NCBI GenBank assembly: GCA_046758505.1
Contig: JBHIAH010000012.1
Coordinates: 1-51,599 of the forward strand
DNA: 51,599 bases
Reading direction: 5' to 3'
From: Candidatus Methylomirabilales bacterium
GTDB taxonomy: Bacteria; Methylomirabilota; Methylomirabilia; Methylomirabilales; CSP1-5
Shown here: piece by piece, positions 1-51,599 of the stretch
Position numbering within the stretch: the stretch's first letter is position 1
How the letters are laid out: each line of letters starts with the position of its first letter
Notes under the pieces: generated by a model
Told to the model about the DNA's origin: nothing
Database searches by the model: none
What the model saw: the letters and a program-made list of their open reading frames with translations, nothing else
Made by a program: the position numbers and the translations under genes

Positions 1-409
1 TGGCCTTCTCCACGTGGTCGACCCCCGCGAAGACGCCCACCGTGACCCGGAGCTGCGGGTAGGAGCGCTTGATCAGGTCGAGCAGGTAGGGGAGCGAGAC
101 CGTCACGGCATCCACCCCCATCTCTACTAGCCAGTCAAGGAGGGTGCGGATCTGGCGTTGCCCCCTGCGCGTCCACTCCCGATTGTCGAGGCAGGCTGCG
201 TTGAGCAGGTAGTTGAAGCGGATCCCGTGCCGGTGGGCCTCCCGGACATGAGCCGCGAGCCCTCGCTTCGTCAGCGGAGAGAGCATGTACGAGGCTCGGC
301 CTCCTCCCAGGGGATCGACTGGGAGCTTGCCGAACAGCTCGTGCACCGGATAGCCGTTGAGCGCCTCGATCAGCTCGGGCTCGAAGTTCGTGGCGACGCT
401 TAGCCGCAC
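1..409 (-). CDS. Peptidase U32 family protein (5' part; runs off the window edge)
   Basis: Not in the ORF track. Manual translation from GTG at 409 (GGAGG upstream) gives MRLSVATNFEPELIEALNGYPVHELFGKLPVDPLGGGRAS...HGIRFNYLLNAACLDNRE...MGVDAVTVSLPYLLDLIKRSYPQLRVTVGVFAGV, a typical U32 TIM-barrel N-terminus. Confidence 0.8.
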   Translation of the reverse strand, partial: MRLSVATNFEPELIEALNGYPVHELFGKLPVDPLGGGRASYMLSPLTKRGLAAHVREAHRHGIRFNYLLNAACLDNREWTRRGQRQIRTLLDWLVEMGVDAVTVSLPYLLDLIKRSYPQLRVTVGVFAGVDHVEKA

Positions 410-416
410 CTTCCAG

Positions 417-620
417 TCACCTCCGTCCGCTGAGGACCCTCAGCGCCAGCGCTTTTCAGGGTCAGTAGCGGACGGCCGACGTGAGGACCAGAGCGAGGCC
501 GGCTAGCCCGCTCACCCAGCCGGCCCAGCCCGCCAGGCTCACTCCGAGGAGAATCAGGAGGACGCCCCCAATCAGACGGGCCCACCGCTCCACTGCCCCG
601 ATATTCTTCGCCGTTAACAT
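417..620 (-). CDS. DUF2892/YgaP-like two-TM membrane protein with in-frame UGA codons (candidate selenoprotein); conventional stop at 462-464
   Basis: ATG at 620; KNIGAVERWARLIGG followed by two hydrophobic helices. UGA (462-464) falls where the family's Cys of (F/W/Y)CP is expected, and a second UGA is at 456-458. Read-through ends at TGA 417-419, giving 67 aa. Confidence 0.7.
428..445 (-). other. SECIS-like hairpin CGCTGAG-GGTC-CTCAGCG
   Basis: Perfect inverted repeat. The G-starting loop lies 23 nt after the first UGA and 17 nt after the second. There is no U-tract, so it is not a typical intrinsic terminator. Confidence 0.5.
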
Positions 621-795
621 TTCCTGTTCGCTCGCTTCGTCTGCCCTACTGCCGGCTGCTGCACCAGCCCACTGGCCGGGCCCGCGGATCCTGTCGCGGC
701 GAGCAGCCCCCGCCGACCGCGCCACCCGCTGGGCCTCGTCCTGAGACTCGGTGATTTCGGTTCAGGGCCCTTCTGTGGTGACCTCGCCGACTCCA

Positions 796-1182
796 TCACG
801 TGACGCGCCGCCGTGCGAGAACGTCGACGATCTCCGCCATTCGGCTCCCCGGGGTAAAGACCCCGGCCACCCCCATGGCCTCGAGCGCCGGGATCAGGTG
901 CAGGGGAACGATCCCTCCCACGAGGACCTGGATCCCGTCAGCCCCTTGTCTTTCGACTTCCTCCATGAGCCGAGCCACGAGGATGTCGGGAGCGCCATCC
1001 ATGATCCGGTAGCCGATCCACTGCACATCTTCGGCGAGCGCTAGCTGGACGATCTCGCGGGGAAGGAGGCATCCCCCCAAGATCACCTCGATACCCGCGT
1101 CCCGAAGCCCCCTGGCCACAACCGAGTACCCCACGGTGTGGCCCGGGGTGTCCGCAACGAGGAGAAGGCGCACCGGGCCCAT
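796..1182 (-). CDS. Cobalamin-binding subunit of an acyl-CoA mutase (MCM C-terminal-like), with non-canonical motifs
   Basis: PGHTVG..VVARGLRDAGIEVI..LVGGIVP..GVAGVFTPG match the B12-binding domain. Lies directly downstream of the mutase large subunit. Confidence 0.9.
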   Translation of the reverse strand: MGPVRLLLVADTPGHTVGYSVVARGLRDAGIEVILGGCLLPREIVQLALAEDVQWIGYRIMDGAPDILVARLMEEVERQGADGIQVLVGGIVPLHLIPALEAMGVAGVFTPGSRMAEIVDVLARRRVT

Positions 1183-1184
1183 GC

Positions 1185-2846
1185 TCAGCGCCAGAAGTAC
1201 ATGGCCCCCCGGAAGGGCGGCTCGCCCACCGCCGCTTCCCTCACCCTCGCAATCTCGCCGATGCTGAGGCAGGCCCTGACCGCCTCCAGCATGGGGGGGA
1301 TGATGTTGACTTTCTCCCGGTAGGCCTCGCCCAGGCGTTCTTTTGCCCGGTCCGCCGCGACCGGATCCCGCTCAGCCCGGACCTTCCGAAGCCGTGCAAT
1401 CTGCTTGTCCCGCCAGGCCGGGTCGTACTCGAAGAGCGGAAGGGCCGGGACCCCTTCCTCATCATCCGCCTTGAACTGGTTCACGCCCACCACGACCTGC
1501 TGGCCGGCGTCGATGGCACGCTGGCGCCGGGCGGCTTCGGCCTCTGTCTGCTCATCCATCCACGAAAACGCCCGGGCGGGCTCCATGGCCTCGAGCGTCT
1601 CGAGGAGCTTGCCGGCTTCCTCCTCCAGCTCGTCCGTAAGCGCCTCGATGCAGTACGAGCCGCCCAGGGGGTCGATGACCTTCGCCACGCCGCTCTCGTG
1701 GAGGATGATCTCCTGGGTCCTGAGGGAGAGAATGGCCGAGAACTCGGTCGGAATGGCCAGGGCTTCGTCGAAGGAGTCGACCGACAGCGACTGGGCGCCT
1801 CCGAGGGCCGCGGCCAGCGCGTGGAGGGTGGAGCGGATCACGTTGTTGAGCGGTTGCTGGGCCGTGAGTCCCAGGGCCGAGGTCTGGACATGAAAGCGCA
1901 GGACCCAGGACCGCGGGTTTCGCGCGCGGAACCTCTCCCGCATCAGGCGGGCCCACATCCGCCGCATCGCCCGGAACTTGGCCACCTCTTCGAGGAAGTC
2001 GCTCTCGGCGCTCAGGAAGAACGAGATGCGGGGGGCGATGACGTCCACGTCGAGGCCCCTGGCCAGAGCTGACCGGACGGTAAAGGCTCCCTGGTAGAGG
2101 CTGAAGGCGATCTCCTGGGGCGCGGTCGCCCCGGAGTCCCGGAGGTTGCGGACCGAGATGCTGGTGTGGTTCCAGCGCGGCATGTGCTTCGTGCAAAACT
2201 CGATGATGTCGAGGGAGGCGTTTCCCTTGAGCTCCGGTCCCTCCCCGCCCGGCGTCGCCCAGTTCTGGATCGTTCCCCGGAGCCGCTCCCAGGGGATCCC
2301 CCGATTCTGGGCCACTGCCAGGAGCATGGCGAACACGGGAACGGAGGCCCCGATCTGCGTCAGGCTGATCGCCTCCATCTCGATCCCGTCCAAGAGCGTC
2401 TCCATATCCGCTAGGGTGTCGATCCAGACCCCACCCCGGCCCAGGTGGGCCAGGGAGCGCTCGTCGTCGGAGTCGTAGTTCTGGTACCCCATCCCGCAGA
2501 CGCTGAACCCCGTCTGCCCCTCGGCGAAGAGGCGCTTGAGGCGGGTGTTGGTCTCTTCCGCCGTCCCGAGCCCCACCACCTGCCGCCGGGTCCACTCCCG
2601 CGCCCGGTGTCCGGCGGGAAAGACGCCTCGCGTGTAGGGGTAGTCCCCTGGGAACCCGAGATCCCGGAGGTAATCCGCCCCCTGGACGTCCAGGGGGGTG
2701 TAAAGCAGCTTGAGCGGAAGACCCGACTGCGTCCGCGCCTCCGGATCGTCCCCCCCGCAGGCGCCGAGGATTGCTCGAACCCGCTTTTCGTACTCCTGGC
2801 GGGCCATCTTGAGCTGCCTCAGCGCTTCCGCGGCTCCCATCGCCAC
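1185..2846 (-). CDS. Methylmalonyl-CoA mutase-family large (substrate-binding) subunit, divergent
   Basis: PGDYPYTRG, WTRRQ, YDSDD, GTIQN, EEVAKFRAMRRMWA, RFHVQTS, LTAQQPLNN, DEALAIPT and DPLGGSY motifs. Start is GTG 2846 or ATG 2840. Confidence 0.92.
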   Translation of the reverse strand: MAMGAAEALRQLKMARQEYEKRVRAILGACGGDDPEARTQSGLPLKLLYTPLDVQGADYLRDLGFPGDYPYTRGVFPAGHRAREWTRRQVVGLGTAEETNTRLKRLFAEGQTGFSVCGMGYQNYDSDDERSLAHLGRGGVWIDTLADMETLLDGIEMEAISLTQIGASVPVFAMLLAVAQNRGIPWERLRGTIQNWATPGGEGPELKGNASLDIIEFCTKHMPRWNHTSISVRNLRDSGATAPQEIAFSLYQGAFTVRSALARGLDVDVIAPRISFFLSAESDFLEEVAKFRAMRRMWARLMRERFRARNPRSWVLRFHVQTSALGLTAQQPLNNVIRSTLHALAAALGGAQSLSVDSFDEALAIPTEFSAILSLRTQEIILHESGVAKVIDPLGGSYCIEALTDELEEEAGKLLETLEAMEPARAFSWMDEQTEAEAARRQRAIDAGQQVVVGVNQFKADDEEGVPALPLFEYDPAWRDKQIARLRKVRAERDPVAADRAKERLGEAYREKVNIIPPMLEAVRACLSIGEIARVREAAVGEPPFRGAMYFWR

Positions 2847-2990
2847 CTCACCCCGAATCCCGGCTCAAGGCAGACGCCCCGCCTCATACACGGCAAGATC
2901 CACCACTTGGAGCCGCTCGGCCCGGGTGCGAGTCTCGACGCGCCGGGTCACGATCTCGTCTCTCATCTTACGCGGTACTTTGAACTCGCA

Positions 2991-3056
2991 GGGTGTCACA
3001 GCTCCAGGAGCATTTGCCCTAATTTGGTAGGTCGATTGCCTCAGTCCAGCCTCATG
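2991..3056 (-). promoter_or_regulatory. Putative promoter/operator, copy A, upstream of the mutase operon
   Basis: Manual ungapped alignment gives 50/66 nt identity to 20906-20971. Contains the imperfect palindrome ATTTGG-TAGG-TCGATT. Confidence 0.55.
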
Positions 3057-3218
3057 TCAGTCCTGCTTCATGGCCATGACGAGGCGGAGGGGGAGTTCCC
3101 GAGTCATGTCACGCATGAGGCCCGGGGGGACCCGGTTCAGGCCGCGAGACCCTCAGCGGACCCCCGTTCCACTGTCAGATCGAGCGTCGGGTGAAGAAGG
3201 AGGAACGCGATCGCCTGA

Positions 3219-4007
3219 TCATTGCAGAGCGCCCGGAACCCGGGCGGCAACGATCCGGGCCAGACGGGTGAGGGCCTGAGCTGCCGGTGATGTTGAAGCC
3301 CGAAGCACCACTGGCTCGCCTACGTCGCCGCTTTCTCGGACCTCAGGATCGAGCGGGATAGGGCCAAGGAAAGGGATTCCCCAGTAGGCGCCCATATCGC
3401 GCACCTTCTGCCCTTGGCCGAAGATCTCCAACGGTTCACCACAGCGGGGACAGAGCGAGCTGCTCATGTTTTCGACAATCCCCAAGAGGGGCACACCCCG
3501 CTCCCGGAACAGCGCCACACAGCGTACCACCGAGACCACGGCCAGGTTCTGGGGGGTGGTCACGATCACCACGCCCGTTAAGGGTAGCTGTTGCACCAGG
3601 GTGATGACCGCATCACCGGTACCCGGGGGCAGGTCCACGATCAGGTAGTCCAGGGTGCCCCACTCCACATCCTGCAGGAACTCCTGGATCACCTGGTGGA
3701 CCACGGGTCCGCGGAAAGCCAGGGCCTCGCGCTCCTCGACGAGGAAGCCCATAGACATCAGCTTGACGCCGTAGTTGCTCAAAGGTAGCACGCGTTGCCC
3801 ATCGGCGGAGCGGGGATGCTGTCCCGCCAAGCCGGTCATCACCGGCACGCAGGGCCCGTAGATGTCCGCGTCCAGCAAGCCCACCTGCGCGCCAACCCGG
3901 GCCAGCGCCACGGCCAAGTTGACGGCCACAGTGCTCTTGCCCACGCCACCCTTGCCGCTGGCCATAGCGATGGCGCAGCGTACGCCCCTCACGGTCCGCC
4001 TCCGCAT
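3219..4007 (-). CDS. mrp: Mrp/NBP35 (ApbC) Fe-S cluster carrier ATPase
   Basis: SGKGGVGKST, DADIYGP, DLPPGTGD, VTTPQ and ENMS..CPRC motifs. ATG 4007 preferred over 4085, which overlaps the upstream gene. Confidence 0.93.
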   Translation of the reverse strand: MRRRTVRGVRCAIAMASGKGGVGKSTVAVNLAVALARVGAQVGLLDADIYGPCVPVMTGLAGQHPRSADGQRVLPLSNYGVKLMSMGFLVEEREALAFRGPVVHQVIQEFLQDVEWGTLDYLIVDLPPGTGDAVITLVQQLPLTGVVIVTTPQNLAVVSVVRCVALFRERGVPLLGIVENMSSSLCPRCGEPLEIFGQGQKVRDMGAYWGIPFLGPIPLDPEVRESGDVGEPVVLRASTSPAAQALTRLARIVAARVPGALQ

Positions 4008-4029
4008 CCCCGCAGGGCCGCAGCCATTC

Positions 4030-5208
4030 TTACTTCGCCTCCGCCTTGGGCGGGTAGAACGTCTCGTTGTGATCTGTCGGCTCACCTTCGTAAGCGAAGC
4101 TGTTCACGTAGGCCATGACTTTGAAGATTTCTCGAGTGGTGAGCTTCCCTTCCCAGGGCGTCATGGGCGTGTCCGGCACCCCCTTGGCGATGCGCCAGTA
4201 CCAGTAGGTATCAGACCAGCCTTCCACCAAGTCCGGGTCGCGGAAGTCAGCGGCGCCGGTCACGATGGGGACACCATCTCGGCCGTGGCAGGCAGCACAG
4301 ACCACGTCAGAATGGACCTGGCCCTCGTAGATCGCCTTTCCCTCCGCAAGGACCTGGGGGTCGGTCCACCAGCCGGCCGGCATGGTCCGCTGATACTCCA
4401 GAGGGATCTCGTAGAACGGGCCGCGATCCCCTTTGGCCGTGCCCGGGAAGAGAGGCCTGGGAGTTTGAACGGAGGCATCCTGGAGGGTAGCGAGGTAGGC
4501 CACCAGGGCGCTGATCTCCTCCTCGCTCATCCGCTCGCTGTAGTCATCGGGCATGGTCACCTTGTTGTACTCTTCCTCGAAGCCCTCTGCCAGAGACGAG
4601 CGGGGGTTGAGGAGCTCGGCGTGGATGCTATCGGGGGAGAGGAGGTTTCCGACCTGGTCCAGCTCCGGTCCGCGCCGTTTGACGCCACCCTTCCCGCCGA
4701 TCTTGTGGCAATTGTAGCACTCCCAGTCGTCGTAGGCGAGCCGGCCGCGCTCGATGAGCGCCGGGGAAGGGCCAACCGGGGCTCCCTCAGAGGCTGCCGA
4801 GGCCTGGGTTACCTGATCGCGCTTCACCAGGGCCAGCCCGAGCTCCTCCGCTCTCTTGCGCAGGGCTTCAATGCGCTGGGGCTTCTGCCGCTCCAGAAAA
4901 GAGCGCTGGAGGCGGGCGATCTTCTGCTGCTCCACCTCCGGGCTGTACTGGGGCAACAGCCAGCCTGCCAGCACCAGGGCGGCGGAGGCGATCAGGAAGA
5001 CAGCCAGGATGGCCACGCCACCGTGGCGTGGCTGCGCACCAAAGCGCACGTCCAGCAGCACAAAGAAGGGAAGCGCAATGAGCACGTAGCCCACGAAGTA
5101 GAGGCGAAAGACGGTTGGGAAGCCGATAAGACCGCTGGCGAACCAGACAACGATGGCAAGGACTCCGGTGGCCACCACCTTCCAACGGAGATTCCGCCAC
5201 CAACTCAT
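4030..5208 (-). CDS. Membrane-anchored diheme cytochrome c
   Basis: C-terminal part of ORF 4030..6129. ATG 5208 overlaps the upstream TGA (ATGA). Three N-terminal TM segments, then CYNCH..TMP and CAACH..PMTPW. Confidence 0.88.
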   Translation of the reverse strand: MSWWRNLRWKVVATGVLAIVVWFASGLIGFPTVFRLYFVGYVLIALPFFVLLDVRFGAQPRHGGVAILAVFLIASAALVLAGWLLPQYSPEVEQQKIARLQRSFLERQKPQRIEALRKRAEELGLALVKRDQVTQASAASEGAPVGPSPALIERGRLAYDDWECYNCHKIGGKGGVKRRGPELDQVGNLLSPDSIHAELLNPRSSLAEGFEEEYNKVTMPDDYSERMSEEEISALVAYLATLQDASVQTPRPLFPGTAKGDRGPFYEIPLEYQRTMPAGWWTDPQVLAEGKAIYEGQVHSDVVCAACHGRDGVPIVTGAADFRDPDLVEGWSDTYWYWRIAKGVPDTPMTPWEGKLTTREIFKVMAYVNSFAYEGEPTDHNETFYPPKAEAK

Positions 5209-6659
5209 CGACCGACCTCTCCCGGGAGAACCTCCTGCTCTGGTTTTCCCAACTTGTGGCTGAGCCAGATGATGAAGGTGATGAGAAGAAAGAAGATCAG
5301 AGAGATAGCGGTGACCACCAGGGTCGAATAGAACAGGGTGGGCGTGAACGGTTCGGCGGTGAAATCGGGGATGGCGTTGTAGACGTGGAAGCTCTTGCGC
5401 ATGAGAGAGCGCACAGCCCCCATCAGCCCCATGGTCCAGATGGCTGCGAACGCCAGGACGATCAGGGCATACTGGGAAGGCGTCTCGATCCTCCCCCACG
5501 TGATGCGCCCCCGGCGGATGGCGATGCGGTAGAAGACGTAGTTCGCGAGAGTGACCAGCGCGGTCCAGGCGGCCGCGGCATTCTTGGCCGGCATCAGAGC
5601 CAGGAACCCAAGATGGGCCGGGAGCTCCATCTGGGCAATGAGCGCCTCCTCGGTCATGCCAGGGGGCAGCATCCCTGACTCGAGGATCATGGTGGCGAAG
5701 AAATGCCGGGGGGTCGCCCAGATGGCATTGCCCAGGAAGATGAGGGCGAAGCCGATCTTCATGGGCAGGGCGAAGCGGTCCCCGCCCTCGATCCGCCTGA
5801 CGCTCAGCCACATATAGTAGTTGGCCGCCAGGAAGAGCAGTCCCACCAGGATCCCTTGCATCTCGAAGAACATCGAAAGCCGGTCCGACATCAGGTAGAT
5901 CCCCAGGGAGGCATCGTAGGCGTAGATCTCCCGGCCGTAGATGTAGCCTGGAACCATCAGCAGGACAAAGGTAGCGGTGCCGATGAGATTGCCGCTGAAC
6001 CCCATCCAGTCGTAGAAGGCCCGCTCCCCGGGGTCCTTCGAGGTGAGGTACATGTAGGCCGCCACCAAGCCCGTGATGAAGCCTCCGAAGACGACGTTGG
6101 CGATGAAGCGGTGGAGGTTCAGCGGCCACCAGGTGGGGTTGTTCATCAGCTGCCAGAGGGAGGCTGTCTGCCAGGTTTCAGGCGGGGTATTCATGAAGGA
6201 GGCGATCGCGTTCTGGTTGAGCATGGTGAGGGCGCCGATGATGTTCAGGCCCACACCGATGGCGATGTGCAACCCCTTGCGATCCTTCAGGGCATCCCAG
6301 CTGTACCAGTAGGTGTACAGGCTCAGGGTCTCCAGGATGAAGAAGACCGGGTAGAGCAGAACCCAGAGCATGAAGAAGCGAGGGAAGAGGAAGCCGGAGA
6401 ACTCCGGGTAGAGCCCGCTCAGCATCAAGGCGAAGAAGCCTCCCAGCAGGGCGGTGAGGCTGTATGCCACGGCTGTGATCTTCGTCATCTCGCGGGCTAG
6501 CCGCTCGTAGCGGGGGTCGTTCTTGCGCCAGCCCAGGTACTCGCTGATGACGATGAAGATGGGCGCTCCCAGGATGAAGGCGGCGAAGTTGAGGTGCAAC
6601 TGGGCCACGATCCAGATGGCTGTCCGGTTGCCGATGATCGGAAAGGCGAGATCAGGCAC
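5205..6659 (-). CDS. Cytochrome bd oxidase subunit I-like (CydA-like, 'bd-like') membrane protein
   Basis: QLHLNFAAFILG, E..SLYTYWY, ASFMNTP, NPTWWPLNLHRFIAN and MGLMGAVRS..R motifs; multi-TM. GTG 6659 overlaps the chaperone stop. No cydB nearby. Confidence 0.85.
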   Translation of the reverse strand: MPDLAFPIIGNRTAIWIVAQLHLNFAAFILGAPIFIVISEYLGWRKNDPRYERLAREMTKITAVAYSLTALLGGFFALMLSGLYPEFSGFLFPRFFMLWVLLYPVFFILETLSLYTYWYSWDALKDRKGLHIAIGVGLNIIGALTMLNQNAIASFMNTPPETWQTASLWQLMNNPTWWPLNLHRFIANVVFGGFITGLVAAYMYLTSKDPGERAFYDWMGFSGNLIGTATFVLLMVPGYIYGREIYAYDASLGIYLMSDRLSMFFEMQGILVGLLFLAANYYMWLSVRRIEGGDRFALPMKIGFALIFLGNAIWATPRHFFATMILESGMLPPGMTEEALIAQMELPAHLGFLALMPAKNAAAAWTALVTLANYVFYRIAIRRGRITWGRIETPSQYALIVLAFAAIWTMGLMGAVRSLMRKSFHVYNAIPDFTAEPFTPTLFYSTLVVTAISLIFFLLITFIIWLSHKLGKPEQEVLPGEVGR

Positions 6660-7272
6660 GGGGCTCTCCCTGCCGAAGGTCTCCCCGCTCGTAAAGCGCA
6701 AAGGCTACCGTCGCCGAGGCCACGGCGCGGTAAAAAGCGTCTTCTGTGCAGGCGTGTACGTTCTCCTTGAACTCCTCAAGCCATCCGTCGAGATGCGCGG
6801 CGACAAACTGACCCAGGGCGGGATCCTCCGCCTGGCAGAGCAAGCCACCATATTCCAGGAGCAAGGCGAGGTGATCGGGGTAGTCCTTGAAGCCTTTCGG
6901 TGTGAGGACGCCCTGGGCCTGGTACCGCCGGAGCATGTCCACCGCGGGAGGTCCCATGATCATGCCCCGGGCCCCCGCGAGGAGACCGCCCTCCCCACCC
7001 CGATCCTTGAAGACGGACTCCACAGGGAGGACGACGGTGGACGAAATGACAAAGAGGGGATAGTAGGCCGATTGGAGCGTGTTCAGCGTCACATCCGGGG
7101 GGCTCGGGATCCGAAGCGCTTGGAGGTCTTCCCGGATCCCGAGAGCGACAAACCCTTCCGTCACCGTCTCATATAAGATACCCTCCGCGACCTCCCTGGC
7201 GAAGTCCTGAGACGGCTCCTTGTAGCACTCGGAAAGGGCGAAATAGAGCTCAGCCCGCTGGTTCCACCTCAC
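6652..7272 (-). CDS. TorD/DmsD-family molybdoenzyme maturation chaperone
   Basis: LPVESVF and PDHLALLLE motifs, H..W, FYRAVA; located in the Mo-enzyme operon. Confidence 0.88.
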   Translation of the reverse strand: MRWNQRAELYFALSECYKEPSQDFAREVAEGILYETVTEGFVALGIREDLQALRIPSPPDVTLNTLQSAYYPLFVISSTVVLPVESVFKDRGGEGGLLAGARGMIMGPPAVDMLRRYQAQGVLTPKGFKDYPDHLALLLEYGGLLCQAEDPALGQFVAAHLDGWLEEFKENVHACTEDAFYRAVASATVAFALYERGDLRQGEPRA

Positions 7273-7706
7273 CGGTTCTGCTTAAGGACTTGCTCCGGAA
7301 ACACACCGAAGAGGAGTTTGACCTTTTTCTTGTGGGTCTCAATGAAGTCGTAACTCTTTACGGGGACGTGTCGCTTCTCCGGTTGGCTGAGCATGTCCGG
7401 CCACTGGTCCTTGGTGAACTCCTTGAAAGCAGGGCCGTAGAAGATCTGCCCTTCGACGCCAGCGGCGTTCTCATGGCAGCGCATGCAGTCCTTGGGGTTA
7501 AACGCGATGCCGCCCAGGCCGCCGACCAGGTCGGAGGAGGTCGCGCGTCGGCTGAAGAGCAGGTACGCTGTATCCCTGTCCCAGTCCCGGGCCCGCCGGG
7601 CTTTGCCGATCGGCACACGACCGACCTCGGCTGCGGGGATAGGGGCTACCATCACGAGCAGCAGCGCCACCAAGAGAGCCCCTGAAAGCATCCGCGACCG
7701 CCCCAT
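7269..7706 (-). CDS. Exported monoheme cytochrome c
   Basis: Sec-type signal peptide and a single CMRCH; lies between the Fe-S subunit and the chaperone. Confidence 0.75.
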   Translation of the reverse strand: MGRSRMLSGALLVALLLVMVAPIPAAEVGRVPIGKARRARDWDRDTAYLLFSRRATSSDLVGGLGGIAFNPKDCMRCHENAAGVEGQIFYGPAFKEFTKDQWPDMLSQPEKRHVPVKSYDFIETHKKKVKLLFGVFPEQVLKQNR

Positions 7707-7721
7707 GATCCACCCCCCCTT

Positions 7722-8318
7722 TCAGAGTTTCCGGCGGACCGGCACCGGCTTCAGGAAGATGTTGCTCGGCCCCACGCCGAAGAGATCGATGTCCAGAACC
7801 TCCCGCCCCATCTTCTTCACCTTGGCTAGCAGCGCGTCCCGCCCGCCGAACTCGATGGCGTTGGTCGGGCAGACCATTACGCAGGCCGCGCGATTCCCGC
7901 CCGGGGCACTGGCCGGACGCTCTAACTTATGGGCGCAGAAGGTACACTTGTCCGACTGGAAGTACCCAAACCTGCTCTTGACCGGCGTGAGCTTCACCGC
8001 GCCGTAGGGGCAGGCCGTCACGCACATCTGCGCGCCCACACACCTGTCCCGCTTGAAGAGCACGATCCCGTCCTCCCGTTTCTCCAGTGCCTTGCCGTCC
8101 ACCGGGCAAGACGCGACGCACGGGGGGAACTCGCACTGCTGGCAGTTCATGAACACGGCGTAGGCCGCCGGGTTCTTGCGCTGATCGGGCCCGACGAGGA
8201 CAACGTCGTTGCGCTGCCACTGGGAGCCTACGTGGTTCTCGACCTTGCAGGCCACCACACAGGCCCGGCACATCGTGCATTTACCCGGATCCACGAGAAA
8301 GGCATACTTCTGAGCCAT
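7722..8318 (-). CDS. Four-cluster Fe-S subunit (DmsB/PsrB/ArrB-like)
   Basis: CTMCRACVVAC, CQQCEFPPCVASCP, CVGAQMCVTACP and CTFC...ACVMVCP motifs. Confidence 0.93.
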   Translation of the reverse strand: MAQKYAFLVDPGKCTMCRACVVACKVENHVGSQWQRNDVVLVGPDQRKNPAAYAVFMNCQQCEFPPCVASCPVDGKALEKREDGIVLFKRDRCVGAQMCVTACPYGAVKLTPVKSRFGYFQSDKCTFCAHKLERPASAPGGNRAACVMVCPTNAIEFGGRDALLAKVKKMGREVLDIDLFGVGPSNIFLKPVPVRRKL

Positions 8319-8356
8319 TGGCTATCTCCTCTCCCCTTTCCCCCCCCAATGATCCC

Positions 8357-11035
8357 CTACACCTTGCTGATGCGACAGAGCTGGCACTTGTACTCGTTCT
8401 GGCCCGAAAGGGTGTCGTAGTAGTGAGCGGTCAGCTTGTTGACCGTGGGCCAAGCCTTCCGTCCTACATCCCCATGGACTTTCTGCTTATCCCCGAAGGT
8501 ATGGGGGATGAACACCGTGTTCTCCTGGATCCCGTCCCACACCAGAGCCACCGCCTCAATGGCGTCGCGGGGCGTCTCTACCCGGATCGTGTCGCCGGTT
8601 TTGACACCCAACTTTTTGGCCAGCTTGGGATGCATCTGGCAGTAGCGGTCCCCGCTGATCTGCACCAGGCTCCAGGCCCAGTGGGTGATGGTGTGGAAGT
8701 GCGCCACGCTGGGGCGGCCGGTGGTGAGCTGGATGGGGTACTTCTCCCGCAGCCTGCGGTCCGGCTTGACGCCGATCTTCACCTTGTGCACGACGTTGCC
8801 GGCCGGGGAGTTCCACCACCCCCACGCCATGGGTACGAACTTGTCCAGGTACCGGAGCGTCGGGTTGCCGTCCATGTTCTCCGGCGACATGTAGAACTCG
8901 GGGATTGAGCTGTGGCCTAGCTTCCGGAGTTCCTTGTCGTGCTTGGGGTGGTAGATGACGATCTTGTCCAGCCCGAACCGCTTCTTGTTGTCCGGGAAGC
9001 GGGCGCCGCCGAAGAGCCCCTTCCACCAGTCGGCGTCCGCGTACATGACGCTGGTGCCCGGGTGGCCGCCGTCACGGGCGCGCTGACCGGTCCTCAGGGC
9101 CCTGGTCACCGGGTGGTCAGCCGGCGGGCATGGGGCGCGCAGCACCACGGTCTTCCTGGCAAAGGCGCCCGTCCCGCCCGGCTGGTCAATCATGGCCTCC
9201 ATGCGGTCGGCGGTGATGCCACCGGCCCAGGCGCCGGCGTTGGGGGCGGCCACGGTGTTCCACAGCCGGCGTTTGTCGGTCCCCCACCAGGTGGGGAAGT
9301 TCTCCGTCCAGTACTCCTTGGACATCTTGGTGTCGAACTTGGCCATGGTCTGGGCCAGCTCGGCGTAGATGAGCATCTCGTTCTTGGCCTCGCCGATGGG
9401 ATCCACGACCTTGTGGCGGAACATCACCGCCCGATCCATGCGTCGATGGACGTGATCCATCTCGTAGAAGGTCGTTGTGGGCAGGACATAGTCGGCATAG
9501 TGGGCGATCTCCTCGGGGAAGAGGCCCATGTAGACCGTAAAAAGCCTCCTGTACGCCTCCTCGGCCCGGTTGGCGTCGGAGTTCTGGGTGAGGGGGTTGC
9601 CGTGGTAGATCACCGCCTTGATGGGGTAGGGCTTTCCCTCCAGCACAGCGCGGGGCAAGTAGTCGGGCTGAGGCGGGATGCCGGGCTTCTTGAAGGCATT
9701 CTCCTTGAGCCACTTCTTGTCGGCCTCGGTCTTGGCCTCAACGGCGGGCAGCGAGAGCCCCACCCCCGAGTTGTGCTGCGACACGTGGCCCCCGCCGGGG
9801 ATGCCGACGTTTCCGGTGATGGCCACCAGGAAGGAGATGACACGCTCACAGTCCACGGCGTTCACGTGGTGGTTGATGCCGGCGTTGGTGACAACGGAGG
9901 CTGGCTTCGTGGTCGCGTAGGCGCGGGCCACATTCTTGATCGTCTCAGCCGGAATCCCGGTGATGGACGCTGCCCACTCGGGGGAGTAGCCCTTCCCGTT
10001 GACGAACTTCACCAGCTCGTCGAAGCCCGCGACCCACTTGTTGACGAACTCTCTGTCGTGAAGGTTGTTGTTCACGATGTAGTGGATCATGCCGTAGACC
10101 AGGGCCATGTCGGTCCCAGGCTTGACGGGCAACCACAGGTCGGCTTGGAACGCGGTCGACGTGTAGCGCGGGTCCACCACCACCCACGTCGCACCGGTAG
10201 CTTCCTTGCGCCGTCGCATCCAGCCGAACATTACCGGGTGCAGCTCGGCGTCGTTGCTGCCAAAGGTCATCATGAACTTGGTGTCGCCGAGGTCGTAGCT
10301 CCCGGTGAGAGGATCCCACCCCCACCCGTTGGTCTGGCCTCCCCCGCCGCCGAAGACCCAGTTGATCGCCATCCAGCCGGCGTCGTTGCAGATGTACCCC
10401 TCGTGGGTGGGGTTGGAGCTCCCCAGCATGTGCAGGAGGCGGAACATGGGCGGGCCGCCATCCCGGGAGACCCGGTCGGTGGTCTTGGCCGCGATGACGT
10501 GCGGACCCTCGGTGTCCCGCAGCTCCAGGAGCTTCCGGGCGATCTCCTCGTAGGCCTGCGTCCAGGAGATGGGTTGGAAGTCCAGGCTGGGCTTCGGGCC
10601 GACTCGCTTCAAGGGACGGGTGATGCGGTACTTGTTGTAGAGGAGCTGGAGGATCCCCGCGCGTCCCTTGGCGCAGAGGGCGCCGTCTTCTTCGTTCTCC
10701 GTGTCGGCCTGGACCGGGTTCTTCGGCTCGCCGTAGACATTGACCACCTGACCGTTCTTGACGTGGACCAGGTGCCAGCAGGCCACGGGGCAGAAGGAGC
10801 AGCCGTTGCGGACCACCGTGTCCACGGGCCAAGAGTCCCCCGTATCCCCAGGGAGGCGGACATTGGTGAGGGTGAAGGGCGCCCGCTCCCACTCCGCCCG
10901 GCCGGTCCATTTGTTCCAGGGTCGGGTGAACGCGGCCTCGCGACCGAAGGCCTGGCCGACGCCCGCGCCCGCACCGGCGATCGCCGGACCGGCTACCTTC
11001 AAGAAGCTCCTTCGAGTCAGCCTGACGGAACTCAT
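8357..11035 (-). CDS. Tat-exported Mo/W-bisPGD oxidoreductase catalytic subunit (DMSO reductase family)
   Basis: TRRSFLK Tat motif; CSFCPVAC...LCAKG [4Fe-4S]; VVVDPRYT, KPGTD, ADYVLP, LTTGR and MHPKLA..GD motifs. GGAGG lies 5 nt before ATG 11035. Confidence 0.95.
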   Translation of the reverse strand: MSSVRLTRRSFLKVAGPAIAGAGAGVGQAFGREAAFTRPWNKWTGRAEWERAPFTLTNVRLPGDTGDSWPVDTVVRNGCSFCPVACWHLVHVKNGQVVNVYGEPKNPVQADTENEEDGALCAKGRAGILQLLYNKYRITRPLKRVGPKPSLDFQPISWTQAYEEIARKLLELRDTEGPHVIAAKTTDRVSRDGGPPMFRLLHMLGSSNPTHEGYICNDAGWMAINWVFGGGGGQTNGWGWDPLTGSYDLGDTKFMMTFGSNDAELHPVMFGWMRRRKEATGATWVVVDPRYTSTAFQADLWLPVKPGTDMALVYGMIHYIVNNNLHDREFVNKWVAGFDELVKFVNGKGYSPEWAASITGIPAETIKNVARAYATTKPASVVTNAGINHHVNAVDCERVISFLVAITGNVGIPGGGHVSQHNSGVGLSLPAVEAKTEADKKWLKENAFKKPGIPPQPDYLPRAVLEGKPYPIKAVIYHGNPLTQNSDANRAEEAYRRLFTVYMGLFPEEIAHYADYVLPTTTFYEMDHVHRRMDRAVMFRHKVVDPIGEAKNEMLIYAELAQTMAKFDTKMSKEYWTENFPTWWGTDKRRLWNTVAAPNAGAWAGGITADRMEAMIDQPGGTGAFARKTVVLRAPCPPADHPVTRALRTGQRARDGGHPGTSVMYADADWWKGLFGGARFPDNKKRFGLDKIVIYHPKHDKELRKLGHSSIPEFYMSPENMDGNPTLRYLDKFVPMAWGWWNSPAGNVVHKVKIGVKPDRRLREKYPIQLTTGRPSVAHFHTITHWAWSLVQISGDRYCQMHPKLAKKLGVKTGDTIRVETPRDAIEAVALVWDGIQENTVFIPHTFGDKQKVHGDVGRKAWPTVNKLTAHYYDTLSGQNEYKCQLCRISKV

Positions 11036-11265
11036 GCCCACCTCCGCTTAAGCGTGACCGGCTTTCTCACCATTGCCTGTTCGAAGAGCCCGGCAATCCG
11101 CTGCTCATAGCCTGGATCTCCAATGGATGGGTCGCCCATGCGGAACGGCGCGTCAGGGGACGGCTTAGCCGCCATGACCCCTTTCGCCGGCGAGAGCATG
11201 AAAGCCGCGCTCCCCCCGACCGCCCCTATCAGGACGTCCCTTCGCGTCAGCCTGGAATCGCCCAT
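11032..11265 (-). CDS. Small twin-arginine (Tat) signal-bearing protein, first gene of the Mo-enzyme operon
   Basis: RLTRRDVL followed by a hydrophobic segment and VMA. Its stop overlaps the catalytic subunit start (ATGA); GGGGGTGAG RBS-like sequence upstream. Confidence 0.65.
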   Translation of the reverse strand: MGDSRLTRRDVLIGAVGGSAAFMLSPAKGVMAAKPSPDAPFRMGDPSIGDPGYEQRIAGLFEQAMVRKPVTLKRRWA

Positions 11266-11382
11266 GACTCACCCCCTGGCCGATTATTCGTAGAGCTCGC
11301 CCCCGATCCTCTTTCGCTCAGAAAACAGACCGTCCCGGCACAAAGAACCACCTCCGTTCTAAGGCCGGACTAACTTACATAA

Positions 11383-11399
11383 GGCAAACCTGATGCCAG
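11383..11399 (-). promoter_or_regulatory. Sigma-54 (-24/-12) promoter of the Mo-enzyme operon
   Basis: Minus strand CTGGCATCAGGTTTGCC = GG-N10-GC, next to a sigma-54 activator gene. Confidence 0.8.
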
Positions 11400-11517
11400 A
11401 CCTGGTGAGAAGCAACGCGGCCTTCGGGATAACCTCCCAAAGGCCGTTCGCAAAAGGGCAAGATCGAACCGCCCCTCACCTTGTGGGGGCGTGGACGGCG
11501 TGAAGACAGAGCCGGAC

Positions 11518-11569
11518 TGTTACAGCATGCAACGCCCTGCGGGCGCTAGCACCGTTCAAGAGTGAAACG
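11518..11569. promoter_or_regulatory. Tandem palindromic upstream activator sequences for the sigma-54 activator
   Basis: TGTTACA-GCA-TGCAACG (11518-11534) and CGTTCAA-GAG-TGAAACG (11553-11569), 35 bp apart and ~120-170 bp upstream of the -24 element. Confidence 0.55.
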
Positions 11570-12943
11570 TTAAGATGGGGGGGTGATCTGGTACTCCTTG
11601 AGCTTCCGCCACAGGGTCGTCCGGCTGATGCCGAGCTCCTCGGCCGCCTTCGTCTGGTTCCATCCATGGTCGTAGAGGGCCGAAAGGATCCGGCCCTCCT
11701 CCAGCTCGGCAAGGGTCATGCGCCTTCCAGGAGGAGAAGATTTGAGGTCGCCCTGGCCGAGGAGGCTGGGGGGAAGGTCGTCTGGCATGAGGAGTTCCGA
11801 CCGGCCGAGGACCACCGCCCGCTCGATCGCCTTTTCCAGCTCCCGAACGTTCCCAGGCCAGGCGTAGCCGACGAGCCCCTCCATGGCCTCGGAGGAGATC
11901 CCTTTCACCTTCCTCCCCAACCGCTGGCCAAAGAGCTTCAAGAAGTGGGTGGCCAAGGCGATGACGTCTTCCCTGCGCTCTCTCAGAGGGGGGATCGGCA
12001 GGACGATACCGTTGAGGCGATAGTAGACGTCCTCTCGAAAGGTCCCGTTCTCGACAAGGCCCTTCAGATCCTGATTCGTTGCGGCGAGGATCCGGATGTC
12101 GATCCGGACGGGCGTTGTGCTGCCCACCCGCCGGATCACCTGCTCCTGGAGGACCCTCAGGAGCTTTGCCTGGGTGGACGGCGGCATCCCCCCAACCTCG
12201 TCCAGGAAGATGGTCCCGCCATCCCCCTCCTCGAAGAGTCCCTTCTTCGCGCCCAGGGCTCCGGTGAAGGCCCCCTTCACGTGGCCGAAGAGTTCGCTCT
12301 CCAAGAGGCTCTCGGGGAGGGTGGCGCAGTCGATAGCGATGAAGGGGCGCCCGGCCCGGGGGCTCCAGGCATGGATGGCCCGGGCGATGACCTCTTTCCC
12401 CGTCCCACTCTCCCCTTGGATCAGGACGGTCGCGTCGGTCTTGGCCACCTGGGAAGCTGTCTCCAAGACCTTCTGCAACTTCACGCTCTTCGCGACGATG
12501 GTGTCGAAGCTGTACCGCTCCCGGACCTGATCGCGAAGGTATCGCACCTCCTCCAGGAGCCTCCTCCGCTCCAGGGCCTTCTGGATCGTCAGAAGCATTT
12601 CCTCTGGCTCGAAAGGCTTCGCCACGTAGTCGACGGCCCCGAGCTTCATGGCCTCCACTGCCGAGCCTATACTCCCGTAGGCAGTTAAGACGATCACCTC
12701 GGGGCGAGGGCTCACCTTCTTTGCGGCCTTCAAGACCTCGATCCCCCCGTCTCCCGCCATTCTGAGATCGGTGACGACGAGATCGTAGGGCTCATGTTCC
12801 AGCCTCCTGATGGCCTCCCCGGTCTCTGCAGCCTCGTCCACGCGATAGCCTGCCCGTTTCAGGAGGATGGAGAGGGTGAGCCGCGCCGAGGGCTCGTCAT
12901 CGACGATGAGGAGGGAAGGTTCTCTGGCTCCGGCAGGCTTCAT
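11570..12943 (-). CDS. Sigma-54-dependent response regulator (NtrC family; AioR/ArxR-like position)
   Basis: Receiver domain (VDDE, DLRM, K), GESGTGKE, GAFTGA, FLDEV, WPGNVREL and Fis-type HTH. Confidence 0.95.
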   Translation of the reverse strand: MKPAGAREPSLLIVDDEPSARLTLSILLKRAGYRVDEAAETGEAIRRLEHEPYDLVVTDLRMAGDGGIEVLKAAKKVSPRPEVIVLTAYGSIGSAVEAMKLGAVDYVAKPFEPEEMLLTIQKALERRRLLEEVRYLRDQVRERYSFDTIVAKSVKLQKVLETASQVAKTDATVLIQGESGTGKEVIARAIHAWSPRAGRPFIAIDCATLPESLLESELFGHVKGAFTGALGAKKGLFEEGDGGTIFLDEVGGMPPSTQAKLLRVLQEQVIRRVGSTTPVRIDIRILAATNQDLKGLVENGTFREDVYYRLNGIVLPIPPLRERREDVIALATHFLKLFGQRLGRKVKGISSEAMEGLVGYAWPGNVRELEKAIERAVVLGRSELLMPDDLPPSLLGQGDLKSSPPGRRMTLAELEEGRILSALYDHGWNQTKAAEELGISRTTLWRKLKEYQITPPS

Positions 12944-14737
12944 CTACGCCTCTCCTCCATGTACGGGCAGGGCGATGATCACTTTCGTTCCCTTCCCCTC
13001 CTCGCTCTCCGCCGCGATCCGGCCCGCATGGGCTTCGACGACCCGAAGGGCGATGGCCAGTCCCAGGCCGAGGCCGTCCGGCTTCCTGCTGTAAAACGGT
13101 TCGAAGACCTTGCCGAGTTCCTCCCTGGGGATGCCTCGGCCCGTATCCTCGACGGTGATGAGCACCTTCCCGTCGCTCGAGGAAGTGGAGAGGGAAAGCG
13201 TGCCACCGTCGTCCATGGCTTGAAGGGCGTTCAAGGCGATGTTCCAAAGAGCCTGCTTGATCTGGTCGGCGTCCACCAAGAGGGAAGGGACAAGCGGGTT
13301 CAAGGCCCTCCGGATCTCCTTTCCCTTCGCGGCCTCGTCGTACCTCAAGGCTTCCAGGGTCTCCTCAGCCAGAGCGTTGACGTTACAGGACACGAGGTTC
13401 GGCGGGCGCGGCCTGGCGAACCGGAGAAAATCGGTCAAGAGCCTGTTCAGCCTCCTCGCTTCGTGCTTCACGACCCTCAGGAGGGCGAGATGATCGGCGT
13501 TGATCGTGACTCCCTGATCATAGGTAAGAAGGTTAGCGGCGGTGTAAATGGAGCCGAGGGGGTTTCTGATCTCGTGGGCCATCGCCCCCGCCAGCTCCCC
13601 GATGGAGGCCAGCCGTTCGCTCGTGATCAGCCGTTGCTCCAGCTCCTTCCTTTCGGTGATGTCCTTGCCGATCCCGAGCGTGCCGACGACCCGGCCCCCG
13701 TTATCCTTCAATGGGGACGTGCTCATGACGAGAATGGCGCGGCGGCCCCTGGCATCTCGAATCTCGACCTCCGAGGCGTGGTCATCTTCCCCCGAACCCT
13801 TCAGGAGCAGGGCGTCCAGGGGCCGCCCCACCAAGTCGTCCCGGCGGTACCCGAGCTCCTCGAACTTCCGGTTGACGTAGGTGATTCCGCCCTCTCCGTC
13901 GAGGGTGCAGATGAAATCGTTGGCGTTCTCGAGTAGGTCCTCGAGATACTGTTTCGTCTGCTGGATTTCCCCGACTTTCTCTCCGAGGTTCCTGACCATC
14001 TTGTCGAAAGATTCGGCCAGGCGCCCGATCTCATCCTTCTCAACGGTCCTCACGGAGACCTCCCGCTGGAATCCCCCCCGGCTGAGCTCCTCCACGCTGC
14101 GCGTGAGCTCTCGAAGGGGCCGGGCGATTCGTCTGGATATTACGAGGCCCAAAGAGAATCCTGACAGGGCCAGGAGCCCGGCGATGAGGAGCAGCTCCCT
14201 TTTGGCCCTCTGCAGGACCCTCTCCAGGGATTCCTTGCTGATCCCCGCGCGGACGACGCCGATCTTCTTCCCGCCCAGGACCACAGGGGCCACCACCTCG
14301 TATCCCATCCCCCCCGCAGGAAGGGGGAAGATCGAGGTCCGATCGGCCCTGAGGGTGTCATCGAGCAGAGGGTCCCGGGGGTTCCGGGCCGCGATGGAGT
14401 AGCCGTCGGGATGAGAGTGCGCCAGGAGCTCGCCTTTCATGTTCAAGACCATGGCGTAGAGCATGGGAGGACCCCCTCGGCCGATGTCCCGGGAGAGCTT
14501 GTACAGCTCCCAGATGTCTTCCCGCAAGAGCGGATCGAGGCTCACCCGGGCGAGATGCTCGGCGGTGATCCTCCCCTGGCGGAGCAGCTGCTCCTCCATC
14601 ACCGCCTCCTGTTTCCTGATGGCGTACCAGCCAATGGCCAGGGTGACGCCGTAGACGACGACGAAGAGCGTGAGAGAGAGCTTCGTGCCTATCGTCCAGG
14701 TCAACGGTAGCCGGAAAAGACGGGAGAACTTCCTCAC
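12944..14737 (-). CDS. Sensor histidine kinase (periplasmic Cache-like, HAMP, PAS, HisKA, HATPase; AioS/ArxS-like position)
   Basis: Two TMs, DEIGRLA HAMP, PAS, AHEIRNPL, NALQAM, DTGRGI and GLGLGL. Confidence 0.93.
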   Translation of the reverse strand: MRKFSRLFRLPLTWTIGTKLSLTLFVVVYGVTLAIGWYAIRKQEAVMEEQLLRQGRITAEHLARVSLDPLLREDIWELYKLSRDIGRGGPPMLYAMVLNMKGELLAHSHPDGYSIAARNPRDPLLDDTLRADRTSIFPLPAGGMGYEVVAPVVLGGKKIGVVRAGISKESLERVLQRAKRELLLIAGLLALSGFSLGLVISRRIARPLRELTRSVEELSRGGFQREVSVRTVEKDEIGRLAESFDKMVRNLGEKVGEIQQTKQYLEDLLENANDFICTLDGEGGITYVNRKFEELGYRRDDLVGRPLDALLLKGSGEDDHASEVEIRDARGRRAILVMSTSPLKDNGGRVVGTLGIGKDITERKELEQRLITSERLASIGELAGAMAHEIRNPLGSIYTAANLLTYDQGVTINADHLALLRVVKHEARRLNRLLTDFLRFARPRPPNLVSCNVNALAEETLEALRYDEAAKGKEIRRALNPLVPSLLVDADQIKQALWNIALNALQAMDDGGTLSLSTSSSDGKVLITVEDTGRGIPREELGKVFEPFYSRKPDGLGLGLAIALRVVEAHAGRIAAESEEGKGTKVIIALPVHGGEA

Positions 14738-15636
14738 GGCTTCCTCGGCCTCTGCGCGACGGGGCTTGTCCGCTTCTTTTTCGCGTTAAAAGCCTCAACG
14801 AATCTCCGCATCCGCCGAATGCTATCGTAGTGGCTATCAGGGACCTCTTCGAATCGGTCGATCATGAGCTTCTTGAGGATCTCGCCCCCCTCGCGATCCT
14901 GGTGCATATTCAGAAAAGCTTGGCGGAGCTTCCGCTTCTGGGCGGGATCGAGATCCGGCCGCACAACGACCGGCGTCATTCCGTAATACGGGGACCTGGC
15001 CACCACCCGGGTCTGAGCCGTCAGAGCGGGACGCACAACGTTGAGGTACTCCCAGATGTAGCTATCGACGCTGGCCCCATCCACCAGCTTCACCGCCACC
15101 GCCTCGACGTTCGCGCTGTGGCTATACGTGAAGATATACCTGCGAAAGTAGGTCTCAGGGGTTTCCCCCATGGTGGCCAGCCGGTAGGTGGGGGCCAGCT
15201 TCCCGGAGTTCGAGAGCGGGTCGGAGAACGCATAGAGCTTGCCGCGGAGATCCTCCAGGGATCGAGCGGGGCTGTCCTTCGGGACGATGACGTAGGACTG
15301 GTAGAGCGGTTTGCCGTTGAAAATGGGCGCAACGAGGAGTTCCTCGCCGAACTTCTCCCTGTCGATGACGTACGGCAGGCCGCAGACAAAGGCAGCATCC
15401 ACCAGCCCTCGCTCCAGCAGGTCGCTCATCTCCTGATAGCTCTTCCGATGGACGATCACGGTTGTCCTCCCCAGCTTCCGCCCGATGTAGATCATCATCT
15501 CCTCGTTGAGGCTCCGGTTGTGCTCCACCAGGACCCCCGTGATCCCGATCCGTAAGGGTTCGTCGGCGGTGGAGCTGTCCGTGGCAAGGAAGGTGACGAA
15601 GAGGAGGAACGATAGGAGGCTCAAGTTTTTCTTCAC
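14734..15636 (-). CDS. PhnD-type periplasmic oxyanion-binding protein (AioX/ArxX/ArrX-like)
   Basis: Signal peptide; AFVCGLPY, YQSYVIV, FSDPLSNSG, YSHSANVEAV and DGASVDSYIWE motifs. Translationally coupled to the kinase rather than to a transporter. Confidence 0.85.
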   Translation of the reverse strand: MKKNLSLLSFLLFVTFLATDSSTADEPLRIGITGVLVEHNRSLNEEMMIYIGRKLGRTTVIVHRKSYQEMSDLLERGLVDAAFVCGLPYVIDREKFGEELLVAPIFNGKPLYQSYVIVPKDSPARSLEDLRGKLYAFSDPLSNSGKLAPTYRLATMGETPETYFRRYIFTYSHSANVEAVAVKLVDGASVDSYIWEYLNVVRPALTAQTRVVARSPYYGMTPVVVRPDLDPAQKRKLRQAFLNMHQDREGGEILKKLMIDRFEEVPDSHYDSIRRMRRFVEAFNAKKKRTSPVAQRPRKP

Positions 15637-15640
15637 GGGG

Positions 15641-15997
15641 CTATCTCCCCTGTGTCAGGACTGCGTGTTTGAGACGCCCGTATTCCGGCATCACTGAAGC
15701 GCGCCACGTTCTTGAAGTCGCCGAGGGCCACTCCTGCGCCCGGTGGCCGGCGGGGAAGACGCCTCGCGTGTAGGGGTAGTCCCCGGGGAACCCGAGATCC
15801 CGGAGGTAATCCCTCCCCTGGACGTCCAGGGGAGTGTAGAGCAGTTTCAGCGGAAGACCCGACTGCGTCCGGGCCTCCCGATCGTCCTGCGCACAGGCGC
15901 CGAGGATCGCCCGCACCCGCTTCTCGTACGCCTGACGGGCCCTCTTGAACTGTCTCAGCGCTTCCGCGGGCCCCATCGCCTCGCCCTGAATCCCCAT
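15641..15997 (-). pseudogene. 5'-only remnant of the mutase large subunit
   Basis: ATG 15997: MGIQGEAMGPAEALRQFKRARQAYEKRVRAILGAC...PGDYPYTRGVFPAGHRAQEW is nearly identical to the N-terminus of 1185..2846. Homology stops at ~15728 and the frame ends at 15641. Confidence 0.88.
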
Positions 15998-16014
15998 GGT
16001 CGTTTCCCTTCCCC

Positions 16015-17730
16015 TCAGCTGAACATCCCCCCCATGCGCGTTCCGGCAACCCGATTGATCACAATCAGGCTGACGGTGGCGACGATGATCAGGATGAACC
16101 CGAGCGCCGCGGCCTCGCTCTGCGAGCCTGTGAGGTAGAACGTAAAAATCCCGAACGGGATCGTCTCCCACCCGCCCAGCGCCAGGAAGAGAGTCGCCGA
16201 GGCTTCCTGCAGCGACGTCATAAATGAGAACAGGGCGCCGACCAAAATTCCTTTCCAGACCATGGGCAGCGTAATGTCCCAGTACGTCCGGAGCCTCGAG
16301 GCGCCGACGGCGCCCGCAGCCTCCTCCAACGACTTGTGAACCAAAAGCAGCGATGAGTAGGACCCACGCACGGTGTACGGTAGGCGGCGCACCGCCAGGA
16401 CGAGCGGTAGGATGATCCAGAGGCTGGTCAGCGGCGTGTCCGTGCCGGGAATGTCGAAATGGAACGCCCGGATGTACGCGATGCCGATCGCGGTCCCGGG
16501 GATCGCCAGGATGAGTGTGTTCAGGGAGTCCAGGGCGGCCCTCCCCCTCGCCTGGGTCCGTGCGAGGATCCAGGCCATCGGCACGCCGATCAGGATGCAA
16601 AGGCCTACCGCCAGCCCCGAGTACAGGAACGTGTTGAAGATGTATTTCGGCGCTTCCGTGCTGACGCGGGCGAAAGAAGCGAGGGTGAACTGCAGCGGCA
16701 ACGGCGTCAGCGACCAGGCCTTGCCGAAGGCGGCTAGCGTGACCCCGATAAAGGGGATGAAGGAGGCGAACATCAGAGCGCTCAGGAACGCCACCGCGCC
16801 CCAGCGCTTGAGCGGGGACAGGCGCCGCCGCTCCACCCTGGAGTAGGCCAGGGACGAATAGTCCTTGATGGCCACGTAACGGCGGGCAGCCAGCAGAAAG
16901 ACAATAGCCAGGATCACCATCAGGGCCGAGATCACGATCCCCATTCGGAACAGGTGGCGGTCTACGAACTGGACGATGTTCAAATACGCCTGGGAGGCCA
17001 GCAGGTCGTGGACACCGACCACCAGGGGTGTTGCAAAGTCCGCAAACGTCAAGATGAAGACGAGTAGCGCGCCCGAAATGTAGCCAGGCGTGGTCAGCGG
17101 CAACGTGATCGTCCGAGTCTTGTACCAGCCCCGCGCCCCCACGCCCTCCGCTGCCTCCTCCAGCGACGGGTCCACCTTGCTCAGGGCGTCCAGGACATTC
17201 AGGGTGATCAGCGGAAACAGATGGAGCGCCTCCACGAGCATGACCCCGTGGATCCCGTACATGAAATTGATGGGTGTGACCACGCCGAACCAGTCGTGAA
17301 GCAGCACGTTTACCGTCCCCGCACGGCCCAGGATGAAGATGAACCCCAACACCCCGACTAAGGGGGGGGAGATAATAGGGATCAGGGTCAGGTAGGAGAA
17401 CAGGTTTCGGAACGGGAACTCGTATCGAACCAGGAGAAAGGCCACGGAGATCCCCAGGATAGATGAGGTGATGACTGTCCCGACACTCAGCCACAGGGAA
17501 TTCCAAAGCGACCGGAGGTAGTACCGGTCCGTGAAAAATTCCTGCAAGTTCTGGAGGGTCAGTTGCCCGGCTTCGTTGGTGAAGGCATCGTAGAAGATTC
17601 GGGTGAGCGGATAGATCAGGAACAGGATGAGGAAAGCCCAGATGAGGCTCATCCCTAGCGCACCGGCCGCGCGGCCTTTCGGAGAACTGACCGCCTCGGA
17701 CACGGCGGCAAGGACCCCGACATTTGCCAT
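16015..17730 (-). CDS. ABC transporter permease, Fe3+ (FbpB)-type with two fused TM modules
   Basis: Two EAA loops (LEEAAEGVGA, LEEAAGAVGA); about 12 TMs. Confidence 0.92.
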   Translation of the reverse strand: MANVGVLAAVSEAVSSPKGRAAGALGMSLIWAFLILFLIYPLTRIFYDAFTNEAGQLTLQNLQEFFTDRYYLRSLWNSLWLSVGTVITSSILGISVAFLLVRYEFPFRNLFSYLTLIPIISPPLVGVLGFIFILGRAGTVNVLLHDWFGVVTPINFMYGIHGVMLVEALHLFPLITLNVLDALSKVDPSLEEAAEGVGARGWYKTRTITLPLTTPGYISGALLVFILTFADFATPLVVGVHDLLASQAYLNIVQFVDRHLFRMGIVISALMVILAIVFLLAARRYVAIKDYSSLAYSRVERRRLSPLKRWGAVAFLSALMFASFIPFIGVTLAAFGKAWSLTPLPLQFTLASFARVSTEAPKYIFNTFLYSGLAVGLCILIGVPMAWILARTQARGRAALDSLNTLILAIPGTAIGIAYIRAFHFDIPGTDTPLTSLWIILPLVLAVRRLPYTVRGSYSSLLLVHKSLEEAAGAVGASRLRTYWDITLPMVWKGILVGALFSFMTSLQEASATLFLALGGWETIPFGIFTFYLTGSQSEAAALGFILIIVATVSLIVINRVAGTRMGGMFS

Positions 17731-17737
17731 GGCAGGG

Positions 17738-18823
17738 TTACTCCTTGGGAATCGCTAGGGTGCTGGTGACCGGGAAGCTGACCGTGACCCGACTCCCCTG
17801 GGCCAGCGTCTGGTGATGGCGAGGGTCGTTGATATCGACCTTCAACACTACACCCCCCGCCGTCTCCACATCGTAACGGATGATATTCCCCAGGTAGGAG
17901 GCAAAGGAGATGATGCCGGTCACACGATTCGGCTTGTCGGCCCCGGCGCTGGCACTGCCGTCGAAAGTGACATTCTCCGGACGGATGCAGAGGACACAGG
18001 GTTGGCCCGTCTCCGGGCGAGCCTCATACAGGCCGACCAGTTCTCCGAGTGGCGTCTCGACCCGTAGCTGGTGCGCCACTGGATCCACAGTCTGGACTGT
18101 CCCCTCGATGAGGTTGTTGGTGCCGATGAAGTCCGCTACGAAGCGCGTCGCGGGCTGCTCGTACAGGTCCTTGGGCGTCCCGACCTGAAGTACCCTTCCT
18201 CGGTCGATGACCGCGATCCGGTCGGACAGGGACAGTGCCTCTTCCTGGTCGTGGGTCACGTAGATCGTCGTGATCCCGAGTTCTTTTTGCAGTCTCCGGA
18301 TCTCAGCCCGCACCTGAATCCGGATCTTCGCGTCCAGGTTCGACAACGGCTCATCCAGGAGCAGGACATGGGGGTTCAGCACCAAAGCGCGCGCCAGTGC
18401 CACCCGTTGCTGCTGGCCCGCGGACAACTGACCCGGGTAGCGCTGCTCCAGCCCGGTCAGATTGACCTTGGCCAGAACGTCCCGCACCTGCTCCGAGATT
18501 TCCCTGGAGGATAGCCGCTTCAGCTTTAACCCATAGACCACGTTCTGGTGGACGCTCATGTGGGGCCAGAGCGCGTAGTTCTGGAACACCATCCCGATGT
18601 TCCGCTCGTATGGCGGGACCTTGTGCATCGGTCGGTCCCTGAACCGGATGCGGCCTTCGTCCGGATAGTAGAAGCCGGCGACCAGCCGGAGCAAGGTAGT
18701 CTTGCCGCATCCAGAAGGTCCCAGTAGGGTGAATAACTCACCCTCCCGAATGTCCAATGTGACGTGGCTGACCGCTTCTAGTTCGCCGAACCGCTTGGTG
18801 ACGTCCTCAATCAGGATGTGCAT
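17738..18823 (-). CDS. ABC transporter ATP-binding subunit (FbpC/PotA family, TOBE tail)
   Basis: GPSGCGKT, VFQNYALWPH, LSAGQQQR, LLLDEP and YVTHDQEEA motifs. Confidence 0.95.
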   Translation of the reverse strand: MHILIEDVTKRFGELEAVSHVTLDIREGELFTLLGPSGCGKTTLLRLVAGFYYPDEGRIRFRDRPMHKVPPYERNIGMVFQNYALWPHMSVHQNVVYGLKLKRLSSREISEQVRDVLAKVNLTGLEQRYPGQLSAGQQQRVALARALVLNPHVLLLDEPLSNLDAKIRIQVRAEIRRLQKELGITTIYVTHDQEEALSLSDRIAVIDRGRVLQVGTPKDLYEQPATRFVADFIGTNNLIEGTVQTVDPVAHQLRVETPLGELVGLYEARPETGQPCVLCIRPENVTFDGSASAGADKPNRVTGIISFASYLGNIIRYDVETAGGVVLKVDINDPRHHQTLAQGSRVTVSFPVTSTLAIPKE

Positions 18824-18852
18824 GCTGCTGGATGGGGACGGGTCAGCAGCAG

Positions 18853-19998
18853 TTATCTCTTCTTGAGCTCTTCCAGACGGCTTTCGATCCTCCTCCGGAA
18901 CTCCCGGTTGACCTCCTGGTACCGGGATCGGGCGACCGCATCGTCGTACACATTCCGCACGTCGAGGTCGAAGAACGAGCGGACGCCGCCCATGAACTCC
19001 ACCGCCTTTTCCTCCACGGAGCCGGGAGCTCCCTGCATCCGGTAGCCGGGAATGATGGAAAACAAGCCAATTCCCATGAACGCCCGTTGCCCGGCCTCCG
19101 TAAGCATGAACTCAATGAATGCCTGGGCGGCACGCGGGTGCCGGGCGCCCGCGAGCACGCCCCAGACTTCCGGGGCGACGTAGGAGTTCGGGGCGAACAC
19201 GAAACGGATGGGAAACCCTTGCAGGCGCTCATCGAAGGCGCCAATACTCGGCACTGCGAACCCTGCGGCGAACTCCCCCTTTGCGACTACAGCGGGCACG
19301 TCACGGCTCCGAGCCGTGAACATCCCCGTGCGAGCCGCCAATCGTTCTAGCCATTCCCAACCCTTCTCCAGCCCGAGGTCTTGCAAGAAGACTTCGTACA
19401 GGGCATGGTTGGAGCTGGACCGGGTTGGGGCGCACTGGGCGATTCTCCCGCGCAGCTTCGGGTCGAAGAGATCGTTCCAATCCGCCGGCGGCGGGAGCCC
19501 CATCCGCTCGTAGAGCCGCTCGTTGTACACGAGGCCGTAGACTTGAAACGCGCTGCCGACCCAGAGCCGCTTCGGGTCCCTGAGGGGTATCGGCTTCGGC
19601 GCTCCGATCTTGGCCGGGATCTGCTTCCAGAGGGGTGCGGGCACTGTCAAGGGAGTCAAAAGCCCCCTCGCTCCCAGGTCGTCGTAAAGGGTGCTCTCGC
19701 CACCCCAGAAGATGTCAGCCTGCGGGCGACCTTTCCACTCGACGACCCGGCCGTAGGCGATAGGGGTTCCCGCGGTCAAGGTGTTGACGGTGACGGCGAT
19801 CCCCCAGCGCTGCCGCGCGTAGGCTTTGAAGGCGGAGATGGCCGCGTCGGCCATCCGCTTTGGGATCGTCGCAAGGATCACCAGCTCCTTCTCGATGGGG
19901 GGGGCGCTCTGCGCTGCCACATCGGATAATGCGCCCGACCCAAGGAGCACGACGGTCAATAATCCCGGGATCCACCACCGAATTCGCATCGTTCCCAT
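18853..19998 (-). CDS. ABC transporter substrate-binding protein (Fbp/AfuA/thiamine-like class)
   Basis: Signal peptide; PQADIFWGG, GLVYN, WNDLFDP, PTRSSS and AQAFIEFML motifs. GGAGG before ATG 19998. Confidence 0.88.
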   Translation of the reverse strand: MGTMRIRWWIPGLLTVVLLGSGALSDVAAQSAPPIEKELVILATIPKRMADAAISAFKAYARQRWGIAVTVNTLTAGTPIAYGRVVEWKGRPQADIFWGGESTLYDDLGARGLLTPLTVPAPLWKQIPAKIGAPKPIPLRDPKRLWVGSAFQVYGLVYNERLYERMGLPPPADWNDLFDPKLRGRIAQCAPTRSSSNHALYEVFLQDLGLEKGWEWLERLAARTGMFTARSRDVPAVVAKGEFAAGFAVPSIGAFDERLQGFPIRFVFAPNSYVAPEVWGVLAGARHPRAAQAFIEFMLTEAGQRAFMGIGLFSIIPGYRMQGAPGSVEEKAVEFMGGVRSFFDLDVRNVYDDAVARSRYQEVNREFRRRIESRLEELKKR

Positions 19999-20057
19999 GT
20001 GATCCTCCACGCCGGACTCCGAGGCGTCGCGACTTGGCTGCCAGCCGCCGGGGCGAC

Positions 20058-20765
20058 TCAATAAATATGAAGGGTCAGCGCCGGCCTGTTCCGCACATCG
20101 TCCAGGCGCGGTCGCCCCTCAACCACCCGCACCTGGCGATCGTGGCCTGGGATGATGGCATCCACGGATGCCAACAGTCGATCGATCGACCGGCTGGCCT
20201 GTTCCTGGTCACACACCGCGCTCGGGTACACCTGTCCAGTGATCAACTCGCTGATGCTCTTGGCCGCGTCGGATGCGATGGCCACCCTGCCGGTCGGTGT
20301 CTCAGCGATCGCCGACATCGTGCCCGGGGTGTGGCCGGGAGTGAAGAGGAGCCGCAGGTCAGGGGCGAGCGAGATTTCCGCGTCTACCGTCTCGGCCTTC
20401 AGGCGATTGAGCAAGCCATCCGGATCGTCAATGACATACGGATCCCCATACGGCGTCTGGCGGACAGCCCAGTCGGCAAACTCGTACTCTGCCTTGCTGA
20501 CGAGGACTCTAGCGGAGGTGAAGAATCGCGCGTTGATGCAGTGGTCGAAATGCAGATGCGTCAAGATCAGGATGTGAATGTCATCCGGACGCAGGCCGCG
20601 CCGTTGTAGCGCCTCGAAGAGCTGCACCCGGTCAGCGTAGGAGGCGCAGTCTACGAGGACCTTGGCACCCTCATCCGTGCTCACCAACGTGCAGGAACTG
20701 TATCCGATCGAACCCCGCGCCGTCCGCAGCGGATAGCCGGGAAGAACGATGTCCACCGTGGCCAT
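20058..20765 (-). CDS. MBL-fold metallo-hydrolase (lactonase-like)
   Basis: THLHFDH, TPGHTPG, SDA and IIPGHD motifs. GGAGG before ATG 20765. Confidence 0.9.
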   Translation of the reverse strand: MATVDIVLPGYPLRTARGSIGYSSCTLVSTDEGAKVLVDCASYADRVQLFEALQRRGLRPDDIHILILTHLHFDHCINARFFTSARVLVSKAEYEFADWAVRQTPYGDPYVIDDPDGLLNRLKAETVDAEISLAPDLRLLFTPGHTPGTMSAIAETPTGRVAIASDAAKSISELITGQVYPSAVCDQEQASRSIDRLLASVDAIIPGHDRQVRVVEGRPRLDDVRNRPALTLHIY

Positions 20766-20905
20766 GCAGAACCTCCGGATCTCGCTAACGCGAAGATAGA
20801 CTCCTCTCTCCCAGCCATCGTCGCCTCCACTCAACTGATTGAGTGTCGGCGCACTGTCGATCGTCCGGCGTTCCGGAGTTTCGCGTTCCCCCCTTGTACC
20901 TCGCC

Positions 20906-20971
20906 GGGCGTTATAGCTCCAGGGCCATTTGCCTTAAATTGGTGGCCCGATTGCACTAGTCCGCTCTCATG
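20906..20971 (-). promoter_or_regulatory. Putative promoter/operator, copy B, upstream of the MBL-ABC operon
   Basis: Minus strand TTTAAG-N17-TATAAC preceded by the palindrome AATCGG-GCCA-CCAATT; homologous to 2991-3056. Confidence 0.6.
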
Positions 20972-23381
20972 CCCGTCGGCGAACCCCGCGGATCAGCCAC
21001 CACTCCGCCAGCCCCACCACCCCGATGCCGAAGACAGCGTAAAGGTAAACAGTCACGGGCATGGCGGCCTCCAGGACGATGAAGTTCCACGAGGACAGGG
21101 ACATCATCAGTCCCTTCTCGCCGTTTGAGCCGTCCCAGGCCTGGATCGCGAAGGGAATGAGCCTCCCGAGCTCAAACGTCACGTCGCCGGTCCGGTCGTG
21201 GGGAACCAGGGAGCGCGTCACCACCACCCGCCACCGGCCCCGCCGCCACACCCCCTTGCCCGTAACATCCTGCGCCTCCCGTGAGGCCTCCACCACCGGC
21301 CGCTGAAATCCCTCTCCGCGCTCCTTGACCACGGGGCTGCCCCCGGCCTCGTTCAGGTCGGCCTTCCAGTGCCACAGCGCCACGGGCCGCCCGGGGCTGC
21401 CGAGGAAGAAATGCGGCCGCACAGGGCCCTCGGGAATGGTCAGCGGAAACTGAAGCCGCACGGCGTCACGCAGGCGTTCGCTCCGCTTCTCGGTCAGATC
21501 GAGCTTGGGGTACGTGAACTCGCCCAGCTCCGGACCCGGGCCCGGCTGATGCTGGACATCCTTCACGGGATCATCCCACTCCAGGAGAAAGGCGATGGCC
21601 TGGTCGTTATAGAGGGCCCGGACTGTCACGGCGTCCACGGAGTGATTCTCCCAGCGCGGCTTGGCCAGCACCTGGCCCGCCAGCGGCACCGCGAGGAAGG
21701 GTGCCTGGCGCCACTGTGGGTCATCCGGGTCCCTCGGCAGCTCCGCCGCGACTTTCGGCACCCTGAGGGCCAGGGCGGCTGACGGCTCCTCCGGGGTCTG
21801 CAGGGCCTTCACGTAGTGGGCCAGCGCCCAGCGGTCCTCCTCCGAGAAGGTGTCGGCATAGGAGGGCATCGGCGTGCCGTCCATTCCGGTGGAGAAGCGC
21901 ATGAAGATCTTCTGCACCTCGCGCCCGCCCTTGATCCGCCACCCTTTCGTGAAGTCGGCCGGCCGGATGGAGCGGTCCAGGTCATCCTTCAGCGTGGGCG
22001 CCGAGGGGCCGTCCGCGCGCCCCTCGTCGCCGTGGCACTCCCAGCACTTGGCCAGCCGGTAGAGCTCCTTCCCCCGGGCGAGCAGTTCGGGTGACGCGGA
22101 GACCTCCCGGGTCGGCTGGACCACGATGCCCGGCTCCTCAAACATATCTGGAGCAAACGTTTTGATGTAATAGATCACCCGCCACCGGTCGGCCTCCGAG
22201 AGCGTGGTCCAGCCAGACATCGCCGTGCCGGGCACCCCGCGCGTCACCACCCGGAAGAGATCCTCATCCGTAGGCGGCTCGCCCGACTCGGTAGTGCGGA
22301 GCTTGTAGATCCCTGCTGTGAAGTCGCGCGGGCGCGGGTTCAGGTAGGGCGCCACCGGCCCCTGGCCGTCTCCTTCCTCACCGTGGCAGACCTGGCAGCG
22401 CTTCACGTAGATTCGTCTTCCCCTCTCGATGTTCTCCGGCGTCTCCGATGGTCGGGCCTGGGCCCAGGCGGAGGACGGCCCAAGCCCGCCCCACGACCCT
22501 ACCGCGATGGTCCCGGGACCGGTTGCCTCGATCTTCTCGGGCTTCCGGGGCTCGACCCCTGCCAGGTCATAGGCCGCCAGGATCGCCTTCCATTTCTGCT
22601 CCTCAGTGAGATCCTCCTTCCAGATCGGCATCGCCGAGTCCCACGGGGTCGCCCCAGGCGGCAGCCCAGGGCCCCCTTCGGTGACGCGCCAGAAGGCGTA
22701 GGCTTCGACGACGGTGGCAATCGTGCCCGGATCGGTGAAGTCGGCCGGCTTCAGGCGAAAGCCCCAGCCCATGGGACCCGAGCCGTCGGCGGGGTCCCCG
22801 TGACAGGGCCGACAGTTGATCTGGAAGATCACCCGCCCCTCGGCGAGCGCGGCCTCCTGAAACGCGCCTCGCGCCTCCTCCAGAGGTCCCTCGAAGCCGA
22901 CCTTGCCCACCCACTCCTTCACCATCTCTTCACTCGGCTCGCGGAAGGGGTTCTTCAACCGCTCATACGCGCCGGGGATGGTGGGATGTTGGATTCTGAG
23001 GATTGTGGGGCTCTGGACTCGAGGAACGGCGCGCGCGTAGACGAAGCCTCCGGCCGTCAGCGGGATGAGGAGGAGGAGAATCAGGCGCGCCCTCCCCAGG
23101 AACCGCGCGTTCTGGCCGCGTGGATCCGGACCACGGAGGAAGGCCACGACCGGCCTGACAAACTCCCGGATGAACTCATCGCTCATGGTGATGTAGACCA
23201 GGGCACCCACCACCGCCAGGAGCCCGTACATGAAGAGGACGGCCCCGGGGACCGGGAGCGGCCGCTCCCTCCCGGTAAACCACATGGTCGCGTAGGGAAG
23301 AGCGTATTGAAGGCTCAGCCACACGACCGCCAGGGCAATCAGGGTGCTCCAGAAGAGGGGGATTCGGCGCCGGCGGCTCAT
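20967..23381 (-). CDS. Membrane-anchored triheme cytochrome c with C-terminal EB_dh (EbdC/NxrC-like DOMON) domain
   Basis: Three N-terminal TMs; CRPCH, CQVCH and CWECH; EWDDP..DAVRLQFP..WHWKAD..WRVVVTR..AWDGSNGE; C-terminal TM. Confidence 0.88.
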   Translation of the reverse strand: MSRRRRIPLFWSTLIALAVVWLSLQYALPYATMWFTGRERPLPVPGAVLFMYGLLAVVGALVYITMSDEFIREFVRPVVAFLRGPDPRGQNARFLGRARLILLLLIPLTAGGFVYARAVPRVQSPTILRIQHPTIPGAYERLKNPFREPSEEMVKEWVGKVGFEGPLEEARGAFQEAALAEGRVIFQINCRPCHGDPADGSGPMGWGFRLKPADFTDPGTIATVVEAYAFWRVTEGGPGLPPGATPWDSAMPIWKEDLTEEQKWKAILAAYDLAGVEPRKPEKIEATGPGTIAVGSWGGLGPSSAWAQARPSETPENIERGRRIYVKRCQVCHGEEGDGQGPVAPYLNPRPRDFTAGIYKLRTTESGEPPTDEDLFRVVTRGVPGTAMSGWTTLSEADRWRVIYYIKTFAPDMFEEPGIVVQPTREVSASPELLARGKELYRLAKCWECHGDEGRADGPSAPTLKDDLDRSIRPADFTKGWRIKGGREVQKIFMRFSTGMDGTPMPSYADTFSEEDRWALAHYVKALQTPEEPSAALALRVPKVAAELPRDPDDPQWRQAPFLAVPLAGQVLAKPRWENHSVDAVTVRALYNDQAIAFLLEWDDPVKDVQHQPGPGPELGEFTYPKLDLTEKRSERLRDAVRLQFPLTIPEGPVRPHFFLGSPGRPVALWHWKADLNEAGGSPVVKERGEGFQRPVVEASREAQDVTGKGVWRRGRWRVVVTRSLVPHDRTGDVTFELGRLIPFAIQAWDGSNGEKGLMMSLSSWNFIVLEAAMPVTVYLYAVFGIGVVGLAEWWLIRGVRRRA

Positions 23382-24373
23382 TTCAGAGTCTGGAGAAATG
23401 CCACGATGTCGTGAAGCTCCTCCACCGTGAGGATCTCCTTGAAGTTCTCCGGCATCAGCGAGGTCGTCTGGGGAACTTTCTGCTTGATCTCCTCCTTGGG
23501 GATCGTCACCACCTCCCCCTGGCTGTCCACTACCTGAATTCCCCCCTCGTCCTCCCCCTTGAGGATGCCGGTGATGTAGCGATCGTTCTTGGTGATGACG
23601 AGGATCGGCTCATAGCCGGAGGCGATCACCTTGGATGAGTCCAGGATCGACTCGATGAGGAACGTCAGATCCCGGGTGCCGGCGACGTGCGTCAGCTCAG
23701 GGCCCACGTCCCCGCCCTCGCCGTTGATGGTGTGGCACTTGGCACACCCCGCACTCGACTCGGGATCGAAGAAGAGCTCCTCCCCGCTCTCGGGATCGCC
23801 TGGAATGTACAGCCTCAGCGCTTCGGCCTCTCCCGCACGTGCGAGGCGAGCCAGGAGCCCCGCCGGAAGCTTGATGGCCGCCACATCCACGGTCCCGCCG
23901 AGGCTCTGGAGATAGGCAATGACGGCCCTAATCGCGTCTGGCGTGAGGCGGATGGGCGGGCGGAGGGGGTTAGGCATCTCGTTCTTGTATCCCTCAACCA
24001 CGTACGCCCCAGGCTCCAGCAACGACTCCACGAGATAGTCCGTCGCCGAGTAGGGCTTCCCTGTGGCCGTCGTGCGCTCCTTGGCCCGCTCAACAGCCCG
24101 CGCCCCGATCGCCAGCCCGAGGGGGCCCGGATCGCCCTGGTTGGGGGCCCGGATGGCGTTCCCCCGGCTCCCCACCGCGTGGCAGGTATAGCATTTCCCT
24201 TTCCCCCAGAAAATGGTTTCGCCGGCCTCTGGAGTGACGTTCTCCGCGGTGATCACCCCCGGGGCTCGCCGCTCTCGTTCACCGGAGATCCGGGTGAGCA
24301 CCTCGCCGATCCAGACGAAGACCAAAACAAGGGCGATGGTAAAGATGACCACCCCCATGAACGGCCGCCTCAC
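23378..24373 (-). CDS. Membrane-anchored diheme cytochrome c
   Basis: C-terminal part of ORF 23378..25885. GTG 24373 overlaps the upstream TGA. N-terminal TM, CYTCH..EMP and CAKCH..GPEL..SLMP. Confidence 0.88.
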   Translation of the reverse strand: MRRPFMGVVIFTIALVLVFVWIGEVLTRISGERERRAPGVITAENVTPEAGETIFWGKGKCYTCHAVGSRGNAIRAPNQGDPGPLGLAIGARAVERAKERTTATGKPYSATDYLVESLLEPGAYVVEGYKNEMPNPLRPPIRLTPDAIRAVIAYLQSLGGTVDVAAIKLPAGLLARLARAGEAEALRLYIPGDPESGEELFFDPESSAGCAKCHTINGEGGDVGPELTHVAGTRDLTFLIESILDSSKVIASGYEPILVITKNDRYITGILKGEDEGGIQVVDSQGEVVTIPKEEIKQKVPQTTSLMPENFKEILTVEELHDIVAFLQTLK

Positions 24374-26418
24374 CGCCGAGTCCCTCCGGTGAGGGGGTGG
24401 ACTGACTCGGGGACCAGGGCCTCGGTGACCTCTTTCTTCTCCCCCAGCCCGGCCAGCCAGAAGACAAAGGTCACCAGCCCCAGGAAGAGCAACACGATCC
24501 CTCCCACGACCCGCGCCATGTAGGCCATCGTGGGGGTGAACGCCCACGCCGAGGTGTCCTGGAGGACGGCGTAGACATGCCAGTCCTCCCGGAGCCCGGA
24601 GCGAATGAAGCCCATCAGCCCCATCAGCAGCACGATGGCCACGCAGAGCAAAATCAAGGCGTACTGCGAGCGCACCGGCATCCGCCCCCACCGGATCCCC
24701 CCCACCACCTCCGCCCCCCGGAAGAGCAGCAGATCGATTGTCGTGTTCCACAGCAGACACACCATCACCATGAGCCACTGCGCCACGGCGAGGTTGCGCA
24801 GAAACGGGTTCGCCTTCTCCATGATCACGAAGCCATAGATCCCGAGGACGAACACCGACGCCAGGATGGTCGAGGCGAAGAAGAGAGCCTGGGCCACTTT
24901 GCCCCGATCCCAGAGGGTCAGGACCCCCGTGAGCAGCACCATGCCGATCTGCCCCAGCAGGAGATACGCCGGCAGCGCGAAGTAGCGGGCGCGGTCCGGA
25001 GACAGGTCGAGGCCCTCGGGGTCCAGGGTCAAGAGGCCCCGGGCATACCACGCCAGGACCACGATCGAAACGGCCGCCCCCGCAGCCAGGACGATCTTCC
25101 CTCCGGCTCCATGCTCGGCGAAGGGCCGCGTGCTCCCCTTGTTGCCGCGCCGGTAGATCAGGAAGGAAAAGAAGGTCGAGAGGATGATGAGGTTCACCGC
25201 CGCGTTCTTGGCCGACATGAGGCCGAAGTATTTGAGGAAGGGATGGAACTGGCCACCCAGGGCCAGCTGCTCCTCGCCCGTGAGGGGGATGTTCCGGGGG
25301 GTCAGCCAGATCGCAAAGCAGAGCAGCAGGATCACGTTGATGTACTTGATGTACGGCTGATAGCGCTCGGCCCCGCTGATCCGCCCCATCCCCGACCAAA
25401 GGTAGTAGTTGCCGCCGATGAACAGCATCCCGATCAGGATGGCCTGGATGATGAAGGTCCAGGAAAACGCCCCGCCCATCATGTTGTTCCCCATCACCGG
25501 GCTCGCGGAGTACACCTCCCGTCCCAGGTAGTAGCCGGCAAACGGCAGCGGAATCAGGGCGGCCAGCCCCACGAAGTTCCCCACGTACCCCATCCAATCG
25601 TAGTGCGCGCGCTCCCCCTCGCTCCTGGCCCCCAGGAACCTGACGGCCGCGTAGGCCCCGACGATGAAGCCGCCAAAGGCAATGTTGGCGATGAACCGGT
25701 GGATGGCCAGGGGGATCCAGAGGGGGTTCGCTACCGCCTGCCACGTGGTCCCCACAAACTGGAACGTCTCCTGGTCGATCCCGCTGGGGGTCATCATGTA
25801 GGAGACCCAGGCGTTCGCCAGGAGCATGAGCAGCGTGCCCCAGAGGTTCAGCAGAATCCCCAGGAGGACGTGAAGCCCCTTCCACCGGCCCTGCATCCGG
25901 CCCCAGCCGTAGTAGTAAAGGTAGAGGGTGAAGCCCTCCGCGAAGAAGAGGAGGCCGTAGAGGTAGTAGGTCGTGTGGAAGATCGAGGTGAGGAAGGCCA
26001 TGAACGTCGGGTAGAGGCCGAACAGAGAGAAGACGAGCAGGCCCCCGAAGGCCGCCGTCGTGGAGAAGGCGGCGGAGAGGAGGGCGGTGAACTCATGGGC
26101 CAGGCGATCATAGCGGGCATCCCCGCCCCGCCAGCCGACGATCTCCGCGATCGAGGCGAAGATCGGGACGCCCAGGACGAAGGCCCCGAACATCAAGTGG
26201 AGCTGGGTGATGATCCAGATGACGAGGCGGGAGTTCCCGCCGAAGAAGGTTTGATAATCGGGGGAGAGCCGAGGTTGAGCAGCAGCTAAGCTTGTCGATC
26301 CCGCAGTGGACGGGTCAGCGGCAAGGACGGGGGCAGCAAGGATCGCCAGGACCCAGAGGCCCAAGGCCGCCAGGGTCGCCACCCGCCACGCTTGCACTCC
26401 CCCCCTCAGAGTGGTCAT
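24370..26418 (-). CDS. Second CydA-like ('bd-like') membrane protein, with N-terminal leader and extra TMs
   Basis: QLHLMFGAFVLG, EGFTLYLYYY, SYMMTP, NPLWIPLAIHRFIAN, MSAKNAA and MGLMGFIRSGLR..WHVY motifs. Paralog of 5205..6659. Confidence 0.87.
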   Translation of the reverse strand: MTTLRGGVQAWRVATLAALGLWVLAILAAPVLAADPSTAGSTSLAAAQPRLSPDYQTFFGGNSRLVIWIITQLHLMFGAFVLGVPIFASIAEIVGWRGGDARYDRLAHEFTALLSAAFSTTAAFGGLLVFSLFGLYPTFMAFLTSIFHTTYYLYGLLFFAEGFTLYLYYYGWGRMQGRWKGLHVLLGILLNLWGTLLMLLANAWVSYMMTPSGIDQETFQFVGTTWQAVANPLWIPLAIHRFIANIAFGGFIVGAYAAVRFLGARSEGERAHYDWMGYVGNFVGLAALIPLPFAGYYLGREVYSASPVMGNNMMGGAFSWTFIIQAILIGMLFIGGNYYLWSGMGRISGAERYQPYIKYINVILLLCFAIWLTPRNIPLTGEEQLALGGQFHPFLKYFGLMSAKNAAVNLIILSTFFSFLIYRRGNKGSTRPFAEHGAGGKIVLAAGAAVSIVVLAWYARGLLTLDPEGLDLSPDRARYFALPAYLLLGQIGMVLLTGVLTLWDRGKVAQALFFASTILASVFVLGIYGFVIMEKANPFLRNLAVAQWLMVMVCLLWNTTIDLLLFRGAEVVGGIRWGRMPVRSQYALILLCVAIVLLMGLMGFIRSGLREDWHVYAVLQDTSAWAFTPTMAYMARVVGGIVLLFLGLVTFVFWLAGLGEKKEVTEALVPESVHPLTGGTRR

Positions 26419-26441
26419 GCGTCCCGCGCCCCCCTCAAGGA

Positions 26442-27218
26442 TTACTTGAATTCGAAAGCGACGTTGGCCTCGCCCCTAGGAGGAATGGCGACTTCCTGGC
26501 TGACCAGAACGGGCTCTCCGTAGATGGGACGACCATCCTTGTCCGACCCTTTCACCTCCCAGGACTCATGCCACGCCACCACCTTGTACGTCCCCGGCGG
26601 GATATCGGTGACCTTGAAGCGCCCGCGCTCGTCCGTGACCGCGAAGTAGGGATCCGGACGGACCACCATCCAGGCCTTCATGTGGGTGTGGGCATCGCAC
26701 TGGATGTCCATCACCCCGAATCTCTTCTTCCGCCCGAGTCTCTTGATCCGCCGGCTGACATCGAGCACCTGGTCCTGGAGGGGAAGGGCGAGGTTGAAGA
26801 CGGTCCTCTTCGATAGAAACCCGTGGGTGTTGTGGAGGATGGGGTCCGAGTTCCTGACCCTGGTCTTCGTCGCCGCGGTCACCGCCAGCACGTGCGGGAC
26901 GAAGAGACACTTGGTGTTGTCCAGGACCACGGTCTTCTTTTCGATCTTCTTCCCCTTGGCAATCCCCTCGATCCAGATCACCGCGTACCTGACCCCCTTG
27001 TTGGGCCCCAGGACCAGAGCCTCAGAGGCCACGGACTTCCCGCACAGGTCCTGGTTCTTCTTCACCGGGATCGGCGCCAGCTTGGGCGGGGCCCCCACGA
27101 ACTTCACGCTCCCCGTCAGGGTGCCCCCGTCCTTGACCTGGACGACATCATACCCCAAGGCCACGCCGGGGGTCGTCACGGCCAAGGCCACCATCAGACT
27201 CACCACGCATCGCCTCAT
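26442..27218 (-). CDS. Exported cupredoxin-like protein with carboxypeptidase-regulatory-like domain
   Basis: Signal peptide; FVPHV, NSDPILHNTH, CDAHTHM (type-1 Cu-like H/C/H/M) and IPPGTYKVVAWHE. ATG 27218. Confidence 0.8.
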   Translation of the reverse strand: MRRCVVSLMVALAVTTPGVALGYDVVQVKDGGTLTGSVKFVGAPPKLAPIPVKKNQDLCGKSVASEALVLGPNKGVRYAVIWIEGIAKGKKIEKKTVVLDNTKCLFVPHVLAVTAATKTRVRNSDPILHNTHGFLSKRTVFNLALPLQDQVLDVSRRIKRLGRKKRFGVMDIQCDAHTHMKAWMVVRPDPYFAVTDERGRFKVTDIPPGTYKVVAWHESWEVKGSDKDGRPIYGEPVLVSQEVAIPPRGEANVAFEFK

Positions 27219-27282
27219 TGCTGCTTCTCCTCTTAAGCCTCTTCTCCCCGCTCGCCCGAAGTCCGGATAGAGACCCTCCCCA

Positions 27283-28800
27283 TCACTCGAGGAGGAGCTC
27301 TCCCTCCAGGGCCTCCCAGACAGCTTTCCGGGTGACAACGCCAAGAAGACCCCACCACGCCTCGAGAGGGTTCCAGTCGTCGGTGATTGGCAATCCTCCG
27401 TCGTCTCGAAAGGAGAGCTGAACCGCGTACTGAGACCGAGCGGACACGGCCTGGCGCCTGGCGAGATAGAGGAGGTTCCCGAAATTTCCCTCAGGCCGTG
27501 TGGAAAAAACCTGGACCGTGGAGAACACCTGCCTGAGGGTCCGGTAGATCGACCGGGACACCCGGGACCCTTCTCCCTCCTTGAACCCCGTGAGGTTCAG
27601 CATGAAGACTCCGTCCCGGGTGAGGCGACGGGCGATGAGCCCGAAGCTCTCCCGCGTCAGGAGGTGAAAGGGAACGGTTTCGGCGAGGAAAGCGTCCAGG
27701 ATGACCGCGTCATACCGCTCTCGAGTGTCTCTGAGAAAGACCCGCCCATCGGCAATGATGACTCTCCCCGGCCCGGGTCGATACTCGAAGTAGCGGGCGG
27801 CCAGGGCGGGCATCCTGGGGTCGATTTCGACTACGTCAAGTCGAAGCCCGGCGCGGCTCAGCATCCCGGGCAGCACCCCGCCAGCCAGTCCGATGAAGAG
27901 CCCCCGCGCCCCGGTGCCAGGGGGAAAAGTGCCGGTGAGAAGCTCCGCCATGGCCCGGTGGACCTGAAAAACCGAGCGGCGGCTGACCTTTTCCATTCCA
28001 CTCTGGATCGTCCCGTCCACGAGGAGGTAACGACGGTCCTCGAGGTCCACGATGCGGACTTCCCCGTAGTACCCCTGGGAGCTGTACAGGATCCTCCCAT
28101 CCCTCGAAGCTGTGAGAGGAAGAAAAAGAACAAGAACGAGGAGGCTCCAGGGCAGCAGCAAGAAGGCGAACCGGCGCATCCCGGTCCTGAGGAAGGCGAC
28201 GATGGCCAGGAGAACGAGGGCAGAAGAAGCCAGAGCAAAGATCGTCGGAATCTCCACGTTGGGGATCAGCAGGAACCCTGTCCCGAGCGTCCCGAGCACG
28301 CTCCCCACCGTGGAGAGGGCGTAGAGAAATCCACCCGACCGACCCACCTCTGCCAGGCTTCGCGTATAAAGCCGCAGGGTGAGCGGGGTGACCATGCCCA
28401 GCAGGACCAGCGGGACGGCAAAGAGAAGCAGGGCGCTGACGAGCGCGCCCCCGCGGGGCCCTAGATGGGCCATCCCTTCGAGGATCGGGACACGAATCAG
28501 CGGGATGAGGAGAAGCCAGAGCCCCGCGGAGAAGACCACCAACGCCAGGCGGGGCAGGCCCGGGAATCGGTCCGCGACCGCTCCACCGATCCAGTACCCC
28601 GCCGCCAGGGAAAGGAGCGTAACGCTGATCAGAGCCGACCAGACGAAGAGGCCGACTCCGAAGTAGGGCATGATCGCCCGGGCCCCGGCTAGCTCAATAG
28701 TCATCACCGCTGCCCCGCACACGCATGCGGTGAGGGCCAGGAGGAATCCCGGCGCGCTCCTCGCGGAACTAAGGGGAGAGGGCGGATACATCGAGCTCAT
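27283..28800 (-). CDS. Fused MFS-like/spermidine synthase-like protein
   Basis: N-terminal TM block (ELAGAR..GYWIGG..LYALSTVGS), then IGLAGG, VEIDP, DGRVFL and ILDAF..PFHLLT. Confidence 0.88.
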   Translation of the reverse strand: MSSMYPPSPLSSARSAPGFLLALTACVCGAAVMTIELAGARAIMPYFGVGLFVWSALISVTLLSLAAGYWIGGAVADRFPGLPRLALVVFSAGLWLLLIPLIRVPILEGMAHLGPRGGALVSALLLFAVPLVLLGMVTPLTLRLYTRSLAEVGRSGGFLYALSTVGSVLGTLGTGFLLIPNVEIPTIFALASSALVLLAIVAFLRTGMRRFAFLLLPWSLLVLVLFLPLTASRDGRILYSSQGYYGEVRIVDLEDRRYLLVDGTIQSGMEKVSRRSVFQVHRAMAELLTGTFPPGTGARGLFIGLAGGVLPGMLSRAGLRLDVVEIDPRMPALAARYFEYRPGPGRVIIADGRVFLRDTRERYDAVILDAFLAETVPFHLLTRESFGLIARRLTRDGVFMLNLTGFKEGEGSRVSRSIYRTLRQVFSTVQVFSTRPEGNFGNLLYLARRQAVSARSQYAVQLSFRDDGGLPITDDWNPLEAWWGLLGVVTRKAVWEALEGELLLE

Positions 28801-30280
28801 AGAGGGTCATAGCTCCCATGGCCGGGGTCAAGGCGGAAACGCCGCTGAACTCCCGGACAGCCCGAAGCCCGACCCCGGCCGGCGCGGCTCCCTGCAGCAC
28901 AGCCGAAGTCACCAGGACCGTCTGCGGGATCACCGCCAGGGAGTCGAGGGTCGGAACGATCTCGTCTCCCGAGCGGACGCGCTGGACCGTCAGGGCGGGG
29001 AGATAGTAGTCGAAGAGCCGTTTCTCCTCCCCGCCCAGGAGAAGCGTTTCCCCCGGGGGGTAGTGGGTACGGACAAACTCGACGAGCTGGAGAGGAGCGG
29101 GCATGTGGCTCCGTTCCGCTTCAACCGACCGCCACCCCCCGACCGCTAGGGGCATGACGAGGAGGGCTGACACCAAGAGAGGGCCCCACCCCCGCCCGAG
29201 CCTTTCCCCCGCCCGGATCACCCCTCGACTCACGGGGAGCAGGAGGAGCGGAATCAGCGGGAGCAGATGCCGGCCCTTGTCGACGTTCTGCCCGAGCAGA
29301 ACCCAGATGAGGTACGGTGCTCCGGCAGCCAGGAGAAACTTCCCCCACGTCGGTCCCCCGCTTGCGGCCCCCCGCAGCGCGGGACGGAACTGAGACAGAA
29401 GAGTCAGAGCCAGCAGCAGGGAGAGGAGCAGCGCCATCGCCAGCTCGCGCATGGCGTACCCTCCCAGGCCGTAGGCGAAGAGGCTGTGCAGCAAGCGCAG
29501 AGGGCGGCTGACCGGATCGGGGTCTGTGAACAAGGCCCCTCCCCAGTCAGTGAAGTGACCACGGATGAAGCGGAGACTCTCCCGCGCGAAGGGCGACCAC
29601 CCCTCGCGGGCCACTTGCCAGTGAAGCCACAGCGCCACAGCCGCGGTAAAGGCCACCACGGGGCGGATCGTGGCTGGCCAGCTCCACGATCTCTTCAAGC
29701 GCCAGAGGAGGAAGAGCCACGTAAGGGCGAAAGGGAAATAGGAGAGGCGAACGCCGAGGGCCATTCCCAGGGCAACCGAGGCGAGGGAGAAGAGAGCCCA
29801 GCCGTGGCGGTCATCGCGTTCGTACGCCATCCACGCCAGGGCAAGGAAGAGGGTCACAAAAAACGTGCCGGTGGCATCGGACAGGGGCTTTGTGCTGACG
29901 AGCCAGTGAAAGGGGTGAACGCCCAGAAGGAGCACGGTGAGCAGGGCCTCTCTCGATCCGAGCATGCGGGAGGCCAGCGCATAGAGGGGAACCAGGGTCA
30001 AGCCGCCGAAGCACGCGCTGGTCAAGGTCAGGGCCCGGAGATCGTCCTCGAAGATCCTCCATGCCCCCCGAACGATCCAGACAAAGACCGGGTAGCCGGG
30101 AAAGTGAGGTTGAAACTCCGCGAGGGAGTACCAGTGGATCGCCAAGGCGAAATCCACAGCATCCCATTCGCCGAGCCACGGGGCGGCATACAGGGCCCTC
30201 CCCACAACGGCCAAAAGCGCCAGGGAAAGCCCCTTCAGGACCACGTCCTTCAGCGGGCCTGGCTTGGCTCGGCCGGTCAC
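28769..30280 (-). CDS. GT-C membrane glycosyltransferase (family 39/PMT-like)
   Basis: WDAVDF..PHFPGYP loop, multi-TM, LSD, GVR and RHLLP motifs. GTG 30280 overlaps the upstream stop. Confidence 0.75.
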   Translation of the reverse strand: MTGRAKPGPLKDVVLKGLSLALLAVVGRALYAAPWLGEWDAVDFALAIHWYSLAEFQPHFPGYPVFVWIVRGAWRIFEDDLRALTLTSACFGGLTLVPLYALASRMLGSREALLTVLLLGVHPFHWLVSTKPLSDATGTFFVTLFLALAWMAYERDDRHGWALFSLASVALGMALGVRLSYFPFALTWLFLLWRLKRSWSWPATIRPVVAFTAAVALWLHWQVAREGWSPFARESLRFIRGHFTDWGGALFTDPDPVSRPLRLLHSLFAYGLGGYAMRELAMALLLSLLLALTLLSQFRPALRGAASGGPTWGKFLLAAGAPYLIWVLLGQNVDKGRHLLPLIPLLLLPVSRGVIRAGERLGRGWGPLLVSALLVMPLAVGGWRSVEAERSHMPAPLQLVEFVRTHYPPGETLLLGGEEKRLFDYYLPALTVQRVRSGDEIVPTLDSLAVIPQTVLVTSAVLQGAAPAGVGLRAVREFSGVSALTPAMGAMTLYELDVSALSP

Positions 30281-31731
30281 TGACGGGCCGCACTGCCAAC
30301 CCATTCCTCCGCCGCCACGGACTGGATTTCAAGGAGATTCTTCTCCTCCCCTACGCCCAGGACCTCTTCTCGCTTCAGGCTCTCCCCCAGGAGGCGCCTG
30401 GCGGCGAGGATCCCCATCTCCATGGCGCCGTCCATGAAGAGATAGCGGAAGGCTCCCTGCCTCCCCACGCTCATCAGGTTCGGAATCCTATCGAGAGCGC
30501 GCAGCAACCGCTCCCGCAGCTCGCGGTATGTGAGGGAGTACACGGGGTAGGCGTGGGTCGCGCGGGTCGAGAAGGCGTGGATCACACTCCCCCTCAGCGG
30601 GAACCCGATCCGTTCGAGACTCTCAAGCCCCCGAGCGAGGAGCCGGTCATCGGGCGCCCGCCAGGTCTCATCGCCGATCCAGCAGGGGATCTCTAGCATC
30701 AGAGAGCTTTTCCCGGCCGGAGCGTTGAACGGGCTCCGCCGCTTGGGCTCCTGAATGCGAGTCATGAGAGCCCCGGGGTCGGCGACATAGATCCAGGTGT
30801 AGGGGCTCACCTCCTCCTGATCGAGGGGGATATTGAGAAACCGCATCGCCCGGTAGACCAGGGAGTGAGGGGCGAGGTCGAAATCTCCAGGCACGGGCGG
30901 CAAGAAGAGATCGAAGAGATCAGGGAGGGGAATTGTCGAGACAAACCAGCTTCCCTCGACAACGAAGAGCTCGCCGCCCGTCTCGATCCAGACCCGACGG
31001 ATCTCCCACCCCTCCCGCTCGACGGCCTTCACCTTGGTTTGCAAGTAAAGGGTCCCGCCGAGACGCTCTACCTCCCGCCCCATGGCGTCGAAGATCTGGC
31101 CCATCCCCCATTTCGGGTAGAGAAACGTCGGCGCGTAGGTCCGGGGGATCTCCCTTCCGCGTCCAAGGAGATGACGGAGGACGTCCGCCAGGTCGAAGAG
31201 GGAGATGCGCTCGGCCGCCCAATCCGCGGAGATGGAGGACGGGGGAAGCCCCCAGAGCTTCTGCGTATAGGGACCAAAAAACAGGTCGTAGAGCGGCCGC
31301 CCGAAGTGATTGACGACCCACTCCTCGAAGGAGGTCTCGGGGCGCGGGGAGAGGCGGCAGCGGGCCCGACGGTAGAGGTAATCGCCGAGCGCCCGGAGGT
31401 TCACCGCGAGGGGGTTCTTCCTCACGAGGTCAAGGACGGAAAGAGGGTAGTGGAACGTCTTGCCGTTGAGGACGATGACGCTGCGCCGCTCACCCATGAG
31501 CAGATCGTCCCCCAAGAGGCCCTGAATGCGCTGCACCAGCTCCCGGTTCCGGGAGATGAAGCGATGGCCCCCGAGGTCGAACCTGAAGCCCTGGTACTCG
31601 GTCGTCGCGCAGAGACCACCGAGTTTCGACTGGGCCTCGACAACGGTGACCGGAACCCCGCGGCGCGCAAATTCCCAGGCCGCGGAAAGTCCACAGGGTC
31701 CACCTCCGAGGATCACCGCCCGCTCTCTCAT
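30277..31731 (-). CDS. FAD-dependent oxidoreductase (UDP-galactopyranose mutase / protoporphyrinogen oxidase-like)
   Basis: GGGPCGLSAA, GGL, FDLGGHRF, YTQKLWG, AYPVY and GRQGAFRY motifs. Confidence 0.85.
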   Translation of the reverse strand: MRERAVILGGGPCGLSAAWEFARRGVPVTVVEAQSKLGGLCATTEYQGFRFDLGGHRFISRNRELVQRIQGLLGDDLLMGERRSVIVLNGKTFHYPLSVLDLVRKNPLAVNLRALGDYLYRRARCRLSPRPETSFEEWVVNHFGRPLYDLFFGPYTQKLWGLPPSSISADWAAERISLFDLADVLRHLLGRGREIPRTYAPTFLYPKWGMGQIFDAMGREVERLGGTLYLQTKVKAVEREGWEIRRVWIETGGELFVVEGSWFVSTIPLPDLFDLFLPPVPGDFDLAPHSLVYRAMRFLNIPLDQEEVSPYTWIYVADPGALMTRIQEPKRRSPFNAPAGKSSLMLEIPCWIGDETWRAPDDRLLARGLESLERIGFPLRGSVIHAFSTRATHAYPVYSLTYRELRERLLRALDRIPNLMSVGRQGAFRYLFMDGAMEMGILAARRLLGESLKREEVLGVGEEKNLLEIQSVAAEEWVGSAARQ

Positions 31732-33170
31732 CGAACTCCTCTACCCCGCCCGAGGCTCCGAATGTACGCGAGGAGATCGTGGACCTCCTTCTCCCCGAGG
31801 ATCCCTTCCCACGGCGGCATGAGCAGGGATTTGCCCCGTGCCAATCCCCCATGGAGGATGACGGCCTCGAGGTCTTGATCGGTCCGGTTGCCCATGATCC
31901 GAGAATCCTGGAAGTCTCTGGGGCGGGGATCGAGCGAGGCTGCCGTGGGCCCATCTCCCCGTCCCTCCTCCCCATGGCAGACGACACAGTGGATGCCGAA
32001 CAGCGCCCGACCGCGAGCGGGGTCTCCGGCCCCGGGCGCCGGGGGAGGGGAAAGAGCGGCCCGTGGGCGGACCAGCCCCAACTCCCTTCGCTCTCCCGCT
32101 GCGGGCCGGCGAAAGACCAGACGAATCACATCCGAGAAGTTGTGGTAGACGGAGGCATCGAAGACGGCAATGCCGAAGAACTGCTCTGCTCCCCGGCCCG
32201 GGTGGAACTGCACGTCGTCAGCATCGCCGGTGCGAAGCCGCCGCTTCAGCTCCAACGTCCAGACCCCGCCGGCGTACCGGCCGACCCCCTCCACATGGCC
32301 GCGCATGTCGGGAGGAACCTCAGGCGGCAGGAGGATCCCCGCCACCCGGTCCCCGGCCTTGAAGGCGATCTCCTCCACGGGGGCGAGAGAGTCAGGCCCC
32401 GTCACCCGGATATAGGGGGCGTGAAGATCGCCCCCGGCCTGAGGGTTGGGGGCATACATGGGCCGATCCTCAGTGACGGGGTCCAGGTTGAACTCGAAGA
32501 TGTCCGGGCTCCGGTCCAGGCCGTCGGGGGAGCGGCCGATGGGCTTCTCCCCGGGCCGCTCTTCTACGAATTTCTCGAAGTCGATGTGGCTGATCCGCCC
32601 GTCTTTGACCCACTTGAACGGTGCCGTCTCAGCGGCCCGCCACTCCCAGTGGTCCACCGTCATCCCCGCTTTTTCCGTCCACATGTCATGCGGGGCGAGG
32701 CCATCGATCTCCGGATAGCTGGAGAGATGGCAGAGGGCCCGGCAGCCGATGAGAGGGAAAAGGCGGCTTCCGGCGTTCCAGTTGACGGCGAAGGCATCGT
32801 CGGCGATCTCTCGCTCCTCGTGCCACTCCTCGCCGTCGAAGACCCATGGCTTGTACTCGAGGCTCTGGGTTGGGTCCCGCCAGCGGGCCAGCAGGAAGAA
32901 CTGCCGAAATGTGTACAGAGCGCGAAGCTCGACCTCCATGATCCGCCGGTTCCCAAACTTCTTGATCGGAAAGGCCTTCACGCTGAGAGGAGCGGCCTTT
33001 TCCCAGACCTTGTCCATCTCCCCATCGATCACCGGCTTGCGTAGGGTCCGGGAGGCCACGAGCTCGAGATATGAGGTCCTGCGGGGCGGCGGAATCTCGC
33101 CGCCTCTGGCGGCTACGAGCCCCACGCCCAGGATGGAAAGGAGCGCCAGGAGCGCGGCGATCTGTTTCAC
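31728..33170 (-). CDS. Exported EB_dh-domain protein with C-terminal cytochrome c
   Basis: Signal peptide from GTG 33170; PVIDG, RWRDPT, GCRALCH (CX3CH), DHWEWRA, WTLELKR; C-terminal CVVCH..MPPW. Confidence 0.8.
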   Translation of the reverse strand: MKQIAALLALLSILGVGLVAARGGEIPPPRRTSYLELVASRTLRKPVIDGEMDKVWEKAAPLSVKAFPIKKFGNRRIMEVELRALYTFRQFFLLARWRDPTQSLEYKPWVFDGEEWHEEREIADDAFAVNWNAGSRLFPLIGCRALCHLSSYPEIDGLAPHDMWTEKAGMTVDHWEWRAAETAPFKWVKDGRISHIDFEKFVEERPGEKPIGRSPDGLDRSPDIFEFNLDPVTEDRPMYAPNPQAGGDLHAPYIRVTGPDSLAPVEEIAFKAGDRVAGILLPPEVPPDMRGHVEGVGRYAGGVWTLELKRRLRTGDADDVQFHPGRGAEQFFGIAVFDASVYHNFSDVIRLVFRRPAAGERRELGLVRPRAALSPPPAPGAGDPARGRALFGIHCVVCHGEEGRGDGPTAASLDPRPRDFQDSRIMGNRTDQDLEAVILHGGLARGKSLLMPPWEGILGEKEVHDLLAYIRSLGRGRGVR

Positions 33171-33180
33171 GCTCGCCGCC

Positions 33181-35046
33181 TCACTCGATCCATGACCGAG
33201 GCGCGACGCCAATGGCGTCGTAGAGGAAGCGGATGATCTTCCAGATCTCGTCATCGCTCAGGTCGTCCTTCCATCTCGGCATGGCGGAGTCCCAGGGCCG
33301 CGACGGCGGCGGCAAGCCCCGTCCCCCCTCCCTGATCCGCCAGAAGGCATAGGACTCGTGGAGCTGAGCGAGGCGCTCCGGGTGGGTCAGGTCGGCCGGC
33401 CGGGGCTCCAGGGCGTCGGCAAACAGGCCGCGACCGTCCAGTGCGTCCCCGTGGCAGAAGACGCAGTTCTTGAAGTAGAGCGTGTTCCCCTGCCTGACGA
33501 TCTCGGGCGTGTCCGGCAGCGGATTTTCCAGCGCCACGTATTCGGCCGGGAGCTCCGGGTGAACCAGGCGGGGACCCTCCTCCGGGGCTCTCTGGTCGGC
33601 CCCTCCAACGAGGAGGAGCCAGTGCCAGGTGCTGAGGCTCCCCTTCTCCCACCGCTCACTCGCGGATCCGTCCCAGACATAGAACCCGATGGGGATAGCC
33701 TTGCCCTTGCTGAACCGGGCATCGGGCGCTTTCCCGGTGGGGCTCAGCCTCCGTCCCATCACCACAGACCACCGACCGTTCCGGTACGCGCTGCTCCCCC
33801 ACAACCCCTTCCTGCGGGACGGCAAGGGCTTCTGGGTCCCGAGACCATGAGCGGAGTATTCCTTGACGGAAGCCCGGCCTGCCTCCCAGTGCCAGAGAAT
33901 GACAGGCCATCGGGGGTCCCCCAGCAGGAAGTACGGTTTGCCCGTTGCCTCCGAGCGGCCGGAAGGGAACTGGATAGCCACCGCGTCGTTGAAGCTTCCG
34001 TCTTGCCCCGTGACGAGGCTCCGCGTCCCGTCATCCCACTGGAGGAGAAAGGCAATCTGCTGAGAGTTGTAAAGGGCCCGGACCGTCAGGGAGGTGACAG
34101 AGGGCGTATGAAGGCGAGGGCGCTGGACAACCTGGCCGGCCAGCCGCAGTTCCACCGCCTCAGCGCTCTCCCAGTGGGGATCTTGGGGACTCCTCGGGAG
34201 GGGCCCCGGCAGGGCCCTTGCGCGGATAAGCGTTCGGCCCTCGGATAGCGGTCGATCCACCGAGCGGGAGGAGACGTAGTAGGCAAGCTGCCACCGCTCC
34301 TCCTCGCTGAGGCTGTCCTCAAAGGAGGGCATCGGAGTCCCGTCAAGACCCGTCGTGAAGGCCCGGTAGATGTCCTCGACCCCACTCCCACCACGGTAGC
34401 TCCTCCGTCGGGTGAGGTTTCCGGGTCGGATCGGGACCTCCCAGTCATCTTTCAGAGTGGGAGCCGACGGGCCATCTCCCCGCCCCTCCTCTCCGTGGCA
34501 CTCCCAGCATTTCATCTTCCGGTAGATCTCGCCCCCCTTGGACACGGCCTGCTCGCTGAACGGGATAGGCGACCCGAGGGAGGCCCGCTCGGGAGGGAGC
34601 TCCTCTTCAAACAGCTCTGAGAACGATTTGATATACCGAACCAGCTCCCAGCGCTCAGCCTCCGAGAGCTTCTCCCAGCCCGGCATGGCGCTCCCCGGCA
34701 TCCCCCGGGTGATCGTCCGGAACAGGTCCTCATCCGTGGGAACCTCTCCGCTGGTCGTCGTTCTGATCTTGAAGACCCCCGTGGTGAAGTCGCGGGGCCG
34801 GGGGGAGAGCAAGTCCGCCGCCGGGCCATCCCCTCTCCCTTCCTGGCCGTGGCAGCCGGCGCAGTAGCGGTCGTAGAGGGCCTTCCCCTCTGGGGGTTGC
34901 CCTTGAGCCCGTGCCGGTCGGACGGCGAACGGGCTCACGATCAGGAACACGCTCAGGGCGAACAGGAGAAGACCCCTGACTCTGGGGCCCCTGGATCTTG
35001 GGATCAACGACACCTCCAAGAGGACGACCCCGGGGGGAGGTGTCAC
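33181..35046 (-). CDS. Triheme cytochrome c with central EB_dh domain
   Basis: GTG 35046 overlaps the upstream stop (exact start uncertain). Signal/TM, CAGCH, CWECH, EB_dh (WDDG..DAVAIQFP..WHWEA..WDGS), then CVFCH..PWDSAMP. Confidence 0.87.
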   Translation of the reverse strand: MTPPPGVVLLEVSLIPRSRGPRVRGLLLFALSVFLIVSPFAVRPARAQGQPPEGKALYDRYCAGCHGQEGRGDGPAADLLSPRPRDFTTGVFKIRTTTSGEVPTDEDLFRTITRGMPGSAMPGWEKLSEAERWELVRYIKSFSELFEEELPPERASLGSPIPFSEQAVSKGGEIYRKMKCWECHGEEGRGDGPSAPTLKDDWEVPIRPGNLTRRRSYRGGSGVEDIYRAFTTGLDGTPMPSFEDSLSEEERWQLAYYVSSRSVDRPLSEGRTLIRARALPGPLPRSPQDPHWESAEAVELRLAGQVVQRPRLHTPSVTSLTVRALYNSQQIAFLLQWDDGTRSLVTGQDGSFNDAVAIQFPSGRSEATGKPYFLLGDPRWPVILWHWEAGRASVKEYSAHGLGTQKPLPSRRKGLWGSSAYRNGRWSVVMGRRLSPTGKAPDARFSKGKAIPIGFYVWDGSASERWEKGSLSTWHWLLLVGGADQRAPEEGPRLVHPELPAEYVALENPLPDTPEIVRQGNTLYFKNCVFCHGDALDGRGLFADALEPRPADLTHPERLAQLHESYAFWRIREGGRGLPPPSRPWDSAMPRWKDDLSDDEIWKIIRFLYDAIGVAPRSWIE

Positions 35047-36623
35047 GGGGTTCCGCGCGAGATGAGGCGCTCCACCGGGAGAATCCGGAGCGTGCTCCGA
35101 AGCCGCGGCCCGCCGAGCCATCCGCTCTTCCCCGCGCGCTCCACCACGGCAACCACCACCTCCCCGTCTGGGGTCACGGCAAAATCGCCCACGTACCCGC
35201 CCAGCATCCGGCTGCATCCTACCGATTCCAGCACCCCTTCGCCGACCGCGAGCGCGCACAGCTGGCCGTGCTTGAACTGGAACAGGGTCGGGACCGCCAC
35301 CAATCCCGCGCGCCCGAACCGGAGGATATTGTTCGCCAGGAGGATCTCGTTCCTGCCGTCTCCGTTGAGGTCCACGGCAAGGACCTTGCTACCCTTGAAC
35401 GCGAATTCCCTGCCCTCCTGCTGGGGGTAGATTCTGATCGGGGTCGCCTCGAACTTCCGGGTCGCCGTGGCGATGAGGCGGCCGTCGGAGGAGTAGAGAG
35501 CTGGCCGGCGGTGGCGATCGAGGATCAGGCGCTCGGACCGCCCATCTCCGTCCCAGTCAAACACCGAGAGGGTGTAGAGCGAGACCCGCTCACGCAAGCG
35601 GGGAAACGGGGCCTCCACGTACCGGCCGTTGCTCCAGATCGCCCGCCGGATCGAGTTCATGAAAGGATCGGAAACCCCTGACTGCTGCCAGAAGAGATCC
35701 GCCACGCCGTCACCGTCCCAGTCTCCGGCAACATGGAGAAAGACGCCGCGGCCGGGAAGGACGCCGCTCAGTTCTCGGTACCGAGTCCGGTTGTGCTCGA
35801 TGACGAACGAGCGGACCGCTCGGCTCCCGTGACGGGTGACGAAGATCTCCGCTCTCCCGTTTCGATTGACATCAGCCACTGCCACGTGGATCAGCCGCCC
35901 CTTCCCCTTGGCCTCGTAGATCTTCCGAGGCTCCCCGCGATCCCCCTCAAGCGGGACCAGCCAGACGTTGTCGCCCTCCGTGAAAAGGATCTCCTTCCGA
36001 CCATCGCCGTCGGTATCCCCCACGTCGAGGCTCAGAATCCCGCCTTCGAAGGCAACCGTCTTCCGAACCTTGGAATGGCGGGGATCGACTCGCGGGCGGG
36101 AAGGCCGGGGGCTCCGCACGGCCTTCTTCTCTCCCCGACGCGGCGAGGGCCCGAGCTGGACCTCTTCGAAGACAACAAGGGCGCCGCGCCGGGTCTCGAT
36201 GGCTCGGAGGCGGAGACTGCCGGCAGCGGGCCCGGGGGAGCCCAAGATCACCCCGTGAATCTCAAGCTCGTCTGCAAGACGTTTCAGGCCGGCGGGTGAC
36301 AGGATCTCTCCGAACCCCTTGCTCCGCCACCCGGTCGCGGCCCGCACGACCTCCTCATCAACCACCCGAAGCCGGCCTGTCTCCAGCAAACGCTTGACCA
36401 GCGCAGCCCTCACGGCGCTGAAGAGCTGAGTTGCTTCCTCCGTGCGCGCCACGAACTCCAGGACGACCACGGCCGGCGCCGGAGCCTCCGCGGAGGAAAA
36501 CGTTCGCTCGACAAGGACGGCAAACGCCTCGATGTCGGGCTCCGACCCGGCCGCGGGGAAGGAGAGACCGACGACTCCCCCCAGCAGGCAGAGCCCAACG
36601 ACACCGAGGCCTTTCTTCGTCAT
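35043..36623 (-). CDS. Exported FG-GAP/VCBS-repeat (beta-propeller) protein
   Basis: Signal peptide from ATG 36623; five DxDGDG-type repeats (DTDGDG, DVNRNG, DWDGDG twice, DLNGDG). Confidence 0.8.
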   Translation of the reverse strand: MTKKGLGVVGLCLLGGVVGLSFPAAGSEPDIEAFAVLVERTFSSAEAPAPAVVVLEFVARTEEATQLFSAVRAALVKRLLETGRLRVVDEEVVRAATGWRSKGFGEILSPAGLKRLADELEIHGVILGSPGPAAGSLRLRAIETRRGALVVFEEVQLGPSPRRGEKKAVRSPRPSRPRVDPRHSKVRKTVAFEGGILSLDVGDTDGDGRKEILFTEGDNVWLVPLEGDRGEPRKIYEAKGKGRLIHVAVADVNRNGRAEIFVTRHGSRAVRSFVIEHNRTRYRELSGVLPGRGVFLHVAGDWDGDGVADLFWQQSGVSDPFMNSIRRAIWSNGRYVEAPFPRLRERVSLYTLSVFDWDGDGRSERLILDRHRRPALYSSDGRLIATATRKFEATPIRIYPQQEGREFAFKGSKVLAVDLNGDGRNEILLANNILRFGRAGLVAVPTLFQFKHGQLCALAVGEGVLESVGCSRMLGGYVGDFAVTPDGEVVVAVVERAGKSGWLGGPRLRSTLRILPVERLISRGTP

Positions 36624-36649
36624 TCTCGCGAGAGTTCTGGGAGCAGCTC

Positions 36650-37738
36650 CTACCAGTTCGCCACCGCCTGGAAGCCGATGCCGTCTTCCTGGGGCGCGTT
36701 CGTAGCCCTGTTGTCGGTGGATCGGTTGAAGTACTCGAGCTTGAACGCCAACCACTCCTGAGGCGTGAACCGCACGCCCACGGTGATCCTGCCCTCATCC
36801 ACTGCCGTTCCCGTTGTGATCGGCGTCGGGCCCTCTTTGATGGAGGGGAGGCCGTCGTCGTTGTCCACCGCGTCATAGCGGGCGATCAATTCCACGAGCG
36901 GGTGAGCGGCCCACGACCCCTGAACATACCACCCGTTGAGCGTCGCCTCCGAGAGGGTGCCCACGCCGGGGTTGTCCACGTTGAGCTGGTTGAACTCGGC
37001 TCTCAGCTCGAACGGCTCGAAGTTCACGACTCCATGAACCCCCCACATGACGTAGTCGTTGTCATTCCACACATCCCATTTCCCCGCCAGGAGCGAGCCC
37101 CCCACCTCGATCCCCCGAGTCTCAACGCCCGCGAGCGGGATCAGGTTGAGCTGGAGGCCAAAGGACTTGTCATCGTTGATGTCGCGGGAGTCGCTCCCTT
37201 TGACATTGCTCTGCTCGAAGACCCCATCGCGGTCCCCGTCCTTCAGCCCGTTGATCACGTAGCCGTTGTAGTTGAGCGTGGCCACGGTTCCGAGGGGAAG
37301 GACTCCCGTGGCAAGGATCCCCGCGTCAGAAAAGGTGCCGGGCACGATCGCCCTCGACGGCGAGGGACGGCTCACCAGCTTGTTCCGGGGAGAGGCGTGG
37401 ACCCGGTGCTCGACCCCGAACGGGACCACGAAATACCCGAACCAGAGCTCCAAGAGGTCGTTATACAGCGGCTTCCACTCGATCTGGGCGAACTCAACCT
37501 TGACGCCGGTCGTGTGCTCGAACTCGATCTCGCCCTGGGCCCTGAGGTTGTCAGCGAGCTCCGAGCCCAGAAAGAGGTTGAAGTGGTGGTTGTCAAAGAT
37601 CCCCTCGGCTCTCCCGGCGTGATCCTGGTTCCGAGCTTCAAAATCGATATACCCGTGAAAGATCATCTCCTGGGCCCAGGCCGGCATAGCCAAAGCAAGG
37701 ACCAGGCCAACTGCGAGAACCCCTCCCCACTGTTTCAC
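36650..37738 (-). CDS. Outer-membrane beta-barrel porin
   Basis: Signal peptide ending AWA; alternating beta-strand pattern (EIEFEH, GYFVVPFG, RAEF, GWYVQ, ARYD, FKLEY); terminal Trp. Confidence 0.82.
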   Translation of the reverse strand: MKQWGGVLAVGLVLALAMPAWAQEMIFHGYIDFEARNQDHAGRAEGIFDNHHFNLFLGSELADNLRAQGEIEFEHTTGVKVEFAQIEWKPLYNDLLELWFGYFVVPFGVEHRVHASPRNKLVSRPSPSRAIVPGTFSDAGILATGVLPLGTVATLNYNGYVINGLKDGDRDGVFEQSNVKGSDSRDINDDKSFGLQLNLIPLAGVETRGIEVGGSLLAGKWDVWNDNDYVMWGVHGVVNFEPFELRAEFNQLNVDNPGVGTLSEATLNGWYVQGSWAAHPLVELIARYDAVDNDDGLPSIKEGPTPITTGTAVDEGRITVGVRFTPQEWLAFKLEYFNRSTDNRATNAPQEDGIGFQAVANW

Positions 37739-37947
37739 GAGGCAATCCTCCTTCGCTTGACAGCTCAGCCGCGGAGGGGTCTACTGAAAAGCGCCCTCAC
37801 GCGGTTGAGTCCGTGTGGTGGTGTGAGGGGCTGGCCCGCGCCTGCCAGGGTCAGGACCAGCCCCTCGCCTCTCCTCCCGCCTCTCCTCCCACCTCCTTCC
37901 TGTTTTCCCCTCCCTGATGCGCCCGAAAGCCTATCTTCGGGAAGGGA

Positions 37948-38571
37948 TCAAAACCGCTCGGACAGGATTTTGTCGATCTGACCGGCCGCCGCCCGGAACC
38001 GGTCGGGATCCGGCGGCTTCTTCCCGAAGCCAAAGGCGCCCGGGCGCCCCAGGGCCTTCATGGCATCGCCGAAAGCCTTCCTGACCTCGGCGTCCGCCGC
38101 CCGCTCACCCTTCTTGACCACGGGGGCCAGGATGGCGTAGTAGTTCTTGGCGCTCGCCACGAGGGCCTTCGCCTTTCCGAAGTCCTGAAGAAGGGCCTCG
38201 GCGTTCTCGAGCTTGTGCCTGATCAGGAAAAAGAACGTCCGGTGAAAGCTGTCGACCAGTGATTCGGCGTGGCGGGTTTGATCCGTTCCCTCGCCCCCCG
38301 CCTGAATGGCGGCTTCCATGGGGCCCACGAGACCCGCCTGGTAGTCACTGTCCATCTTCGCCACCACACCCCTGATCTTGCCGAATCGCTTCTCGACGTC
38401 ATTCCACCGCATGGGGCTGGCTTTCAACGCCTTATTGATCGCCTTGTAGGCCTGGATGACCGGATCCTTTTTCCCCCCGTAGCCATAGCCATAGGCCCAG
38501 GGGATACGAATGGCGCCGCTCGCCAAGAGTATCAGGACCACCGCAAGCCAGAGTCCGTATCGTGGTCTCAC
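37948..38571 (-). CDS. Exported alpha-helical protein of unknown function (copy 1), first gene after a sigma-54 promoter
   Basis: Signal peptide, then YGYGGKKDP...LGRPGAFGFGKKPPDP. Close paralog at 48847..49470 supports coding status. Confidence 0.8.
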   Translation of the reverse strand: MRPRYGLWLAVVLILLASGAIRIPWAYGYGYGGKKDPVIQAYKAINKALKASPMRWNDVEKRFGKIRGVVAKMDSDYQAGLVGPMEAAIQAGGEGTDQTRHAESLVDSFHRTFFFLIRHKLENAEALLQDFGKAKALVASAKNYYAILAPVVKKGERAADAEVRKAFGDAMKALGRPGAFGFGKKPPDPDRFRAAAGQIDKILSERF

Positions 38572-38660
38572 ACTCCCCCTCCCCTCTCTCGGTTTTCAGA
38601 ACCCCTGAAGCCCCGGAGTTCAACCCCAATACTTCCCGAACACTCCCCGATTCCTAAACA

Positions 38661-38677
38661 CGCAAAGGCCGTGCCAG
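38661..38677 (-). promoter_or_regulatory. Sigma-54 promoter of the porin-cytochrome operon
   Basis: Minus strand CTGGCACGGCCTTTGCG, near-consensus TGGCAC-N5-TTGC. Confidence 0.85.
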
Positions 38678-38860
38678 CGGCGATCACGGAGACAAGGTAC
38701 CACATGGTGTTGTTGACAAAAGACTTTTTGCGAGAGGCGGTGGGAGGGGATACGGGCTGGGAGGTCTTCGCGCGCGCATTTCGGTGCGCAAGAGTGCAAT
38801 GCCGTGCGCAGTGACAGGCCCGGTTACGATGGTCGGAGCGGGGGACGGCTCCTCTGCGGG
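38661..38860. repeat. ~200 bp duplicated sigma-54 regulatory region, copy 1 (copy 2 at ~40256-40455)
   Basis: Shared blocks GGCGGTGGGAGGGGAT, GCGCGCA-N6-TGCGCA.GAGTGCAATG and GTGACA.GCCCGGTTACGATGG. Confidence 0.8.
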
Positions 38861-38947
38861 TGTCGGCCCGGACCCGCCGGTTTCGGGGACGGGATCGAGG
38901 CACGCGCGAGAGCGAACCCCGGTCCAGGGGAGCCAGAGCGCCCGCTC

Positions 38948-39712
38948 CTACTTGACGGGGAAGCTGAAATTCACTCTCCCCTGCTCGCCCGCCTTCACCG
39001 TCACCCGAACCTCCTGGCGCCCCAATTTCTCGTGCCATGCCGTGAGGGTATAAGTTCCGGAAGGGACATCCGTGATCCTGTACGCTCCATCCTCCCCCGT
39101 AAGCGCGTAGTAGGGATGGTCCAGGACGGCGATCCACCCGTTCATGAAGTCATGAGAATCGCACATGAGCTCCACCAGCCCAGACCGTTTGACCCTCTTC
39201 CTGATCACCTGACCTTGAATCGGCTGGGCCAGATTGAACAGCGTCCGGCCCCGGAAAATGGAGTGGGTATTGTGGAGCACGGGGTCCTCATTAACGATCT
39301 CCAGCTTGGTCCGGGTGCGCACCACCAGGAAATGCGGGACGAACCGTCCCCCCCGATTGAAGAGCCGCGGGCGATGGTCCGGCCACGGCTTCCCCTCCGT
39401 GATCCCCTCGACGGTGATCAGCACATTCTTGATCTTCCCTGCCCGCGACACGATCAGCCGCTCGTCGGGGAGTTTCTCGCCGAAGACATCGGCGTTCTTC
39501 GTCACCCAGATCACATAGGGCCCCGGGGGTGACCCCTTATAGGTGGCCTCGCCGGCGATAGTGCCGCCGTTGGGAACGGCCTTCTCCCGGTACTTCTCCC
39601 GGCCCTCTCCCGGCCCCGCCAGGAGCAACGGGAGAAGGCCGACCCCCACTAGCGCGCTGATCCAGAGCGAAGGAGAGGAAGCGACACCCCTAGCGGGGAA
39701 GAACATAGACAT
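38948..39712 (-). CDS. Exported cupredoxin-like protein with carboxypeptidase-regulatory-like domain (paralog of 26442..27218)
   Basis: FVPHF, NEDPVLHNTH, CDSHDFM and VPSGTYTLTAWHE motifs. Confidence 0.8.
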   Translation of the reverse strand: MSMFFPARGVASSPSLWISALVGVGLLPLLLAGPGEGREKYREKAVPNGGTIAGEATYKGSPPGPYVIWVTKNADVFGEKLPDERLIVSRAGKIKNVLITVEGITEGKPWPDHRPRLFNRGGRFVPHFLVVRTRTKLEIVNEDPVLHNTHSIFRGRTLFNLAQPIQGQVIRKRVKRSGLVELMCDSHDFMNGWIAVLDHPYYALTGEDGAYRITDVPSGTYTLTAWHEKLGRQEVRVTVKAGEQGRVNFSFPVK

Positions 39713-40145
39713 AGCCCACCATCGGCCCTTCCTTTTCGGGACTCACATGGTTGTTGCAGACCATCTTGAACGTCCCGGCCTTGGTTGCAACGAACCTGAT
39801 GGTCTTCTCCTCCCCCCTGTTGATCTCGGTCTCGGGCACCCCGAACGCCTTGATCTCGATGAGGTGCTTCGACCCCTTGACGGCGTGGATTCTCAGAACG
39901 ACGGTGTCGCCCTTGTTGACCACGATGAACCCGGGATTGAAGACGTACCGCTCGATCTCCTTCACCGACCCCAGGTTCCGATCCACCACGGGGGCCTCGC
40001 CGGACTTTGCCTTCCATTTCCACTCGCCCGTGACGATGATGAACTCTTTCTCCGCCGCTTGCGCCAACATCGGTCCCACTGAAAGGAGCAGAAGGCCGAC
40101 GCAGACTCCCAACAGGCCAACTCGCCACACTCGTGTGAGGTTCAT
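39690..40145 (-). CDS. Exported cupredoxin-domain protein
   Basis: Signal peptide; FNPGFIVVNKGDTV, H, AGTFKMVCNNH-x8-MVG. Confidence 0.85.
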   Translation of the reverse strand: MNLTRVWRVGLLGVCVGLLLLSVGPMLAQAAEKEFIIVTGEWKWKAKSGEAPVVDRNLGSVKEIERYVFNPGFIVVNKGDTVVLRIHAVKGSKHLIEIKAFGVPETEINRGEEKTIRFVATKAGTFKMVCNNHVSPEKEGPMVGYVYVLPR

Positions 40146-40255
40146 GGAGGTTCCTCCTTTTGGTGTGAAACTGCTCGTGGTGAATCATCCTATCCATGCT
40201 GAAGCTCACGGCCGAACGCTGAGGGCTCTCTCGCTTTCTCCTCACGGCTTGACTG

Positions 40256-40272
40256 GGCAAACCCCGTGCCAA
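40256..40272 (-). promoter_or_regulatory. Sigma-54 promoter of the cupredoxin pair
   Basis: Minus strand TTGGCACGGGGTTTGCC. Confidence 0.85.
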
Positions 40273-40455
40273 CGGGGACCGAGGAGACGAAGCACCGCAT
40301 GGTGGTGTTGAGAAAAAGCTTTGTGCCAAAGGCGGTGGGAGGGGATCCGACCTAGGGAGCGCTTTGGCGCGCAGTTCTCTGCGCAGGAGTGCAATGACCT
40401 GCACGGTGACAAGCCCGGTTACGATGGCCGGGGTGGGGGACGCCTCCTCCGCGGA
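40256..40455. repeat. ~200 bp duplicated sigma-54 regulatory region, copy 2
   Basis: Colinear similarity to 38661-38860. Confidence 0.8.
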
Positions 40456-40506
40456 CCCTGGTGTCGGGATGATATCGAGGGACGCAGAGGGACGCACGAG
40501 GACTCC

Positions 40507-41886
40507 TTAGGACCGCCCAAGGCCATGGGCCTGGAGCTTGTAGAGGAGGGCCCGCCGGCTGATGCCGAGGAGCCGGGCCGCTTCGGTTCGGTTGTGGTTG
40601 GTCCGGGTCAGCGCCCGCTGAATGAGCCCCCGCTCCACCTCCCGGACCACCCTGGCAGTGGTCTCGGGAAGGGACTGGACGCTTTCGGGAAGGGCAACGG
40701 TCATCTCATCGCGTGGAGCCATGAGATGCGGCGGAAGGTCCCGCTCGGTGATCGTGTCATCCTCGCTGAGCAGCGCGGCTCTCTCCAGCACGTGGTCTAG
40801 CTCGCGAACATTGCCCGGCCAGGGATAATTCATGAGAATTCTGAGCGCGCTGGGTGAGAGGCGCTTGACCTTCCCTTCCCCGTCCGAGCGATCAAGGAAG
40901 TGTTCCACCAGCAGCGGGATATCCTCCCGCCGCTCGCGAACTGGCGGGAGGCGGATCGGGAATACGTGCAGGCGGTAATAGAGGTCCTCCCGGAAGGCGC
41001 TTTGGCGAACCTCCTCTTCGAGATCCCGGTTCGTGGCGGCAATGATCCGGACATCGACCTGGATCGTCCTGGTCTCGCCCACCCTCCGCATCTCGCCGTC
41101 CTGGAGCACCCGGAGGAGCTTGGCCTGGAGCCCGAGGGAAAGCTCCGCCACCTCGTCCAGGAACAGCGTGCCGCCGTGGGCCTCCTCAAAGAGGCCCCGC
41201 CTGGCAGCGATCGCCCCGGTGAAGGCGCCTCTGACATGCCCGAACAGCTCGGTCTCCTGGAGGGTTTCCGGAATCGCCCCGCAATCAATGACGACGAAGG
41301 GACCGGAGTTCCGCGGACTCGCAAAATGGATGGCCTTCGCCACCAACTCCTTCCCGGTCCCGCTCTCCCCCTGGATCAGCACCGCACCGCGCCCGGGGGC
41401 CACCCTCTCGATCTGGGTGTAGACCTCCTGCATGGCTTTGCACTTCCCCACCAGGCCGCCGAAGCCGAACCGCTGCTCCACGATCCTTCGTAGATACCGC
41501 ACCTCCCGCCTGAGCCTCATCCGCTCCAGGGCCCTATCCACTACTCCGAGGATTTCCCGGGCCCGAAACGGCTTGGTCACGTAGTCGAAGGCCCCCACCC
41601 GCATGGCCTCAATGGCCGAGGGGATGGTGCCGTAGGCAGTGATCATGACGACCGAGGCTTCGGAGAGGGTCTCGCGGATAGCCTTCAGCACCTCGAGCCC
41701 ATCCGGCCCGGGGAGCTTCAGGTCGCACAGCACGAGGTCGTAGCTCGCTTCTTTGAGCCGCTCGATGGCCTCGGTACCGGACCCGACGCCCTCCACCTCA
41801 TACCCCTCGTGGGCGAGGAGTTTGGTCAGGAAGTGGACCATGTTCTCCTCGTCATCCACGACGAGGATCCGCTCGCGTTCGCTCAT
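40507..41886 (-). CDS. Sigma-54-dependent response regulator (NtrC/ZraR/AtoC family)
   Basis: Receiver domain, GESGTGKE, GAFTGA, WPGNVREL and HTH. Confidence 0.95.
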   Translation of the reverse strand: MSERERILVVDDEENMVHFLTKLLAHEGYEVEGVGSGTEAIERLKEASYDLVLCDLKLPGPDGLEVLKAIRETLSEASVVMITAYGTIPSAIEAMRVGAFDYVTKPFRAREILGVVDRALERMRLRREVRYLRRIVEQRFGFGGLVGKCKAMQEVYTQIERVAPGRGAVLIQGESGTGKELVAKAIHFASPRNSGPFVVIDCGAIPETLQETELFGHVRGAFTGAIAARRGLFEEAHGGTLFLDEVAELSLGLQAKLLRVLQDGEMRRVGETRTIQVDVRIIAATNRDLEEEVRQSAFREDLYYRLHVFPIRLPPVRERREDIPLLVEHFLDRSDGEGKVKRLSPSALRILMNYPWPGNVRELDHVLERAALLSEDDTITERDLPPHLMAPRDEMTVALPESVQSLPETTARVVREVERGLIQRALTRTNHNRTEAARLLGISRRALLYKLQAHGLGRS

Positions 41887-43469
41887 GCGCCCCCGGCTTT
41901 CTCGGAAGTGACCGGCTCGACCTGGGGTGCGACCTCCGCCAGGGGGAGGAGCACCCGAATAGTGGTCCCGACTCCGAGCTGGCTCTTCACGACCAGGGCC
42001 CCATGAACGGCCTCGATGAGGCTGTGGCAGATGGCGAGACCCAGGCCCGAGCCCTGGCCTCGCCCCTTGGTGGAGAAGAAGGGTTCAAAGATTCTCTCCA
42101 GATGGTCAGAGGGGATGCCGGGTCCCCGGTCGGCGATGGAGACGGAGACCACCTCCTGGGCCGGCGAGAAGGCGCGCCCCAGGCGGTAATCGCCATCCAC
42201 CCACTGCCGCGCGAGGCCGGCACCGGTTCCGACCAGGATGGGTCCCCTTTCCGCCATCGCCTGGGCGGCGTTGAGCAGGAGGTTGAGAAGGATCTGCTGG
42301 AGGAGGAACTCGTCGGCCACCGCTCGCGGGGGCGAAGGGTCGAGTTCTTTGATCCACACGATCCTCTCGAACCCTTTCTGGGTCGTCACCAGCCCGAGGG
42401 TCTTCTCGACCACCTCGTTCACCTCCACCGGCGCCAGCTGAGGCGGGCTGGGCCGGGCGTAGTCGAGCAACCCCTGGAGGATACGCTTGAGCCGGGTGAT
42501 CTCGCCCGCAATCCGCTCGCTCCGTTCGCGGCACTCCGAGCGATCCTCCGGCCGGCCTCGGCAGAGGACCTGGAGGTCCAGGAGCCCGACGATGGAACCC
42601 AGAGGATTCCCAACCTCGTGGACGATCCCCGCGGCGAACCGCCCGGCTGAAGCCAGCCGCTCGCTCTGGACGAGCTGGAACTGGGTCTGTTTCAGGCCAT
42701 CGTAAGCCTCTCGAAGCTCTTCGGCGGTCCGCTCCAACGCCAGGTTCTGCTGGACAATGGTTTTCGAGGCCCTTCGGAACGTCAGCCAGAGGGCCACATA
42801 GAGCAGTGCCAGGCCAAAGAGGATCGCCCCCCACACGGTGAGCCGGAGAGTCCAGACCCTCTGGTACAGCGGGTCGATGGGGCTATAGATCTCGTAGGCT
42901 CCGATGACCGTGCGCGTTCCCTCGAGGAAGATCGGGATGTACACCTCGAAGAGGCGCGAATGCCCCGCCTGGCGCTCGGCGAAGTGCTCGGATCCCCGGA
43001 GATCGGAGAGCCCCACCACCGACTCGCCTCCCAGGGCCTTCCGGAGAGGAACGTTGCCCGGGAAGGACCGTCCAACAAGCTGCGGTTTGCGCGAGTGGTA
43101 GATGATGGTCCCACTCCGGTCGTAGATCTTGATCGCCACCACGTTGGAGGTTAGGAAGTTCTCCCTGATCAGCCGGTCGAAGGCCTCGTACTCTTCCCCG
43201 GTCCTCACCTTGACAAACTCCTCCCCCGTGATGATGAAGCGCGCCACGTTCTTGAAGTAGTCGAGGGAGGCAAGGGTGGCCCGCTCCAGCATCTTCTTCT
43301 CCACGAGGTAGGTCAGGCCGGTCCCCAGGACGAGAGCTACGCCCACCCACAAGCCCGCGCTCAGGAGGGACAAGTTCCTGAAGAGGCGCGGCGTGAGTCT
43401 GGGCCCCGGACTGCGGGCAGACGTCAGGCCGATGAGCGAGTCAGAATCCCGTCCGGGCCCGGTATTCAT
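41883..43469 (-). CDS. Sensor histidine kinase (two TM, periplasmic PAS/Cache-like)
   Basis: VHEVGNPL, NAAQAM, DRGPGI, FEPFF and GSGLGL motifs; start uncertain. Confidence 0.9.
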   Translation of the reverse strand: MNTGPGRDSDSLIGLTSARSPGPRLTPRLFRNLSLLSAGLWVGVALVLGTGLTYLVEKKMLERATLASLDYFKNVARFIITGEEFVKVRTGEEYEAFDRLIRENFLTSNVVAIKIYDRSGTIIYHSRKPQLVGRSFPGNVPLRKALGGESVVGLSDLRGSEHFAERQAGHSRLFEVYIPIFLEGTRTVIGAYEIYSPIDPLYQRVWTLRLTVWGAILFGLALLYVALWLTFRRASKTIVQQNLALERTAEELREAYDGLKQTQFQLVQSERLASAGRFAAGIVHEVGNPLGSIVGLLDLQVLCRGRPEDRSECRERSERIAGEITRLKRILQGLLDYARPSPPQLAPVEVNEVVEKTLGLVTTQKGFERIVWIKELDPSPPRAVADEFLLQQILLNLLLNAAQAMAERGPILVGTGAGLARQWVDGDYRLGRAFSPAQEVVSVSIADRGPGIPSDHLERIFEPFFSTKGRGQGSGLGLAICHSLIEAVHGALVVKSQLGVGTTIRVLLPLAEVAPQVEPVTSEKAGGA

Positions 43470-43869
43470 CCATGAGCTCAGGGGTCACAACGCTCACTCC
43501 CCGCTCCCGAGCGTAGCGCGAAACCGCCCTCCGGGCCATGTTCCGAGCGAGTGGAGGCAGGCGCAGGAGGCGGGCCTCCGCCGCCTCCGACCAGGCCAGG
43601 CCTTGCTCCCTCCCGACTTCAAGCGCCCCCTCCCGTTGCTGGCTTACCATCGCCCCGACGACCTCCAGAGGCTCGGGAGGAACCTGGCGCCCGCCGATCT
43701 TCACCCCCAGAGCCTGAACGAGCTGCGTCTCAACAGGGTTGGTGAGCATGGCGATCCGGTGGCCGCAGCCCGGGCACCCGAAGGTCACGGTGACCGACCC
43801 CTCGTCGGGTCCTTCCACTGAGCGAAGCTGCATGGCCTCATCGCACGCGACACAGAGGAATTTCATCAC
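43441..43869 (-). CDS. Small protein with N-terminal CxxC...CxxC and C-terminal PCP_red (BchB C-terminal-like) domain
   Basis: CVAC..CPGC; WSEAAEARLLRLPPLARNMARRAVSRYARERG..VT. Confidence 0.8.
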   Translation of the reverse strand: MMKFLCVACDEAMQLRSVEGPDEGSVTVTFGCPGCGHRIAMLTNPVETQLVQALGVKIGGRQVPPEPLEVVGAMVSQQREGALEVGREQGLAWSEAAEARLLRLPPLARNMARRAVSRYARERGVSVVTPELMDEYRARTGF

Positions 43870-44762
43870 TCCGCTCCTGCCAGCGAGAGCTCGGCACGGA
43901 GCCGGGCGGATAGCTCTCGAACTGCCTGACCCGCGGCAGTCTCTGGAAATTCCACGACGTAGGGGCTCCCCCGATCGGCGCAGCGCGCAATCCGGGGGTC
44001 GAAAGGGATCCTCGCGAGCCGCTCAAGCCCTGTGGCCTCAGCTAGGGCACGGCTATCTCCCCCGAAGAGGTCTCCCACGGCGCCGCACGCCGAACAGAGG
44101 TAGCCCGCCATGTTCTCCACCAGCCCCAGGAGCCTCACGCCATGGGCCTTGGCCAACTCCACCGACCGCCCGACGACGAGGTGGGAAACCTCGGACGGGA
44201 TTGTGACGACCAGCGCCCCATCGAGATCAAGACTGAGCCCCGCGAGGGCGGGCAGCCTTGGTGCGCCGGGAGGCAAGTCCAATAGCAGGAGATCGAGTTC
44301 TCCCCAGGCCGTGTCGGAGAGGAACTCCCTGAGAGCGGTCACCTCCATGGTCTCGCGCCACACAAAGGCGTCCTGCTGGGTCGGGGCCTCCCACGTGAGA
44401 GGGACCCGGTCCTCAGGCAAGAACAGGTCCATGGAGAGCACCTTCACCCCCAGAGGTCCCTCCGCGGGGTGAAGCCCCTCGGGCGAGACCCTCAGGCGCT
44501 GGCCTCGAACGCCGAGAACCTTGGCCATGGAGGGCCCGTTGAGGTCAGCGTCCAGCACTCCCACTCGCCACCCCTCGGCCGCCAGAACCACGGCCAGGTT
44601 GGCGGTGACAACGCTCTTGCCGACACCTCCTTTTCCGCTCGTGACCGCCACCCTCTTCCGGACCCGTGCCATCCTGGCCCGGACGCGGCTCCCGATCTCC
44701 TCAACCTGGGCCAGGATGTTCGAGCCCCCGTCGCCCACGATGTCTCTGTACCGTTTAGGCAT
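43866..44762 (-). CDS. mrp: Mrp/NBP35 (ApbC) ATPase, second copy
   Basis: SGKGGVGKS, DADLNGP, DLPPG and ENMAGYLCSAC motifs. Confidence 0.9.
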   Translation of the reverse strand: MPKRYRDIVGDGGSNILAQVEEIGSRVRARMARVRKRVAVTSGKGGVGKSVVTANLAVVLAAEGWRVGVLDADLNGPSMAKVLGVRGQRLRVSPEGLHPAEGPLGVKVLSMDLFLPEDRVPLTWEAPTQQDAFVWRETMEVTALREFLSDTAWGELDLLLLDLPPGAPRLPALAGLSLDLDGALVVTIPSEVSHLVVGRSVELAKAHGVRLLGLVENMAGYLCSACGAVGDLFGGDSRALAEATGLERLARIPFDPRIARCADRGSPYVVEFPETAAGQAVRELSARLRAELSLAGAE

Positions 44763-45060
44763 CCTTAGTCGGCCTTCCTTTCCCTGCTCTCAGATGTCGT
44801 CAAAGGCCAGGCTGGTCAAGCGCCTGGTCCGCCCTCCGCACTGCAGGGCATCGAGGCGTCGTCGAGGGAGTTAGTCTGAACGGTTTCGGACCCCCACGTT
44901 GCTGGGTACTTTGACCGTTCGGGTGGCCTTAGATCCAGGAGCGTTTGACTCAATTCGATGATCCGATCGTACTAGCCGCATACTTTCTGCTCCGAGGTCG
45001 TGTCGTGCCTGATACAGACGCACTATAAAAATAGGCATCCGTGGGGTTGTATGCGGCCGG

Positions 45061-45330
45061 AAGGCGTCCTGCTGGGTCAAGGCCTTCCACAGGAGGGGCA
45101 CCCGGTCCTGACGCAAGCACAGGTCGCATGGAGAGGACCTTAACCCCCAGAGTCCCTCCGCGGGGTGAAGCTCCTCGGCAGAGAGCCTGAGCCGTTGGCC
45201 TCGGACTCCGAGGACGTTGGCCATGGTGGGCCCGTCGAGGTCGGTGTCCAGCACTCCCACCCGCCACCCCTCGGCCGCCGGAACCGCGGCCAGGTTGGCA
45301 CTGAAGACGCTCTTGCCGACGCCCCTCCGT
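45061..45330 (-). pseudogene. Degenerate fragment duplicating the N-terminal half of the adjacent Mrp gene
   Basis: GVGKSVFSANLAAVPAAEGWRVGVLDTDLDGPTMANVLGVRGQRL...TQQDAF is colinear with ~44365-44630. It has no proper start and carries compensating -1/+1 indels near 45125-45150. Confidence 0.85.
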
Positions 45331-45347
45331 CAAAGACAACTCGCTCA

Positions 45348-46004
45348 CTACGCATCAGTGGGCGGCACGAGTCCGTGCTTCACCGCGTAAATAGCTGCCT
45401 GAACTCGATTCTCGAGGTGAAGCTTCTCCATGATGTTACCTAGGTGCTTCTTCACCGTCGCCTCGCTGATCGACAGCTCGGCCGCAATTTCCTTATTGGC
45501 CTGGCCACGGGCCAGGAACTCGAGGATTTGGCGCTCCCGCGTGGTGAGCCCGGTCCCAGAGCGCAGCTCCTCGCGCACCGTGCGTGCGAACTCCGTCAAG
45601 ATCTTGGCCGCGGTGGACCGGGAGATGGGAGGCTCGCCGCGCGAGATACCACGAAGAATCTCCAAGAGCTCCTCCGGCTTGATGTCCTTCAGTAGATATC
45701 CTTCGGCCCCAGCCTTGACGGCCTCGAAGACGTGTCGGTCTTCCGCGGCGACGGTAAGGATCACGATCTTCACGCGGGGCAGCTCCGCTTTGATCTGCTT
45801 CGTGGCCTCGAAGCCATTGAGCTCCGGCATGTAAATGTCCATAAGGATCAGGTCGGGGAGGAGTTCCCGGGCCTTTTCAACCGCCTCCTTGCCATCCGAG
45901 GCCATTCCCACCACCTTAAGGCCCTCCTTCCTGGTCAGGAAGTTCGCCAGGCTCTCGCGGAACAACGTCTGGTCATCGGCCAGAAGGATACGGATAGGAT
46001 CCAC
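45348..46004 (-). CDS. NarL/LuxR-family response regulator
   Basis: LADDQ, MDIYMP, GYLLKD and LTTRERQIL..NKEIAAEL..TVKKH motifs. Confidence 0.95.
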   Translation of the reverse strand: MDPIRILLADDQTLFRESLANFLTRKEGLKVVGMASDGKEAVEKARELLPDLILMDIYMPELNGFEATKQIKAELPRVKIVILTVAAEDRHVFEAVKAGAEGYLLKDIKPEELLEILRGISRGEPPISRSTAAKILTEFARTVREELRSGTGLTTRERQILEFLARGQANKEIAAELSISEATVKKHLGNIMEKLHLENRVQAAIYAVKHGLVPPTDA

Positions 46005-46013
46005 GGCTGACGC

Positions 46014-47972
46014 TCAGCGGTTGAGGGGGAGCCGGATCCTGACCTTCGTCCCCCGGCCGGGTGCTGAGTGGATCTGCAAGTCGCCCCCCACGGAGCGCGC
46101 CCGCTCCCGCATCGTCTGAAGGCCGAAGCCCCGGCGCCCCCCTGCGGAAGCAACCGTCGGGTCGAAGCCCCGGCCGTCGTCCCCGACCTCCACCTCAAGG
46201 TGGTCCGTGCCGGTCACCACGGTGACCCAGGCCCGGGTGGCCGAGGAATGCTTCCGACTGTTGGCCAGAGCCTCCTGAAGGATGCGCACCAATTGGATTT
46301 CGGCATCCGGGGCCACACGAACTTCCCCCTCGCCCTCGACCCGCAGGTCTACCGGAAGGCCACTCCCGAGGCTGAAGTCGTGCAGGTACTCCCCCAGGGT
46401 GGGAATGAGGCCGAGCTGCCGGGTCACCATCATGCGGAGCCCGAAGATCGCCTGTCGGACTTCCTGATAGGCCTTATGGGCGATACCCTCGATCTCGGTG
46501 AGGGCGTGGCGCTCGGACATATCGTCGGCGCGCGCCTTGACCAAGATCACTCCCAGCGCCTGGGCCAGCCCATCGTGCATCTCCCGGGCTAGGCGCTCAC
46601 GCTCCTCCAACACGGCGGCAGTCTGAGCCTGAGCGTAAAGCTGCGCGTTTTCGATGGCGACCGCCGCGAGATGGGCGACGCTGCTCAGCAGCACGAGGTA
46701 ATCATCGTCAAAGCGTCGCGGCGCGCGGTACGACGCGAGAAGGACGCCGATGACATCTTTGCCGCGGCGGAGCGGCACGGCGGCTGCTGACGCCACTTCG
46801 TACGAGGTCAGGAAAGGGTCGAGCCCACCGCCGGGCACGATCTCCGCCGCCTCCTCGATCACCAGCGGCTGGCCCTCGCTCAGGACGCGTCCGGCGAGCC
46901 CCTCCCCCGACTTCAGACGGATCTGGCCTGGCGCCTGGCCAGCCGGGCCCAAACCCCTCCACACGACGTCCCCCGTCTCCCCGTCGGCGAGCGCGAGCCC
47001 GACGAGGTCCGCGCCAGTCAGGCGCCGCGTGTGAGCGAGAGTCGACTCGATGACGGGGGTTAAGCGCAGGAGCGCCGAAATCTCGGTGCCCATGCGGTAG
47101 AGCACTTCGGCCTCTCTGACCTTGCGCTCCAGCCGCTGGTTGACGGCCCGCAACTGCCGCTCGTGCTCGCTGAGCTGGCGCGCCATGACGTTGAATGAGT
47201 GCGCGAGCTGTCCAATCTCGTCGCTCGAGGCGACCTTCACCCGTTGACCGAAGTCCCCACGGGCGATCGCCAGCGCCGAGGCCCCCATCTCCTTGAGCGG
47301 CAAGACCACCGCCCGGCGCACGAGCCGGCTCGCACTGGCGAGAAGCAGGCTCCCGAGGATCAGAAAGGCCAGGTAGAGAGCAGCGATGAGACGCATTCGG
47401 TCCTGGCTGCTCTCGATGAGGCGCTTGATCTTGATCTGGTGGATCTCGTTCATGGCGCTGGCCTGGAGCGGCATGGTTTGAATCAGAAGCGAAAGGCGCT
47501 CGAGGTCGCTGCCAGAAGTCGGTGTTCCGCCCGCCACCGCGCCCACGATCTCCTCCGACAGGAAGATCAATGCTGACACCGTTTCTCGCGTCTGCCGGTA
47601 CGCCTGCAGCTCTTTCTCTCTCTCGGGAAAGTTTCCCGCCTGTCGCTCCAGCTCCTCGTACTGGGCCATTCGGAGCCGAACGGTCCCGACCAGGTCCGCG
47701 TAAAACGATGGCTCCCGGACTTCTCCGCGGATGAGGGCGTCCCGGATTGCCGCCGCCACGTGGTGAAGGGCCACGTGGATCCCGTCCGTGACCTCGATGT
47801 GTCGCGTCTGTTCCTGGACCTCGGTGGTGCTCCGGTAGATGGAGTAGGCAGAGAGGAGTGAGACCGCCCCGACGAGGAGCACCAGGCCGTACCCGAGCGC
47901 CAGCGCGAGGCTCAGCCGCTTCCCGATCCTGCCGGGAAACTGCCGCCTGACCTCGTTCTCGTCCGAAAGCAA
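46014..47972 (-). CDS. NarX/NarQ-type sensor kinase (periplasmic helical bundle, HAMP, GAF, HisKA_3)
   Basis: ERERLAREMHDGLAQ, QEALANSRKH, DDGRGF and GFGLQTMRER motifs. TTG 47972 with GGGGAGG upstream chosen as start (uncertain). Confidence 0.9.
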   Translation of the reverse strand: MLSDENEVRRQFPGRIGKRLSLALALGYGLVLLVGAVSLLSAYSIYRSTTEVQEQTRHIEVTDGIHVALHHVAAAIRDALIRGEVREPSFYADLVGTVRLRMAQYEELERQAGNFPEREKELQAYRQTRETVSALIFLSEEIVGAVAGGTPTSGSDLERLSLLIQTMPLQASAMNEIHQIKIKRLIESSQDRMRLIAALYLAFLILGSLLLASASRLVRRAVVLPLKEMGASALAIARGDFGQRVKVASSDEIGQLAHSFNVMARQLSEHERQLRAVNQRLERKVREAEVLYRMGTEISALLRLTPVIESTLAHTRRLTGADLVGLALADGETGDVVWRGLGPAGQAPGQIRLKSGEGLAGRVLSEGQPLVIEEAAEIVPGGGLDPFLTSYEVASAAAVPLRRGKDVIGVLLASYRAPRRFDDDYLVLLSSVAHLAAVAIENAQLYAQAQTAAVLEERERLAREMHDGLAQALGVILVKARADDMSERHALTEIEGIAHKAYQEVRQAIFGLRMMVTRQLGLIPTLGEYLHDFSLGSGLPVDLRVEGEGEVRVAPDAEIQLVRILQEALANSRKHSSATRAWVTVVTGTDHLEVEVGDDGRGFDPTVASAGGRRGFGLQTMRERARSVGGDLQIHSAPGRGTKVRIRLPLNR

Positions 47973-48189
47973 AAGACCCGCCTCCCCTCGCACGAAGCTC
48001 AGGCCTGGACAATTATACTCCCCCGGCTTACGGGAGGGCGACCGCGTGCCTGGGTGCAGGTGGGCTCGGTCCTCCCAGCCTTCACGCCCGGGAGGACGAG
48101 CCTTACGCGGAAATTCCGGGCATTCTTCAGAGTGGGAGCCGAAGGCCCGTCTCCCCGCCCCTCCTCCCCGTGGCGCTCCTACCACTTCA

Positions 48190-48516
48190 TCTCTCGGTAG
48201 CTCTCACCCCCTCGCCGCGCCCTGCGTAGTTCAGAGCTTGAAGCTCCGCCTGGTGAAATCGCGCGGCCGGGGGAAGAGAAACTCCGCGGCCGGGCCATCC
48301 TCCCCCTCCCTTCCGGGCCATGGCAGCCGGCACAGCGGCGCTCACAGAGGGCCTACCCCTCTCGGGGTTGCCGGTGAGTCCGGGCCGGCCGGATGACAAG
48401 GGGGCTAACGCTGAGGAAGAAGCTCAAGGCAAGCGCAGAAAGGCCTCGCGCCCGAACCTCTGCCTGGACGGATCAACGGCATCTCCACGAAGAGGAACCC
48501 CCGGGGGAGGCGTCAG
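48190..48516 (-). pseudogene. Frameshifted remnant of the 5' end of the triheme/EB_dh cytochrome gene (copy of ~34750-35046)
   Basis: DNA similarity includes CAGCHG (ccatggcagccggcaca) and PRPRDFT coding blocks, broken by indels. Confidence 0.8.
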
Positions 48517-48692
48517 GGCGTTCCGCGGCAGATGAGGTGATGGGTGCCCAGCGTCCCCTCTTGCCTCCCCGGCGAATCCTGTTTCCTGGCTTCAAACTCT
48601 ATGTACCCGTCGAAGGTCATCTCTTGGGGCCGGGCCGGCGCACCGAACAGCAGCACGGGACCCAGCGCCACAACCCCTCCCCTCATTTTCAC
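48513..48692 (-). pseudogene. Chimeric 59-aa remnant: porin N-terminus fused in frame to the FG-GAP protein C-terminus
   Basis: Translates MKMRGGVVALG...QEMTFDGYIEFEARKQDSPGRQEGTLGTHH|LICRGTP*, versus porin QEMIFHGYIDFEARNQDHAGRAEGIFDNHH and FG-GAP end LISRGTP*. Confidence 0.85.
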
Positions 48693-48846
48693 GAGGCGCT
48701 CCTCCTTCGCTTGAGCCCGTGCGATGGTGCCCAGGGACTCGTCTGATCCCCGCTACGCTCTCTCGCCTCTCGCCCGCCTCGCCTTCCCACCCCCCTCCGG
48801 ATTTCCGTTCCTCGATGCACGTTGACGGCCTATCTCCGGGAACGGA

Positions 48847-49470
48847 TCAAAAACGCTTGGACAGGATTTCGTCAACCCGCCGAGCCGCCGCCCGGAACCG
48901 GTCGGGATCCGGAGGCTTGTTCCCGAAGCCAAAGGCCGCCGGGCGCCCGAGGGCTTTCAAAGCCTCTTTGAAGGTCTTCCGCACTGCCGCGTCGTCCGCC
49001 GGCTCCGCGTTCTTCACCAGAGGGGCCAGGATGGCGTAGTACTGCTTGGCATGCCCCAGGAGGGCCTTCGCCTTCCCGAACTCCCCCAGACGGGCCTCGG
49101 CATTTTCGAGGTTGTGCCTGATCAGGAAAAAGAAGATCCGGTGAAACCCTTCGAGCAGGGATTTGGCGTGGTGGCTCTGATCCGCCCCCGCGCGCCCCGC
49201 CCGGATGGCGGCTTCCATGGGGCGCAGGAGACCCGCGCTGTACTCCTCGTCCATCTTCGCCACTACACTCCTGATCTTGCCGAACCGCTTCTCGACCTCC
49301 TTCCACCGTATCGGGCTGGCTTTCAAGGCCCTATTGACTGCCTTGTAGGCCTGGATGACCGGATCCTTTGCCGCCCCGTTGCCATGCCCCCAGGACCAGG
49401 GGACACGAACGACGCCGGTAACCCCGAGTATGAGGACCACCACAAGCCAGAGTCCGTATCGTCCTTTCAC
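48847..49470 (-). CDS. Exported alpha-helical protein of unknown function (copy 2)
   Basis: GTG 49470 after GGAGG gives the same 624-nt length as 37948..38571, with long identical stretches (KDPVIQAYKA, EKRFGKIR, FFFLIRH, PPDPDRFRAAA). Confidence 0.82.
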   Translation of the reverse strand: MKGRYGLWLVVVLILGVTGVVRVPWSWGHGNGAAKDPVIQAYKAVNRALKASPIRWKEVEKRFGKIRSVVAKMDEEYSAGLLRPMEAAIRAGRAGADQSHHAKSLLEGFHRIFFFLIRHNLENAEARLGEFGKAKALLGHAKQYYAILAPLVKNAEPADDAAVRKTFKEALKALGRPAAFGFGNKPPDPDRFRAAARRVDEILSKRF

Positions 49471-49702
49471 GCTCCTCCCTCCCATCTTTGGCTTTTCACC
49501 CCGCTCGGACACCCTCGGCCCCCACGTTGGGCGAGCGTCCGCCGCTACGTGAGCGTCTTTGTGATCACCCGACCCCGAATCGGTGGGCCTGACTAAACTT
49601 ACTCGTGGTGCTGAGCCGCTCCGGGACCCGTCAACCGAAACTCGACCCAGTCGTCACGTGACTCGGGACGCACGTCGTCCCCCACGCGTCGCCGGGCTGC
49701 AC

Positions 49703-51217
49703 TCACCGCGAAGTCATCATATACGCCACGAGGGCCCTCAGCTGGTCATCCGTCAGCCCTAAGGTCGGCACGATGGGGTGAGTGTCCACAGTTCCGCTGC
49801 CGCCCCGAAGCCAGAAGAGCAGATGGTCAGGCTTCAGACGCTCCCCGACCCGGCTGAGATCAGGGCCCTCGAACTTGGCGGCGGTGGGACCGCTCCGGCT
49901 GGGTCCTCCCCCGCGATGGCACGAGGCGCAATTCCAGGTGCTATAGAGTGCCCTCCCCTCCTCCACCATTTTACGTGGAGCTGGGCTGCGCCACCACTGA
50001 GCCATGTTGGGCATTTTCTGGCTCATGAGAAAGGCGGCGATGGCCTCCGCCTCCTGGCGGGAGAGCTTGAAATCCGGCATCCTCGCCGGGGCGCCGATGA
50101 TATACCCGACGGGACGGATCCGCGTGGGGTTCAGGAGAAAGTCGACCAGCCACTCGCCACGCACCCGACTCCCCTGGTGAGCCAGGGGCGGCGCCACCTC
50201 ATGACGCTCGTGCATCCGACCGACGTCGTGGCACCCCGCGCAGTTCAGGTTCTGCATCAGCGCCCACCCATCTCCCGTTGTGACATCCGGGTGCCGCTTC
50301 CTAGCCTCGGCATAGCGCGGCGAGTTCGTCTCAGGCCCCAGATTCAGCAGATAGTCCCGCAGGGCAATAATTTGCCGCTCTTCGTCCCCCCCGAGGATGT
50401 CGTCCGGGCCGGACTCGGCGTCAGAGAAATAGGTTGGCATCTTTGTTCCCTGCTGGATCCGCTGGGGGTCCATGAGCCAGCGCACGATCCACTCTGGTCG
50501 CAAGCGGCTCCTCGCCAGAGTCAGGTCTGGAGCCCACTCCTCAGGGTCTCCCTGTGGTTTCCTGTCACCGACCTCGTGGCATTTGAAGCAGTCGAGGTAC
50601 TCTTCCGAGGCGAGCCGGACCCCCACCTCGAGGTCCTCCCGGGGGGTCTGGGCTCGATATCGCCCGCGAAGGGGAGGCAGCGACCTGCTGCGCAGGTCCG
50701 TCACGATGTGGTCGGTAAGGGCGAGCGCTTCGCGCTCCGAAAATCGGAAGTTCGGCATTCGAGCGCTTATCGATGGCCGGATCCGGTGCGGCCCTTTCAG
50801 GAAATCGAAGAGCCACTCAGGTTTGACCTTGTCACCCTCGAAGCTGAGGTCTGGGGCTATTGCGTGGTGACCGTCGTGGTGTTCGTGCTTGATCTCCTCC
50901 GAGACCAGGTGGCAGGCGTTACAGTGCAACTCAACGACGAGCTGCCTTCCTCGCTCCTCCAGCGGAGCGCCGTGGGGTCTATGTTCCGCATGCCCCTCCA
51001 TTCGGTGGTCGGCATGGTCCCCCCCGTGCCCGCGGTGATCGGGGAGGGCCCCGTGGGCCTCCTGCCCACTATGCCCCTGTTCTCTTTGCTCCCGGTGCCC
51101 GGCCGATCCGGGTTGTCGCTCATGCCCACTTGCGCCAGAGGACAGGAGAAGCCCAGCTGCCCCGATGAGAAGGAAGAGAAGGAAACAGCGCCACCATGGT
51201 CCCGTATCCCACCCCAT
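49703..51217 (-). CDS. Exported tetraheme cytochrome c (four tandem class-I-like domains) with His-rich N-terminus
   Basis: ATG 51217 after GGAGG; signal peptide; His-rich linker; CNACH, CFKCH, CAGCH and CASCH each followed by (A/G)P(D/P)L. Confidence 0.9.
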   Translation of the reverse strand: MGWDTGPWWRCFLLFLLIGAAGLLLSSGASGHERQPGSAGHREQREQGHSGQEAHGALPDHRGHGGDHADHRMEGHAEHRPHGAPLEERGRQLVVELHCNACHLVSEEIKHEHHDGHHAIAPDLSFEGDKVKPEWLFDFLKGPHRIRPSISARMPNFRFSEREALALTDHIVTDLRSRSLPPLRGRYRAQTPREDLEVGVRLASEEYLDCFKCHEVGDRKPQGDPEEWAPDLTLARSRLRPEWIVRWLMDPQRIQQGTKMPTYFSDAESGPDDILGGDEERQIIALRDYLLNLGPETNSPRYAEARKRHPDVTTGDGWALMQNLNCAGCHDVGRMHERHEVAPPLAHQGSRVRGEWLVDFLLNPTRIRPVGYIIGAPARMPDFKLSRQEAEAIAAFLMSQKMPNMAQWWRSPAPRKMVEEGRALYSTWNCASCHRGGGPSRSGPTAAKFEGPDLSRVGERLKPDHLLFWLRGGSGTVDTHPIVPTLGLTDDQLRALVAYMMTSR

Positions 51218-51425
51218 CGCATCCTCCCTAATAGGGCTCCAAGAATTCACCCTCACCGCCAGATAACGAAACCCAGCGGCTTGCTTCGCGGCTCGTGACC
51301 CACGAGGCCGCGGAGAAGCACGGCCGTTGCCAGGACGCACGGCTCGCCCACCAGAGGCGTCACGTCTTCATTCCAGAATGCCTGCCGCTGGCTAGAGTCG
51401 TAAATTCCTCAGAGGTTGACCTGCG

Positions 51426-51481
51426 AGGGCTACGAAGGGCTACTGGGCGGTAGCCGAAAGGAGTAGGGAGGTATAGCCGAA
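51426..51481. promoter_or_regulatory. Cluster of short direct/inverted repeats upstream of the tetraheme gene (possible regulator sites)
   Basis: AGGGCTAC twice at 10-bp spacing, GGCTAC/GTAGCC inverted pair, TAGCCGAA twice. Confidence 0.35.
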
Positions 51482-51599
51482 GTTAAGCGCCCTCTGCTTC
51501 GGTGCCCGCGGGAGGCAAAGCGCTCGTGAGGGGGTGTTGTCGACCCAGATCACTCTCGAAGCTGACTATGTGGTGCGAGTGGTGGTGGACCTGGCAAAT

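Follow-up and report, generated by a model that had tools for sequence, protein, structure and literature searches.

A close described counterpart of the protein reported here is the sulfurtransferase YgaP of E. coli, for which the available text of PMC4730233 places Cys159 at the end of the second transmembrane helix, near a thiocyanate site, and this helix at the dimer interface. Both proteins belong to the same transmembrane family, but E. coli YgaP carries an N-terminal rhodanese domain and one Cys at this place, whereas our protein is the membrane part alone (PMC4730233). Cys-type members of the family (YgaP-like_TM/DUF2892, PF11127) have two helices followed by an aromatic-Cys-Pro motif. 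The gene described here lies in a 51,599-nucleotide stretch of DNA (called the window throughout) filed as contig JBHIAH010000012.1 of a Candidatus Methylomirabilales bacterium, assembly GCA_046758505.1. It shares the two helices with the Cys-type genes, but a UGA stands on that Cys and another one comes two codons later; a tail of its own (K-x-x-L-x-[KR]-V), a SECIS-like hairpin and a separate clade (support 97/90 in a short, weakly resolved tree of 65 columns) set it further apart. Judging from comparative sequence analysis, it is highly likely that the gene encodes a 67-residue two-helix inner-membrane protein with two selenocysteine (Sec, U) residues in a U-P-U arrangement.

For UxU itself there is an earlier bacterial example from a different family: according to the available text of PMC1976440, a rhodanese-related sulfurtransferase of Olavius algarvensis symbionts is a predicted selenoprotein with a second Sec. 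That protein belongs to a different, soluble family in which UxU is one new form, whereas here UxU defines a whole clade. Bacterial families with two Sec residues in UxxU or UxxxxU motifs (Prx-like, NF041115, FmdB-type and TsoB) appear in Table 1 of PMC13188914. They share with our family the close Sec pair but have wider spacing and are unrelated. The table of 119 families in the available text of that paper, which covers the families of Haft and Tolstoy 2025 as tabulated there, has no PF11127 entry and no UxU motif, and YgaP and DUF2892 are absent from the main texts of PMC13188914, PMC13326102, PMC12013277, PMC13745706 and bioRxiv 2022.07.06.499078. In the literature searched, nothing linked selenoprotein with DUF2892, and nothing of evident relevance linked selenocysteine with YgaP. 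NCBIfam 20.0 holds no model for this family: the 67-residue protein had 0 matches, and 38 aligned members gave scattered weak matches only, with at most two members per family. The decoding machinery and the domain are known ones; the family is absent from the catalogues covered here, and its two Sec codons are the closest pair that a single hairpin appears to serve.

By the consensus given in the available part of PMC13188914, bacterial SECIS (bSECIS) elements have a loop of 3–9 nt, a stem of 4–16 bp, a G in loop positions 1–2, a distance of 16–37 nt from the UGA and a minimum free energy of at most –7.5 kcal/mol. The hairpin of this locus shares the short stem, the small G-led loop and the 16–37 nt distance with that consensus (PMC13188914). 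It differs both from the consensus and from the E. coli fdhF SECIS in that one hairpin stands behind two UGAs and the upper stem has no bulged U.

The locus and its relatives

The UGA-Pro-UGA motif named in the original prediction, which was made from the letters of the window, is present on the minus strand at codons 53–55, with CCC as the Pro codon. The proposed read-through product of 67 residues, ending at the ribosome-binding site (RBS) of the next gene, agrees with the open reading frame and the GGAGG found there (Table 1). The terminal stop of close relatives is TGA, TAA or TAG at the same place, and the frame is open for at most 35 extra codons 5′ of the ATG. PF11127, the only Pfam match of the 67-residue protein, gives 36.6 bits for the part ahead of the first UGA and 48.2 bits with read-through (gathering cut-off 25.3); the rhodanese N-terminal domain of E. 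coli-type YgaP is absent. The start of the U32-family gene stands next to the YgaP-like gene in five of seven aligned close loci, and this linkage is limited to close relatives.

Table 1. Features of the YgaP-like locus, in positions of the window
Feature	Position	Strand	Basis
Coding sequence, 67 aa, YgaP-like/DUF2892 membrane protein with inferred U53-P54-U55	417..620	-	Translation; PF11127; starts and tails align in relatives
Start codon ATG	620-618	-	Sequence
Predicted transmembrane helix 1, residues 9-28	537..596	-	AlphaFold2; hydropathy
Predicted transmembrane helix 2, residues 32-49, ending just ahead of UPU	474..527	-	AlphaFold2
UGA no. 1, codon 53, inferred Sec, on the conserved Cys of the family	462..464	-	Aligns with Cys of Cys-type YgaP proteins
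UGA no. 2, codon 55, inferred Sec	456..458	-	In 54/54 counted loci; Cys in P0055, P0173 and L228; frame kept downstream
Predicted basic C-terminal helix, residues 54-63, largely encoded by the hairpin	432..461	-	AlphaFold2, pLDDT ~60, low confidence
SECIS-like hairpin, perfect 7-bp stem, GGUC loop at 438-435	428..445	-	Folding; pairing conserved; very little change at third codon positions
Terminal UGA (419-417) directly behind GGAGG (424-420), RBS of the next gene	417..424	-	Sequence
Downstream U32-family gene, GTG at 409, cut by the contig end, neighbour only	2..409	-	PF01136 E 2e-4, below cut-off on the fragment

Contigs from two public sequencing runs, which may be the source of this DNA, cover positions 300–800 with no base difference. 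Positions 508–15681 match, at 99.97% identity over 15,174 bases, a contig filed in the genome of another order (L246, G214:C64), which reflects either shared binning or a very recent transfer. The assignment of the left 15 kb of our contig to this genome is therefore uncertain; the genome of the other order also has selA. Upstream of the gene, a short stretch at 676–722 recurs on several unrelated contigs of the sequencing runs and is possibly a small repeat. A run of minus-strand genes at 796–8318 comprises a B12-binding domain gene, a methylmalonyl-CoA-mutase-like gene and an Mrp/ApbC ATPase, and continues with a cytochrome c, a cytochrome bd subunit I-like gene, a nitrate reductase delta-family chaperone and a 4Fe-4S protein.

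The first UGA aligns with the Cys of Cys-type YgaP proteins, as expected from the earlier claim that DUF2892/YgaP proteins carry a conserved aromatic-Cys-Pro at this point. Replacement of that Cys by Sec, the central proposal, is supported by this alignment together with the hairpin, the Sec genes and the recurrence across loci. In 251 genomes of the phylum, 20 PF11127 matches were interrupted by a stop, which was TGA every time, and several types of single-UGA genes have Cys sisters with the same flanks. Of 15 database relatives, 14 (the window's own among them) stop at the Tyr that precedes the UGA, and the remaining one is a fragment of 43 residues. PF11127 matches were found in 0 of 13 genomes of the same genus, so that the gene is patchy.

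At least three further single-UGA YgaP-like lineages (L007, L027-L033, L034-L041, L207-L209) were observed. Each has its own hairpin, and the Cys-to-Sec change therefore seems to have occurred more than once. The first UGA of L020 was considered as a second Sec and rejected: it aligns with Trp in sister genes and is taken as a nonsense change or an error (the L020 row was wrongly cut in the tree).

A search for relatives, suggested with the original prediction, showed that TGA recurs at both columns and that coding conservation continues downstream. We counted 54 distinct loci above 40 bits (51 UPU and 3 ULU) in Methylomirabilota, Desulfobacterota and Nitrospinota; these loci, like the 41-locus set used below, are kin, and their counts are not independent events. 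A CPC copy (L228) and a UAU copy (L206) fell below the 40-bit threshold and were left out of the 54. Within the phylum, UPU was seen in four genomes, which belong to three families. With one genome taken per species, a pattern scan that accepted TGA, TGC or TGT at both sites gave at least 80 loci. Among the matches listed, 35 were YgaP-like (53.7–76.4 bits) and the other 45 scored at most 1.4 bits; TGA stood at both sites in all 35 of the YgaP-like matches listed. Desulfobacterota supplied most of these, and Nitrospinota and Methylomirabilota a single record each. When 401 genomes were searched with a profile instead of the pattern, all 15 best matches had two TGA codons; profile searching also added the ULU and UAU forms. 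Ten loci from a metagenome scan included four true relatives, all UPU, and six short or spurious ones, and a viral scan gave only two matches, both by chance. Two or three UxU paralogues per genome were seen in G255, G597 and G684, the last of which also holds the frameshifted CPC copy.

Probable selenocysteine decoding and the hairpin

The Sec machinery that the original prediction proposed to look for was found in full: selA, selB, selD and tRNA-Sec (selC) are present on other contigs of the assembly, which is 96.8% complete and 1.55% contaminated, and selD itself carries one in-frame TGA. We ranked 220 UGA-plus-hairpin candidates of the genome and picked 13 by recognisable motifs. Twelve of these matched Pfam families (GrdB-like, AhpC/TSA, deiodinase, glutaredoxin, DUF3179, CMD and OsmC among them), and the host is therefore a selenoprotein-rich bacterium. 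In further carrier genomes selA was found in 29 of 34 (27 above the cut-off), and tRNA-Sec in four of five carriers without a selA match. Neither selA nor tRNA-Sec was matched in G266, and G676, searched for selA only, gave no selA match. In other carriers, selB was found in five of five and, in a separate check, selA in four of five.

Two more UGA genes were noticed on the way. L243 (G000:C41:14003-14263, minus strand) is a small gene with a Cys-x-x-UGA motif and a hairpin, weakly similar to LysW/ArgW carrier proteins (NF041070, 31.7 bits, below cut-off); a glutaredoxin gene of the UxxC type precedes it by about 300 bases, and it is absent from the family table in the available text of PMC13188914. 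L242 (G000:C24:28341-29000) encodes a VKOR-family membrane protein followed by an in-frame thioredoxin-like stretch, whose UxxC motif holds the UGA and which has a strong hairpin.

Folding reproduces the perfect hairpin noted at the outset, with its G-led loop 23 nt after the first and 17 nt after the second UGA (loop G at +24 and +18). The GGUC loop is the same as the apical loop of the E. coli fdhF SECIS. Compared by hand with the bSECIS consensus, the 4-nt loop, the 7 bp, both distances and the energies of the downstream stretch (–14.7 and –12.6 kcal/mol) all lie within its limits. Such an arrangement is rare in the genome: of 1660 TGA-NNN-TGA sites, the present locus alone combines a 6-bp stem and a G[G/U]-led tetraloop at the given offset. 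When the tail was recoded synonymously, the hairpin was kept in 32 of 5000 recodings, and an equally stable fold arose in 169 of 5000.

Across relatives, a 6-bp stem with a GGU-led loop stands at the same offset in 53 of the 54 UxU loci. In 36 distinct rows, pairing at the six core positions is complete (100%), and the one compensatory A-U/G-C exchange is probably a single event. Variation at third codon positions amounts to 0–0.17 bits inside the hairpin, against 1.71 upstream and 0.9–1.65 in the spacer. The scan pattern itself prescribed Lys plus two further bases just past the second UGA, and synonymous counts at that place are biased by it. The 61-nt region 410–470 folded as a whole is of ordinary stability (z = –0.44), and its lowest-energy fold pairs the region of the first UGA with the loop instead of forming the hairpin, which is the best fold only for the stretch downstream of the UGA. 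A ribosome standing on the UGA would be expected to melt this alternative fold. Rfam gave, over positions 300–900, one match only, far below its cut-off.

The position of the loop points to a double role. Of 17 single-UGA relatives, 15 have the loop G at +20/+21 and two differ in their fold; in the double-UGA genes it lies at +24/+18, and therefore one hairpin probably serves both UGAs. In 14 other UGA genes of this genome the loop G lies between +17 and +27, with five genes at +18 and two at +24, so that both offsets are in use by the organism. In the mechanism that we propose, SelB with Sec-tRNA would bind the single GGUC-loop hairpin and serve the first UGA at +24; after incorporation of Pro, the same hairpin would serve the second UGA at +18. 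Compared with the single-UGA genes, the additional codon would set the two UGAs 3 nt either side of the usual +21.

Probable translation of the tail and competing readings

That the second UGA might be decoded as well had been put forward as a possibility, and it gains support from the reading frame of the tail and from Cys-Pro-Cys relatives with the same tail. The first stop within nine codons past the hairpin is in frame in 38 of 41 loci, compared with 2 and 15 of 41 in the other two frames. The 38 in-frame stops comprise 16 TAG, 12 TGA and 10 TAA, and the residues ahead of them are mostly Lys, Arg, Glu and Gly. One cluster at 90% identity contains six proteins, of which three end at Tyr, one ends at Cys-Pro and two are full-length Cys-Pro-Cys proteins with the same tail. 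The nearest genome matches of the CPC protein are UPU genes (88% and 87% identical). Tyr and Cys-Pro endings are also mixed in a second cluster. This natural series of Tyr, Cys-Pro and Cys-Pro-Cys endings is the strongest evidence, as far as sequences can tell, that the tail is likely to be translated.

The sole CPC copy seen as DNA, L228, reads TGC-CCG-TGT, keeps the tail and is frameshifted near its start; its hairpin, worn down for the most part by synonymous substitutions, has only –3.6 kcal/mol left, where UPU sisters have –9.3 to –10.8 kcal/mol. A sister group has RPW, LPR, RPR, RPL or LPL at the motif, and these forms, known (like P0055, P0173 and P0174) from protein sequence only, retain an intact tail, which confirms the reading frame; their existence also means that some descendants do without Se or S. 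Arg, Leu or Trp at both sites was seen in P0056, P0058, P0061, P0077, P0104, P0110 and P0180, and codons for these residues in the sister group can lie one base from TGA. The CPC, RPW and LPR forms are nested inside the UxU clade, suggesting Sec loss from a UPU ancestor. We conclude that, very probably, the second UGA is decoded as well.

The original prediction had also allowed that the second UGA is the real stop. Only the first UGA would then be Sec, the product would be a 54-residue protein ending Tyr-Sec-Pro, and conservation downstream would come from the hairpin alone. This reading is improbable. It is true that the hairpin alone accounts for the frozen bases of codons 6–11 and that database proteins ending Cys-Pro exist (P0036, P0050, P0174), but it leaves unexplained why the in-frame stops cluster past the hairpin and why no stop occurs within nine codons after the second UGA in any of the 54 loci. 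Proteins with Cys, Trp, Arg or Leu in place of the second UGA retain the tail, the tail residues of L228 persist despite decay of its hairpin, and neither TAA nor TAG was seen at the second site among loci found by profile. Sec recoding in E. coli has an efficiency of only 30–40% per UGA, as the available text of PMC4513850 gives it, and a 54-residue product is therefore expected as a by-product of the two-Sec reading. The other origin once suggested for the second UGA, a homopolymer miscall of CCC CTG AAA (PLK), was rejected: UGA-CCN-UGA stands in 51 distinct loci with synonymous Pro codons.

Yet more doubtful is the idea that a non-canonical tRNA or a different genetic code makes both UGAs stand for Cys or Trp instead of Sec. 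Special tRNAs that recode UGA to Cys occur in some deltaproteobacteria, and two database proteins have Trp-Pro-Trp (P0038, P0054), entries that are most simply gene calls made with TGA as Trp. Such decoding is opposed by the canonical tRNA-Sec and tRNA-Trp(CCA) of this genome, by TGA being the normal stop of this same gene and by the fit of the hairpin to the SelB-type consensus. A sequencing error or a pseudogene, to which the absence of PF11127 from the 13 same-genus genomes and the position near a contig end might point, is scarcely credible against a motif common to 54 distinct loci, TGA as the internal stop in all 20 matches from 251 genomes and base-for-base agreement of the sequencing-run contigs.

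Possible function and significance

Under the two-Sec reading, the two Sec residues would lie just past predicted helix 2. In an AlphaFold2 model where Cys stands in for Sec (mean pLDDT 71.3), helices 9–28 and 32–49, joined by a short loop, have pLDDT of about 76–83, in agreement with the two transmembrane helices of PF11127. Residues 50–67 include five Lys/Arg. Basic residues are found at both ends and none in the loop, which suggests that both termini and the UPU motif face the cytoplasm. A fold search with the model against the PDB gave no match at E up to 0.001, and the family profile had 0 matches to PDB sequences at E up to 1.

We lean, if only slightly, towards the two selenols at the end of helix 2, on the cytoplasmic face, forming a redox or sulfur/selenium-handling pair, and favour this over soft-metal binding. 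The pair might exist as diselenol, diselenide or selenosulfide, and UPU would be a more reactive form of the single Cys of E. coli YgaP near the thiocyanate site. A soft-metal or metalloid site in the membrane (Hg, Cu, Ag, Cd, As) is a possible but less likely use of the motif. The membrane CPC motif of P1B-type ATPases binds soft metals of the Hg/Cu/Ag/Cd/As type. A review, in its available text, describes Cd binding by SELENOP through CXU, UXC or UXU motifs (PMC11818150). Gene neighbourhoods speak against a metal site: a scan of 66 nearby genes, to which other UxU loci contributed 61, showed no recurring metal-resistance gene, nor any recurring neighbour gene or conserved operon. Some single-Sec relatives, for which 28 of 71 listed neighbours were scanned, adjoin a sulfide-dehydrogenase-like flavoprotein (L034, L041), an OsmC and a thioredoxin-like gene (L007) or an ArsR regulator (L020). 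Single-UGA genes of the NF-UGA-P type (L034, L035, L037, L041) stand behind a conserved cluster with a LolA-like/DUF1329 gene, and two of these loci stand before a sulfide-dehydrogenase-like flavoprotein.

A bolder idea, which we hold to be rather unlikely, is that the hairpin is purposely placed midway, with SelB reloading within two elongation steps, and that the membrane-anchored Sec-Pro-Sec acts as a diselenide switch with a Cys-Pro-Cys counterpart, selenium-dependent products and coupling to the U32 gene. A redox-active Cys-Pro-Cys motif is known from Mia40. If this were true, products of 52, 54 and 67 residues would be made, since each UGA can also terminate, and their ratio would depend steeply on selenium. 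In the Methylomirabilota loci the last stop abuts the RBS of the next gene, so that translation of the U32-family protein would, on the same condition, follow selenium supply and be tied to it.

The two-Sec reading adds an uncatalogued, widespread, integral membrane selenoprotein family, which gene callers shorten and of which databases hold only stubs of 51–55 residues. It also suggests which residue does the work in this domain, whose function is unknown. The family offers a natural test of the reach of one bacterial SECIS, and of whether it can serve two UGAs two codons apart, with controls built in: the loop stands at +21 in single-UGA genes and at +24/+18 in double-UGA genes, and Cys-Pro-Cys revertants lose the hairpin. 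Finally, a compact two-Sec cassette of this kind could, in laboratory strains, help to make multi-Sec proteins.

Follow-up and report, generated by a model that had tools for sequence, protein, structure and literature searches.

A porin cassette joined to a bd-like cytochrome gene set behind two sigma-54 motifs in a Methylomirabilales bacterium

The question raised by this locus is whether a porin encoded beside cytochromes, copper-type proteins and a bd-like protein belongs to a wire that carries electrons across the outer membrane. A sequence-only reading of the window (the whole 51,599-nucleotide stretch of contig JBHIAH010000012.1 that was analyzed) had proposed an outer-to-inner-membrane electron conduit or a redox-coupled metal acquisition system. 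Our analysis did not support the conduit and supported metal acquisition in part. The operon probably does not wire electrons across the outer membrane; a known bd-like electron module combined with a co-regulated, haem-free, metal-uptake porin cassette is a reading to which we give slightly better than an even chance.

Gene content and promoters

All genes between positions 20967 and 40145 lie on the minus strand and 14 were counted. No more than 64 bp separates the genes at eleven of the 13 junctions (376 and 209 bp at the other two), and stop/start overlaps extend through both halves of the operon. The genes and flanking features were as follows.

48101..49470, minus: decayed second copy of the 5' cassette, 10 kb upstream of the operon (a helical paralogue that is intact, 70%; 53 aa of a porin; a broken piece of a cytochrome gene)
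43441..44762, minus: PCP_red-domain protein and Mrp/NBP35 ATPase, among the maturation genes accompanying the bd-like module in relatives
40507..43469, minus: sigma-54 activator response regulator with histidine kinase, immediately upstream of the operon
40146..40454, minus: promoter P1, sigma-54 -24/-12 motif at 40257-40271, in a 199-bp segment duplicated at P2
39690..40145, minus: g01, secreted nitrosocyanin-like cupredoxin (H94, C130, H133, M142)
38948..39712, minus: g02, secreted, HNT...CDSHDFM copper-type motif and carboxypeptidase-regulatory-like domain; start uncertain
38572..38859, minus: promoter P2, sigma-54 motif at 38662-38676, in the second copy of the duplicated segment
37948..38571, minus: g03, secreted and entirely helical, from a family without a name; mature N-terminus with YxY, also GxPGxFGxG; weak resemblance to imelysin/EfeO/Fea1
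36650..37738, minus: g04, haem-free acidic outer-membrane porin, OprO/OprP-type fold, conserved E70-E72-E74-H75
35043..36623, minus: g05, secreted FG-GAP/VCBS repeat protein
33181..35046, minus: g06, secreted cytochrome, EB_dh domain preceded by two haem c and followed by one; start uncertain
31728..33170, minus: g07, secreted, EB_dh domain (with CX3CH) and one haem c; encoded by two genes in G251 and G560
30277..31731, minus: g08, cytoplasmic flavoprotein, PRK07208 family; nearest solved structures are eukaryote-type UDP-galactopyranose mutases
28769..30304, minus: g09, PMT_2 (GT-C type) membrane glycosyltransferase-like protein, WDxVDF...QPHFPGYP motif
27283..28800, minus: g10, fused MFS/spermidine-synthase-like protein (NF037959)
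26442..27218, minus: g11, second copper-motif protein (HNT...CDAH...M) with carboxypeptidase-regulatory-like domain
24370..26418, minus: g12, bd-like (OR-N type) CydA homologue, no CydB (H74=H19, E161=E107, Y154 at E99, H240=H186)
23378..24373, minus: g13, membrane-anchored dihaem cytochrome c
20967..23381, minus: g14, membrane monohaem cytochrome c fused to an alt-NxrC-type protein (dihaem, EB_dh, C-terminal membrane helix)

Most of the gene content seen in the sequence-only reading was recovered, including co-oriented, mostly abutting genes, a porin (Porin_O_P) and an FG-GAP protein (both matched by family), and the lack of any Mo or Ni subunit among the 14 proteins. Its count of 15 genes fell to 14; a 189-aa open reading frame (38568-39137) overlaps a real gene and a promoter and has no family match. 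Three mid-cluster, non-redox genes had been overlooked: the UDP-galactopyranose-mutase-like flavoprotein, the GT-C transferase and the MFS/spermidine-synthase fusion.

The two sigma-54 promoters proposed earlier correspond to two matches to TGGCAC-N5-TTGC, at 40271 and 38676, against 0.05 expected and with none of 100 shuffles reaching two; the scans covered sigma-54 and sigma-70 patterns. The copies of the 199-bp segment at P1 and P2 are 80% identical. Promoters of sigma-54 type count against module A as an EfeUOB-type system, which would be under iron (Fur) control. Downstream of the operon by 10 kb, on the same strand, is a Tat-signal Mo enzyme accompanied by a bd-like gene of its own.

The locus consists of two separately travelling modules. 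The 5' module A, the porin cassette, comprises the helical protein, porin, flavoprotein and GT-C protein; the 3' module B, the bd-like cytochrome set, comprises a cupredoxin, the bd-like/OR-N protein, the dihaem cytochrome and the alt-NxrC-type cytochrome. Near-whole-cluster synteny was found in one other lineage, Nitrospinota, where genome G251 holds 12 of the 14 genes and the regulator in one cluster with a sigma-54 motif before each half. A single clade of g12 and the G251 bd-like gene was rejected (p-AU 2.6e-5), so the module pairing recurs, and from these sequences it appears to have arisen more than once or to have been kept through gene replacement. An IS-type gene closes the G251 cluster. 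Orthologues of the upstream sigma-54 activator and histidine kinase flank the module in G019 and G251.

The bd-like protein and its cytochromes

The CydA-like protein recognized earlier was confirmed as a bd-like (OR-N type) homologue. When g12 was aligned with Escherichia coli CydA, H74, E161 and H240 corresponded to H19, E107 and H186, and the E99 position was taken by an invariant Y154. The alignment stops at H186 and the predicted model, with 15 long membrane helices and one N-terminal helix, goes on in membrane helices; equivalents of the CydA ligands M393 and E445 did not align. The predicted fold matched bd oxidases alone at E<0.001. The g12 protein has no CxxCH, the next gene encodes a cytochrome c, and there is no CydB. 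With the first CydA helices and His19 kept, and no Q-loop, haem c or CydB, g12 is assigned by sequence to the OR-N type, and in the tree it groups, with support, with sequences from Brocadiales, Scalinduaceae and Nitrospinota. The OR-N1 and OR-N2 subfamilies are defined by 14 transmembrane helices and phylogenetic placement (10.1101/2021.01.16.426971).

The earlier count of four cytochromes, three EB_dh domains, nine CxxCH motifs and one CX3CH was exact. The g06, g07, g13 and g14 proteins carry three, one, two and three CxxCH motifs, each in a separate single-haem cytochrome c domain, and the CX3CH (CRALCH) lies in the EB_dh region of g07. The g14 protein is encoded by two genes in G006, G019, G251 and G000:C110. 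Of three proteins previously called cupredoxin-like, g01 is a Pfam cupredoxin; g02 and g11 are putative cupredoxins, labelled only by an HNT...CDxH...M motif; both also have a carboxypeptidase-regulatory-like domain, and a PDB sequence search with one of the two gave no match. The g06 and g07 genes travel with module A in G251 and G560, so the modules do not divide cleanly into redox and non-redox; in G560 the pair follows a molybdopterin-binding-domain gene.

Fifteen bd-like loci outside the window were tabulated, and 14 of them have the CydA-like, dihaem and EB_dh-cytochrome genes side by side in one locus; the fifteenth (G012) ends at a contig edge. A CydA-like match below 1e-100 was found in 11 of 40 relatives. 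The partners of module B vary: it shares a cluster with nxrABC in G006, follows a Cyc2-like gene in G019 (G019:C33), adjoins a PQQ dehydrogenase in G005 and G017, and accompanies an AioA-like Mo enzyme cluster at G000:C45/G214:C36. Such variety in one genome clade argues for a general periplasm-to-membrane electron sink and not an NXR subunit. The nxrABC genes and their chaperone are absent from the window and lie on other contigs in both candidate host genomes, G000 and G214, each with an NxrA-type gene of the periplasmic type (1572 bits to PDB 7b04_B in G000). Co-occurrence of NXR and module B is imperfect: a close NxrA was present in seven of the 11 genomes with a strong bd-like match, and four genomes have a close NxrA and no bd-like match.

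The porin cassette

The g04 product is a 362-aa barrel whose best Foldseek matches were OprO/OprP and general porins (TM ~0.5; model pLDDT 60). Its mature chain has no haem motif and no cysteine and is acidic (48 D/E vs. 25 K/R). An ExExEH stretch (E70/E72/E74/H75), retained in 37-39 of 40 alignment rows, sits in a poorly modelled region (pLDDT under 50). Nine of the ten non-self porin loci, several of them cut by contig ends, have no cluster cytochrome or bd-like gene adjoining; cytochrome-free cassettes with both ends visible occur in G252, G521 and G530.

Module A travels without cytochromes in most loci examined, and no published description of a porin/helical/sugar-transfer-type cassette was found. 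Porin, flavoprotein and GT-C genes (with or without the helical gene) occur without cytochromes in G252 and L071-L074, and porin-helical pairs without any sugar enzyme in G376 (twice), G521 and G530. The distribution is rare and patchy: a full-length GT-C was found only in G000 and G214 among 251 genomes of the phylum, and in one of 301 Nitrospirota. The closest solved structures to g08 are mutases (E 1.6e-22).

The helical proteins form a secreted, unnamed family of 165 clusters at 50% identity. Weak matches to imelysin (E 0.0008-0.024), EfeO (E 0.024) and Fea1 (E 0.0005) were obtained, those to imelysin and EfeO being below every family cut-off with an Atlas TM of only ~0.5. Neither a conserved HxxE nor any other clear metal ligand is present in the family (H119 occurs in nine of 57 rows); Tyr, Gly and Pro alone are near-invariant. 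Many homologues have long low-complexity linkers, Ser/Thr/Pro-rich in Bacillota forms. In Bacillus the helical and GT-C genes adjoin an FTR1 iron permease gene, at a locus also holding an epimerase, a GT2, a UPF0104 protein and an alkaline-phosphatase-family protein, and in Aeromonas the helical, flavoprotein and GT-C genes adjoin FTR1 and a six-haem protein. One distant member adjoins TonB/ExbBD/PepSY/TonB-receptor genes, and distant members are fused to a di-haem peroxidase domain. FTR1 (PF03239) was not found in G000, G214, G251 or G252, which leaves metal uptake here without its inner-membrane step. The window also holds no GT2 or flippase to make a lipid-linked donor for the GT-C.

Proposed function and comparison with known systems

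Module B is likely to bring electrons into the inner membrane from periplasmic oxidoreductases whose genes lie elsewhere. The donor would be a Tat-exported Mo enzyme, with an NXR-type enzyme the best candidate and the Mo enzyme 10 kb downstream another. The first acceptor would be the haem b in the EB_dh domain of g14, or in that of soluble g06/g07; from there electrons would move to the c haems of g14 and g13, with copper proteins as shuttles, and on to the b haems of g12, which may reduce O2 without quinol or hand electrons on to quinone. Module A likely imports metal ions, as the FTR1 neighbours, the weak imelysin/EfeO/Fea1 likeness and the acidic porin motif suggest. A metal cation, most likely Fe and possibly Cu, would enter through the porin and be bound or escorted in the periplasm by the helical protein; the flavoprotein and GT-C may glycosylate an acceptor in the periplasm or envelope on which the metal system depends. 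Co-regulation would supply metal to a complex needing about ten c haems, several b haems and three copper sites. That the cassette is an undescribed metal-uptake system ranging from Bacillota to Gammaproteobacteria, Nitrospirota, Nitrospinota and Methylomirabilota is a proposal we hold at a little under even odds.

We rank that proposal above a single energy-conserving system for periplasmic Fe(II)/Mn(II) oxidation without an outer-membrane cytochrome, in which a cation-selective ExExEH porin would admit metal, a new helical metal-binding protein would help deliver it, the soluble EB_dh cytochromes and copper proteins would oxidize it and the bd-like oxidase would pass electrons to O2. This is distinctly unlikely. 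Both modules and both soluble EB_dh cytochromes do share one promoter here and one cluster in G251, in a pairing that recurred or survived gene replacement; in G019 a Cyc2-like gene precedes the same bd-like module, and Aeromonas joins module A to a six-haem protein and FTR1. Yet cytochrome-free porin cassettes exist, EB_dh domains partner Mo enzymes (as for the G560 pair), and Fe(III)/Mn-oxide formed in the periplasm needs an export route, none of which is encoded. Unlikely, but with a better claim, is a cassette for envelope glycosylation or surface building that has nothing to do with metals and sits beside module B for shared regulation only. The mutase-like enzyme would make a furanose sugar nucleotide, the GT-C would move it to the helical protein (at conserved N-terminal tyrosines) or to lipid, and the porin would be the product channel. 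Three conserved genes of sugar or transferase type, the additional enzymes of the Bacillus locus, and the near-invariant residues and linkers of the helical family fit this; FTR1 adjoining in both readable distant loci and porin-helical pairs without sugar enzymes do not.

A chance mosaic, with mobile cassettes gathered in a redox island and the halves functionally unlinked, would account for the patchiness of module A, its decayed second copy, the IS-type gene in G251 and a contig that is a composition outlier within G000. It is very unlikely given stop/start overlaps through both halves and the recurrence in G251 of those 12 genes with the regulator, two sigma-54 motifs and a non-sister bd-like gene. 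A new porin-cytochrome class conducting extracellular electrons through the porin to the bd-like protein is extremely unlikely: one operon here and one cluster in G251 hold the porin, four cytochromes, three copper-type proteins and the bd-like gene, but the OprO/OprP-size barrel is free of haem and cysteine, no protein has more than three haems, no extracellular cytochrome is encoded, porin loci mostly lack cytochromes, and four Cyc2-like genes elsewhere in G000 could do that job.

The multihaem wire of a porin-cytochrome complex is decahaem, and the MtrB barrel has about 26 strands. Unlike MtrAB/MtoAB, PCC_1 and Cyc2, the operon has no multihaem wire and no haem on the barrel; the lack of a decahaem MtrA/MtoA-type wire had been noted in the sequence-only reading. 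Porin-cytochrome complexes (MtrAB/MtoAB/PCC) were rejected on the maximum of three CxxCH per protein and the 362-aa barrel, and Cyc2 identity of g04 on the absence of an N-terminal CxxCH and of cysteine. The definition given with Candidatus Manganitrophus requires at least one multihaem cytochrome able to span the barrel (PMC9040806). A porin beside cytochromes is insufficient for calling a metal-oxidation conduit in metagenomes. The Cyc2-like gene heading the bd-like module in G019 is the real conduit candidate. The g04 porin shares a fold and Pfam match with OprP/OprO, but its chain is acidic whereas their anion pore is basic and arginine-lined.

Three-component glycosylation systems consist of a GT2, a flippase and a GT-C. 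Only the GT-C is in the window, and this identity was rejected; a GT2 and a UPF0104 protein occur in the Bacillus locus. Imelysin/EfeUOB-type iron uptake clusters (PMC3143127) resemble module A in a secreted all-helical protein with weak imelysin/EfeO likeness, an FTR1 neighbour (Bacillus, Aeromonas) and haem proteins nearby. Unlike them, g03 is about half the size and has no conserved GxHxxE, neither EfeB/DUF1111 nor FTR1 was found here, and the GT-C and mutase-like flavoprotein are extra. An EfeUOB-type system was rejected on FTR1, and imelysin/EfeO superfamily membership of g03 on the lack of GxHxxE/HxxE and of two four-helix-bundle domains, with a mature chain of ~180 aa and matches below cut-off. 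FTR1 neighbours in culturable bacteria make the function of the helical family testable by ordinary genetics.

The g12 protein resembles the OR-N family of the cytochrome bd superfamily, as given in the accessible text of Murali, Gennis and Hemp (10.1101/2021.01.16.426971), in its first helices with His19, its lack of a quinol site and CydB, and an operon with alternative electron donors; unlike shorter relatives it has ~70 extra residues (two helices). No oxygen reductase assay of OR-N bd-like proteins was found in the accessible literature. By sequence, module B is the already described bd-like gene set of Nitrospira, Nitrospina and anammox bacteria: the NXR-linked set of Nitrospina, Nitrospira and Kuenenia (PMC3578206), bd-like_3/alt_NxrC_2 (PMC6606698) and TO_1 of Ca. 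Manganitrophus (PMC9040806 and preprint), a set not biochemically characterized in the accessible parts of these sources. The sequence-only reading had named two refuting outcomes, no synteny in any other genome or a match to a characterized complex; G251 goes against the first, and the second applies to the 3' half alone, as a match to a described set. The TO_1 composition (bd-like protein, two cytochromes c, alt-NxrC-type cytochrome b with a C-terminal helix) recurs in g12, g13 and g14. Shared features are a bd-like protein without a quinol loop, mono- and dihaem cytochrome c, alt-NxrC (dihaem, EB_dh, C-terminal helix) and cupredoxin-like proteins. Nitrite and manganese oxidizers are presumed to respire through the bd-like (OR-N/TO_1) complex. 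Unlike in the NXR-linked set, nxrABC and chaperone are encoded here in trans; unlike that set and TO_1, the monohaem cytochrome is fused to alt-NxrC, two soluble EB_dh cytochromes are added and the porin cassette is joined. The bd-like gene set is known, and its joining to the porin cassette appears to be new.

Layout of the operon and its host

The operon at 20967-40145 comprises 14 genes, all on the minus strand and numbered here in transcription order:

g01, nitrosocyanin-like cupredoxin
g02, copper-motif protein with a carboxypeptidase-regulatory-like domain
g03, secreted helical protein
g04, porin
g05, FG-GAP protein
g06, secreted EB_dh cytochrome with three haems
g07, secreted EB_dh cytochrome with one haem and a CX3CH
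g08, flavoprotein
g09, PMT_2/GT-C membrane protein
g10, MFS/spermidine-synthase fusion
g11, second copper-motif protein (no PDB match found)
g12, CydA-like protein
g13, dihaem cytochrome
g14, trihaem EB_dh cytochrome with four hydrophobic helices

The sequence-only reading had listed 15 genes, the fifteenth of which was not found; its haem counts agreed with ours, and its inventory left the flavoprotein, the GT-C protein and the MFS/spermidine-synthase fusion (g08-g10) unmentioned. Genes for a sigma-54 activator and its kinase lie directly upstream of the operon. Sigma-54 motifs precede g01 and g03 (two found vs. 0.05 expected), both inside a 199-bp duplicated segment. The scan found no sigma-70 promoters, and terminator-like sites numbered 9 vs. 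13 expected. A look-up of RNA runs for 30300-39700 listed none. The window has two further internal duplications, 2584-2861/15719-15994 (88%) and 44365-44627/45061-45323 (86%), with fragments upstream of a methylmalonyl-CoA mutase region and of an Mrp gene, respectively.

The window DNA (contig C12 of its genome, G000) is also present at 99.94-99.97% identity in G214, from another family of the same class, and G214:C36 equals G000 contigs C45 and C110. With C12, C45 and C110 set beside G214 contigs C21, C64 and C36, at least three near-identical contigs are shared between differently filed families; five other G214 stretches were without a match in G000. Among 46 large G000 contigs, C12 was the second most deviant by tetranucleotides, and its distance was slightly smaller to a 154-kb G214 sample (0.0077) than to G000 (0.0098). 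The sharing is likely a binning conflict, with foreign contigs likely present in one bin or the other. Whichever bin is right, the host is a Methylomirabilia bacterium; the nearest named homologues of g12 (80-87%) are labeled Rokubacteria and NC10. A periplasmic-type NxrA was detected in both genomes (1572 bits to PDB 7b04_B in G000; 58% to the same chain in G214). Four Cyc2-like genes were detected in G000 and none in G214, a label that we presume from an N-terminal motif and haem site; library models gave no match to these proteins.

The porin cassette

Genes g03-g10 (module A), among them that of a haem-free porin, are a unit separate from the bd-like membrane cytochrome set g11-g14 (module B). 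A word-based search found 38 porin homologues, and ten non-self loci were read:

G251 (Nitrospinota), porin with cytochromes and a bd-like gene
G252, L071, L072, L073, porin-flavoprotein, plus GT-C if the contig extends that far (helical gene also in G252 and L072)
L074, porin-GT-C-helical
G376 (twice), G521, G530, porin-helical

No cluster cytochrome was seen beside the porin in nine of these ten loci; both unit ends are visible in G252, G521 and G530, and the remaining loci are cut on one side. A distant porin in G033 (25%) had no further cluster gene at its locus. Module A is rare in the window's phylum, where a close porin and a full-length GT-C protein occurred only in G000 and G214 among 251 genomes. 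The GT-C search gave matches in 110 of these; outside G000 and G214 they were weak, with scores no higher than 68 bits and a mainly N-terminal location, and were excluded as orthologues. A decayed copy of module A genes was present at 48101-49470, and contig C87 of G000 (L059:4950-8313) holds a second cupredoxin-porin arrangement, in which a paralogous g01-g02 pair (66%, 50%) precedes a BBP2 porin, with a small protein between them.

The porin fold was OprO/OprP-like (TM ~0.5; model pLDDT 60, N-terminal third poor) and the mature chain was acidic and cysteine-free, with E70, E72, E74 and H75 kept in 37-39 of 40 aligned rows. An MtrB- or Cyc2-type porin was ruled out by this fold and by the absence of a haem motif and of a mature-chain cysteine. 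In a complex prediction whose controls did not fold, the porin with the helical protein scored 0.00.

The helical protein (g03) falls in an unnamed 165-cluster family; a GxPGxFGxG loop and two tyrosines at the N-terminal end of the mature chain are near-invariant. Matches to imelysin, EfeO and Fea1 were weak and all under cut-off (Atlas TM ~0.5). A PDB profile search with the family alignment gave a best E of 0.017, mostly helical noise with EfeO third of 66, and an ESM Atlas feature search returned only hits below 0.9 and no family. Imelysins are defined by an HxxE motif (PMC3143127), which showed no conservation in the helical family. The helical profile also matched proteins in 33 of 159 family f9 genomes and in roughly 29 from the phylum of G251; these are distant fusions to a membrane or di-haem peroxidase domain, with different genes around them. 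Twenty helical-match loci were fetched, and module A was counted solely for G560, G376, G521 and G530. In most of the G251-phylum genomes with a hit, the match lay on ORFs of ~650 aa; in L177, L178, L188 and L189 a ~650-aa fusion with a di-haem peroxidase domain was followed directly downstream by a phosphonate-type binding protein and ABC transporter. In a Nitrospirota genome (G483, L227:7515-11183), a distant helical gene is lined up with genes for a membrane protein and a small barrel-like protein and with a Cyc2-like gene (34% to the one of G019, a Methylomirabilales genome). An unannotated operon of Aeromonas caviae (NZ_AP026896.1, L099:1895-11385), encoding a small membrane protein, a 989-aa protein with six CxxCH, the iron permease FTR1, a mutase-like flavoprotein, a helical protein and a pair of GT-C-like proteins, resembles a system for redox-linked uptake of iron.

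The bd-like membrane cytochrome set

At least 6463 homologues of g12 were found among 7996 candidates scored. The protein aligned with Escherichia coli CydA as far as His186 (H74, E161 and H240 corresponding to H19, E107 and H186), with an invariant tyrosine at the E99 position; H186, M393 and E445 of CydA presumably have ligand roles. The AlphaFold model of g12 (pLDDT 89.6) has membrane helices in place of the Q-loop, and bd oxidases were its sole matches at E<0.001 (TM 0.33-0.41). Gene g14 is a fusion of a monohaem cytochrome and alt-NxrC, whose counterparts are two separate genes in G006, G019, G251 and G000:C110. Matches to g12 were detected in 12 of 40 relatives (strong in 11). Of the 15 tabulated loci outside the window, 14 have the three-gene core of module B, with varied neighbours:

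G006, NxrAB, chaperone, EB_dh cytochrome
G019:C33, Cyc2-like gene, dihaem cytochrome
G005 and G017, PQQ dehydrogenases
G000:C45, AioA-like Mo enzyme, two peroxidases

A close NxrA was present in 7 of the 11 genomes with a strong g12 match, and four genomes had a close NxrA and no g12 match, counts that are limited by incomplete bins and kinship. In our reading, module B is an electron sink of general use, leading from periplasm to membrane, with O2 or quinone as putative acceptor.

Related loci were observed elsewhere. In G019:C33 (L019:9676-18212) one row holds a Cyc2-like haem-porin, a dihaem cytochrome, a bd-like protein (71% to g12), a dihaem protein, a split alt-NxrC and a copper-motif gene, and is a better conduit candidate than the window locus. 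A second bd-like locus (window 4030-11041 and 11398, minus strand), 10 kb downstream of the operon, encodes a Tat-signal (TRRSFL) Mo enzyme without a family assignment, a 4Fe-4S subunit, a 145-aa monohaem protein, a TorD-like chaperone, a divergent 498-aa bd-like protein and a membrane dihaem cytochrome, with its own sigma-54-like motif and activator ahead; its counterpart in G019:C25 is 81-87% identical. An AioA-like Mo enzyme with its Rieske subunit and a pair of di-haem peroxidase genes occurs twice, in G000:C17 and C45 (L061:15063-20000, L062:1-690, L029:7431-13269); the arrangement is the one known for iodate reductase IdrABP1P2, here a putative assignment. Several ORFs with 8-9 CxxCH motifs were found in G000 contigs C24, C53 and C119; C24 has five multihaem ORFs.

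Pairing of the modules and comparison with known systems

We hold, with slightly better than even confidence, that module B is a periplasmic electron route to bd-like haems and module A a metal import system, jointly switched on. Periplasmic enzymes with Mo or PQQ would donate electrons, which would reach the bd-like haems over the haem b of EB_dh, the c haems and the copper proteins; module A would import metal for the haem- and copper-rich proteins of module B or for the cell at large; and the adjacent two-component system, judged by position and motifs, may switch on both. Iron permease genes accompany the helical gene elsewhere: on a Bacillus plasmid it is flanked by GT2 and FTR1 (PF03239), then a full-length g09 homologue (26%, E 4e-36), and the Aeromonas record has the order six-haem protein, FTR1, g08 homologue (42%), helical gene, g09 homologue. 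A distant helical member adjoins TonB, ExbBD, PepSY and a TonB receptor. The metal reading is weakened since FTR1 was not found in G000, G214, G251 or G252 and g03 has no clear metal ligands. A glycosylation or envelope cassette with no metal role, unlikely yet the strongest competitor, would suit g08, which is closest to eukaryote-type UDP-galactopyranose mutases, and leaves the FTR1 neighbours aside.

Iron or manganese oxidation in the periplasm via the haem-free porin is rather improbable; the porin adjoins cytochromes in G251, and in the nine other porin loci read none from the cluster was seen. A chance mosaic is less probable still. The synteny expected from the sequence-only reading held in so far as 12 of the 14 genes lie on a single G251 contig in rearranged order, accompanied by genes for Mrp, PCP_red, radical-SAM and kinase/regulator proteins, each half having a sigma-54 motif before it; its novelty did not extend to module B, which is a previously described gene set. 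A 9-kb contig of G560 carries g06, g07, helical, g08 and g09 genes behind a molybdopterin-binding-domain gene. A quick tree of 16 rows rejected the window and G251 bd-like proteins as one clade (p-AU 2.6e-5), and with it vertical co-inheritance of these genes; the pairing of modules, seen in two lineages only, thus arose twice or outlived gene replacement. A true porin-cytochrome conduit, the earlier proposal, is very improbable, given a porin of this type, despite the cytochromes in the same operon.

Open-access titles and abstract openings held no description of module A, of the joint operon or of the locus in this phylum. The features of g12 fit the OR-N family (10.1101/2021.01.16.426971). 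PMC3578206 describes a gene set conserved across Nitrospina, Nitrospira and Kuenenia, with an alternative NxrC, one monohaem and one dihaem cytochrome c, a pair of cupredoxin-like proteins and a bd-like oxidase without quinol residues. PMC6606698 describes alt_NxrC_2 as having a signal peptide, a dihaem and a C-terminal helix, and as clustering with two cytochromes and bd-like_3, with high transcription; the paper assigns it no role. TO_1 of Ca. Manganitrophus shares the composition of the module B type set.
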